Below are positions 1-64,000 of a stretch of DNA of 64,000 nt, piece by piece (position 1 is the first letter of the stretch; every line of letters begins with the position of its first letter). The position numbers and the translations under genes are program-made. Under the pieces are notes generated by a model. It was not told the origin of the DNA. It made no database searches and saw nothing but the letters and a program-made list of their open reading frames with translations. This stretch comes from Tubiluchus corallicola (lineage: Eukaryota; Animalia; Priapulida), in assembly GCA_030141605.1 (NCBI GenBank), contig JAQGDQ010000032.1, forward strand, positions 1 through 64,000, read 5' to 3'.

Positions 1-846
1 ACAGACTTGTTTTTCTCTCCTCATACTTTGGGGAAGGTATGTGGAATATTAGTTTCACTCCATTTTTGGAGGACATCTTTATTTACGTCGTATGAAGTTT
101 TTACACTTAGTATACAGAATAGTGATTTAATTTTGCCCTCGTGGGACATTTTGAATAGAAAACTTGACTAGTCTTTCCTATTGCTGAACTTGTTGCCTGG
201 AATAACTGAACACATGACATTTCTTCAGATATTTGATTGTATTCCAGCTTTATTTGTTATAAAAAACCATACCTTTAGGGTTTTTTGCTGTTGAATGCTT
301 TTAGTACTATACAGTTTATTAGTTTCATTCCCTTACATTATGTTTGTCATTAACGTCCATTAGTTTATGAAGACGATATTCATGAAACAAACACAACAAG
401 CGGTCTGTCGTGTTGTACGCAATGTATACATTCATTCATTAATTTGGAACCTATGTTATCTGCTTGCCACACTTTCTATAACGCTTGAGTTCAAACCTCT
501 ATTGCACATAATATGATGTTTATTTGCAACATTTCCACATTTACTGGTACCGGTGCCTTCGTCAAACCAAAAAAATACTTATGCAAGCTTATCTTGTTTA
601 GACAAAATATGTTGTTTTAATAAAACTCTAATAAAGTAAGGAAGTCGCAAAGATACTGGGAAATACAAATTGCTGCTCCGCTAATCAATTTATACTGTAC
701 ATTCTTGTTTCTTTGCCTCTGTGAAATCTGCTGCTAGGTTGATTTGTATAGTATGCTTTACTATTTCTTGACTATTATTTACTTTGTTAGACTGTGATTC
801 TCTGTACAAGGTAATTCTTCATGTCATGTACTTTTATTTTTTTTAG

Positions 847-958
847 TCAGAAGATGGGCAGGCCAAGTTATACTACTGATGTTGAACGGATGTAGTGGGA
901 CCGGAACTTTGGTAATTACCGAGCTAAGATGTGATCCAAGACTGGCTTGTGTATCTCA
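847..958 (+). pseudogene. Degraded exon of a JmjC/Cupin_8-type gene (N-terminal part)
   Basis: Pyrimidine tract + AG before 847 and GTATGT donor at 959. With a frameshift it reads KMGRP/VIL...WLVYL, resembling the 'GxPV(I/L)..W(T/S)DEYL' segment that precedes Cupin_8 JmjC cores. It lies just before the better-supported exon at 1237. Confidence 0.35.
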
Positions 959-1236
959 GTATGTTTGTACATTTTTGTCGCTGAGAAAACGTAGCTGGAG
1001 GTAGGATGCCAGTTGTAATGGCCCACAAACATTTTTTGATGGTCAACCCTCTAATTGCTAAGCAGGTTTTGCATTACACAGCTTTGTAGCCAAGCACACA
1101 CTGTCTCCGCTATTCCTGCACTTTAAAATGACATGCTAATGATGCTGTGTAAACATGATTAAATTATTAAATAAGGTAATTATTTTTGATTTATCGTAAA
1201 TTATGTTAATTGTAGCTTCTTTACATACTGTTTTAG

Positions 1237-1390
1237 GTACAACTACAATGAGTTTCGAAAAAGAAGTCGAAATTGGAAAGAAAAAATTGATCAATAAATG
1301 GATTATTTGCAATGATAGTGGACGAATTTGTTGATGCGTACGAGTCAGAAGATTTATAACTTCTTGAAAGTGTGAAATCAGCAGTAAAAG
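1237..1390 (+). pseudogene. Degraded exon of a JmjC/Cupin_8-type gene
   Basis: TTTTAG acceptor and GTAGGC donor. With a frameshift it reads EKEVEIGKKK.../GLFAMIVDEFVDAYESEDL*LLESVKSAVK, matching the 'VExGKKE..M...EF...Y...D(I/L)Y(M/L)V' pattern recalled for invertebrate Cupin_8 JmjC proteins. In-frame TAA at 1357-1359 where Tyr is expected. Confidence 0.6.
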
Positions 1391-1659
1391 GTAGGCAGAA
1401 AAAGCAAGAAACAGTTGCCACTCATATTTATGGCTTAGGCTGACATAATTGAAAGTAGTGGACTATAACGTTTTGAAATAGTATTTTACCAGGTAGCGGT
1501 ATTCTGGCATTTGCATTAATTTAGTAAGATAAAGCTGATTTCTTGAAGTTTTTTGTTCATTTTTGATATGAATAATAATCTGGTGCATGAATACATCGTG
1601 CATGAATACTGTTAGAAATAGTTTTAGAAGTTGGGAATTTCAATTTTGAGTTTTCCAAC

Positions 1660-2060
1660 TTCTAAGATGATTAATAATCCATTTATTTGATAAAAATGTA
1701 ACTGCAAGGTTACAATTTCTGTTAACATTCCAGACAGACTATTGTTTAGCAGTTATGCTGAATGCTAATAAATACACACATATGACTTCGTCTGCATAGA
1801 AAATGCATGTTTTATAGGAATTTGCAGTTAGTAACGAGATGTGAATATTATTGTTTATATTATAATAAAGAATTGATGATATAGATTTTACAAGTTACAT
1901 TAGTTTCAAAGAACGAATGATCTCTGAATGAATGAAAGATTTTCAACATTCTCCGCAAACAAATTTTTTCAGTAAGTAGTACTTTGTTTATTTTACCAAT
2001 TTATCGTCACAACTTATATCAACTGCAATACAACACCGTTAAATCTGAATCTAAAAACAC
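1660..2060 (-). pseudogene. Remnant of a GPCR paralog: 3' flank plus helix-8 coding end
   Basis: 1660-1920 aligns with the GPCR1 3' flank at 3370-3596 (e.g. ttctaagat..ttaataatcc, gagatgtgaatattattgttta, aagaattga.gatatag.ttttacaa). At the expected offset (~110 vs ~105 nt), 2025-2055 resembles the FRSxxKRxLYC-coding DNA. Confidence 0.45.
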
Positions 2061-3236
2061 AAGAATGCGGTTAGGGTGGGGTGGAGGTGCTAATCTCGAG
2101 TACCTCCCCAGCCGCCAGAAGCTCTAGCTACTCTACTGGCTGCAGCTGATATTACACTGCTAATAAATAATAAATTTACCTGTTATTGCAAAATTATGCT
2201 ACAACTACAAAGACAAAATTAAAATTTGTTGATAGATGCCATCTTTCCAAAACTGAGAATAAAAAGAAAAGCACTACAAGACTAACCTGACTTTGCCACA
2301 CCTTGCCAGGTATTTTCAGTCTTGCGTGAAAAGTGTAAACACCTGCACAGAAAAGTTGCTTCAAGAAGACATTCGTGGTAACAGCAGTTGCTTGGCTATC
2401 CGTTATTTTACAGAAAAGTTTTCGCACTCTATATACAGTGCGTATAAAACATACGTAATGATATTCACATTATCGTTGGAATAAAAATTACTTTAATTAA
2501 TATCTTTCTTTCAAATTTATTCCTGTTTACATTAATAATGAGTACTTTATATACATAAATAATTTTCTTAATTTGCTTCACATAATATCATTTGATGGTA
2601 AATATAGAATGTGTATGTTTAAAGTAAATAAATATAATATATAATCTTAAAGCCTGTTTAGAATGAGGACTGGGTATGTTGTTTACTGTTGTGGCCACTG
2701 CCATACTGTTGTCTGTTGAACATTTATTTACTATTAGCATTACTTTCTTACTTTGAATCGTGATGGTACTCGCCATTTAATTTTCTGTTGTCTTTTGTTG
2801 TTATTATGTGCTTTTTAGTCTGTTCAAGACGACAAAGTTGTAACAGTTGAAGATAGTTTGTTCTTTCAGAGAAGAAAAGATGTGCACAGGTTTACAACTC
2901 GACTTGAGTTTTATCGCAAAGCGGATGTACTTCTTCGACTATCGATAGCAAATTGATAATCTGGCTCACTGGGCCTATTTGCTAAACCACATTGTGCTTG
3001 TACATTTGCAATATACATGTTATAGCAAGCTTATTACACATTTTGAGCTAAACAGTTTAAGTTTTAAACAAATAATAAATTTTAAGTAAAGTGTCAATAA
3101 TATTCATCCATTGTAACATTTAATTGCTTCCTCCATTGCAATTTGCTTCAACTATAACAAGGCCAAATAATCACATTGCTGCTACTTGGGAGATAAACCT
3201 TTCAACACATATATACATACAAATATAAGTAAATAT

Positions 3237-3541
3237 TTATAATATAAATATTTAAACAATAATATTCACACCTCATGACAACTGCAAATTGCTGTAAAAC
3301 AAGCATTTGACATGCCACCAAAGTCATACATGTGCATGGGATGGTAATAGAAATATATACATATATATTTCTAAGATCATTAATAATCCGGTTATCTGGT
3401 AAAATGTACCTGCAAGACTGTAATTTCTGTTACCATCCCATGTACATGTATGACTTTGGCGGCATGTCAAATGCTTGTTTTAACAGCAATTTGCAGTTGT
3501 CATGAGATGTGAATATTATTGTTTAAATATTTATATTATAA
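3237..3541. repeat. Long inverted repeat (arms 3237-3354 and 3423-3541, ~68-nt loop)
   Basis: The arms are reverse complements with 4 substitutions and 1 indel counted by eye. The loop region holds a further small palindrome, tagaaatatata-ca-tatatatttcta. Confidence 0.95.
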
Positions 3542-3626
3542 TGAAGAATTGAAGATATAGGTTTTACAATTTATATCAGTTAGAAAGAAGGAATGATATA
3601 TATATGTACCGAACCAATAGGAGTTC

Positions 3627-4622
3627 TTAAGTGGTGTTTACAGCAAGGTCATGTGTAGCAATCATGCTTACTGCGTCCTCATGTCGCCATGAGTGGCAAT
3701 ACAATATGCGTTTACAAGCTGACCTAAACTCGCTGTATCGAACAGTATAGATCAGAGGGTTAATCAGTGAATTGGCTATTATTAACGGATCCACACGAGA
3801 CATTGGCCACTTCCTAGAACCATTGTATGAATTTATTGATATTGCAAGGCTAACTGGTAGCCAGAATATCATTAATGATATAATCAGCAGTAAAATTGTT
3901 ATTGCAACCTTCATTTCATTTTTGAAGGAAATATACGGAGTTGTTGGTTCCTGATTTGCCTGAACAGCAATTGCCCTAATTTGACGGCGTGCCACTATAA
4001 AAATTCTTAAGTACAGGCATATAATTATGCAGAGAGGCAAGAAAAACATTGTTGTTACCAACATAACAGTATATCCAAACGTGTACATTTTGTAAGAAGC
4101 GCATTTGGTAAATATCTGATCTTTAGCTCCTATTCCTGCAAGTGGCAATAAGGTAATTACAGTAGCGTACATGACAATGGCCCCCATTGTAACCATTGCA
4201 TTTTTTTTTGAAATGTATTGGTAATAGAAGGGATGAACTATAGCTATGTACTGATCAAATGCAACTGCCAACAAAGAAAATGCTGATATGATTGCAGAAA
4301 ATGGTATAATTGATAACGACCAAAGGCAGAAATTTATGCTAGCTGTAAATGTCAGGTGTGAGTACTTAATAAATGTGAATATTATGAACAACAGTGAAGT
4401 AAAGACATCTGAAGCTGCCAACAGCGACAAGAAGAAGTATTTGATGTCCTTGAAACTGGTGTGTCTGCCAGTAAAGAATACTGCAAGAACTAAACTGTTG
4501 AGGAGTACTACCATCCCAAAAAGAAGGCATCTTAGCACAAAGCCTGTCATACGATGCCGATTATGCAAAAATGATGTGTTTGTCTCATTGCATTCTGCAG
4601 TCGGAAGTTGAGTGCAGTTCAT
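3627..4622 (-). CDS. Class A (rhodopsin-like) orphan GPCR, paralog 1, 331 aa, single coding exon
   Basis: Seven hydrophobic segments; N-glycosylation sites (NCT, NET, NTS), LAASD (TM2), C3.25, DQY (TM3), FWLP (TM6), NSLINPLIY (TM7), FRSAC helix 8. The ATG at 4622 (MNCT) matches the paralogs; the ORF-track start is an upstream GTG. Confidence 0.93.
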   Translation of the reverse strand: MNCTQLPTAECNETNTSFLHNRHRMTGFVLRCLLFGMVVLLNSLVLAVFFTGRHTSFKDIKYFFLSLLAASDVFTSLLFIIFTFIKYSHLTFTASINFCLWSLSIIPFSAIISAFSLLAVAFDQYIAIVHPFYYQYISKKNAMVTMGAIVMYATVITLLPLAGIGAKDQIFTKCASYKMYTFGYTVMLVTTMFFLPLCIIICLYLRIFIVARRQIRAIAVQANQEPTTPYISFKNEMKVAITILLLIISLMIFWLPVSLAISINSYNGSRKWPMSRVDPLIIANSLINPLIYTVRYSEFRSACKRILYCHSWRHEDAVSMIATHDLAVNTT

Positions 4623-4679
4623 CTTGCTCACGTATTCTGTAACATATTTATTATGAACTTTATTACTCTGACAAGTAGA

Positions 4680-5050
4680 TATAGATTTAGCTAAATTGAC
4701 TACAGCAAATTAGATATGAATGGTACATGACAAAGTAAACATAGCCTAATTAACTGAGCAACATGGGAAGTCGTGGAACTGATATGTTAGCAAGACTGGT
4801 GAGAATAACAGAGATAACAATATGAAATGTCACAGAGGGTGTAGCAATAAGTGATAACTAACACTGTCTGTTATGGTGATTAAAACAGCTATTTTTGTTA
4901 ATGACGGGAAATATGGTGGGGAAAAGAAGAGTAGGCAGATGATGAGAAGAATTGAAATGATGATAATTGGTAAAACGTGCAAGCAGAGAAAACGGAAAGA
5001 AGGTGATAGTGATATAACCAAGAGTAGCATGCAAAAGCTGCGCCCTCTTT
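4680..5050 (+). repeat. Paralogous purine-rich segment (copy of 11045-11410); probable decayed plus-strand exon
   Basis: Shared anchors agctaaattg, acaaagtaaa, atgggaa, attaaaaca, gatgagaagaa, catgca.aagc. The 11147 copy follows an AG and reads LWESGTHINNKGNNDGESD before stops. Confidence 0.55.
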
Positions 5051-5589
5051 AACTACATGCTATTCATTGTAATGTTAGCACCTTGGAATAATATAAATAT
5101 ATATCACCTCTGTACAACTAGCTAACGCTTTCCTAAGTTTTCTTTACCAGAAAGTTGTTTATTTGTTAACTACAACTTTGCTTCCCTCAAGAATAACATT
5201 AACAGATATCTCCTATCACTGGGAAACCAGTTACTGGACTGTCATGACATCTATTATTGAGGTCCTGTGTTCATATTCTTTCTTTTAAACTGTAGCTCTT
5301 AACGTCAAGTAGTGTGTTTTTGTGTTCTTTATTGTATTTTCGATCTTTCGTGCTTTCGATCTTTGTTTTCTAGTCCCTAAACAAAATTTAATAACAATAA
5401 AACAATGTTCATTTTATGGCAAATCTTAGAGACACCACAGTTCTCTCCACTCTGCCTCTTTTCTGTCTGTTCTCGGTCTCACTATTTTAATGCCTGAATT
5501 ATTTATAGCATTCTAAAATAAGCGAAGTGATTCATCTGTGTCAAAGTGACAGGTTCCAAAAATGATTTATGTAAGTAATAGCAGCAGCA

Positions 5590-6420
5590 CACTAAGGAAT
5601 GAGCGTAAATAAGGTTGAAACATAAGGCTGAGAGGTATGTAATAGTATGTGGTAGTATAAAGTGATCCAGGCCCTATGTAAGCCATTCTATGTTTTACAA
5701 GCACGGAGAGACTACATATGCTGATGCAAGGGTACATCAGTAAAAAGGACTAACTTAGTCCTAAGCAATTTTTCTGTAACAAAAGACTTGTAGGCAAAAA
5801 TGCTGGGAAGCTGTGATTGAAACTGCAAAATTATGAGAAGTTCCATGTGGGTGGTGCAGTACGCGAGCAACACATTTTATAATGAAGAAAGTAATTCAGT
5901 AAATGTCTAGCACCGAATAAACGTTATTTACAGTTTTTGGGTATAAAATTAAAACACATTTACCTGTCGCCAACCCCACTCCTCAGGTTTATCGTGCAGT
6001 ATTATTGAATATCATAGTCCCAAATAAGGCCCTTGTATTAGTGGTGTATTTATTTGGCGACTCTAAATGGGTGGCTCAAGGTCAAGACCACCTGCAATTA
6101 ACAGCTGTAACTGATACCCATCCAAACTGACATAATGTAATGAAACTAAACTGCCTTGAAGCGTTTTTTTGTGGTAGCCACCATCCATTTACTAACAAGT
6201 TACAGCATTACTTTATTAATATGCCACAGAGATGAGACGACATCTGATGTGTTAACCGTAGCAAGACAAATGATGTCCTCGAAATTAGTGTGTCTGTCGT
6301 TAAGGCTTACTGTGAGAACTAAGCTATTCTACTTATTTCTCACAAAGATAGAACTGTACTTCTTACATTACAAGTAGGTTACAGCTTGTATGTATCAGTA
6401 TCACTGCATTCAGCATCTGC
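5590..6420 (-). pseudogene. Near-full-length degenerate GPCR paralog
   Basis: The minus strand reads AECSDTDT (~6392-6415; cf. AECNETNT), NSLVLTVSLNDRHTNFEDI...SDVVSSL (~6225-6330; cf. NSLVLAVFFTGRHTSFKDI...SDVFTSL), HPF and RAL (~6020-6075) and N-LIYA (~5600-5616). These are collinear with the intact genes but carry stops and indels. Confidence 0.8.
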
Positions 6421-7232
6421 AGCTCAGATTTTATGCTGGTCTGCTGGCTCTGTTTCGCTGTTATTTGTAGTTCAGGTGTGTACACAAGGTAGTAATTGTA
6501 ACACTACTTACTATGACATTGGGCTGTTGGTCTTGGTTATACTTGCAACTTCTGATGAAGCAAAATGAATTTCTATGCAACAGTAACGACAAAGTAAAAG
6601 AGAAAGAACATTGACATTGACATTGACATTGACAGAGTATGTATGAGTGCAAGAACCTAACAGAAGTAACGTCAGCAAGTAGGAATAGCACACCAACAAG
6701 CAGCAATTGGCTTTATTCAAAATATGTTAGTAGCTTGCTGAAATAACAGTGACACAAAAATATGCTTTGCAAATTTGCAAAAACCTTTGTTAGTATAACT
6801 GTGTAGGCGTAAAAATAGCTGCCAGTCCGTGGTGAGTGAACATGGTTATAGCTAATGCTTTGACATTGAACTTATTAGTAATTAGCATAATAGTTGACTG
6901 TGTGACCTACTGTGCATTTTTGAATGTCATTTTGATGCTTTTGTAAAAAACGGTGTTTAGAATCAAAAGGAGGTTCTTGAATAATAATAGTTCATTTCGA
7001 TTCACGAATATGGTGATCACTTGAAAAAACAAAGCAGTTGTTGTGAAATTGAAAAAAGAAAGGATTCGCTATAGCGTAATGGTAACAGAAATTCATACAA
7101 ACAAGAATTCTGTAAGCAAACAGTGAAAATGGCAGTGGCAGCTACAGTGTGGTTGTATTTTTCAGTGCAATAAACAAAAAATGTTTGCTAATATGCGGTA
7201 ACGTTCACCCAACACAACTCCCAATACCCATC

Positions 7233-7303
7233 GTCGGGTGGCCGAGTGGATTAGATTTCGGACTGCAGTCACGCAGTTTTCAGTTCGAGATTAGCAGCTG
7301 CCA
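7233..7303 (+). mobile_element. tRNA-derived SINE head or tRNA pseudogene
   Basis: A-box TGGCCGAGTGG, a GACTGCAGTC anticodon-like arm and a B-box-like AGTTCGAGA. The acceptor and T stems do not pair properly, so it is not a functional tRNA. Confidence 0.5.
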
Positions 7304-7490
7304 ACGCCAAAACATATACCCTGCATGTTATTCGTTATTTGTGTGTTGCATCTTTACCTATATTGTTGTAAATGTAAATTGTTACATAACCGTTAGTGCT
7401 AATGTTATCTGTTAAAATGAGCGATGGTAAGAAAATGTTGTCTTTGTATTTTGTTATGTCTTTATATTGTGTTTGTCTCTTAGTAAGTTT

Positions 7491-7640
7491 ACTCACCTGT
7501 TTAACCTCTCTGAGAATCTGTTGCTGAATGGATATGCAAACTTACTACTTCTTTATACAACTTGCACGCTATTAATGTGTTGTCTGTTCTTCAGGTGCAC
7601 ATCTTACATTGTCTTATGTGTAATAACTGAAGTAGCTGAG
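7491..7640 (-). promoter_or_regulatory. Putative non-coding first exon with GTGAGT donor (7496-7491) of the GPCR family
   Basis: Aligns with 18195-18330 (actcacc, tgagaatctgtt, atgcaaac.tact, tatacaac). It sits upstream of the pseudogene at 5590-6420. Confidence 0.55.
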
Positions 7641-7675
7641 GGTTTCTTCGCATCTCTGTCTTAACTTAATTCTAG

Positions 7676-7951
7676 TGTCTTGATATTGGAACCATTAGTT
7701 TCCTTCAACGACAATAAGATTTGCCCGGGGCTTGACATTGTGCTTTGAGAGTGCCTTTTATGTGCCATTTGTCAGTTTTAGTTAATTTTATGTAGTGCTT
7801 CTTGAGAATTAATCCTAATGAAGCATAAAAGGATTTTGCGTTAGAGTTATAAGATTTATAGTAGATTTATAAGAATAAAAGATTTCGTTACACTCTTTAA
7901 TTCTCATAAGAAGGTCAGAATACTCTTTGTTATAATTTCACTGCCTCATGC
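7676..7951 (+). repeat. Duplicated segment (copies at 15038-15253 and, partially, 18448-18482) containing a candidate decayed host-gene exon
   Basis: Shared ggaaccattagt, gagtgccttt, ttgagaa, agcataaaa, ttgttataa..ctcatgc. One plus frame reads GTIS(F/L) in all three copies, and the 15 kb copy ends at a GTGAGT donor. Confidence 0.6.
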
Positions 7952-8867
7952 TGGGGCGGATTAACTATTATGCTACTTAGGCTACAGCTTTGGCCCTAAA
8001 TTTTTGTAGGTCCTCGTAGTCCTAAGACCAATGACTAATTAAACAGAGATAATACTGTTTTTAACTTTATAAAATTACTAAAACTGAACTACTTGCTAAA
8101 TAGAAGTAATTTGTTTTTAAACTGTACCGTTTGATATATAATTTATTATTTGGGATAAAGATACATTTTTGTTAAATTTAGCCAAAGAGCCTACAGCCCT
8201 TTGTCCATGTCACCAAGGAAAGAGCCCGCAGGTAGCTTTTTAATTGCTCCTGCATTATAATTTTGTACAAACACATAAATGTTTTTTTATGAACGAAAAG
8301 GTTTGACTCAGATGCAAACAACTTATAGGCTATCAAAAGATATTCATTTATAAAAATTGTAACACTGTGATTTTTTGAAACGAGCAGAATTAATACTTTG
8401 AACATACTAACCTATCAAAAATATGTCATAACTTCAGTTATTGCCTTTATGAACTTCTGCATAATACATGTAATTTATAAAGAGTGTTACGTACATACAT
8501 AAACAAACTTGAAAAAAGCTAAAATTAAATCATACCTAACAATATATATATATATAGACACGAGCGCGCACACACACATAGCACACATACATATATATAT
8601 ATATATAAGTATATATATATATATATATACATAATACTATTGTATTCTTTTTTACTGTAGGCAATTCTGTTCCTAAGAAAATGTATCTGTTCAATTTTCG
8701 CATTAGTCTTATATTACATTAACATTTTATTGTCTCTTATTTCTGGCCTACGTGAGTCAGGACAATTCTCCTCCATATTCTGTGCCCCATCTTCCCACTG
8801 GCTATCCCAAAAGTGTCGGGGGAAAATTACTTTCACAAGGCAAGGTAGTCAGTGGTCACGCTACTAG

Positions 8868-9030
8868 GTGGATGAATACTAAAGTGCCTTTTTTGGTAGC
8901 TTTACAAAGTTAATGCAAGTTGCAATGGTTTGGCTTTTAGCAAAGGAGCTGCAACATTGGTGCTTCACCATGACAATTCGGACTATCTCAACTACTTTGC
9001 ACATGGTTAGAAGGAAATCTTGTTTATAAG
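8868..9030 (+). pseudogene. JmjC catalytic (HxD) exon, copy A, disrupted
   Basis: AG...GTTAGT boundaries. Reads ILKCLF/GSFTKLMQVAMVWL/SKGAATLVLHHDNSDYLNYFAHG*KEILFI, with frameshifts and an in-frame TAG at 9008-9010. Matches the Cupin_8 'W(F)SxG...VLHxD..N..C...GxK' core. Confidence 0.8.
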
Positions 9031-9687
9031 GTTAGTTTATAATAAAAGAAAACTAAAACAATAATCTGGCATGTTGCATAAAAACCTTTGTTAAAATCAA
9101 GAAGTGAATCAAGAAATTCAAAATTTATTTACAATATTGAATAAACTAAAATTGGAAATAATTGCAAATACGTGTAAAAAATTTTCTCATCAGACTTAGG
9201 AATTTTGCTAACATTAAAGAAAACAAACATTTTTTATATGAAACTGTTTTTTCCTGTCCTGACTTTGCTAGCAAAGACTTACTGTAATGCCAGTGAGAGA
9301 CCAGTAGACACCAGTAAAACTCGCTATAATTACAACACAGAAATGTAACAGAGATGGTAGATTTTGTTAAAGTAACTAGTCTGTACCATTTTTTCAAATT
9401 ATGTAACTAGTGCAATAACATTACAACAAATAATAATTTTTTTACTTTTAGTTAATTATAGTGTATAAATGTGAGCAGTAAAACACGTAAAAAATTTAGT
9501 TTACATGAAATGTATTACAAATTTTTGCACTTTAATGTAATGATGTTTTTTATGGGCAGGATTTGGTTGGAACACATTACTATGGTTCGGAGAGGATTCA
9601 CAGTTTATTAGTGTATAATTAAGAAGAATTTTTAATTGGCGCTTACAGCAGGCCCATTTATTGCATATATTTTCGTCTCTTGTGTCA

Positions 9688-10620
9688 CTATAAGTGGCAG
9701 TACAGTATGCGTTTACAAACTGATCTAAACTCTTTGTAGCGAACAGTGTAAATAAGAGGGTTAATTAGTGAGTTGGCTATCATTAAAGGTCCCACTCGAA
9801 ACATTGGCCATTTCTTAAATCCATTGTATGAATTGATTGGTAGCGCAAAACTCGTTGGTAGCCAGAATATAACTAATGATATAATTAACAGCAAAATTGT
9901 TGTTGCAACTTTCATTTCATTTTTGTAGGAAACGTTCGGAGTAATTCTTTCCTGATTTGCTTGAGCAGCAATTGACCGAATTTGACGGTGTGCCACAATA
10001 AATATCCTTAAGTACAGGCATATAATAATGCAGAGAGGCAAGAAAAATATAGTTGTTACCAGCATAACAATATAAGCAAACGTGTACACTTTGTAAGCCG
10101 CACATAAGGTAAATTCCTTATTTGCAGTTCCTACCCCTGTGAGTGGTATCAAGGTAATTACGGCAGCATACATGACAATTGATGCCATTGTAACTAAGGC
10201 CTTTCTTTTAGAAACATATTGATAGTGAAATGGGTGAACTATAGCTACATATTGATCAACTGCTACAACAAGCAAAGAAAATGCTGACACGATGGCAGAA
10301 AATGGCATAACTGATAATGACCACAGACAGAAGTTTTTGCTAGCGTTAACTCTCACGTTCGAGTACTTTATGAATGTGGCTATTATATACATCAGTGAAG
10401 TGAAGATGTCTGATGCTGCCAACAGCGACAAGAAGAAGTATTTGACATCCTTGAAACTGGTGTGTCTGCCACTGAAGAATACTGCAAGAACTAAACTGTT
10501 AAGGAGTACCACCATCCCGGAGAGAAGGCATCTTAGTGCAATGTTCCTCATATTCCAAGGATATGAAAAAGATGTATTTGTATCATTGCAATCTGCAATC
10601 TCAAGTTCAGAGCAGTTCAT
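9688..10620 (-). CDS. Class A orphan GPCR, paralog 2, 310 aa (C-tail truncated)
   Basis: Same motifs as paralog 1 (LAASD, DQY, FWLP, NPLIY). The ATG at 10620 (MNCS) aligns with the paralogs. The ORF-track extension to 10728 crosses a conserved splice acceptor and is probably intronic. Confidence 0.92.
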   Translation of the reverse strand: MNCSELEIADCNDTNTSFSYPWNMRNIALRCLLSGMVVLLNSLVLAVFFSGRHTSFKDVKYFFLSLLAASDIFTSLMYIIATFIKYSNVRVNASKNFCLWSLSVMPFSAIVSAFSLLVVAVDQYVAIVHPFHYQYVSKRKALVTMASIVMYAAVITLIPLTGVGTANKEFTLCAAYKVYTFAYIVMLVTTIFFLPLCIIICLYLRIFIVAHRQIRSIAAQANQERITPNVSYKNEMKVATTILLLIISLVIFWLPTSFALPINSYNGFKKWPMFRVGPLMIANSLINPLIYTVRYKEFRSVCKRILYCHL

Positions 10621-10634
10621 CTTTCTAGAATATC

Positions 10635-10879
10635 CTGTAACATAATTATCATGAACATCATTACTCTTATGATAGATGGACTTCAAGTGGGTCATTTCTT
10701 TCATATCTATCATATCTATGGTAATCAAAACAAAATAAACACCAACAAATTTTCAGTGTTTCTATACGATCATATGTGTGTAAGCAAACTGTCAATGTCG
10801 CAATTAGCAAACTAAAGTTTTATAATTATTCAGTACAATAAACAAGAAGCGCTTGCAAATATACAGAAACTTGACTCAC
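10635..10879 (-). other. Predicted 5'-UTR intron of GPCR2 (245 nt)
   Basis: GTGAGT donor at 10879 and TGTTACAG acceptor ending at 10635, 14 nt before the ATG. The same acceptor and spacing occur in all three paralogs. Confidence 0.7.
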
Positions 10880-11650
10880 CCTTATAAGTAAAGAATTCAC
10901 TGCCTCATACATACAGCCAACTAAGGCTTCAGGTGCGTTATCTGTAATTTGTTTGCATGTTGTACATTGTCCCATGTTTTATTGCAGTTTATCTTTCTAG
11001 TGTGATCAATTAACATAATTATGGTAAGCATCATATCTCAAATAATAGGACAGCTAAATTGTTTTAACAAGTTAAGTAAGAATGATAGTAACAAAAGTAG
11101 CTTTTGCTTTTACCTAACAAAGTAAATATCGCCTTATTTGATTTAGGCTATGGGAAAGTGGTACACACATTAACAACAAGGGCAACAATGATGGTGAGAG
11201 TGACACCTATGGATGGCAATGATGTGGCAATTAAAACATAGTATTTGCTAACGATGAAAGATATGATAGACAAAAGAGTAGTAAACAAAGATGAGAAGAA
11301 CGCAAATAATGGCACTGGCAAATAATAGTGAATATGTGCGTGCAGAAGACAGTGCAAAACAGATGTCCGTAATATGTCTAAGAACAACATGCAGAAGCAG
11401 CCAACCATTAGTCTATACTTTTCGTTATGTTAGCAACTTTGTGTCACGGCCTTGATCTAGAATTGATGACATGTAGCTGAAGGCAGAACTATGTTTGTTT
11501 TCACACTCTGTATTAAAGGGAATGTAAGCACTTCATAAAGTAAGGCTTAAATTAATGTCCTGATAGTGTAAGTAAAAGTGCATACCTTTTCATTGAATTT
11601 AAGGCATTATTAAGTTGGAAGCAGTGACTGAACTTCCAAATTTCTTGTAG

Positions 11651-11718
11651 AAGTCGTAGAACTAGATGCCTGTGGTAGGGTGCGTCTATTTGATGTTATT
11701 CTTGATAAGAACTCTCAG
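11651..11718 (+). pseudogene. Candidate host-gene exon (EVVELDACGRVRLFDVILDKNSQ)
   Basis: TTTCTTGTAG acceptor, GTGAGG donor and an open frame. Its phase-0 end is compatible with the phase-0 exon EQFLKLYINSADHTK at 13829-13874. Confidence 0.45.
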
Positions 11719-13528
11719 GTGAGGAAACATATTGGTCTATCGCTCCGCCCCCGCTGCAACGTAAGCACGCTAAGCAGCATTCGGGACAACAGCTCACGCA
11801 GGACAATAACTGTCTAAGCTAGACTAAACTAAACTAAACAACATGACAGTCACAACTAATGTTTAATCAGCAGACAAACTGATTGTTCTTTTTCATAAAC
11901 ACAAATTTGCAGAGCAGCAGCTATTTTAACATAAAATCAACACTTCAAGTAGCCAAAAAATGACTTTTCAATTTAAACAGAATGTAGAGACGAAGTTTCA
12001 AAGCACTACAAAATACAGAGACATAAATATAATAAAGAAACTAAGCCAGTTAGCCTTGCTTTACAATAAATGAGCAACAAAAATATTAAGTTTTTCTTGC
12101 CTTTAAGCATACGAACAGCAAGCCTGCGATGTAATTTTCAATATTAATGAATCATGTGCTCGTCTGCAGGATTTATTAAGTTTTTGTATTTTTCCGTTTG
12201 TCAAGCTGCAGAAATGTAATAAATTTGACTGTTACATTCCATAGACGACCCTTATATTGAATGCCCGAGTCACATAAATCCCAATGGTATCTTTTAACCT
12301 TGATTATAACCAGAAAAACAGCGTTAAATTAGCTAATATTATATTGATGTACAACATAAGTTTTGACCATATTTGAATTAATTTTGACTGTGAAGATCTC
12401 ATTAAGGTTTATAAAAACTGGCCAGAAAAGAAAACATTTTGTTTTGTCCTTATTTAAAGTTAATCAAATAGTTGTTTTTATCTAACTTTCAAAGCTATAA
12501 AGTAAACTAAACTGCGTATTTTTTTGATTACAAAATGGTTTAATCAGCAACTCATAGACATAAGCGTTGTGCATTTCTTCCTATAAACGAAACTAGACTA
12601 TATATTTCCACCAATGCACTTGCAATTTCAATTGACAATAATAAAATCTAGAACCAGGCTAATATTTCTTCTGCTAACTAATGAAAAGTTGAGCATTTTT
12701 CATAACAGTGTTAGACGGAGCTGTACCTAAATGTCCCGAACTTACCTGCTGCAGGGGTGTGTGAAATAACTTGCACGCTGATTAGGCTGAAAATGATTGA
12801 CATTATGTTAGACGTCAATTTCATATGACTTAGGACAAATGTCCAAATAAAGCTACGCAAATAAACAGTGAAAGAAGGATTTCGAGGGAAGACAGTATTA
12901 TTAAGAGGGATCCTGGAAAACACCTACCATAAAAGTAACAGCGAAGACTGAACAGAAAGAGTTGAAACAGAGAAATGTATAATATGGAAATGGCAAGTAA
13001 AATCGATAAACGTCTTCTCTGCATTAAAATGCACATCAGTCGTGACCAGTGTCAGTGCCAATTCAATATCAATTTTAAACATTTTAGGCGTTTGTAGATG
13101 GTAATTATACAGTAGGGTGGCAAGCGGTATGCTTTATATTCTGTCTTTTTTAACAGAATATATGTTATAATACATAAATCTAGTTTCGTATGGTAGGCTA
13201 TAGTCTATATATTCAGTTGCTCAAATCACCAGAATGATTGCAGCTTTTCTGCTGCTTATTTCACAAAGTTTAAAAATCTCCATACCATCATACGCTGATA
13301 CTTTTTAAATCTAAACTTGTTGTTATGCTGTTTGTGGAATGTGCGTGTAACGAGCTACAAAGTAATTCGCCAAAAAATCCTATCCCTGGACGTCCTAATT
13401 GTTCCATTTGTTAGTTCTTTTGACTTTTATAGGCTTTGTGGGTTCCTCTTTGCTAATATTTTGCAAAAACTTCATCACTTCATCATTCATCATATCAACA
13501 CACAATCTTTTTTTCAATTTACGTAAAG

Positions 13529-13681
13529 TGGGAATACTGACTTTTTATGTGATGGTTTTACGAAGTTAATACAAGATGGTGACTTATGGTTCAGCAAAGG
13601 AATGGCAAACAACGGTTCTTCATTATGACAATGTGGACAATATCACCTGTGTGGCAGAAGGAAATCTTTCTTGTTAATAAG
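13529..13681 (+). pseudogene. JmjC catalytic (HxD) exon, copy B, frameshifted
   Basis: Reads FLCDGFTKLIQDGDLWFSKGMA/TTVLHYDNVDNITCVA/KEIFLVNK, then a GTTAGT donor. It has a 1-nt insertion and an 8-nt deletion relative to copy C. Confidence 0.85.
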
Positions 13682-13790
13682 GTTAGTTTATGATTAAAGA
13701 AAAGTAAAATTCAAATATTTTAATTGATATATAGTTAACAGCATAGTTAATTATAATGAATAATACAATTATAATAATTGTACTCAGTTA

Positions 13791-14640
13791 TTTCGGTATG
13801 AATGTGATTCCTTTAAATGCTTCACCAGGAACAGTTTTTAAAGCTTTATATTAACAGTGCAGATCATACTAAAAGTTTGGTTTTTGCTTTATTGGCCATT
13901 CTTTGCCATTCATATAAATTAAATTTGAGTAAATATTTGTGTCCTAAATGGGGATTTGTCAGCTTTCTGAGATTTGTCAGTAGCACTGCATCAGAGTAAA
14001 AACAAGTCTGCTAAATTCTGTGCTGCTGGTTAGTGTTTGCCTTCAGATTTTCCCTAAATAACCATAGTGTTGGGGTTTACATTTACATTAGATGCTTTTT
14101 CATTTCAGGTTTTTAGCTTCCTGTATTTGAATGAAGATGGCAGCATCTGTTGGCGAGAGTTGTACGATGTGAGCGCAGGCAGCTTCATCATGTTGTTTTC
14201 AATGAATTTATAACTCATCTCGCACAGAGAGCATTTTATTTTTATTAATTTCATATGTTATCATGTTTCAGTCTGCATTCAGTGACGCTCAAAATGTCTA
14301 AGGAAGTACTACATTTCAGAAATTAATTTTCCTTAATTTAAAATGTTTATTATTAAATGTTAACAGTACTAGTTAATATTTGCTCAACAAACAAAAGTTA
14401 ACAATAACAATGAAAGCGTTAGAGGTACGGAAGCAGTTCTTTTCTTCAGGTTTTAACACACAAAAACGTTTTTAAGTTCTATGAATTATTTACTAGTGTT
14501 TACTATAGTTTTTACCAGTTTTCATAAAAGAATCTGAGTTCTTGTTATTTTTAAAGTGAATCTTTTTATACCTATCATTGTTGTTAGTAATACCAGTCTT
14601 TCAAAGTGAATTTCTAGCACACTGGGACGTGTTTGAATTC
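13791..14640 (+). repeat. Segmental direct duplication, partner at ~20215-21065
   Basis: About 850 bp of collinear high similarity (e.g. cctaaatgggg, aaataaccatagtgttggggttta, gtacgatgtgagcgcaggcagcttcatcatgttgtttt). It contains several small plus-strand pseudo-exons. Confidence 0.92.
14109..14168 (+). pseudogene. EF-hand exon (VFSFLYLNEDGSICWRELYD), copy 1
   Basis: TTTCAG acceptor, GTGAGC donor, 60 nt, phase 0/0. It carries the x-x-N-x-D-G-x-I-x-x-x-E EF-loop pattern, with Tyr at the position normally held by Asp. Confidence 0.7.
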
Positions 14641-14889
14641 TCTCAATTAAATTGTCATGTCTTGATCATATAATATATTAATAATAAGAGCTTATTCAGG
14701 ACTTAGTCTGGAATAAGACCTAGGGCAACGTACTTTCAAGGTCCCATTTATATATTACGAGCAAGCCTATTCGATAGATCCGCGTGCTGTTTAGAATGTA
14801 ATCCATGGATAAGTTACCACATAACACTTACAGTAACTTGACACTAGTTTCCAAGGTATTATTGGAAACATTTAATATAGTCCCATTTA

Positions 14890-15027
14890 TTATTATCCAC
14901 GGGTGCCTTCATGATAAATCCTCGTGCATGGTCGAAAAATCAGCGGTAGGTTTTTTAAGTCTTTGATTTGACTTGGTCTGGAATTAGCTCCACGACCACC
15001 TGCCAATTGGTATCATTGAGCTATACC
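14890..15027 (-). mobile_element. Degenerate tRNA-derived SINE, probably related to the copy at 48262
   Basis: The minus strand begins GGTATAGCTCAATG (A-box-like) and contains GTCAAATCAAAGACTTAAAAA, similar to the GTAAAACCACAGACTTTAAAAA core at ~48331. Confidence 0.5.
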
Positions 15028-15290
15028 TCTCCCAGTCGGGAACCATTAGTCTCCATAACAGGAAGATCGGCCCGAAGTTTATCCAAGTTTGTGAGTGCCT
15101 TTCTTGTGTCATTTTTGCAGGTTTGGATAATTAAATAGTGTTTGTTGAGAACTGAATCTTATGTAGCATAAAAAGAATTGTATTAGGGTTAAAAGAAAAT
15201 GTGCAAGAAAGTTCGATCAGGACACTCATTGTTATAAGTTTCACATCTCATGCAAATGTATTATGGCCAACCTGAAACATTATAAGAAAC

Positions 15291-15386
15291 AGCAAAGGAA
15301 AGGCAACATCGATTCTTCACTATGACAATGTGGACAATATCACCTGTGTGGCAGATGGGCAGAAGGAAATCTTTCTTTTTGATAAG
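15291..15386 (+). pseudogene. JmjC catalytic (HxD) exon, copy C, 5'-truncated but open
   Basis: Reads SKGKATSILHYDNVDNITCVADGQKEIFLFDK, then a GTTAAT donor. The 5' part of the exon present in copies A and B is missing. Confidence 0.85.
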
Positions 15387-16958
15387 GTTAATTTATGATT
15401 AAAAAAACTAAAATTCAAATACTTTAATAGATGTATAATTTAAAGCATAGCTGCCTACATATATACTTTGAAGAATCTAATTATAGGCGTATATATTTCT
15501 TGTACAGTATTGTACACTTCCCACCCACATACAAAAAATTATGGACCTAGCCCAAAAACTGTAGGAGATCCAGCCTAACGAGAAAAGAAGAACTTCCGCT
15601 CCATGACCTTTGACCCTGGGGAAGCGGGAAATACAGAAATCCCACTACCTGGGAAACGTACTCTGTGTTTTGTGACCCTAATCTCGTGCTTGCGTTAATA
15701 ATTAAAGAAACAAAAAGGTACAAATAAATAAATAATAATAATAGTAGTAAATAAAAGTTAAAAGTGTGAGTAAGTCAAGAAGAAAACATTTCCTATTAAA
15801 ATGCATTATAGCAATGGTCACAGTACTATACACCAACAAATCTAAACAAAATACAAGAAGCATATCTTACATAATAGCCCAGCAATAGTATGAGGATTCT
15901 TCACTTAAAAGAAAGCAGGATGATTTTATACGTAAAAGAATACATTTTTAACGCCATAATAATGCTAAAGTCTTTCTCGTAACTAAATAATAGCTCGAAA
16001 CTTAATTAATGGCCAGAGAGCGCAGCCAGCATTGGCATCACAACTGAACATAATTATTGTCAACAGCACAAACATTTCACGAACGAGATGTGTTGTACGC
16101 GTTTACGAAACTGAAGTAAAGTGCTGCTGTACAGCAATGGTACACAAATCTTTGACTATGGCAAAATTTTAAGTTTTAAAATTTAAATTTGAAGTTTACC
16201 AATGTGCTTACGCATGAGCTCTCAAATGTGCGTGCTACATCACGGCTGAACCACATCTGAACTGGAACGCACAGCGCCCTTTAAATGTGCAACACGTTTC
16301 CAAGATGCAGATGCTAGTGCCCATCTGACTAACGAATGGCAAAATGCATGTAACAGCGAAGAACTAGCCCTGCAAATGCAAAATTTGAGTTCTGCAGTAA
16401 TAATACTTTCATTTGAGTCATTATTAAAAAACGATATGTTTCTTTTCAATATTTTATAGATTAGATTGTTTTGAGCTATAGTTTAAGATTCGGTCCTGTT
16501 TTTCTTTAACATTGCCGGCTAAGAATAGATGTAAGGCCCGAGAGATCAATAGACACCTGTTAATTGAAAACACATTTCACACAAATGCAACAAAAAAGCA
16601 CAACACAAGTTAACTTCATCAGTGGTATAACTAAAAATCCAATGTTTGAAATTTGAATTTTGACAACTGGATATATAAAGTCACAGTGTTATTTTTTGCA
16701 AATTGTGTTACTACAGTAATAACATTTCAATAAATAGTAACTTTCTACTTTTTAGTAAAGAAAATACCTAAGAAAATGTAACATAAATGTAAACAGTAAA
16801 ACATGTAAAATTTTTAACTGATGTGACACAAACATTGCAGATTTTTATGCTTTTAGTTAATGTTGTTTCATTTTATGCAGCGTTCTACTGGAACGCATTA
16901 CCATTGTTAAGCGAGATCTCACTATTGCTATTGTATAATAGCTGGTCAATAAGAATTT

Positions 16959-17951
16959 TCAATTGGTGATTACTTCAAACCTATTTATAGCATTTGCACT
17001 TGGCTCACATTCGTTTTGCCAAGAGTGGCAGTACAGTAAGCGTTTACAACCTGATCTAAACTCTTTGTATCGCATAGTGTAAATGAGAGGGTTGGTGAGT
17101 GAGTTGCTTATCATTAAAGGTCCCGCACGAGATATTGGCCATTTCTCAAATCCATGATATGCATTGATTGGTAGTGTAAGACTAACTGGTAGCCAGAATA
17201 TAATTAATGATATAACCAGCAGTAAAATTGTTGTTGCAACTTTCATTTCATTTTTGAAAGAAACATATGAAGTGCTTGGTTCCTGGTTTGCTTGAGCAGC
17301 AATTGCTCGAATTTGATGGCGTGCTACAATAAATATCCTTAAGTACAGGCATATAATAATGCAGAGAGGCAAGAAAAATATTGTTGTTACCAGCATAACA
17401 GTATAAGCAAACGTGTACACTTTGTAAATCGCACATAAGGTAAATTCCTTATTTGCAGTTCCTACCCCTGTGAGTGGCATCAAGGTAATTACAGCAGCAT
17501 ACATGACAATTGATACCATTGTAACTAAGGCCTTTCTTTTAGAAACATATTGATAGTGAAATGGATGAACTATAGCTACATATTGATCAACTGCTACAGC
17601 AAGCAAAGAAAATGCTGACACGATGGCAGAAAATGGCATAACTGATATTGACCACAGACAGAAGTTTTTGCTGGTATCAACTCTCAGGCCCAAGTAGTGA
17701 ATGAATGTGAACATTATATACAATAGTGAAATGATGACATCTGATGCCGCCAGTAGTGACAAGAAGAAGTATTTGATGTCTTTGAAACTGGCGTGTCTGC
17801 CATTGAAGAATACTGCAAGAACTAAGCTGTTGAGGACTACCACCATTCCTGAGAGAAGGCATCTTAGCACAACACCTTTCATATCCCAGACTTGCAAATC
17901 AGATGTGTTTGTCTCATTACATTCTGCTACCTCAGGTTTAGTGCAATTCAT
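16959..17951 (-). CDS. Class A orphan GPCR, paralog 3, 330 aa
   Basis: 7TM with LAASD, DQY, FWLP, NSLTNPLIY and FRSGC helix 8. Uninterrupted ORF. Confidence 0.93.
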   Translation of the reverse strand: MNCTKPEVAECNETNTSDLQVWDMKGVVLRCLLSGMVVVLNSLVLAVFFNGRHASFKDIKYFFLSLLAASDVIISLLYIMFTFIHYLGLRVDTSKNFCLWSISVMPFSAIVSAFSLLAVAVDQYVAIVHPFHYQYVSKRKALVTMVSIVMYAAVITLMPLTGVGTANKEFTLCAIYKVYTFAYTVMLVTTIFFLPLCIIICLYLRIFIVARHQIRAIAAQANQEPSTSYVSFKNEMKVATTILLLVISLIIFWLPVSLTLPINAYHGFEKWPISRAGPLMISNSLTNPLIYTMRYKEFRSGCKRLLYCHSWQNECEPSANAINRFEVITN

Positions 17952-17965
17952 CTTTCTAGTATGTT

Positions 17966-18200
17966 CTGTAACATAATTACAAATATCATCAGTAATTAAA
18001 TCTTAAGCCATAGCCAACAAGTTTTCAATGTACGTGTTTGAAATTGTTAGTCTTGGCATTTAACATCGTTTACTTTCTTTTATCAAAATTTGGTAGTAGC
18101 GTAATGGACATAGAAAATTGTAAAAGCTATTTACAAGCGAAAAGTGAAAAGAGTTTGCCTTTTAAGTATATTAAACGAAAAAAATACTTGTTATACTCAC
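17966..18200 (-). other. Predicted 5'-UTR intron of GPCR3 (235 nt)
   Basis: GTGAGT donor at 18200 and TGTTACAG acceptor 14 nt before the ATG. The upstream exon shares tttgcatg..cattgtccca.gtttt with 10880-10980. Confidence 0.7.
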
Positions 18201-18712
18201 CTCTGTGTATCATGTGAGAATCTGTTTTTGAGTGACTAAAATGCAAACGTACTGTCTCTGTATACAACCTGTCAAAGCTACTGATGGATTATGTGTCATT
18301 TATTTGCATGCCTTGCATTGTCCCAAGTTTTAATACCTGCCGTTCAGTTGCATGCCTTACATTGTAATGCACCTTTAATGTCTGCCTTTCAGTAGTCAGG
18401 AGCACATTATCCCGTGCTTACTTGTAATCTTCTTAATTGAGTTGTCATGTCTTAATCTTGGAACCATTAGTTTCCATAGAAAATAAACTTGTATAAATAA
18501 GTTTGCCTCGTTTTAAGCAGCTGTGTTGGACAAGCTGAAATATTATAAATCCATGACAGTTGGGATGCAAGTTATGGCATCGTAGCTTTGACACACAAGG
18601 TGGGCACGTGGCTAGCCCATTGCTCATTTTAGGCTGAGTAGACCTAGGAAGGCAGTCAGAAAAAGGGACAGGAAAATTTGAGTGCAGAAAAATTGTTCAT
18701 GGCCATTTAGGA

Positions 18713-18886
18713 ACCAGACACGAATTCAGGTAAAAGAGTCACAGAAAAAAGGCACAGGAAAAAAGAAATAACCTTAATCCAACAAAAATTAATTGTGACT
18801 TTTTTCCTGTAAATTTTTTCCCAGTCAAAATTGTAACTTTTTCCCGTGGCTTTTTCCTGTGACTTTATTACGGTTACACCAGACAC
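18713..18886. mobile_element. Foldback-type MITE with repeated CACAGGAAAAAA / TTTTTCCTGTG motifs
   Basis: Inverted arrays of the motif on the left and right, flanked by a 9-bp direct repeat ACCAGACAC (18713-18721 and 18878-18886) that may be a target-site duplication. Confidence 0.6.
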
Positions 18887-20553
18887 TTGACTCGTAAGAA
18901 TGAATTAAAGAACTCGTAAGAACACGTTACTTTTGTATAGTGCCCTCCCGTGCTATATGGTTGTAGTACAAAATTTTACGAATCACCCTGCCTAGTTGTC
19001 TAACATTGAGAGAATCATCATCCACTGTCTGGTTAATATGAAACTCTTAAAATGGCTTGAGTTTTTTGGAAGAAAATTAATTATTTTTGTGAGTAAAATC
19101 TTGTAAATAAAACTGGGACAACTCGCTACAGCCTGTGTTCTTCTGCTGCTGAGCTCTTAATATTATCTTGCATTTCACAATTGGCGTAATTTAATAATAT
19201 ATATTAAAAGTTTATTGTTAATCTTGATATTGATAATATACATTATTTGGCTCATTATTTGATCCGGTCGCTTTCCAGTTGGCAGGTAGTATAAACAACT
19301 AAACAATGCATTGTACGTTGGTTTCTTTTATAGCACGCCCAGCATTAAAGGATTTTGTATAGTGGACTGTGAAGTCAGCAGCCTAATCAGTCGGTCATAA
19401 TCATTCTTGGTGGCAGTACTATTTCTGAAAGAATTTTTGTGAAGTGATTTTAAAATTATCTCTTGACATTTTGTTGTTATTTGTTTGGGATCATTGTCAC
19501 CGTGACAACTGGCTTACTTCGTCACTGACAGTGCACAATTATATCTAAGGTCGCTTTTGTATCATCTTTTTATCTTGTTTCTCTCTTACTGTATCCACAC
19601 TATCCTAGTCTATAAAATTTCAATTTTGTTATTTGGTCTTGTCTGCCTCACAAAAATTGTTATGATGTGATAAATGTGATCACTTATGGGCTCCTGGATG
19701 TTAACTGATATGACCTAAGTAAAATATGCTTTGCTTTATCTAGCACTTAAGTTCTCGTGTTGATAGTATAGTATGTTATCCAGCATTTAATTAAAGCTAT
19801 AGTGGTTTGTTAAAGACATCAATTTTTTCCATCTAAGTGATTTGGGGATACTGATGCCCCTTTTATTGAGTTTACTGTTTACTGAGCAGAGTTATTGTTG
19901 GCTACTCAGCACATATAAACACTCAGCAAACATATTCATATTATGATATTTTATATTTTCTGTTTGCTCTGTTTTTAGAGTCGATCTTTTTTTGGCAGCT
20001 GAAAATTAGATGCAGTATTACGTATAATTATTTTTTCAGCAGAAAAGCTAAAAATATTAGGTGTTTACATGTTCTTACTGTCACTAGCTATTTAAACAGT
20101 AATGTGTGCATTTTTATTGCCTGGAAACGAGATATCAGCGCTCCATTACCCCTTAATGTTTAAAAATTTGTTCATTATATGTATAGTTTCTATTTTGCAT
20201 TTGGTATTCATTTATTTCGGTACGAATGTGTACATTTTGTACGAATGTGATTCCTTTAAATACTTCAACAGGAACAGTTTTTGAAACTTTATATTAACAG
20301 TGTAGATCATACTAAAATTTTGGTTCTTTGCTTTATTTGACATTCATTATTGCCATTTATATAAATTAAATTTGAGTAAGTATTTTCGTCCTAAATGGGG
20401 CTTTCTAAGATTTGTCAGCAGCACAGCATCAAAGTAAAAAACAAGTCTGCAAAATTTTATACTGCTGGTTGGTGTTTGCCTTCAAATTTTCTGTAAATAA
20501 CCATAGTGTTGGGGTTTAGATTTACATCAACATTAGATGCTTTTTCATTTCAG

Positions 20554-20612
20554 GTTTTTACTTCCTATATTTGAATGAAGATGGCAGCACCAGTTGGCGT
20601 GAATTGTACGAT
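20554..20612 (+). pseudogene. EF-hand exon, copy 2 (1-nt deletion)
   Basis: Same splice sites as 14109-14168. It is 59 nt long and reads ..FLYLNEDGSTSWRELYD after the frameshift. Confidence 0.7.
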
Positions 20613-23600
20613 GTGAGCGCAGGCAGCTTCATCATGTTGTTTTAAATGAACTTATCCCATCTCGCACAGAGAAGATTTTATTTTTATTAATTTAACATGT
20701 TATCGTTTTTCAGTCTGCTTTCAGTAAAACCCAAAATGTCTAAGGAAGTGCTAGATTTCAGAAATTAATTTTTTTTAATATATAATGTTTATTGTTAAAT
20801 GTTAATTGTAGGTTGTTAATTGTTTGCTTAATAAACAAAAGTTAACAAATCAACGAAAGCCTTAGAGGACTGGAAGCAGTTCTCTTGTTTAGGGGTTCAC
20901 AATACAAAAACATTTTTGAAAGTGAACTATTTACTAATTCTCACCAGTTTTCATAAAAAATCTGAGTTCGTTTATTTTGAAAGTGAATCTTTTTTATATG
21001 TATCATTGTAATTAATAATACCAGTCTTTCACAACAAATTTCTAGCACCATGAAGTCTGTTTGAATTTGCTTTTTATTTACTGTTTTTACTTGAGACTAT
21101 AGGTAGTTCAAATTTTATATAACAAGCATTTACTAGAGCATGGTAAATCTTATCTTTTTTTCACCCTTTTTAACGTTTGTGTGAAATACATTATTTTTAT
21201 TGAAAACTTACTTTTTAATCAGTAACTTCCTTAATACAGTTAGTATACTGTTTTGCCTTTAACAGAGCGAATTTTTGGACAGAATTATTTTTATAAACAT
21301 TTTGTTTGAAATCTGTTTATTCACTTTGAATAATAATGGGTGAAAAAGCATAGCGTTATGTATTTGAATTTTTGTATGTCTATTTCTTTAATTATGTTGA
21401 CTGTAATATAGTTTTCACCACGATAGTCCAGATTTAGTGTCAAATTTTATTATTTTTTAAAATAAATATGTAGGCTAACTAAATGGGTTAGTTTTATAAA
21501 TGGTATTGATTGGATGGATTGCAAACAAAAAGATTAATTTTTAGTGCCAGAAGGTTTTGAACCAGCGTACAAGTTTATAGGTACTATAATTGTTTAAAGT
21601 AAAAGTCCTAAAAATTGAAGGAATGGTTTCTGGCTGACTGTTAATAATATGCATACTTGAAAAGATCTAGTGAATTTAATTAAATATGATTTTCATTTAG
21701 AGCTTATGTATTCATAAAAATAATTTACAAACTCTTAAATGAAGACTGAAGCTATCAAACTGATAATCGATTTATTGTGACACCGAACATAATTCGTACA
21801 GCATTGCTGATTTAAAAATTTATGGTTTTGCAGCCCTTTGTGCGAGCCAAATTAACATTTCCTTGTTAAATTTCTTCAAGTAGTTTCATTGTTAAGAGCT
21901 TTGCTTTGATTAACGAGCTAATGTCCTCGCAAATGGAGAAAAGGCTACGAATTTGACAGTAATAAGAAGTGCAGTTTTTGTTTAAGCCAAAGCACCGAAT
22001 TTCACAGTAAGTGTATGAACAAATGATGATTTATTTCACTGCAGCCACTCAGCCATTTTTCATTTCTGCATTTGTATTCGTTGACAATCATTGTCGCGCT
22101 GGCAACACAAGCCATAGTTGGCAAACATAAAGATAAATATGAGCGCAGCACTGTTGCCATTTCACACTCTTCTTTAATAAACTAAATATTGAAATAATCA
22201 TATTTGACAGTAAATTTGCCTATTAATCACTGCGTGTAGCCAAGGCTTATTGTTCATGTCCATAAATTATGCTGTGTTGATATGCAAGCAAGATATGAAA
22301 AACTCTTTGCAGCAGGCTTTGTAACTCAGTGCTGAGGGGGAGCTGTTGTTGTATTAGTGCTGTTCTGTGATAAACTGAGACTTGATTCAGTGTATTGTTG
22401 TTCGATTGTACAAAAATTAAGATCTAATTTTCTTTTTAAATCAGCAGGTTTATTTGCAATGGGAGCAATTTAATTACCTCTATAATTGTTCACTATCAGT
22501 AATCTTCAGTAATATCAATTAATTACTACACATCCTGTTATAAAAATAGACTGCTAAAACACTACCGCCGCTAACTTACACTTTTATTTTAGTATTGTGA
22601 GTGCATGAAGGGTGGATGTTTAATGATCTTTCTCCATCTAACTGTTACATTGTTACTAATACTTTGCTGTATATTGTTTTTGTATGAGGCAAATAAAATT
22701 CAAATATTAGGTGTAAAGTATGCATATCGTTTAAATATGTACGTCAGAAATGAAAAACACACTGAACGCTGCTAATTAAAGTATTTATGCAAAAGTTATA
22801 TTTTTCCCCATAATTGTTTCTAACTTAATAAATTTTCGGTTAATAGAACATGTCCACAACGCAACAGACATTTCGATGGATACATTTTTGGTTTTTTAAC
22901 GGTGTAGCGAGTAGTAAAACATAATTACTAAAGAACTTGCACTGATGCAAAATCAATTTTTCCCATATTTGTGTGCCTGTCTTTATTTGTGTTTGTGTAT
23001 TCAAATACACTGGTGAGTTGACAGGCGCAGAATTTTTAATTAGCTCCCATTCTTTAGTTAAATCTGCTTAGCAATTGGCATGGCTCAGGGAGATACAGAA
23101 ATTCGTGTTAAGCAGGCTTCGGTATTAATTCCGACTAATCCCGATTTGCTTTCTAGTGCCGGGCATAAATTTTACGCGAAGATTTTTGCATAATTGACAA
23201 TGTCGCACAGTGCTGTCAGCATTAATTTATTATTTCAGCTGAAGCAGTAGGTTAATCCTTCTGTCGTAAGGCTTACGGTTAGGCAATTCTATACTTTGCC
23301 TTGAAACATGTTTGTGAATGACGAATTTGTTTAAAGGTCAAATTTAACGTGAAAACAAGTTTTCTTTAATTAAAAGAGCTAACTGTAACTTAAAATTTGG
23401 CTCTAATTTTATTAAATTTCATGGCTCTTTCTTATTGAAACCGGGCCTCGAAGTTGCAATTTTCTCCAAAACATTTGTTGGGTTTTGCTCGTGAAACTGC
23501 GGAAAGTCACAGTCTAACTATGGGCTCCTTGAATACCGTGTCGTTTCTGTGACACTGAATTTGTAAACAACGTAGCTAAGGGGTGTATTTCGCTGGCGTC

Positions 23601-25865
23601 ATCTATTGAGTAAAACGGGCGAAACCAATTTCGAGATTTTCTTTGGAAATGACATCTTTACACACGATTTCTTCTTACATAAACCACCATTAAAAAGTAA
23701 AAAGTATCAGGAAATTTTAGTTAGGGTCCTTTCTTTCTACTTTGCTTTTATTTTTTGTTCTTTCTTTTCAATCTGTGTAAAAATGGGTATTCATAAAGTA
23801 CATTGTGTTTGGCCTTTAAATCTTTTATATTTTTGTATGCTATCAAACAGTACACATTTTTCTTTTTTTAGCGTACTCCAGCTCATCATGGCAGGATCTA
23901 ATTATAATGCTGATGGTTGTGGAGGATGGCAACTTGTCTGTTATGAATGTTAATAAAGGTAAAAACTGTGCCTTGTTTTAAAAAGCTGATTTGTGTATGG
24001 ATTGCGTAAACTAGTTTAATTCAAACTAAATTAGCGTCACATTATAAAGCATATGTGGGTCTATGCATTAGCCTATTATAGACTTATTTTCTGCCTTACT
24101 GAGCTTCCTTTACTCTTAAATTTAATATATACAAATTCAAAGAATGCAGGCCTATTTTGGAGCTTTAAAAACTGCAAGCTATGATCTATAGAAATTAAAG
24201 ACACCGTTCACATGATCACTATATCCCGTATGCTCTTTCGTGAAACACATGTGAAGCTTGACATTAAGCCTTCCAGAATACGTGGGACCGTATTTCTTAC
24301 CTGATTTAGTTATAATTTCTGTATCAGTTGCACACTTGCAGGTTGGTTATTGCAGTAGCCTTTTGCTCTAAAGAGACGTGAGCTCCCAAGGTTGAATACC
24401 TTACATGATGCATGTATTGTACACATTTATTAGAAATGTCGTGAGATCGAACAGTACTGTAATAATCCAATATGTTGGCCTTCATTCGTTTATTTGCACC
24501 TTTGCGGTTTAATGTCTGACTTAGCGTTCGTTTCTTGTAAGAACATAAAATAGGAGCAAATGGATGCTTTAGTTTATTCTTACTTAATTAAGCATGGCTA
24601 GCATGCTTGATTAAAAATTAAAATGAATATTACATAGCTGGTATTTTAAAACTGGTACCAGTGAATAGCTGTGACGTTCGTACAAAAGAACTTTAGAGGA
24701 CTGTACGTGATTGAAATTGAAGTTTTTCATGATTCACGTTAATATAGCATTGTCTGTCCTGTTAGGTTGCAAGACATTTTACTGAAATGAGTCATTAATG
24801 GGGTTTACAAAGCTGTGATAGTGTCTTGCGACTACACATTTTACACATGGTATGTGAAACAATAATTTTACTCCACTTTTGGTAGCAGGGATTATCGGTA
24901 AGGTATGGCAGTATATGTTCAATGTCTTTTTAGAAAAATGCAAAGGGAAGAATTTGGTAGGTTCATTGATCGAACTGTTGGGTGGGAAAAATTGAAGGGT
25001 AGATTCAATTTTTTGCTTACAAGAATTCGCATATGAATTTCTTCAGTCAATGGCTTATTCTCCATTTACTTTCATTATACAAGGAACCATAGATTGGGGA
25101 ATTTAGTTTAGTGCAAAATTTTAATACAAAGCTTTTATTGACATACATCTTATTAGGTAGTTTTTTCTTACCTTATCTTTGTTCTGGACTTGTGTTAGTC
25201 TAGTGTAGATAAACCTATAAGATGAACACAAGAGATCAGCGATGATATCATCATTACCTCACTTAGGTTTGCAGTGTATTCTTAATTATCTGTCGCAAAG
25301 TCACTGCCAGAGTTGTTAATGGTCATTGATTTTTTGCTCTTATAATAACAAACGTGTGCATGGGTTCTTTTTGTTAGGAAATCATGCCTGTGCTAAGCAA
25401 ACAGGAATATTTATCTATCTTTTGCAGAAAGTGATAGGTCATAGAATAGTTTCTGTAGCATTTTGACAACTGTTGTTTATATCTACAAGTACTGTAAAAA
25501 ACGACTCAAATTGTTGTGTAGAAGAAAAGGACCTAATTAGTTTTCATTAGCAAATTATGTCGTTCAGGATACAAGTCTGTGAGAAATAAGCTGTTGATAA
25601 GGGTGGAATTTCCCAAACCTGATTCACCTGTAAACACAGAGATGGTGTAAATAAAATAATTTTAATTAGGAAATTAGCAAATTAGTTGCCCATGTTTGAT
25701 CAGTTGGTTTAACTCAGTAGAGGCACTTTTGTTTTTACCCAGATTCCTGTGACACCTGGTCACACTTCGAAAGATTTCTGAAATAACACTATTTCTTCTT
25801 TGCTGTTATTTGAAATTGTTACAAAAAACTCATTTTAGGCTCCCAATGCCCAGTCTTTGTTATTG

Positions 25866-26520
<655 letters not shown>

Positions 26521-27853
26521 GTTGTTTGTGATCTGTGAATTGTAATTGAGAAGAAGCATTTATTTTAGCAGGAATAAACTTGTAAATAAAGAAAATTAAA
26601 ATAATTATTTAATATATATCAAAAAATACATTTATTCAATAGCAACTTCTAAAAAATTGATCTTTTATGTATCTTTACGAGATCCTCTAATATTATTTAA
26701 ATAACGTAATTCAATTTTAGAGCGTATCATTGCAAAAACGGTCGAAAGTTTTAGTAGCTGCAGTTATGTCGTGCTCACTCACTTTCCCAATTTTTTAAGA
26801 ATTTAACTTGCAGTAAGCTGCACAAAGGGCTTTCGTCGATTTTATCGGTATTAGACTATGAATTTTTAAATGTTACAAGGTTGTTTAGTTGCAGTTGTAA
26901 ATTGTAATTCTCCGGTATTCTCAGTTTCTTCGTGTGACAGACAAATTTTCTTGTGCTTTAAAACTTGGGTGCGTGTCTCTTTCTTGCTTTTGTGTTTCCT
27001 CACCCATTATTTCTTTCTACGCCTCTCTTTCTAGCATCTCATCGATGATGTATACAAATTAAACAATCAATGTTCCAACTTTTCACCTGCTTGTTATTTT
27101 CCGTTTTTTTGCGTTTGGGTAGGCTGTCTGAATTGTCGCTGGGTACGTGCAAGATAATCAGCACAAATGCATCATTAAGCATATCGAATGACGTTTATCG
27201 TAAAAAAATGAGAGGAATATTGTTTGGCAAACATTTTTTAACCATTTATGGAAGATACTAAAATTTTGCTACAAACAAGTTGGTCAATATTGTGTGAAAA
27301 GACAAGAATGAACAGATGCTTTTTTGGCAGTGCTTAAAATATCAATTTCTTAGATGAAATACACGGACTATTATAGCTAGGAACTTAACGGCTGCTTTCG
27401 CTTGTAAATGCTTGTTTAACATATTGTGTAAATTGATCACCCCGGCTCTTTAATTTATAATTGATTCAGCAGATTAGAGAGGAATTTTTAATGTTTAAAT
27501 GTCCTGCAAACTGGCAGACTCTAATGTTGCATGTGAGGGACTGGAAGAGAAATCTACACCTTTCATCATCAGCAGCTGCGGAAATAATTGTGTACTATGT
27601 TAACATATATTGTGTTCACCTGTCACACCTCACCTTTATTTAAACATCTCGATATAACTTCAAGTGAGATAAGAGCGGAAGCAAAAGGTGTTTGTCAATA
27701 TGTGTGTTTGTGTGTGTGTGTGTCCTACTTCATCGATAACATGTTTGAAGAAACATAGAATTACTTAGTAAACGAGGTTTCATTCAATTGTGCCTGAATT
27801 TGAGACTAGTCATCAAGGACCTACTGAAAGTGAACGTGATAGCACCCAATAGG

Positions 27854-29197
27854 ATGGGCTGCTTCTTGGTTTTTGTCTTCATAGTGTTCAGTGTCCCTTA
27901 CAACACGTATGCAGCATGTACAGACGTTAAAAACATGAAGGATCACCACTCCATGCAGCAAAATATTTCATTGGGCAGGGTACTTGGCACCTCCATCAAT
28001 GCATTACAGCCTTGTGGTTACTCACTCGACAAGAAACTGCTTCGAATAGGCATGTGGAATGACCAGTTTGAGACATTCTTCGAGGATGTACTTCATTTAC
28101 TCAGTAAAGTTTTGAATTTTTCATACTCAGTGAAATATATTGCGCGTACAGAAAACCCACGTAACTTAATCAATAGTGGAGAATTTGACATGTTTTTGGG
28201 ATTGCTGAATTTGTCGCCTGAAAGAGCTAAACACATGATATTTCTTCACCCAATAGCTTACTCTCGATTTACATTTATTATAAAGAGACCGCGGCTTCTG
28301 GGATTTGATTTAATGGATCCTTTTAGTACAGGAGTCTGGTTGCTTCTTTTGACATACAGCTTATTCGTTAGTTTTATTTTACTTTGTCTTGGACATACCT
28401 TGATGACCTATAAGGGTCATGCCGCTGAAGCGGGTTCAAACAAGGATCCAGCCTATTTTATTCAGTACACATTGTCGTCATTTCTTGGACAAGGTGGAAC
28501 TTACATACCACAGCGTTTGTCTGTCAGGATGGTTATTGGATGGTGGTGGATTTTTGCTCTCATAATGGCAGCATTGTATACAGGGACTTTAGTTAGTAAA
28601 TTATTTGTTAGTAAACAGGAATATCCTTTCACTTCTTTACAGGAGCTGATTGATAGCGAAGTGACACCAGTGACATTTGGATCACTTGCTGCTACTACGA
28701 TGTTAAAAAACAGTCCACCTGATACAGATTATGGAAAGCTGTGGACAAAAATGGTGTCTGACGGAACTGTGCCAGTGGACACTATTGAAGAGGCTCTCGA
28801 AAAAACGTATTCAGGAAAATACACTTTCTTTACGTGTGAAATTTGTGCAAAAGTATTCATTGCCAATGATTTTAAATTACACGAATCATGCAGATTTTCA
28901 TTTTCACCGATAGAATTTGACCCGTTGCCAGCGTCAGTTGCTGTTCCAAAAGACAGCAACTATACAGAGCAGTTAAACTATGGACTAACTATTTTGCTAC
29001 AGACTGGTTGGATTGAAAAACTTTTATATGACTTTTTGTTGTCAGCAGATTATTGTTTAAATTTACCCGACCAAAGTGTTAAAGTTAAGCCAGTCACTGC
29101 AACGCAACTTGTTCCTATATTCTGGGTTCTTTTGATTGGATTTAGTATTGCACTTGTAGTTGTTGTAGGTGAATGGATGTATCGCTACCATAAATGA
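27854..29197 (+). CDS. Ionotropic receptor (IR)/iGluR-like channel subunit, 447 aa, intronless, no amino-terminal domain
   Basis: Signal peptide from the first ATG (MGCFLVFVFIVFSVPYNTYA). S1 with SPERAKHMIF; PF..GVW M1; pore loop SSFLGQG; SVRMVIGWWWIFALIMAALYTGTLVSKL M3; PFTSLQEL S2; LLQTGWIEKL; M4 IFWVLLIGFSIALVVVVGE. Confidence 0.92.
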   Translation: MGCFLVFVFIVFSVPYNTYAACTDVKNMKDHHSMQQNISLGRVLGTSINALQPCGYSLDKKLLRIGMWNDQFETFFEDVLHLLSKVLNFSYSVKYIARTENPRNLINSGEFDMFLGLLNLSPERAKHMIFLHPIAYSRFTFIIKRPRLLGFDLMDPFSTGVWLLLLTYSLFVSFILLCLGHTLMTYKGHAAEAGSNKDPAYFIQYTLSSFLGQGGTYIPQRLSVRMVIGWWWIFALIMAALYTGTLVSKLFVSKQEYPFTSLQELIDSEVTPVTFGSLAATTMLKNSPPDTDYGKLWTKMVSDGTVPVDTIEEALEKTYSGKYTFFTCEICAKVFIANDFKLHESCRFSFSPIEFDPLPASVAVPKDSNYTEQLNYGLTILLQTGWIEKLLYDFLLSADYCLNLPDQSVKVKPVTATQLVPIFWVLLIGFSIALVVVVGEWMYRYHK

Positions 29198-31214
29198 TGC
29201 ATAGTTTTATCTTCCAAAAGCCTGCAGGAGATATAAGCGTTTCTGATAAATCTCAACCAAATTAATATTTTATCTGTAAAACGCCAACCATTAATTATGC
29301 AGTTAATCATTTAATCCCAGCTTTGATCAGGACTTTGCAACTGTCACTAACTTTATAAGTTTCGTGTTGTACTGGTACAAGTTTCAAGTATGTTGCCAGA
29401 TTATTGTAAATTTACAACTCTACGAATAGCTAGCACATAATCAACTAACAGTACTGACAAAATCATTAGTAGATTAATTGATCATAGTTGTAAGTTTTTA
29501 CGATTATCAATGAAAACTTTCAAGTAGTTTTCTATTTCCATGATATCACACGTTTGCTTGATGAAGCTTCCATCTCTGTTTTTGTTTTTTATTACATTGT
29601 GCAAATGTTATGTAGTGAATTTTGCCGGAGGATTTCGTCTTAATTTTACGTTTTGAGTACTGTTATAAGACTAGTAAATACAATTATAATAAATATAATG
29701 GATAACATTCACCTAATTCACTACTATTCTTTTCATAGTCACAGAAAAACTATCTTGCAGCGTATGCATTTTGCTCATTAGAAATCGTACGAGCTGTAAA
29801 CCTTTCCTCACTTTCCCACAATGGCTTATCTTCCTTTGTTTTTGGCACTTGACCAAGGCTGAATAACTCCCAATGCAAAAGAGCAAAACTCGATTTTGGC
29901 CAGACCCGAACTTTGTACAGACGTAGTTTGTGTCTCTCATAAACTTAATTATTTCTACCTAATTCAGGATGAGACGGTTGAACAAAGATTCGTTTGTTAT
30001 TCTGGGCCCTAAGATTTGGTTTAGAATGTGCTTGCCTTAACTACAGATAATTTTATCCTGTTTTGTGCCACTCAACATGACAGTTAATACGATGGGATAT
30101 TTGAAACTATATTATAAGTGTATATAACATGACAGCAAGTTTTCTTCCTTTCTAATAACTTTCAGCAACTTTGTATTATTGATAATGCTTTTACTCTGAT
30201 AATTGAGAGCTATAAATTCTTACACGCAGATGTTACAAATTGTAACTCTCGCATACTCTATTTGTTATAAGAGTATTATTTATGATAGTTAAAGTTTTAC
30301 TCAGAGCGTTTTTGTGCTTCTTCCTCCTGCCCTGTTTCATTGACATTTTCTTTGTATGTTGTAAAAATTACAAAAGCTCATTTAGCGCACGCCTACATGT
30401 ATCTTCATAATCTGAACTCATTGAAGACCTTGTCGCGTTTTATCAGAGTTGTGAAAGATTTTAATGCATAGAGTTATATTCCGTTTCTAATGCATTAAGT
30501 TGTATTTCGTTTCTAATTCACCCACATTTTAATAATGGAACCCGAGCAGAAATTTCGCACCGTATGATATTTAAGAGCAATTTAATCCCTTGTCATCAAA
30601 CACTCTCCAAATTACCCTCTTCTAGTGCCCTCTTCTCCGACATTGTGCATGCAAAATTGCAACGCGTTATAAATTTTTTGCAATTTGGTCGATTTTGCGC
30701 ATGTGATTACCATACGGCTTTATGTTGTGTGACAATGTATTAATCATCGCGCGAGTAAAGAGTTCAAATTGGTAAAATTGGAGTGAGGTTTTTTTATTAT
30801 CCGTCCTGGATTTCAGGCGCAATTAGACGCGCGATATATTATGGTTTCAAATTGGGTATTGTGGCTGGCAATCACTGTGTAGGCAGGGTTACTGCGTGGA
30901 GTGTGAACTCTGATTTCTTCTACTTATCATGTAAATTGCTTTGAATTTAATAGCAAATGAGTCCGTCAGTCAAGCTTGTTTAGTATAAGGATGTGTTGAA
31001 GCCGTGGAAAATGTGGAGGAGGATCCATGGGTTGAAATCATTCAAGCTTCTTTAGCCTTAATATACTGGAAGTTTTAAACGTAGTGGGAGGGTTTAGTTT
31101 AGCCAGAAGCGAAGCGAAGTCATTAATGATATAACAATGCCAAGGGTACAAAGAATGCTGAATAATAAAAGAGTCATTCCCATTATCTTCCTCCCCCCTC
31201 TTGCTCCCCCTTAT

Positions 31215-31223
31215 CTCTCTTTC

Positions 31224-31261
<38 letters not shown>

Positions 31262-31336
31262 TCGTTCATCGTTTGTTTTACTGTCTACTTTTGCTCTGTT
31301 GTTTTTCTTTTTGTTCTCTCAAGACCTTTCCCGCCG

Positions 31337-31408
<72 letters not shown>
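31215..31408. repeat. (CT)n ... (TA)n(GA)n compound microsatellite
   Basis: Directly visible. Confidence 0.95.
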
Positions 31409-34227
31409 TCTTTGCATTTGCACTGCGCTCTGTCCTATGTCCTATGCTGGGCTATGTGAGTAATGTTACACGTCCCGTTCGTCAGCTACGTGTCAAACAG
31501 AAAACTCTGACACGAACAATCCATATTCATTTTTCGTCGTGACTATGCCATGCAATGAATTAGACAGTGATTGGGACGAAATGAAATTTTATAAGCATGT
31601 CTCGGATTACCATATGTAAAGCAGGAGGTTTGTCACATTGCGCAAATAAATGCAATTGTTGTGTAAAACATGGCTGGGTCGTGATGAATGCATGGGGAAT
31701 GATGCATTCACAAAACTACTTTTTCTCCTCTTCTGGAATGTTTATGAATAATAATATAGTGTAGCCAAGTTGTCCTAAAGTACATACATTGGCAGAGAAT
31801 TTGTGAGGGAATAATCAGAAACGTTACCACAGAAACACATCTCCCATGGTTAAAAAGGGAAGCTCGTACTTGTCAACTCCTTTATAAACTTGGGTGTCAC
31901 AATTTAAATTAACAACTTGGGACTTGTTACCAATTCTTCACACCCATGAACGTTACCACATAATGAGGTCAAGCAGTATCAGCGAGCGTCAAGGGCAAAC
32001 AGCATTAAGGAATGCGAAAAAAGTAAACAATATCAAGGGGCTAAATAAACAAGTAGGACTCAAGAAATTTAAATTTTGGTTCTTATTAATTAAAGGAAAA
32101 GAAAAAGCAATTTTAAAGTCTGTCTCAAAAACGTTCTACATAAAGTTGTACTACTTAGCATTACGCTTACCTGCTTGGAAGACTTGTGTAACTAGAATAG
32201 AAAATTAAAAAATTAAAATGTCCAAGCAGCTGGTAAAATGTCATTGACACACCTTCCCAGTGTGCACCACTGATTCGTGATGAAAAAACACATTATTGAT
32301 CTTATTGACAATATAAGGGAATGCCGTGATTATTTTTTCAATCATCACGAAATGTAATCTTAACTTGTTTCAAACGGCTTACCGTTAAAATGGCTCTGCC
32401 TAACGGCCATAGTGGGAGTTTAAATTTTCAAGTTTTATATATCATCATCTTCACTACCATAATCGGCGTCATCGGCATCATTTTCGTCATCGACATCATC
32501 ATCGTCATCAATTATTATTCCTGATGATAAATGGTTTACACTTTTTAATCGTTGACGCTGTTTGAAATTTTTCGGCGTTGTAATTTCATTACTTGATCCT
32601 ATTAATGATTCTTGACGTCTTTTGACGCTAATTAGTAAGGAAAGTTTTTGCGAATATCGATTTCAGTCAGTTTTTGGTTCAGTCATTCAACTCTCCTAGG
32701 CCTTCGAGTTAAATTCGCTTTTTATGTATTTTAGGTAATTGTGGAGTAATAACCTGTGGGCGCAGGTAAAGTCAGGTGTAAAAAAGGTTGCAGATTTGGA
32801 TCTGAATTCGTTCAGTCTTGCATAGCTTGTTTCTATCATTCACTCTCTAATCCGCCTTTCTTTAGTTTAGGGCTCACACTAAACAGAGCTTTGACCTGAT
32901 GACATTAACACTTGTTTCAGCGATAAGGAGAGTTCTATCTGCAGGCGCTAAATTACCGAGTACAATGTCACATTCAAATTGCGGGTCAAATGAGTTGATT
33001 AAGCTTTAACTGTACAGTGCACGTGGCCCGAGGATAATAAGAATTTTAGAATCTAATCGAACAAGGGTAAAGGGTTAGCGTTTAATGTTCCCGCATGCCG
33101 CATGGAGAAATGGTCCGGTCTGGCATGGTATGAATTGAGTTCGTAAGATCTTCTTGGGTTAACTGTCATATCGAATGGTTAAGTGGTTTGATCTTGAGCG
33201 CTAAAGCATAATTATACTGTTGAAAGGAGCACGCAGTTTTTTTTATACATCACTGAGTATGGCAATCGCTCTGGTGATACATACCTGCCCATGAAAAAGA
33301 AAGACAAGAAAATGGAGGAGAGGTTGTTGGAACATTGACACATTTATATTACTGAAGTTTTTTGACTTTTCGTTCCACGGTGCGTTCTCAAGCCGTTATA
33401 ATTATTTGGAAGAGCTTTGCCGTTATAATATTCTGATTACATCGTAGGTATGGACAAAAATTGATAATATGACATTTATGACTGCATAACTTACTGAAAT
33501 GATAAATTATATCTAGAGCTTCAGTGATGTAAGTTGTAGCGAGGAAGAAACTTTTCAATGCTTGTTTTTATTAAAGAATTGTTGACGTATTAGGCATTAT
33601 AATCATTTTGGAAAGAGTTTAGCTAGAGGTGCTAGACGGAAAATTGATAAGCGGTTCTTTATAAAATTCTGGTTGTTTCGGATTTTGCCTTTTTTGCAGG
33701 TTTTCACCAAGTGATATTTTTGTCACCGCGAATGCCTGTCAGTCTCAAAAATGAAGCTCGATTGAACCGAAGTGAAACGTGATGCAGGAATTTATACTGC
33801 TATGCATACGAAACTAAGTTATCAAATGAATAAATCAAGGCTATTACTGTGAAGTAGTTTGTGGCTTCTGCCAAAGACAAATCTCGGGCAAACAGTGGGG
33901 CAAATCTTATTTAAATTTATGTACTGTGCATAAAAATCCAAGCTTCACTGTCAATAGCGGAAACCATTAATCTTGATTTAAGGTGAAAAGGTTTGTGACA
34001 ATATGATCCAGGAAAATTGAACGTGCTGCAAAATAAATGCGAGTTGTACATTATTATAAAACGCAATTTGTATGTTTTATTGTGCGGCGGATGAACTGAA
34101 GACATAAAATAGTCAAATGGCCGAAAAATAGTTTCTTCGTGAATTGCTTCTCTTATCAGAAGTTTTAGCCAATGTCTTTTGAATGTAAAGTACCATGAAG
34201 AAATAAAATATTCACAATGGACGTAGG

Positions 34228-34431
<204 letters not shown>

Positions 34432-34621
34432 ACTAAAATGAATTTATTCGTGTTTTCTCAAGTTTATCAGTGATTAAATGCCGGAATGAACGGAGGAAAA
34501 ATTAAGAAAAGTTGTGAATTTCTTTTACACTTTAGAACAGTATCTTTTAAAAGAGTGTAATTTTCAGTGTGAAAAATAATATTGATGATTGTAATAACCG
34601 TGTCTGTCGTAAAGCGACAAC

Positions 34622-34762
34622 AGTCATTGAGTAATCATTCAAATAAACGATTTTTTACTTTTTTTGAACGTCGAGAGAGTCAGCGCGTCAATAGTCATTG
34701 AATAATCATTTAAATAGATGGTTTTTTACTTAATTGAACGTCAAGAGCCTCAGCGCGCCATA
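34622..34762. repeat. Two-copy ~70-bp tandem duplication
   Basis: agtcattga.taatcatt.aaata.a...ttttttactt...ttgaacgtc.agag...cagcgcg.ca occurs twice, head to tail. Confidence 0.85.
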
Positions 34763-37570
34763 ATCATCATCTTGGGAAAGGCTTATTAAATAACTTCCTC
34801 CCCCAAAATTTGCATTTCAACAAAGAGTTTAATAATATAGCAATCTGCAAGCTTCGTCTGGCTCATTTGTCTGGATAAAATCCGCGTAAGCAGTCTTTCT
34901 TTGTTTGTCCTGTCGTTTAAACTGCATAGATTGCCACAGTGAAGACTGGATAACAATCAGCAGGACCAGAAATATGTCTACAACCGAGGCATGAACTGCA
35001 TATTGTTTCTAGACAAAAATATGAAGAATTTTTTATAAGGAATTACGCTATGGCTGAGTATATGTAATCACTTTTTATGGTGAACTGCAATGGTGAACCG
35101 GTTGAATTTCATCTTTGTAAGTTCAATGAACGTGGCCAGTGGGCAATACGTTTAAGTAAAAAATATATGCAAACTCGAGGAAGTTTATTTTCTCACAAGC
35201 AAGTTGGTAAGTTTGTTTGTTTTGTGAATCTCGTACATTTCTTTGTCAACAACGCCCTGAAGTCACATTCTCATTGTCATCGATGTTGTCATTGTTACCA
35301 TAACCTTTATCACTATTGCCCTCATCATCATCGTCATCATCACCCTCATCACCATCATCATCACCATCATCATCATCTCATCACGACAGTTAACTACATT
35401 ATCCTTATTGTTGTTACATCCAGCAAATGATTTCATTTTTGCCAAAGTGTTTGGTTCTGCTTCGGATTTTTTTCTCGACGCACGAGTATTTTTTATTTAC
35501 AGAGTTTTTATGCTTTTAGTGCATTTGGTAAAATTTTATCATGAAGTTCTTGAACAGGACCAAATATGGTTCTTTGAACTTTTTTTCACTTCTTTGAACG
35601 AATACTGTACGTTATCTTACAGATATGTACTGCACCAAAATAATAACTGTCGTTTATAAAGCAGACTGTTTAATTAGTACTTTTCAGAATCACGAGGTGC
35701 GGTATTACTATTGCAAGCAAATGCGATCAAAATCTTGTTATCAAATCTAGTAAAAGAACGAATCACAAAAAGGCGAACACTTTCTGCCAAATTAAATTAG
35801 TATTTAAGCGTGCATTTGAATGGCAGGAGATACCAGAGTCTAATCCTGTCGTGCGAATTGTAACAGGTTTCTTTTGTCTTCGAACAACGTTTGTCGAGAC
35901 AAAAGTTCGTTCAATCCCATTTAAATGCATCACGTTGCATAAATCAGTATCAGTATCAGTAAAAAAGTGAAACTGCACAGTTGATGATATTGATTTTAGA
36001 GCAGTAATTAATGAGTAAAAGTTAAATGTAAGCAAGATGGTCCATGGACACGGGACTTCTCTGCTGTGATTTACGTTGGTGATATGCTGGCTGCTATTCT
36101 GGATTTACATACTTTAATTCTCTTCTCTTTTTGGATTTTTTTATGTGTTTGCTAATTGACTGTTCATTCCTTGCGCATTGTAAATGAGTATGTAACTTTT
36201 AACCACCAGCTCAAGGTAATTTGCCTCAATAAATCTTGCCTCGGTTTGGTATTATAGCTTTGATAAGTTTGGATCCAAATTCTAACAGTTTTTGAATAGA
36301 ATTGAGCTTTGACAATAAACTACACACTTAAGGTCACTTCTAAAACAACAAGTTTGTTTTGCTTGGTTATAGCCCATTTTTTTACTTTTCTCTGTGCAGT
36401 AAAGTGAAATTCTCGCCATGTGAACTGATTTTTCCTTTTGCGTTCCTTTGAGACTTTTAAGCAGAGGGCGCAACAGCTTTGCAAGCGTCCAAGGTTTTCT
36501 GTGGCAGTAATACAAAGATGATTATATACTTGTCTACGTGCAAGTAACAGGCCTACTTTTCCAAGTTTTGCAAAGTACAGTTTCATAAAATCTTTTCATA
36601 CAATACTTGTAAAGTACAACTGCTCTCCATGAAGCCATAATAAATACGAGCAGAGTTTGCGCTCTCACTTATGGCTTCTCCCGCCTTGCTGCTGCAGAGA
36701 AAATGTAGATTTAGTTTAAGAAGACACACTCCTAATGAAAGGTGTCAGAAGACGTAAATGGTCGTGGCAAATGTCTGCGGTATTAAGCATCCAAGTCGTG
36801 AGAGCAGCAACGTCGTGACCCAAGGTCACTAAAAGCCATGTTGTAATTGAAGCTGCGTCATCGCTCAAGGCATGCAGTTGTTGCGGCCGTCTTCTGTGAT
36901 AGAAAGCCCAATCTATACTGGCTTTTTAGTAGGTTAGATAAAATTTCGTATAACTAATTTCTGTTGGGAATGCTGAAATACAGTTTGGCCTAAGATGTCT
37001 CTCAAGAAATTTAGACCTTATCATGCATTTCTTAGTTAATGAGAGAACAACAATTAAGTAATGTTATGTTTAACTGGAAGAAAGAGAAAACAAGAATATT
37101 TTGACTGCTAAATCCTAGATAATAATAATTTGAAAGCTTTATTGTTGTATTACATCGTTCTTCATGAGAATATTGTTTACAATTTTACTCGAAGTTATGT
37201 TACACAATTTGTGTAGTAGATGGAGCCACGCATTCGTTTTAATTTCTCTAACTTGATTGCCGTTTTTGCCGAGTGCATACGCCCAGGACCCACGCGATGT
37301 ATTAGGTAATGTATATGTGCAAAAGACCGCTTACTCTAGGCATATGGAATTATAATTTTTACAATTTTGGTAAATTTTTGAAACATTAAAAACACTATTT
37401 AAATTACAATAAAATAATGTGATTTATAACAACATTAATGTAATAATAATACATAGGCAGATAAAAATATGCCTTAGCTTTTAATTTCTAACTTTTATTT
37501 AAAAATTTCACATTTAAATTGCGCAGCTAAAAGACGAATGCATTAGACTCATTCTTTATACAACGCCATC

Positions 37571-38255
<685 letters not shown>

Positions 38256-41200
38256 AAATCATAATGGAATAATTATTTTTTTTTATTCCTGCAAAATTAC
38301 ACTTTCTAAACTTACGAAGCTTGATCTATTTATATATTTATAGCCTATCTATAGTCTTTGCACAAATGACTGTTTGAGCTCTTATTATACAATCGATTCA
38401 ATTTATCTGTGTGATCTGAGCCTGTAAAAAGAGGCACTTTTTTGTACATATATGGTCTCTGTGTTTATAGAAAGTCTTATACAGTCTTAATTTTATAGGT
38501 AAGCTAGGGTATAGTCTCTCCTCGGAATGATTCGATTTTCAGATCACTTGGTCCATAAGCCACATCGAACGCGGCTAATGTTTTTTTTTGATGAAAATGC
38601 CGTAGCAGTTGAAATTTTTCAAGTAGGCGAAGTATGCTTGCTCACAACTGTATGTTCGAGGCTATCTTTGCATAAAAGCTCCGCCGAAGACCAAATTTTA
38701 CCTTTCTAAAAATGTTACATCTTAAAAGCGTAGTAAGGAATTGTAGGGTAGGGAGAAGGCTTGCAATGAGTGCAACTATAAATGTGTAATACATAATACA
38801 TAATACACATTTCTTGGTTGTTGGTTCAACGGCCAAATTCAGTCCCATAATTTCTGAAAGCATTGTATTATTTGTGAAGGTTTGTCGCTTATATATATTA
38901 GTGATCTTAGCCCAGTTTCACAAAAATTACTTGAACCTAGGAAGGGTGTTGTGTCCGTATACAGGAAATATGCTAAGGAGAGACTGTCCTTGGTGTCCTA
39001 TAGCAAGAACAGCTATGTAATTACTATAAGAGCTCATGTACGTTGTTGCTTACTATTTTTTTCTTTTTATTAATAATTAATGTATCTAAATTTCAGAAAA
39101 TTGCAGAAACTAATGCTTGATTATCAAGTTTTTTAATCGTTCTATAGTTGGTTTATGCTATCACGGGTGTGGTGATAATACTTGGACTCATTTCAAGTCT
39201 CGCTTTTGAAGCACTTGCCAAGATGTTAGCTTGAAATTTTCTGCTTTCTATGAACGGAAAAGAGGTCTAGAGCCCTAGACTGAATACGTTGCTTGCTGAA
39301 AGTGTTATGTTAAGCTCTGCGACAGCTAATTCTTCCATTTCAGAAGGGAAGCTTGCACTTGTTTTATATAATCTATGGTCTGCGGCTGTCTGCCTCAGTG
39401 TCTATAAAGGGCAAGCGATGTGTTTTCTTTGAAAACCAGCTTTTGTGCCGAGCGTCAAAAGTAGCTGACTCCTTAATGAAACACTTATCTCAGAGCTTGC
39501 CTTGGCGATTTCACATGTTGCTTGTCAGCTCTTATAGAGCCACTAAAAGCGATTCCTCTCTTGTTCCCTCGACAAAGAGGCGCTTCAAAAGGACAGTGAT
39601 AACTGCCACACGCTTTTGCTCACGCGTCTCTTCCTGACAAGATTCCACTATTAAAACGCTCTGCAAATATTTGATAGTTAGAGAGACGGTTTATAGCAGA
39701 AGAACTATGATATGTGAGCCAATTGTGGCACCGACACACATCTCTTTTACAGATATGATATATGATATTGTCACTCGAGTGGTGCTGGTGCGCCCGTGCT
39801 CCATCGATATTAGCGCTATGCTCACAAACTACAAAGCATGCGTTAGTTTCCAAGAGAAGGCCAAACACACTTCTGCACAGATATGGCTGGCGGAGACGAA
39901 AAAGGCTGTAAGGCTAATATTTGAGATCAGGACTCTTAGCAGGGCTTTTGTAACTTAATATGACCTATAGAGCTGACTCATATGATTTTATTGAGACGAT
40001 GATAGCGCTTCAAGATAAACAGTGTAAGTAATACGACAAGCTATCGCATGGTTTAATCGCAGAACGCGGCAATCGCTGTAAGTAGCTTGTGTATCAGCTA
40101 CTTATGACAATATTTTAAAATACAATGGCACAAATCAGTCTTGAAAATTTCAAATACTTTAATTGGTCCTTAAACTAATTTATTTAACATTTTCTTGACA
40201 GATTGTTTTAAAATACAGCACAACTGTAATTTTATTTCACTGTGCAAATAAGGATATGTATTTGGTAATGATTTGTCGAAAACAGCTATTGTCAAACCAG
40301 TTATTTTGCAGAGTACTATCCCATTGTAATGTTTCCGCTTATGTCTATAGATATCGTCGTGCGTTAAATTACGTAAAATACGATAGGAAAGTGCTTGCAA
40401 CAACCAGTTTCGCCATTGCCATCAAAAGAACCTAGTGCTGCGTTTGAAATTTTTTGAGAATTTAAAAGGAATCATTCAAGTAACTGTGTTATGCCAACAC
40501 TTATAAATCAAGCACATATATGAATCAGCAAGTAGTCTAACAACTAATTTATTGAAGAATTTTTCGTGTTGTGAAGTTCAAATATCGAGTTTTAAACTTG
40601 TGACTTGGCGAATAAAAAAACATGCTTTTTCTTCCGCGCTATTCTGAATGTGCTCTTTGTGACTTACAATTAGTGACGTTACCTATATACTTTTAACAAT
40701 CTGGTAAAATTATTTTATTGATTAACAAACAAATTTTTACTTACCTAAAGCACAAGGAAGCACTCTTCATAAATAAAACTTAAAAAATTCGTCTTTAAAT
40801 TAATATATCACTTACGAAATAATCAGAGCACTCGTAGCGCACTCTTTGCTAACTAAGCAAAAGTATAAATTACTTTATCTTGTCAATAAGATCAATAATG
40901 TGTTTTTGGTGAACGTATATGCACTTCGTTTTAATTTTATTTTATTAGTTTATTCAGTTTTTCCATTTCGCATTTATGATTATAAAAACATTAAAATAAA
41001 GTCACTGAAGCTTGACTTGCATTTAAAAACGAACTTACAATTTCTGCTGTAAGCCTACGTAAGCGTGCTAATGCTAAATTACATGTAGATATATAGATTT
41101 TAAAATTATTGTAGCTGTAGGCCTGTAATGTAGATTTCTATACGTATTTTGCATGTGATCTATTTCGACCAATGTTGATGGGTGTGTCGAATTTTTTGCG

Positions 41201-42576
41201 ATATTATTTCCTAAACCTATATGATTATTATGAAAGGAGTTGCCTCGTTGGCAGATTTTCTGCTCAACATTACACTATGCCGAGGAATCCTACTCGCAAA
41301 TACACGCAAAGATGAAATAAACATGCTCATTATTATTGGGTAATACCATTACAGAGCTGACAAAACATTGAATCAGCGATGTCCGGTGAAGCCATTAGTA
41401 AAGCCAAGCCGACAGCTGGAGGAAAAACAGAGAAAACCCAGTTTGCCGAAGCGCAGCTGTCCCTCGTAGAACATTACTTAAATTCAATATGACCAAGGGG
41501 TTAGACCTCTCCCACTGTGGTTATTTTGTGGTGTCTGTTTGTTTGGACAGGCTGAGAACTGGGACATATGCGGCGGTCACATTTTTTGTGGCTATCGGTG
41601 AAAGAGTATGCCGCTCCGGATCGGGTGACGGGAGTAGTCATTACACGGGGTATGGGGTACTGCAAGTTTATAATGTAATTCATTCAATTCGTAACTTTGA
41701 TCTTATTAAGGTGCTGTTCTGGCAGTTCTTCTTAATCAAACTCCAAACCCTTGGACTTTATTCATGGACGATGTTTTAGCTCATTTCTGCTACTTTTCTG
41801 TTCCATTTTTACGACAAATGAACGTTTACAAACATCAAATGCGATGGAAATGTGAATCTACATATGTACATTTAGGGTAAAGCAACAAACTGTTGTAGGT
41901 GTCTGAAATATCCTCATAAAGCTAAAAATTCGTCTTGTAATTTTGTATCATGTAGTAGTGCACATTTCACACACCAACTAAGCAAACGTATATATTATAT
42001 TATCTTGACAATAAAGTTACTAACGCCTTTTTTGACGGTGAGCCCATTTTTTGGTACATATTAGAATAGTGAAATACTGACATTTTACCAACAAGCGCAA
42101 ACATTTTAAGTTATTAAAAACTTTCTTTTTCAGTTGTATAAGTCTTTCAAACAGGTAAGCGCAATGACAAGTAATATAACTTTGTTTGGAGGTTTTTGAA
42201 ATATACTTTTAAATTCTCTTTTCTGCTCCTTTAAAGCATACAGCTCGTTTTTAGCACTTAACATTCCCTTACCGAAATCTGTTATTTCTGGAACCTGGAA
42301 TAAGAAACATAGGACAATTGTTTTACTTAATTTTTAAAAATGAATGCCGAAGAAGGACATAACTTTTTCGTAAGCTCCATTTCTTAAAATAAAAGCTTAA
42401 GTGAAAATCTAAGCTGAAATAGCTAATACGTATGTACAATGCCTGAATATAATCAAGCAGCAAATTCGGCAAAAATAATGATGAAAAGGGCATAACACTA
42501 AAAATTTTTAAAACTCCACTGTTTATAAAAATTCGCAACTGCTTAGTGTGCGTGTGTTACCCCGTGAGCATTCTTA

Positions 42577-42868
42577 CTGTGTCTTCAGACTAGCGAGTTA
42601 TCTATCACGAGTTTTCTCTCTGACAGCAAACTCGCACGTTTGAACGGCTTTGCGAGTTACTTTCGGTAATTGCTGCGAGTTGATTTCTTGCGAGCTACTG
42701 TCTAGTGTGAACTCCTCGCTAGTTACTTTTAACGTTTTTTGCAATAAATAGAGAAGGAAGTGTCAGCTGGCGCTTGCTATCGGAGAGTAACACGCAGCAA
42801 GGTTGCTCTCTAGTCAGAGTGCGCTTGCGAATTACTAGGCGAGAAAATTCGCTAGTCTGGACACGCCG
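42577..42868. mobile_element. PIF/Harbinger (Tourist)-like MITE
   Basis: Terminal inverted repeats ctgtgtcttcagactagcgagtt / aattcgctagtctggacacgccg, flanked by TTA and TAA. Internal gcgagtt-type subrepeats. Confidence 0.7.
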
Positions 42869-44919
42869 TAAGAGGAGATAAGCAGCCGAGATATCTACGT
42901 AAAATCCTCCACGAAAGCAATTCTACCTATCCGGTTGTAATAAATGTGTAACAAGTAAACTGGTGTGTTTTTAAAGTTAATTGAATGTATTTAATTGCAA
43001 GTTACTGCTATACTGAAAATAAATAAAGTATAGTGTTAAAGTTTTAGCAACGTTCATGTAAGCTTCCATCCCTAACTTCATGTGGGCGTTACCGGTTGCT
43101 CCCCTTATTTAAGTCGTATTACAGAAAAACTCTTCTAACAAATCTATTTTTACGCGGCAGACTTGCATGTAGATCATGTTCAACGTATTGGATTGTTCAA
43201 CACCATCAATCCGTAGGTCAAGGATGCTAGTCCAAATGCCATGCTGGGAATTCTTCATGTCATTTGGTTCACATTTCCAGTGAGGACTGCTGCGACGATT
43301 CAAAACACCAAACACATTTAGCAAGCTCAAGTATTTCATGTCATCTGACCTAGTTATATGATGTCAATCTTGTAACCCCATCACCACGCATCTTGTCAGC
43401 AAAACTGGGACATTAACCCTTTAACTTTTAGAGGTGGCTTACCTCCCATGGTTTATGTGTGCGGTAATAGACGTCAGTATGCCAGTAGCAACTGTTCATC
43501 GAAAACTAATCACAAACGGTTGGTTTAAATAAGAAACATTGGGTTGTGGGCCTGATAAGGCACTGATTGATTTTTTGTGATCAATTGATATCTCCCTGAC
43601 AAGTTTAAACAGAGACGAATTTATTTTGTGTCATAATTTTATTCACATGTCTTTTTGCGTTTTGCGTTCTTATTTTGACTTTCAAAATCAAAAAAAATTT
43701 TGTACTTAGTCAAATAAATGAGATAATTATGTCGACCAAACGAGCTGCAATTTTTGCTTTATTTTAAACTATATTATCAAACGTAGCGATTTATGTACAC
43801 ATACATTGCATTTTGTATTGTATTATTATATCTGCGTCAGTGTAAACCGTGTAAAAATATTATTGTTTGTTAAAACTTATTGATGATTTTGATATGCATA
43901 GCTACAGGAATTTCGGATCACATCCGGTGCTTTCTTAGCTAGCATCCGGTTTTCCAGGATTAAATAAACAGCATAGATTATGCCCCCTCGAGACTTAGCA
44001 TGTTGTCTTTTACTAACTGTGATTAGATGTAGTTTAAGCTGGGTGCTGGTACCAAATCGTTACCATGTGGTTCTGGGGGATGTTTAGTCTAAAAAAGGGT
44101 AGTAGTTTTGTCTATTAGGAAAAAACTGGCACTCAATGATTATGTGACCAAACAGAGAGCACAACAACTAAGTGACAATTAATCCTGCAGATTGGTACTT
44201 CAAACTCTGTGCAAATTCACAAAGATATTATGTAGTTCGTTTTGCGTACATTTATGTATATTTTAAACTTGTTGTAAATTATAGGTACTGCTATGACAAG
44301 ATTTAAGAAAGTACATCGCGCATTTAAAGTATTCAAATACATTATATTCTCCAGTAAGAACTAGATTTGTGAGACAGTTTTGCGAAACGCATTTCTTATC
44401 CAGTGCTATCCAAACTATATATTTTCCTAACCTCTTTTAATAACCCCTTATATTTAACATATTTAAATCTGTAACTCTTGAGAATACTGAAATAGAATTT
44501 CATAAGCTAAGGGTAGGACAAATCCACATTTATGAAAATGTTTACATTAAATGTGGCCAAAAGGCGTAAGCCTTAAGTTGAATATGGGGCCTTTGTCGTA
44601 TATTAACGTGTATGCTAGACCGCGAGACAGTGCTCACACTTAAGATTAAAGTATTGGGAATTTGCCACATCGAGTAGCGGTTAAAATAGCAAAATTGTAT
44701 TGAGAGAAGAAATTTCGGTTAACAGTGGTAATATAAGTTTTGTCGCATTAGACGTTTTGAATATATTATTCTTAAGAGATTCTTCCTTGTCTTTCTTGTG
44801 TATTTTATCTATCCTTTTTACAATGCGACAGGTGATCTCTGACATCTTGAGGAACGTCTTTAACTGCCACAGGTCTTCTGTACGATTTCTTTTTACACTT
44901 CAGCATCATTTGCCTCACT

Positions 44920-44935
44920 TGACCTTAACTGACCT
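44920..44935 (-). promoter_or_regulatory. Perfect nuclear-receptor DR4 element
   Basis: TGACCT-taac-TGACCT (AGGTCA n4 AGGTCA on the minus strand). Confidence 0.45.
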
Positions 44936-46416
44936 AATGGTCCAGCCGTACGGCATGTAGGGCAGAGCGCCTTTGTAATTGGTTCCACATAGCGCCTGAT
45001 GAAACCCAACCCGTTCACTGATGGGGCATTATGGGAAACATAAATCTGTCTGTCCGTCAAGTTTATGTCGTCTAGTGACACTCTGAGCACACCCTGTGTT
45101 TATTTGGCTTATGGGCTTATTTAGACACTAACGCTTTCGTTATTATTACATCATGTAAAAGTTTAATTTTAGCATTAAGAATAATGATGAATTAATGCAC
45201 GCCTAATTACTAATTTAGCGTTATTTTCTTAACCGATTTAAAAATGCCTCAAAGATGCTGTGCCTTTCACAAAATATGAAACTTGATGTTCAAGTTTACC
45301 TAGTTAGCTAATTAATTACATTATATAATCTTAATTTTAAATTTTATAACGTCTTTTGTATAACCTTAATTTTAATATATCAAATCAAATGACGGATTTA
45401 ACTGGCAAACGGTGATCTTTTTCCTTGATTCAGGAAATTGTTGAATTATTCAATTATTTAAATGCTCTTACGACGATTTTCTTTTTGAAAATGGAAGAAA
45501 AGGCGTAAATTTCGGGGTTTTCTTACTAATTTATACTGACGTAAGAATTATGCAAAAATATCGGACTTTAATGACTAAATTTGGATGCTCAATAGCCAAC
45601 ACATCAGTTACATGCATTTTTCATTTCTCTGGTTAAATGTTCTTCGGCTAATACAACTAGGCTTGATCTCGTAACAACGTGCTTTCCTAGAGTCGCCACA
45701 GTTTCCAGAAGCTCACACCAATTTTCAATCAACAAGCCATAACTGAATTTGATTCATTCTTCTACGGTCACTATAATTGTATTTTAAGGTAGCATAATGT
45801 TATAAACGGGCGCCAGCAGGCCACCCCATGGCGTAGCTTCCGCTTTGCGAGCAATCATTATAATTTTTTGGGTCGCTAGGAGAAAGGTATAATGGGCGGT
45901 TATGTCTATTAAACTTAGTTTTATGTTGCCCGCTGCTGCAAAGAGTAAATTGGTAGTAGCTGCAGAAATTACGCCAAGCTGAATATTTGTGGGTCGTACG
46001 AGTGAATTTATTGGCGTTTTAGGGGTGGGTTTAGTAAAGATAAGTAACTGTACAATAACAGGCTCTACTGTCTTTACAGCTAAAGAAAAATAAAATAAAA
46101 TGAGAAACCTCTCACTTCTTTCTTTTTCTCTTTTCTGTGTTTCTATGTCTTCCACTTCTCCTCTGTGTCTTTTTCTCTCTCGTTTTCTACTCTTTTACAA
46201 GTCGGTCATCCAAATTTAGTTGTTTAGTTAGCAAAAATCGTTTTTTTCCGGTAAAAGTACTTTGCTCCACTTTTATTTATTATATATATATATATATCAC
46301 TAGAAAGAAGTGAGAGGTTTCTCATTTTATATATATATATACTCTTTGTAGCACCAGGCAACATAAAACTAAGTTTAATAGACATAACCGCCCATTATAC
46401 CTTTTTCCTAGCGACC

Positions 46417-46419
<3 letters not shown>

Positions 46420-46460
<41 letters not shown>

Positions 46461-46472
46461 TTGTATGTATGA

Positions 46473-46559
<87 letters not shown>

Positions 46560-46577
46560 TGCATGCATGTATATATA
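46420..46577. repeat. (TA)n, (TG)n, (CGTG)n microsatellites
   Basis: Directly visible. Confidence 0.95.
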
Positions 46578-48261
46578 CAACAGACCGTAAGCACTTTTGC
46601 GAGTTGGTGTTATGAAGCAGTCGTCAGATTATCTCCGTCGTATTCTTATGTCGCTCAGACCATTTTTGCGCACCTGTGCACTATTTTACGGTCAAACGTG
46701 TTAAAAATAAAAAAAATTATTCATGATTTGCTGTAAAACTAAATCTAGTCTTTTTTTGATGTGCATTTTGATTGTTACTCTTCTAATTCTCTACCCAGGA
46801 CACCTAATATCGCGCAGAAAGGCCAGCAACAAGCTGGATACATTCCCAAAACATTAATTTTTTTACTTGTAGTTGGTCCCAATTGTGACCACAACAATGC
46901 AAACATTGAGACTGTTTACAAAATATATGTCACTTTAGTGACAGCTCTCGTGTCTTTTTTACACATTTGCTTATTTAAAGCATTCTCGTCTTTCGTAATC
47001 AAAAGGGCGTTGGCCGAGCTGTTGGTCCATGTCATTTCATCTATTTCAATCAATGCTTGATTCATTTGACCAATTCAGTTGTGCTCTCTGCCACTAGTCT
47101 ATGTTTTCGATTGTTATTATTTAGCTATGAGTTATTTCGACTTCAATGGACAAGCAGATCTTAACCCGTCATCTAGAAAATTTTCTCAATAACCGAATAA
47201 TTCCAGACGGAAAAATTTCGCATTTCTATTCACATGTCAATTTTATCAAATCAGGAAATTCGGATTGCCAGGGATTGCGAGTTCAAGTCGGATTGTGTAG
47301 CTGTATAATTTTCATGGCAGCATGAGTTTTCTGCTCCGTTGTCATCAATGAAGTGAACTGATTACACCCTGCGTCAACTCAAGTTTCACTAGGTTGCTTG
47401 CAGAGTCATATACCACACAACTGCTTTTGATGTTTACTGCTTCTTACAACAACACGTAACCTAATTACAAACAAAGAGCTATTTTGTATTTTTGTTTTAC
47501 TATACTGTTTGGTTTTTGTCAATTTATTTAAATGTATTTCTATCAACCGTACCGTCTCTAAAAGTTACATGGCAAAAAATTTCAATTTCAGTTTACCGAA
47601 AATGGTAAGATTAGTCAATTGACAGAAGATTAGCCAATTTGCAAGATTTTGACAGTTTTACATGTAAAATCAAAGCATGCTGAGCATCCGTACCAGTGGC
47701 TCATTTTCTTAAGCAAACATTTTATTTTCCTTCGACGAAGACAGAAACAGCAATAGCCACACGGGCAGGTTCATAGTTTTTTCTTTAAAGGAGGCTGTGC
47801 ACGCACAGATTTTTTCTAACTGAAATACATCGTATTTTCAGAACCGCTATGCATACATAGTCATCAGGGTTTAAATATTATCTTTCATAAGACATGTAGC
47901 TTCATCTGTGCGGAACTGCTGTAAGGTCTGAGTTGCAGACGGGTTAATTTCGATTTGTCGTGACATAGCCGCTTGATTTGACGACACAACAATAAGAGGG
48001 AAAATTGCGCTACATGCGGCGCATCTCTAACTGGGAGATTCTAGAGGGGGGACTTAAAACTGGCTTCCACTACAGCTACTATAAGACTTTATTTTTGCGA
48101 AAGCTTGCGTTTAATGAAGTGCATGTTAAGTATTTTACGTGCGATGTATCAGCTCAACTACCCGCTTTAATTGTTTGCCTTTGTAACGGAGGCATTATCT
48201 AATCAGCGCATTTACACGGAATGAATCAAGATGAAGAAGATGGAGAAAACATGACACTTCG

Positions 48262-48598
48262 ATTAGACGGTCGTAATGGTAATGCGTCCGCTTTCCATCT
48301 GGGAGGTCGTGAGTTCAATACTGCGGCTGGGTAAAACCACAGACTTTAAAAATGGCACCTGCAGTTGCTTTGTCTGGAGCGTGGTATTTTGGGTAAAAAT
48401 AAGGTAATAATAATTTCTGTTATGTGGGTGTAATTTGTTGTTTACAGTCGGCGATAAAAGCCTCATGGTAGGCTTATGTTGCCTGTTGAACATAAAGCAG
48501 ATTTTAAATAAAGGTTGTTATTATCATTATTATAATTATAATAATAATTATTATTATTACTATTAATACTACTGTTATCATGATCATCATCATCACCG

Positions 48599-48640
<42 letters not shown>
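48262..48640 (+). mobile_element. tRNA-derived SINE with (TAT)n tail
   Basis: A-box-like GGTCGTAATGG and B-box-like GAGTTCAATAC. The core GTAAAACCACAGACTTTAAAAATGGCACCTGCAGTTGCTT resembles, from memory, the conserved central domain of MetaSINE-type elements. AATAAA is followed by a simple-repeat tail. Confidence 0.65.
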
Positions 48641-48641
<1 letters not shown>

Positions 48642-51211
48642 GGTCAAATAGATTTAATAATGAAATGGTTATGAATTATTGTTTAAGATAACTATTCCTA
48701 AAAACTAAAACAAATGTATATATATATATGTCAAAGATTAAAAAATATTTTCTAGTTATATTATTAACTAAGGAACTTAAGACTGTGTACATTACAGTTA
48801 ACCTTAAAAAGTTAATTGCTCGTAGAAAGCTAATTACTACTAAGTTAGTTGGCAGGCTGTCAAAATGTCTTTGATGATATATATTAATATTGTGAGGCAT
48901 TAAGCCATTGAAGCTGATTTTTCTTTAATTTGTTGTATATTATTGCTCATAGTAAAACATAACTACTGAAACATCTGAAACATAACTACTGTATGATTTT
49001 GTAGTTTATTAATTAATGCTTTGTGTTTAATATTTATAACTTGTCATGAAAATATCCAGTGTAAATATGAGACAAAAACAAACAATAAATTTATTCAATT
49101 TGATAAATGTATTATATGCTGCACAGTCACATGAACATTTTTGTGAATTTTCGTATGTTTTATATTATGTTGCGATGAATTCATTACATGTATAAACTAT
49201 CTAGCAGTTATGCGCTTGCATAAAAATAGTAATTATTACACCTTTATTTTAGTTTCAAATTTCTCTCGCTGCTAATGCTTAATACCTGTACGGATTCCGC
49301 CAATTAAACGCGTTAAAAATTCGTGCAATTTTCTTCAGAGAATTATTATCATTTTGTATGAAATTCGCATTAACACCTTGGCATTTTCCGCTACGATTGC
49401 CTCTCGGTGGCAAATGTGGCGACGACTGCCAGCAGAGGTCGCTAGCAGTTTCCTAGACCACAAAAGATTTCAACGGCATCAGGATAACATTGGCTAGTTG
49501 ACCTGTCCTCTTCAGAGTGATTAGTGTGGTTTTGACATCTTTACTGCATCGACAAGTGAACGAGGTCCTTTTTTCAATGAAGCCCGTTTCGTAGATCCTC
49601 CTAGGTGATGCAATTAGGTTAGTCACATTTTACCGTCGAACCGTGCAAAACCTAGTCAAAGTACTGCGCGTGATTAACACGTAAACACGTTTGCATATCC
49701 CATTAAAACAGGCAACAAATTGGATTTGACCATTAGACGGGCGAATCTTCGGCTAGGATTAATTTTCCAGCAGACTGCTTGAATTAGGGCACGTGAATGT
49801 AACGGGTTAAGGCACTTGCTGCATGATAGCTGCAGTGTCACCTGGGGCAGTGGCAGCACGTGTACCGGCTCACATAGTACACTCTGATGCCGGTTGCTGG
49901 GGTTCCTTCGCCTGCAGGTAGAAAAAGATAATTTAGTTTCCATGTTTGCCCTCGTTCGATTTGATTATTTTATTTACTAGGTATAAGAGTTACAAGTCGT
50001 GTCGTAAGATGTTGAAACCATTCGCCAGCCTTTAACTTCACACGCTCTAGGCAGGTCTTTTCTCTATTGGTGTGGGCCAAATAAGGTAAAGCCATTATAA
50101 ACATGTACTGTAGTTGTGAGTGAGAACTTTCATACGTTTTGTATTCTATTCATTCTTAGTCTGCAAAAATGTTTTTAGCCGCAGATGGAACAATCCGGAT
50201 TCGACATTTGAAAATTCCTCAACAATTTGCCAGTCCAAAAATAAAAAAGAAAAGAGAAAATACCTGACATGCTGTAGCATTATATAAAAATAAATTTTAC
50301 TAAACGTAGTTCAATTAATTTTAATTTAAAATAATCATAAAACTGCCTAAAATTAAAAGAAATTAATTTGAATTAAATTTTGTAATCACTTTATAAGTGA
50401 ACTAAGGCACAAATGCTATTTAGCGTCATCCAGCCAATATTAGCATTATAGTTTCTTAACTGTGTTAATTATATTGTTTTGTTTGAGTCTGAAGTGTCAA
50501 TTAAAACTTATTTGTTTAAATATTGATGGCATTATCAGATTATTCGGGCGTGGTGAAGTTAATTTGAGATCAATTAAGTCGCATTAACACTTTCTCTTCG
50601 TTGTTGAGACAGGATAATTCAAGCACACAAGCGTCTGGCTTTAGGATATGTACATATATTGAAAATTTGTTATTGTAATGAAAATGTGAAACCGTGACAT
50701 AAGTAATTTTTTATCTGATTGAAATATTTTGGCGTGTTTGTAACCCTGCACATGTATTTTTGTAACTGATTTTGCTATTCAAATGTGAAAATGTACTATG
50801 AAACTGTTATACTGTAGTACTGTAATGTACTGTTATACCATTTACTGCAAACGAAGTATGTATACCAAGCATTCAATTTGTATTTTAATAATAGTGCATA
50901 TCTCAATCTCAGTCTCCCTCTTTTTCTCTTGCATGTCCGCTCCTGTTTTGTGAATTTGTATCTGTCTGTCTTCTGTGTGCTTTCTCCTCAACCCTTTCTT
51001 TTCCTCTTTCCTTCTGCCTTCACCTCTCTTTTTTATTTCTTAGTCCCTCCTGACAGTCGATAGTGGATGGATGGGTAGATGGATAGAAACTTTCTATTTT
51101 CTATTGTGTCTTGCGTACATTTCTATGTCATTCTTGCTCACGCTTTCTCTGTCTTTCTCTTTTTCTACCTGTCTGCCTTTCTATCTGTCTATCTAGCTCC
51201 CTCCCTCCCTA

Positions 51212-51605
<394 letters not shown>

Positions 51606-54600
51606 TAACCATCCACTATCGACTGACAGATCGACCGATTAATATATCCATCTACCTATTTATCTCTTTTTGTTTTCATCTCTCTTTCTATTTTTTCTCT
51701 TTCTCTTTCTCTTTCTCTTTCTTTTTACGAAACATCTCTTTTCCTTTCTTCCTATCTTCTCTACGTTTTTTCTGAATCAATGTCTCTGTTTAGCAGTCTC
51801 ATCATTTTTTGCATGTCGGTTTACGACAGGTGAACAGAATGACGCAAACTACCGAAAACCCTTTTCGTTTTGTCAGGCATTATGCAATTATTTCGCGAAC
51901 AAATGGCCAGCCAAGCTCCCTTTACTAATGTCCTAATAAGCTGCCATTGTGTCGAGGTATAATGGTGACACGAAAAACCAAGAGGATGAATCTGGAAAAG
52001 TGAATAGTCTGGCTATTGGTTTTAAGGAACATTTTTGGGTTAAAAATCTCAACAAGAATACTTACAAGGATGTTGTTTGCCGTGCGCATTTTTGTGGCTC
52101 AGGCGACCATTTTACATTAATGAGTTCTTCACCTGTCGTAATATAATGATCTGTGCGGGAGTCAGGTGGGAAAAACTTGCAGGCAAAAATTGTGCCTATT
52201 AGGTGTAATGTGAGAACGATTTTAGAAGATGATTCGAGGCTAAGCCGATTTTGGCTTGCTTTTTTCTAATGCGTTCGTCCACAGGCTTGTTTGCCAGTAA
52301 TAAGAGATAATTTGATGTCATTTGTCGTCAGGTCTGTTGATGTATTAGATCGTGTCAGGGTTGTTACTGTGGCATGAACTGTTGAAATATTACGCTCACT
52401 GCTTACAAGGAGAATAATCTTAAAGTTAATATACCTTTGTTATAGTTCTACCTACACTGAAGTTTGTTGTCTACATAGTAAACATTGATGACTGTTTTCT
52501 ACTGTTGCCTACAATTCCGTAGGCTTCACAACTAAAAAATAAGGCATATAAATTGACATTAGGGCAAAAACAGGTTACGTAAATGTAAATTTTTAAACAG
52601 TTCTTTATTGCGTGAAAAAGCATACGTCGACGTGTAGTGTAACTTAACGACTGCATCTTACACTTGTATCTTAGACGAATTGGCCTTATATTTATACCTT
52701 ATAGGCTCCAAGTGTATACTGATTACTGAAGCCAATATATGACAAGAGACACTTTAATTTCTCACAGTTGCTGACGTAAGTTGAATTTTCATAAAGCTTA
52801 AGTTGTGTGACTAAACTGTACAGCAAATGTGAATAGTGTTGTAACTGTATTTAATTACTAGGCTTTTTTAATTAACGCCTATTTTTAGGGCATGATTTGA
52901 CTTTAAAATAAGGTAAACGTTATTTAATTCACAACACAATAATTGATGCCCGCGAATAAATTTTTATAGCTACAGGAAAAAATACCTTAATCAATATGTT
53001 CTAAATTAAATCGCCGCGCAGAAGTTACTACGCCGTTAATACTATTACTGCAGTAATGCTATCTTTTTAACTTTTATTGAAGTTTTTGCTTATAATTACG
53101 GAGTACAAATTGTCAAACATATTCAGTAGGAATTTGCTTGATTACATTTACACACTTGATTCTTCCATAAATGTAATTGCCTTGACGTGATGTCCCTTAA
53201 ACGATAGACGTTTGCAAACTTTTCTAAAGTTATGCGCTGCTTTATACAAATTCATGCGGAAAATACACTCGTTTGGGCGAAGTGTACATTTTTTGCATTT
53301 TGAGCGCGTGCACTCTAATAACGCTAAATGGCTTAGAATGTGACATCAATAAATGCAACACGCAGGTAATGTATTGAAACCCGTTGAAAAGAACAGGATT
53401 TCGTATTGAACGTTATAAACATTCTGAATTTTTGTGACTAATTTGCTTTTACCTGGTTAACAGCAACTGTACAATGAAGTGTGAAAATTAGTGTGACGTG
53501 TTAGCTATGTAAACAAACCGACCGAGCAAGCCTCTACGGGGCTTCTCTGAACCTGAGGTGATAGTGAAAATAACTTAGAGTATGTATAAATTATATTTGG
53601 GTGTTCTCTTGTGTTTTTGTTGTATGCTAATAAATTTTGTAATTAGTAGCAGGTGTTAAGTAGCCTATTCTATTAAAGAGCTACCGTGGTATTTGTCGTG
53701 AAACGCTGAAACCCCTAGTTTCATACCGCAACCCTAAGTTAACTGCATGTTCGCGTGTTTACAGTAATTGAGAAGTTAGAATTCTTTGATATCGTGAACA
53801 TTAATTGGCTTCGCAGCTTGTTGTTTGTTCATGGAAATCTGCATGCAGTCAACTGCGGTAAATTAAAGGTTTCTGTGTCTTTTTTACATTTTTCGCAGAA
53901 TCATAGAAATAATTGAAAAAAAATGGTATTGTCCCTTTTATTTTGTAAATATGCATGTTTGGGTTGTAGTGAGTGTCTGTAACAACTTAGTTTGTTGTGA
54001 TTTTGTAAGTAATAATTTGATTTAATCTATTGGGTTAACAATTAACAAACACAAATACATTACAATTATTATGCAATCCATATTTATAAAATATTAATGA
54101 CAATAAGGCAGATTACGTAAATCACAGCATCATAATTTGATGTATAATATACCCAACTGAAACACATGATAGTCGAACGCTAAAATAACATAATAGTAAT
54201 ATATAAATAAAATCCTGTAAAATCAAAAGTAGTTTAAGCAACAGTTCGCTACGGGTCATAGGCTTTTATAATCTCAATGTGCTTTTCTTTGCCCGTATTT
54301 CATTGGGTGTGGAGCATCGTTATTTTACTCACACCTAAAAAGACTATACAGCTTATATTTACAATTGTGTATAAGGATGTAACGAGATATTTTATGAATT
54401 TAATCATTTAGGCACAGATAACAAATTTTTCACTCTTTAGTTTATTTATTTTTTATTAAAAACCCATTCTTCTACAATTTTGGTTAGACTTTAGCGGTTT
54501 TACATTTACAAATTGTAAAATTGCTGGCTTGGTTGATTGTGGTTCAACTGCAAGCGTAGTCTAACCTGTCACGGAAACACCGTTCAAGGGAAACGGTTAC

Positions 54601-57600
54601 AAACCATATAATTATACAAAAATATACTGCGCCTTTGTGTACAACAATAAAGTGCACCACCTATGTTTACATCAGCTGAATTTATTCAGTCGCTTCAATC
54701 TGTATGTGTTGATTTTCATTTGATCGGAACAGTATTGAGAGATGCTTAGTTTAATACCCCGGATGCCTTCCTAAAGCTGTAATCTCTGCGTAATAGTTAC
54801 AATCCATTTCACGTGATTTAATATGTATAAGAGAAAATGCCAAAATGCAAATCACCTGAACGCCACGATGAAGCCATTGAATGACAAAGAAACGACTTGA
54901 CATGGCCTTTGGGGACGTTTTTCACACGTTGAAGCTCCCTTCATCCTTCACTAATAATTTATGCCAATGCATTAGAAGGAATATTTTATGAAAATAGCAA
55001 TAATTCAGCTCTCGTCAGGAGAATAATTAAAATTTTAATGTCCGCAGAATCCACGCCGCAAACCGGATTTTTACGATTTCGTCTTTCTTTTCATTGGATT
55101 TAGTTGGTCAACAGAGAGTCATCGGGGAGGCTCTGGGCGAGCAAATTTATTTTATAACTTTCATCCTTTCCGGTTATCTGTAGTAGGTGAGTGAAAAGTT
55201 TGAATTATTCAGTGTCTGCCCTTATCAGGTTTCACAGTGAAGACATAGCTGCATGTAAGAACCCACACATGCGCGGAACAACTCGCGCAAGCTCATGGCG
55301 CCCACGTCTGGAGGAGCACGCACGCCCAGATTGCTTAGTATTTTCATGAAGGACTTGTGTAAATGTTATGGTTGCTGGCCTTACCTGCTAATTTTGTACT
55401 GATTGACTCATGCGTCTTTTGTGGCCTCAGAAATGTCTTAGGAAAACTTCCAAGCCTTTTTGGTTTTGTGTATAATAGCTCCGTTGTCATTCGTTGGCAC
55501 TTAGCGCAGCCGGCATCTTTTTTAATACCTTATTGAGTAAATATGTGGTTGAAAAGGTTGAATGAAAAGTTAGCCAAATTAAAACCATGAATTATGGAAT
55601 TTGAAGACTATTATGAGTAAAAATTTATAACTGCGTGACAAGTGCGAGAAACCCTAATTTATCGGCACTTCCTGAGGTCTACACACTACAAATTTTCGAT
55701 AATCAATGTTCCCAGTTGTTTTAACTTGGATTTATAAAATACTTAAATTATGTGTTAAAAGTCGGATTCCTATTTTTATGGTTCGAAAAATAATTTGTGA
55801 ATTTCATTTAAACGACGCTGATAAATCTGTATATTGCGGGACATATTACACATAATATCGATGCTGCTCTTGTTATTATTGAGCGGTTATAATACGTTAT
55901 AAACTCTAACATCAACAGCATGTTAGACTATCAAATGTCTTCGCCTCTTTTGTGGGCAGTTGCAATTCCTGCAGCTGATTGGATGCACGGTTGACCTATG
56001 TAAGCAAAGGGCACGTAATCTCGTTACTGATCGACACCTAGCATTGTGTAGCAGTGAACTGGGTAGGTGGTTCTTTGCACTGGCTTCAGTGTGGCTTATG
56101 GAGCTGCGAAGCCATTTTAATGCACTGCATTGGTCAAAGGTCTGGCTGATGTCACGACTTGTGATTTTAGGAAGCCAACTGAATGGCTTCAGTTTGTGGT
56201 TCAGTTATGAATTGCAGGCGGTATTCATTTGGGGTTAGTTGCTGTCTGCGAACTAATGGATGAGTGACTCAATGAATGACCAAACTAACGAACGAACGAA
56301 TGAATGACTGAATCAATGAATGAACGAACTAACAAACTAATGAATGAACGAATGTTGCGTAAGTTAGACGTAGCAGTTATTTTAGTGTTCACTAATGCTA
56401 GTCTTAATAATTATTTGAGTATTTACTATAATTATTTAATTATAGTAATGATTATACATGTATTAATGATTATAGATGTGCGAGTCACATTACGCGATCA
56501 GGCATTTGACTTTCACGATTATTGTGAGTTTGGACCATAATTCATTTATAATCTGAGCACTGAATTTTTATACAAGTAATACTTTTCTCTTCTGCTTTCT
56601 ACTAAAACAATTGAGTTGCAAATTTAAATTAGTGGTGTAGTAGCAAAACTAAACCTGTGATTATAATTGCAATTAAATATATGATGATTCCATCAACCAC
56701 TTTTACATCTACGCTTCACGACTCAAGTTAGAATCGCCATTTTTTTACATCTCAGAAATAGGCAAACAATGGGCATCATGCATAAAGCTGTGGCCATTCA
56801 AGAGTTTTGTCAAACGTTAATATCTTGATCAAATCTCCTATTTGCACTTTCTATTCATATCTACACATCCTATTGACACACGAGGTTGGGGTACTCCCCT
56901 TTGCCGTTAAATGATCAGCAGGTCCATAACTTGTGCCCTTTGTCATTATTTGAGGCAATTTTTGCAAGATGTGCTCTTGTATGTTTGCTTTCGCGGGCCT
57001 CAATGGCAGTTTGTTTGGCAAAGCTACCAATACTCATTTGGTTTTCTGGTGTATTTCCACCGCAGCTGGCTTCTTTTATTGGCGTTTAGCAAAGGAGTCT
57101 TGTGCAAGAAAAGTGTGGCTTCTTCCTTTCAAAGTCACTTTTATTCTGAATTAAGCACTCTTCACTTATTGTTTAGGTTGCGAAACAAAGTGATGTGTAG
57201 ACCAAGCACTTGCATGAATAAAATAAAGTTACCTCCGTGTTTTTATTACATTTCAAGTATATTATAGTTCTATCTGTTTAATTATAGTTTTGCTACTTTT
57301 GTCCTGTGAAATTTAATCAAACTAATAAAAAATAATCAATTAATCTGTTTAAATGTAGGGCAGCTTAATTGTAACATTTGCTCGTTTTTGATGAAAATTT
57401 ACTATTTAGAAAGGAAAGGATCTTGTGTCAATATCTACACAAGTTCTGTAAGACTGCGTTTATTTAAGATATTATTAAAGTAGTTTTACTTCCGGATGTT
57501 TTTTAAGACGAAAAAATTATAAACATCCAATTGGGTTTTGCTTAGTAGTTTTATAGAAGAGATTAAAAGGTTGTATTAAAACAAGTGACGGGTAACAAAA

Positions 57601-60247
57601 ATCGGAACGCTCAATTAAGTGAAAAAAATGGAATTGACTAATATGATTACGTGGCAATTTTGAAAATTTACTGTGGTAAGACTTTTAAGGTTTTAGTAAG
57701 CGAAAGTACCTAACTTGTTTTGGTATAATTTTGCAGATATAAAATTTCACGTTTAAATCACAAGTAGTCATTCGTTGATTTGAATGTGAGGCCCATTCAC
57801 AATTTTGTTTGTTTATAAGCACTTGTTACAAGTAGCGTTGATACATTCATCACACTTACAATGCACAAGTGATTTGTGTGAAAGTATAAGTTTCTTACAG
57901 TTCAGCAAGTTTATTTTATTGTCTGGCGAATATTACATACTTATACATTTTACATGTGAATGCTTTCCGCAGAGCATTGCAACTCACTTGACTGGCAAAT
58001 ATCTGTTTTGTTCAGCAAGTATCGTAATGTTGTTCGAGTGCACGGACCCGGCCGGCAACTGAATGCGCAGATAATCCAACCTCCTCTCCCGGATTGACGA
58101 CGATGAAACGCCATTTCCATTTAGGCTTAATGAACCGCATTAAATGACGTGCATAAATTTCGAGAGCCGTGAAATGTGTCGTCGCAAAATGAAGTGGTTC
58201 AAACGTAAGGACGAAATTTGCCATTCGCGCAATTCGGAGCAATTATTTTAATTCAATTTAGGCGGAGTATTTTCGAAGAGGCGTTCGACAGAAATTCTCT
58301 GCGGCTGAAACAGCAGATTTAAACATTGTGACGCCGCAGTATAATGCATTGTATCATAGAGCTGAATGCCACTGATTAGGTCTAGTAGAGCAGATTATGT
58401 TGCAGCCGCTGCAGGCTCAGTTTTTTATTCAAGCTGAATACGTTATGGCTGCGTGAGCTTGAAAAACCATTGTCCAGCTTGCTGTTTCGTTACCCAATAC
58501 TACTGCTGACCCGAATTTATCCACAGTTTTTCCTGTACACGTATGACGGAGTGAAGAAATGACATTGTACTTTCCCTATCCAGATGCTACTATTATTGTG
58601 TAAAGCCTATTTCTCTTTACTGCCCTCTTTTTCTTTCACCGTACGCGTCCCCATCCGTCTTCTAAAAGTAATGGCAATTAATCTTCGTAAACAAAATTGA
58701 TAAAAGACGGAAACAAGAGACTCTTTATACCAATTGCTTTCCATTGTCGTTTAATTTAGTACATAAGCAAACGGTATAATAGATTCTGGCAGTTTTTACC
58801 AATTTACTTACTGTTAATAATAAATTTTGCACGTTTAAATTTGTTAAGTTTTGCGTAGTATAGTATTCAATTTTTGCCCATAGTGTGCTTTGACAGCTTG
58901 CAAATTAATAAAATTTACAGCAGATTAACAAAACGGTTAAACAAAATACAAACAACGTTTTATAAATTTTGCTCCTAATAGCGTATGTCTATTTGCATAA
59001 TTATAAAAAGCCTTCCGTACTTAACTCGTCTTTGTTGTTCGAAGCCCTTTAAAGTTTGCTGTAACCAACAAAAAGAATTTTCAGCTGCAAGTGATTAATT
59101 TCATATATATGGATTCTAGCCTAGCTTCTCAGCAGCAGTGTGAGTCAGTGAATCAGTCAGTCATTTATCATAAAACTGCAAAAAGGATTTTAACTGAACA
59201 TGACCAGAATCTAGGCCTTATTCCTCTGTGTCAAGGTATCAAATTGACTTCACGTTCTAAAAATAATAAAAAACTTATACATCCCATTTTGTTTTATAAC
59301 ATGATAATATTTTTACAGTTTAGTTTTTTTGCTAGCATGTAATCGTAGGTTATTTCGTAGATTCCTTTCTTTTACGTAAATGTCGGTATATTTTACTTAT
59401 TAAATGAATTTTGGGTTCGTGAAATGCGAATTAATTAACATGGTCGCAATTCAGTAAGTCCAAGTGTGTGGATATTTATGCTGTTACTTAAAAAGTGTGG
59501 TCACTTTCAGCAGCTAAAGCCTGAGGTATATTTGTGTTTTTAAGTTTTTTTGTGTTTTAAGTACGCTGTTGAACATGAAGTTGTTTTATGTAAATCAAGT
59601 GTTGTTAAGCAGTTCGCTGCTTATGCTCTAGCCCGCAATCATCATGAAGTTATAGATAAACAAACACTACTGTCGTGTTAATTATTTCGTTATCTCTGTG
59701 GAATTCTCAGACTCCGTCCAGCTGTGAAGATGAAGATGTGGTGAATAAACAAACCCTAAGCAATGCGGAAAATGATGATAAAGTGATTAGTTTTGATAAG
59801 TACCCAGATATCCGTTTTTAATAAACAACATGAGGTGACACTTGGTTTGGATCACAAAGTCTTTGACAGATAATTTTAAATGTTGACTTTACGTAATTTC
59901 TGCACGATCTTAAGTGTTAAAATCATGTAAACCGTGGATAAATATGGTAATCATTGACAGAGAAAGTTGTTATAAAATTAGGAAAAACTTTAGAAAGTCA
60001 CTTAAAGTTTTAGGTGATCAGTGCTTGTGTTTCGGCAGATTCCTAATAAAAGGAAGATTTAGATGAAGCACTTTATGCCGCATTACAAGTATTTGTTTGT
60101 TCTGTCTGAGTGAATAAACAACAGGCTAATTCTCACGCTGGTTCATAAAGATTTTATGTTTATACCCATGTCTGTATATGTTTATATGATTGCGGGTTTT
60201 GCCATTTGATCTGAAGCGCTTCCATTGACCTTTCCAGCCTGCCGAAG

Positions 60248-60263
60248 TGACCTCGCGTGACCT
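60248..60263 (-). promoter_or_regulatory. Perfect nuclear-receptor DR4 element
   Basis: TGACCT-cgcg-TGACCT, with an additional TGACCT half-site at 60226-60231. Confidence 0.45.
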
Positions 60264-60308
60264 GGTCTTAAATTAATGATATTCAATGTTTGTAATACAG
60301 TTTGTACT

Positions 60309-61648
60309 CAGGGCCGGATCATCCTACCGGCTAGTAGACTATAGCCCCGCAGCTTAGGACCCCTCAAGGTTTGGCAACATTTGGTAAAAAAATCGATTTT
60401 TTTCACTATCGCTTGTGTTGAAATATGTGCTAATTTGGTTTGCAATAAATAGTACAATAGTAGTAGTTCTTTTTTATTGACAAACAAAGACAAAGAAAGA
60501 CAAAGACAAAGAACATTGACAAAAAATATTTTATTGGCAAACAAAATTTAGCTATTCTAGTTTATTTTAAAAATTGCAAAAGGTTTGCTTTAAGCTGTGT
60601 AAGTGTCGCGAAAATATCTCACGAGTAAAAAATATTCAAGACGAGTGCAGGCAAGTTATTAATTGAGACATAAGGCTGAAATTCTCAAACGTAATGTATA
60701 GGCTGATTGTTCATTTAATTTAAAATTTGCTTCACGACGAAATCGCTCAACAAAGTTGCAAAGTGGTTATAATGTGTGGCTGGCCATGGTAACAGTTTCA
60801 AAATTATGATTGAGAGATATTTAGAACTGAATCGATTAAAACGCTTTAAGGAAATGCGTTGCGAGCACAGAGTTGCATTTTACTTCATTATTTCCCCTGC
60901 TAGAAACATGAATATCTTAAACAAGAAAGTAGCATCTAAATTACCATTAATGCAATATGGCTTCTTCGGGCCAAATAATTATGATAATAATATTGATGAC
61001 AATGATTGTGAAATGATAACCATGGCGAAGATGATGATAGTGATTGTAATGTGATGATAGTAAATATAAAGATGGTGATGATGGTAGTGATAATGGCAAC
61101 GACGACGATGATGCTGATGATGATCGATGGTGATGATAATGTAATTTATATGTGTCATTATAAAAACGGGCGCATTTGTAAACTGTGAGAAGACAATTAG
61201 TTTATCACTATTAGACCGCGATCTTTTTCTTACGTAACACTTTGCCAAATATTGCTTCACGTAATATAAAATGGCTTCTGCCATGTAGCACTTAATTTGT
61301 GTCTATTTGTCGTGCCATTCAACTAAAAGCATACTGTATTGTCAAATAAATAATGACCAAGAAAAAGTGCTTGTGTCTGGTATCCCAGCCTCTCAATTGG
61401 TAATCTTACAAAGAGCATCATGTCCAAGTGCCGAGTCACCCATGATATATGCCCTGCAATTATAAACCTATGCAGCAGTTAATTCATCTCGGATATTTCG
61501 GTTTTCTGTTATAAATATATTATGATGAATTTTCGTGGGAAGCAGTGGCGCAGCCTCTTGAGCACACACTGTTTAATGAGTAATGCACACGACAAGATTT
61601 TACACATGTTCACATTATTAGAATTGCGCTATATGCATATCCGGCCTG
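60309..61648. mobile_element. Possible old non-autonomous hAT-like DNA element
   Basis: Left end CAGGGCCGGAT and right end ATCCGGCCTG. The flanks tttgtact / ttgactta are only loosely similar, so no clean TSD. Confidence 0.4.
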
Positions 61649-62980
61649 TTGACTTAACTCATTTCTGAACAAATTGGGCAATTCAGAAAGCGTATAACTT
61701 GGTGTTTTTCTACTGGGCAGAGAGGGTGAGTTTGAAGTGGAACCAGGCGCAGCTGCGGCGGATCAAGGGGTATACCTGCTTCGGCTGCCCTCCTAACCTA
61801 GGTGTGTTTTTAAGTAATTGTTGAAAATAAAAAGTCAAAAACTGGTGAAAGCGTTTGGTACACTTTGATAAATTTTTGACAATTTGTTGTTTGCTAGCTA
61901 GTGGCAATTATTAACAATTATTTTAGATGCAGACCTAGTTATAAAGAACTTACTAACTAACTGATTACATTTCTAGATAGGATGATCGTTCTCTGAATTA
62001 GGCATAAATGTTGTCCAAAATGGGGTACTGATATTATAGAATTAAGAATGAATACTCACTGCTCATGGCTGAAAATTTTATGCCTTTTTACATGCATGAA
62101 GGTTAGTGAAGTTGGCGAATTTTATCACAAATTCTAAAATTTGAAACTGATACTCCATAAATGTCAAAATTTTGAACGTGTATAAATTGAGCGTTTTTGC
62201 GAACTGTTTCATGAAAGTATTTTAAACCCGTTGCTATTGTTGTCGTATGCTCGACAATTATTAGAAAAACACGTTTTTGTTGGAATTTTCACAATTTATG
62301 ATTTTCGTAATTCGTTAATTTCATGACTCGTTAATAAAGATACTCTTTTATACGGCTACTAATAATTTGCTTATATATATTGAATAACGTTTGAGTCAGT
62401 ATGTCCTGTGCACTAATCATTACATTTGGAATAATAATTTCAGTCGAACTTGAAGATCTATTTGGATAAACGCAGCGATTGAAGCATTTTTTGTATGACA
62501 CTCATTGCGCAACTTTCACTTCGCCAGTTTAGCCTCTGCCATGTCCTATAACCTGCAGACTTTGGGGGTGCTTATGAAAGCACTACTGAAGAAACTCATT
62601 GTGTGTTCCACCCTCTTCTTTATTGCTCCCTCTGGAATACTGCACACAGAAGCGTTTTGTCGTTTGGGGCAAAGGTTACGAGTTGTGCGTGAGTAACAAG
62701 CACCCACAAAATTATTAGAAACGGTCTGTTTCTGAAGTCTCAGCTTTACACGACATGGTAATCAGTTTTATTATATGTTGGTCAGAATCAGCACAAAGGA
62801 GTTTATGAATGTACGCAATATACACACATAAACCTTTTCTAGACTAGTTCTGTAGCTTCTATGCAGTGAGGTGCACTGTGACATTGGACTTTCCCTCTCA
62901 CTTATATTTCATTTTTGTTGAGGAACTTTCGCCTCTATAATTATCGATCTTTTTAATTAGAGTCAAAAAATTTTGCAGTT

Positions 62981-62993
62981 TGAACTTTGACCT
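62981..62993 (-). promoter_or_regulatory. DR1-type nuclear-receptor element
   Basis: TGAACT-t-TGACCT, the HNF4/COUP/RXR-type consensus. Confidence 0.3.
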
Positions 62994-64000
62994 AATTACC
63001 CTTTGTCGCAGCACGATGTTAATAATACTTTTTATATTTTTTACACAAAATTCCATTACAATAAAAAGATAAACTGCGCCTTAGTATGACAAGTGTAGTG
63101 TAATTCGGGGCACAGAGGAACGCTTTACTTCTTAAGGAAAGACACCTCTAGTTGCGCAGTTACCTCTCAACAGATTTGACTCTGGCTGTATTCTCCTTTC
63201 AAATACTTTTATTGTTCACCTTTCAAGCATTACCACACTTTTGCCTGTAAAGCATTTTTACGAAATTCGAAATTGAGGCATAGCAGAAGAACATAGCAGG
63301 ACAGCAAGTTTGAGCAACTTAAAGACACTGTCCAGGTATTTGCAAGTGAACGCCGTAAACCATATATACCCTTGTTGTATACCGGTATTTACCGTCACTC
63401 ATTTAACAGACAACATTAGCACGACTTGTATTTAATACACAAAATTAATAACGACTAACATGGAGCCTGATAGAAGGTACACGTTATGACGTTGACAGCC
63501 GATTAATAGTCTCTAACTCAATATTACCCGGCCACCAAACGCAGGAGAAAAAACTTCTACAACAAAAAGTACTAGTGGTAAGTCAATAAAGAATTGAAAA
63601 CAAAACTATTATTGCAGTGGTAGAGTAAATAAAGTAGCAGTAGACAGAAACTCAGTTTTAATCATTAAAAGAATTGCATAAAAATAACTACATTAATTTT
63701 TTTAGCATGCATTACTGTAACAGTAGAAATTACAAAAGCTAAAGCAACTATTATAGTAGGCTGTCCTAGAATAATGCAAAAAGTATGGTCTTGGATACAT
63801 GTGCTGTGACTGAAGCAACAAGAATGAAAAATCAGCCAATCGTCATTGGTGTGAAACCACAGAATTTCATTCAGAGGATTGCTTGCGCCTTTTAAATCAA
63901 AGTAATAATAATAATAAGCAGTTCAAAGTGTGTCTGGTGTAACTCGAGCCAGGGAACGCACTGTTCAGATTCACAACTGTCTATATTCGTTTCTGCTAAT

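What the first reader, a model, noticed from the sequence alone, without database searches (positions are those of the whole stretch)
847..21065. GPCR array nested antisense inside a decaying JmjC + EF-hand host gene
Seen: the ORF track shows only the GPCRs, but the spacers hold plus-strand pseudo-exons with splice sites. These are a pre-core JmjC exon (1237-1390), three copies of the catalytic HxD exon (8868, 13529, 15291) and two copies of an EF-hand exon (14109, 20554). GPCR2 and GPCR3 each lie just downstream of an HxD-exon copy on the opposite strand. Inference: an ancestral GPCR sat in the intron after the HxD exon, and tandem duplication of ~4-7 kb units carried host exons along. The host pieces then accumulated stops, frameshifts and deletions while three GPCRs stayed intact. 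This would be a receptor family expanding inside, and at the cost of, its host gene.
Basis: partly seen in the sequence, partly recalled or inferred. Interest (0 to 1): 0.75.

Follow-up and report, generated by a model that had tools for sequence, protein, structure and literature searches.

The report
Receptor array inside a dead gene
Three receptor genes with open reading frames lie on the opposite strand among repeated, broken exons of an oxygenase gene in an invertebrate; local duplications likely carried those exons along after this copy of the oxygenase had already died, while an intact-looking copy exists elsewhere in the genome, so this is likely an ordinary receptor expansion rather than one that destroyed its host gene.

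Summary
Three intronless class A GPCR frames (minus strand, dN/dS 0.26-0.44) are interleaved with plus-strand remnants of a 'secreted JMJD5-like'/HRJD-type JmjC + EF-hand gene: exon 2, three HxD exons and two EF-hand exons, with exon ends that match intact homologues. Flank homology supports two tandem duplications that carried host exons along. But sequencing runs hold another, intact-looking copy of the host exons. All three HxD copies share changes at near-invariant residues and diverge about neutrally, so this host copy was likely dead before or at the first duplication: no 'cost to the host gene' is shown. The oldest GPCR lies before the first HxD exon, which modestly favours that intron as the origin. 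Whether the GPCRs were ever nested in a living gene is untested. Antisense nested GPCRs and tandem GPCR expansions are known; this scan noted an antisense GPCR array in another genome and the host family in three others. Real, but low interest.

The parts
1237..1390 (+). Decayed host exon 2 (pre-core JmjC), AG..GT kept, frameshifts and stops
   Evidence: same phases (2 in, 1 out) as exon 2 of L022 and L050
3627..4622 (-). GPCR1, open frame, 331 aa, deepest lineage; splice acceptor 14 bases before the ATG
6010..6450 (-).
   Evidence: 28 vs 10 informative sites side with GPCR2/3
7106..7714 (-). 5' region of the decayed GPCR, homologous to the 5' regions of GPCR2 and GPCR3; donor-like site at 7496
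7688..7910 (.). Non-coding segment U, which follows the GPCR 5' region and lies upstream of HxD copy A
   Evidence: 76% identical to 15039-15238 over 195 columns
8868..9030 (+). HxD exon copy A, most decayed (frameshift, stops, Cys lost)
9688..10620 (-). GPCR2, open frame, 310 aa; two early stops remove 20 tail residues
10978..11445 (-). Decayed GPCR start (ATG>ATA, acceptor lost) plus GPCR1-type 5' region; likely junction of the first duplication
13518..13681 (+). HxD exon copy B: 1-base insertion, 8-base deletion, likely lost acceptor at 13517
   Evidence: lesions covered without gaps by contigs of X1/X2
13796..14639 (+). Duplicated block with EF-hand exon copy E (acceptor at 14108; loop position 1 is Tyr; stop at 14211)
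15039..15238 (.). Second copy of segment U, with a GPCR 5' fragment at 14636-14667 before it
15291..15386 (+). HxD exon copy C: 3' half only, frame open, donor kept, no acceptor
   Evidence: left junction bridged by contigs of X1, X2 and X3
16959..17951 (-). GPCR3, open frame, 330 aa; 3' flank and 5' region homologous to those of GPCR2
20239..21067 (+). Duplicated block with EF-hand exon copy F (starts 20554, 1-base deletion)

Best explanation
This is a tandem array of five intronless class A GPCR copies (three open, two decayed) lying antisense inside a broken copy of a secreted JMJD5-like (HRJD-type) JmjC + EF-hand gene, and the repeated host exons are likely passengers of two local duplications that happened when this host copy was likely already dead. 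Shown: identity, order and splice phases of the remnants, the homology blocks, near-neutral divergence of the HxD copies, purifying selection on the GPCRs, and another genomic copy of the two host exons with consensus residues. Inferred order of events: (1) GPCRs sat in intron 2, before the HxD exon, and diverged into a GPCR1 type and a GPCR2/3 type; (2) the host gene was duplicated, one copy stayed intact-looking elsewhere and this copy lost constraint; (3) a GPCR2/3-type copy came to lie after the HxD exon, and exons 4-6 were lost; (4) duplication D1 (from the GPCR1 start codons to the GPCR2/3 5' region) made HxD-A + GPCR2 and HxD-B/C + GPCR3; (5) duplication D2 made B..E and C..F, after which B..E lost its GPCR and C lost its 5' half. 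The three open GPCRs are predicted to be working orphan receptors, likely chemosensory, each with a non-coding first exon.
For: Remnant identity. Exon ends match intact coral-type and other genomic homologues. D1 markers cluster at JC 0.26-0.39 (GPCR2/3 dS 0.26, 3' flank 0.32, U 0.29, GPCR1-type 5' region 0.39); D2 markers at 0.10-0.19; GPCR1 vs GPCR2/3 dS is 0.54-0.56. Other copy: contigs at depth 538 (X1) and 34 (X2), against 160-220 and 11-13 for the window's own pieces, align to C with 13 other letters and no gap over 96 bases; by my hand translation of the loose end and listed differences they read AVLWFSSGA, DNINC, DGRKE, and a canonical EF loop D-S-N-E-D-G-S-I-S-W-Q-E that runs on in frame past the point where E and F both break off; run X5 of another study shows four of the same EF letters. 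A, B, C share K and A at columns with S114/121 and T121/121; B and C share N>T; E and F share D>Y. pN/pS 1.13 (A/C), 1.27 (B/C); pooled 0.73, fits 1 (p 0.36), rejects 0.1 (p 6e-7). GPCR dN/dS 0.26-0.44 and a conserved acceptor 14 bases before each ATG. Intron-2 origin needs one deletion (after 18483, needed anyway for exons 4-6); intron-3 origin needs a second loss of an HxD exon left of GPCR1.
Against: The other copy is seen only as two short exon pieces; it is not shown to be whole, expressed or elsewhere rather than next door, and 41 difference rows were not displayed. X3 showed no such contig at either exon. E/F alone gives pN/pS 0.15 (3 synonymous, 2 replacement changes), which fits constraint, and the pooled count only marginally rejects 0.3 (p 0.045). 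The introns upstream of A and B show no homology (score 28, null maximum 39), so the link from U to intron 2 is indirect. The intron-2 preference is a parsimony argument by one event. No GPCR was found in 19 of 19 long loci of distant animals. No ligand, expression or tissue data exist here.
Confidence: 0.5

Rival explanations
1. Never nested in a living gene: an older GPCR cluster and an already dead duplicate of the JmjC gene were brought together (a GPCR block inserted into the dead copy, or the copy landed in the cluster), and the same duplications followed.
For: All host copies look unconstrained from their common stem on. GPCR1 vs GPCR2/3 (dS 0.54) is older than the difference between the other host copy and C (13 of 96 letters). 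More GPCR paralogues exist outside the window (two X1 contigs at 17355-17407 that match none of the three). Decayed IR copies flank the array, so the region duplicates receptor genes generally. Distant intact homologues carry no GPCR.
Against: Exon 2, HxD and EF exons keep their order, strand and splice ends across 20 kb with two GPCR types between exon 2 and exon 3, which a block insertion must hit by chance; no insertion ends were found.
Confidence: 0.27
2. One reading: a GPCR sat in the intron after the HxD exon of a working host gene, and its tandem duplication broke the only host copy.
For: GPCR2 and GPCR3 both follow an HxD copy with homologous spacers; C..F keeps the order HxD - GPCR - EF; E/F pN/pS is low.
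Against: An intact-looking host copy exists in the same organism's runs. Shared changes at invariant residues precede the first HxD duplication. GPCR1 and the decayed fourth copy lie before any HxD exon, and no HxD trace lies between exon 2 and GPCR1.
Confidence: 0.15
3. The repeats or the lesions are assembly errors.
For: No assembly or raw reads could be inspected; no listed contig spans the whole stretch.
Against: Copies differ by 15-30%; contigs of X1/X2 cover B's insertion, B's deletion and the B-E and E-C junctions without gaps, and X3 (another study) covers C's left junction with 0 differences; X1 and X3 have depth in 30 of 30 bins of 1-20 kb.
Confidence: 0.02

Closest known systems
Secreted JMJD5-like family (Iyer et al. 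2010, PMC2938197, passages read) / HRJD genes (Cao et al. 2019, PMC6390904, passages read)
   Same: The remnants match a pan-invertebrate Cupin_8 family whose full-length members show GHxxPLG, the WFSSGGTKSVLHxD core, an EF-hand-like tail and xDEL-type ends; the paper describes a GHxxxhG motif, conserved cysteines and lineage-specific expansions.
   Different: Here only dead exon copies; exon 1 with the GH motif and exons 4-6 are missing. I did not compare with HRJD sequences themselves; the link to that name came from earlier notes of this scan.
Opposite-strand nested GPCRs of vertebrates: P2RY12/P2RY13 in MED12L, GPR82 in CASK, CXCR6 in FYCO1 (table in PMC3933685, passages read)
   Same: Single-coding-exon GPCRs inside introns of an unrelated gene on the other strand, more than one per host.
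   Different: Those hosts are working genes and their exons are not repeated; here the host copy is dead and its exons were duplicated with the receptors.
Lineage-specific expansions of class A GPCRs in invertebrates (PMC11886862, passages read)
   Same: Tandem copies, a mix of full-length, truncated and pseudogene members, no close relatives outside the lineage (one hit, 29% identity).
   Different: That survey covers Lophotrochozoa; the passages I read do not mention host exons carried inside the arrays.
Unprocessed (duplicated) pseudogene (general knowledge, recalled)
   Same: Introns and splice sites kept, stops and frameshifts, near-neutral divergence, an intact-looking paralogue.
   Different: Its exons were re-duplicated as passengers of a selected neighbour.

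Membership tests
Class A (rhodopsin-like) GPCR | Full-length 7tm_1 match above the curated cut-off | tested here: met
   95-113 bits vs 30.5, profile 2-260 of 260, 3 of 3 frames
Class A (rhodopsin-like) GPCR | TM3 D/ERY and TM7 NPxxY motifs (motifs recalled) | tested here: met
   DQY variant and NPLIY in all three translations
Chemosensory lineage-specific GPCR expansion | Tandem paralogues without close orthologues elsewhere | tested here: met
   5 copies in 15 kb; one relative at 29% identity among 4206 candidates
Chemosensory lineage-specific GPCR expansion | Expression in sensory cells and response to a chemical cue | not testable with these tools
   No RNA holder listed
Secreted JMJD5-like / HRJD family | JmjC core with HxD and family-specific sequence and exon ends | tested here: met
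Secreted JMJD5-like / HRJD family | Signal peptide and N-terminal GHxxxhG motif | tested here: inconclusive
   Exon-1 profile finds nothing above the null in 1-23 kb; the exon may lie left of the window or be lost; present in relatives
Secreted JMJD5-like / HRJD family | Conserved cysteines | tested here: met
   Both core Cys columns (120 and 121 of 121) kept in B, the second in C; both lost in A
Secreted JMJD5-like / HRJD family | Orthology to named HRJD sequences | not tested
   HRJD accession lists and supplements were not read
Working JmjC oxygenase gene at this locus | Complete HxD...H triad in a spliceable open frame | tested here: not met
   Exons 4-6 absent, every remnant broken or truncated
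Nested (intronic, opposite-strand) gene | Lies between exons of another gene on the other strand | tested here: met
   All five GPCR copies lie between host exon 2 and the last EF exon
Nested (intronic, opposite-strand) gene | The host is, or was when it held the GPCR, a working gene | not testable with these tools
   No assembly held; contigs of the other copy are 167-596 bases
Unprocessed pseudogene | Disabling lesions, neutral divergence, intact paralogue | tested here: met
   the paralogue is shown for two exon pieces only, and E/F alone has low pN/pS

The most novel reading that the evidence does not exclude
The GPCR family was born nested in intron 2 of a living HRJD-type gene and the intact copy still carries it; duplicating the whole host made a spare copy whose death freed the nested receptors to multiply across exon borders, which a working host would forbid. 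The dead host would then be a nursery for receptor expansion, and its repeated exons a dated record of each step.
Probability: 0.3. Interest if true: 0.5.

Novelty: new member of a known kind. Interest (0 to 1): 0.25.

Why it matters
As it stands it is one more tandem GPCR expansion in an invertebrate, with the small bonus that neutral passenger exons date and order the duplications and show two receptor copies dying while three stay under selection. It would matter more if the intact host proves to carry the same receptors: the locus would then be a natural test of whether a working host gene limits the expansion of its nested genes and whether host duplication lifts that limit.

Tried and rejected
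No whole genome is held, so no genome-wide tblastn for the intact copy. No RNA holder was listed; this says nothing on expression. The RNA-guess run X6 gave 7 laid contigs, one of them 163 bases with 19 differences to GPCR2 and none on host exons: not used as evidence. A word-based protein search with copy B found nothing and PDB gave 0 hits for it; the HMMER search of representatives was needed (28 hits, 2 of them unrelated repeat proteins by my reading of P0003, P0026 not read). Depth in X1 is about 320-370 at 1-2.3 kb but 150-200 on unique contigs of 3.5-20 kb; I considered a hemizygous array but contig depth also halves in heterozygous stretches, so no claim. The ESM Atlas lead for copy C (Cupin_8, score 0.90) agrees but is only a lead; the Atlas could not read the GPCR. 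The 847-958 stretch has AG..GT ends but no match to the exon-1 profile: not counted as host. PANWYH at 14999 resembles the third-ligand motif but lies in a repeat that many contigs share: rejected. No homology was found after 18483 to the U side of A, B or C (scores 27-42, null 39-40). Pfam scan of 70 of 84 listed frames beyond 21 kb gave 3 weak hits under cut-off. Paper searches: nested genes + GPCR + 'within an intron' + host gene, 0 papers; JmjC + EF-hand + signal peptide terms, 0; passenger-exon phrasing, 3 and 3 papers, none relevant by title and abstract start; other listings. These searches miss most subscription papers, so absence from print is not shown.
Full report
What is there. The window is AT-rich animal DNA; earlier notes of this scan call the genome priapulid-like, which I did not test. 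Three minus-strand frames, 3627-4622, 9688-10620 and 16959-17951, are full-length 7tm_1 receptors. They are 72-80% identical as proteins, with dS 0.26 for GPCR2/3 and 0.54-0.56 against GPCR1, and dN/dS 0.26-0.44. Each has a conserved splice acceptor 14 bases before the ATG, and donor-like sites lie at 10879 and 18200 (and at 7496 for a dead copy; none was found for GPCR1), which predicts a non-coding first exon. GPCR2 stops 20 residues early. The family is lineage-specific: one relative at 29% identity among 4206 candidates; the best PDB matches are adrenergic receptors, with TAAR, cannabinoid and adenosine receptors close behind, so no ligand class can be named. Two further copies are dead: a 5' half at 6010-6450 of the GPCR2/3 type, and a start plus GPCR1-type 5' region at 10978-11445.

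The host remnants. The unaltered frame 15291-15386 hits Cupin_8 at E 6.7e-6 and JMJD7 in the PDB at E 0.9. A profile of four window peptides found 28 proteins among 1.84 billion; six long ones carry Cupin_8, and a second search gave 152 relatives from sponges to amphioxus, a Priapulus protein among them. They show GHxxPLG, an EF-hand-like tail and xDEL-type ends. This fits the 'secreted JMD5-like family' of PMC2938197 (passages read), also named HRJD in PMC6390904 (passages read); that name came to me from earlier notes and I did not test it by sequence. With a 121-sequence profile and exon-sized sub-profiles, exon 2 and three HxD copies are clearly above the null, EF copy E is marginal and F is below it, and exons 1 and 4-6 are not found. 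Genomic homologues from metagenomes give the exon plan: exon 2 in phase 2 and out in phase 1, HxD exon out in phase 0 after xK, two or three more exons, then an EF exon that starts at the same residue as here. The window's remnants keep these ends, except C, which has lost its 5' half and acceptor.

How the pieces are related. Self-comparison gives these blocks: GPCR2 with flanks (9239-10985) matches GPCR3 with flanks (16491-18336); A matches B and C; B matches C into the intron; 13796-14639 matches 20239-21067; the GPCR1 5' region matches 10978-11445; the 5' region of the dead fourth GPCR matches that of GPCR3 and runs on into segment U (7688-7910), which recurs at 15039-15238 before C. Distances fall in two groups, JC 0.26-0.39 and 0.10-0.19. 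I read them as duplication D1, which made A + GPCR2 and B/C + GPCR3 with its junction near 10980, and a later D2, which made B..E and C..F with its junction near 14640. B..E then lost the 4.8 kb that holds GPCR3 in C..F. High-copy repeats at about 11.7-13.0 and 15.5-16.5 kb pad the spacers. Contigs of X1/X2 bridge B's lesions and the B-E and E-C junctions, and X3, from another study, bridges C's left junction, so these are not assembly errors.

Was the host killed by the expansion? Likely not. Laying runs on 13480-15460 showed contigs at about three times the depth of the window's own pieces (538 in X1, 34 and 26 in X2) that align to C and to E. By hand translation of the listed letters against the codon map, that copy reads AVLWFSSGA before the HxD motif, DNINC and DGRKE after it, and has a canonical EF loop beginning with Asp; it continues in frame for the 30 letters shown past 14198, where E and F both leave it. 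X5, from a third study, shows four of the same EF letters, and also holds decayed A-like and B-like pieces and GPCR pieces about 9-15% diverged, so the decay is likely older than that split. Copies A, B and C all have Lys and Ala where 0 of 121 relatives do (S114, T121), B and C share N>T, and E and F share D>Y. A/C and B/C diverge with pN/pS 1.13 and 1.27; pooled with E/F it is 0.73, compatible with 1 and not with 0.1. Against this: E/F alone gives 0.15 on five changes, the pooled value only marginally rejects 0.3, the other copy is seen as two short pieces with 41 rows hidden, and X3 showed no such contig. On balance this locus is a spare copy that was likely dead before or at D1.

Which intron? 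Before D1 the order was already GPCR - U - HxD - GPCR, so the units alone cannot tell. The ends favour intron 2: the deepest lineage (GPCR1) and the dead fourth copy lie before any HxD exon with no HxD trace left of them, and on the right one deletion after 18483 can remove U, a further HxD and exons 4-6 together. An intron-3 origin needs one more loss. This is weak parsimony, and the introns before A and B share no detectable homology. Whether the GPCRs ever sat in a living host is open. GPCR1 vs GPCR2/3 (dS 0.54) looks older than the split from the other host copy (13 of 96 letters; 22 over about 158), which fits either nesting in the ancestor or later insertion of an old GPCR block. Two X1 contigs (summed depth 598) and one of X3 show GPCR paralogues that match none of the three and side with GPCR1 at three of six listed sites; they may or may not lie in the other host copy. 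None of the 19 loci of 5 kb or more, out of 53, has a GPCR match (best E 3.2); many are redundant, and only about three distinct genes span introns 2 and 3 in this exon plan. They are distant animals.

Comparison with what is known. Opposite-strand nested GPCRs, more than one per host, are listed for MED12L, CASK and FYCO1 (PMC3933685, passages); nested pairs are common in mammals (PMC11694760, passages); tandem lineage-specific class A expansions with truncated and pseudogene members are widespread in invertebrates (PMC11886862, passages). This scan noted an antisense GPCR array in a channel intron of another animal and judged it ordinary. My searches did not find a paper on host exons repeated inside such an array, but passenger duplication is the expected result of tandem duplication. 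No supplements were read; those of PMC6390904 and PMC2938197 could confirm the family name.

Verdict. Observation confirmed with corrections; interpretation partly supported. New member of known kinds; interest 0.25. The bolder reading, a dead spare host that freed its nested receptors to multiply, has about 0.3 probability and would deserve 0.5; one look at the intact copy in a whole assembly would decide it.

Noticed in passing
window 27749-29197 (+), with 30-454 and 24833-25439 (+): An intronless ionotropic-receptor-like frame (Pfam Lig_chan E 1e-17) has two decayed same-strand copies that bracket the GPCR/JmjC array: a second receptor family duplicating in the same region.
   Followed up: partly
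window 3236-3542 and 18729-18872: Palindromic, MITE-like elements; the first sits just after the GPCR1 stop and has a partial copy at 1659-1933.
   Followed up: no
window about 11725-13045 and 15528-16509: Very high-copy repeats (depth up to 200,000 against 160-350) inserted in the array.
   Followed up: no
window 847-958 (+) and about 23875-23957 (+): Exon-like stretches with a pyrimidine-rich AG and a GT end; neither matched the JmjC profile or Pfam.
   Followed up: partly
window 13851-14114 in run X3: The F-type flank contig has depth 36 in X3 against 9-13 for neighbouring pieces, but 1x in X1; possible copy-number difference between individuals.
   Followed up: no
window 1-2300 vs 3500-20000 in run X1: Contig depth is about 320-370 left of the array and 150-200 inside it; hemizygosity or high heterozygosity cannot be told apart with contigs.
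   Followed up: partly
P0073, P0020, P0117, P0125: The family has members labelled as barnacle, horseshoe crab and sea spider proteins, although PMC2938197 and PMC6390904 describe it as lost in arthropods.
   Followed up: no
window 25850-26500, 33900-34430, 37500-38300, 51100-51700: Long tri- and tetranucleotide microsatellites that produce spurious long frames.
   Followed up: no
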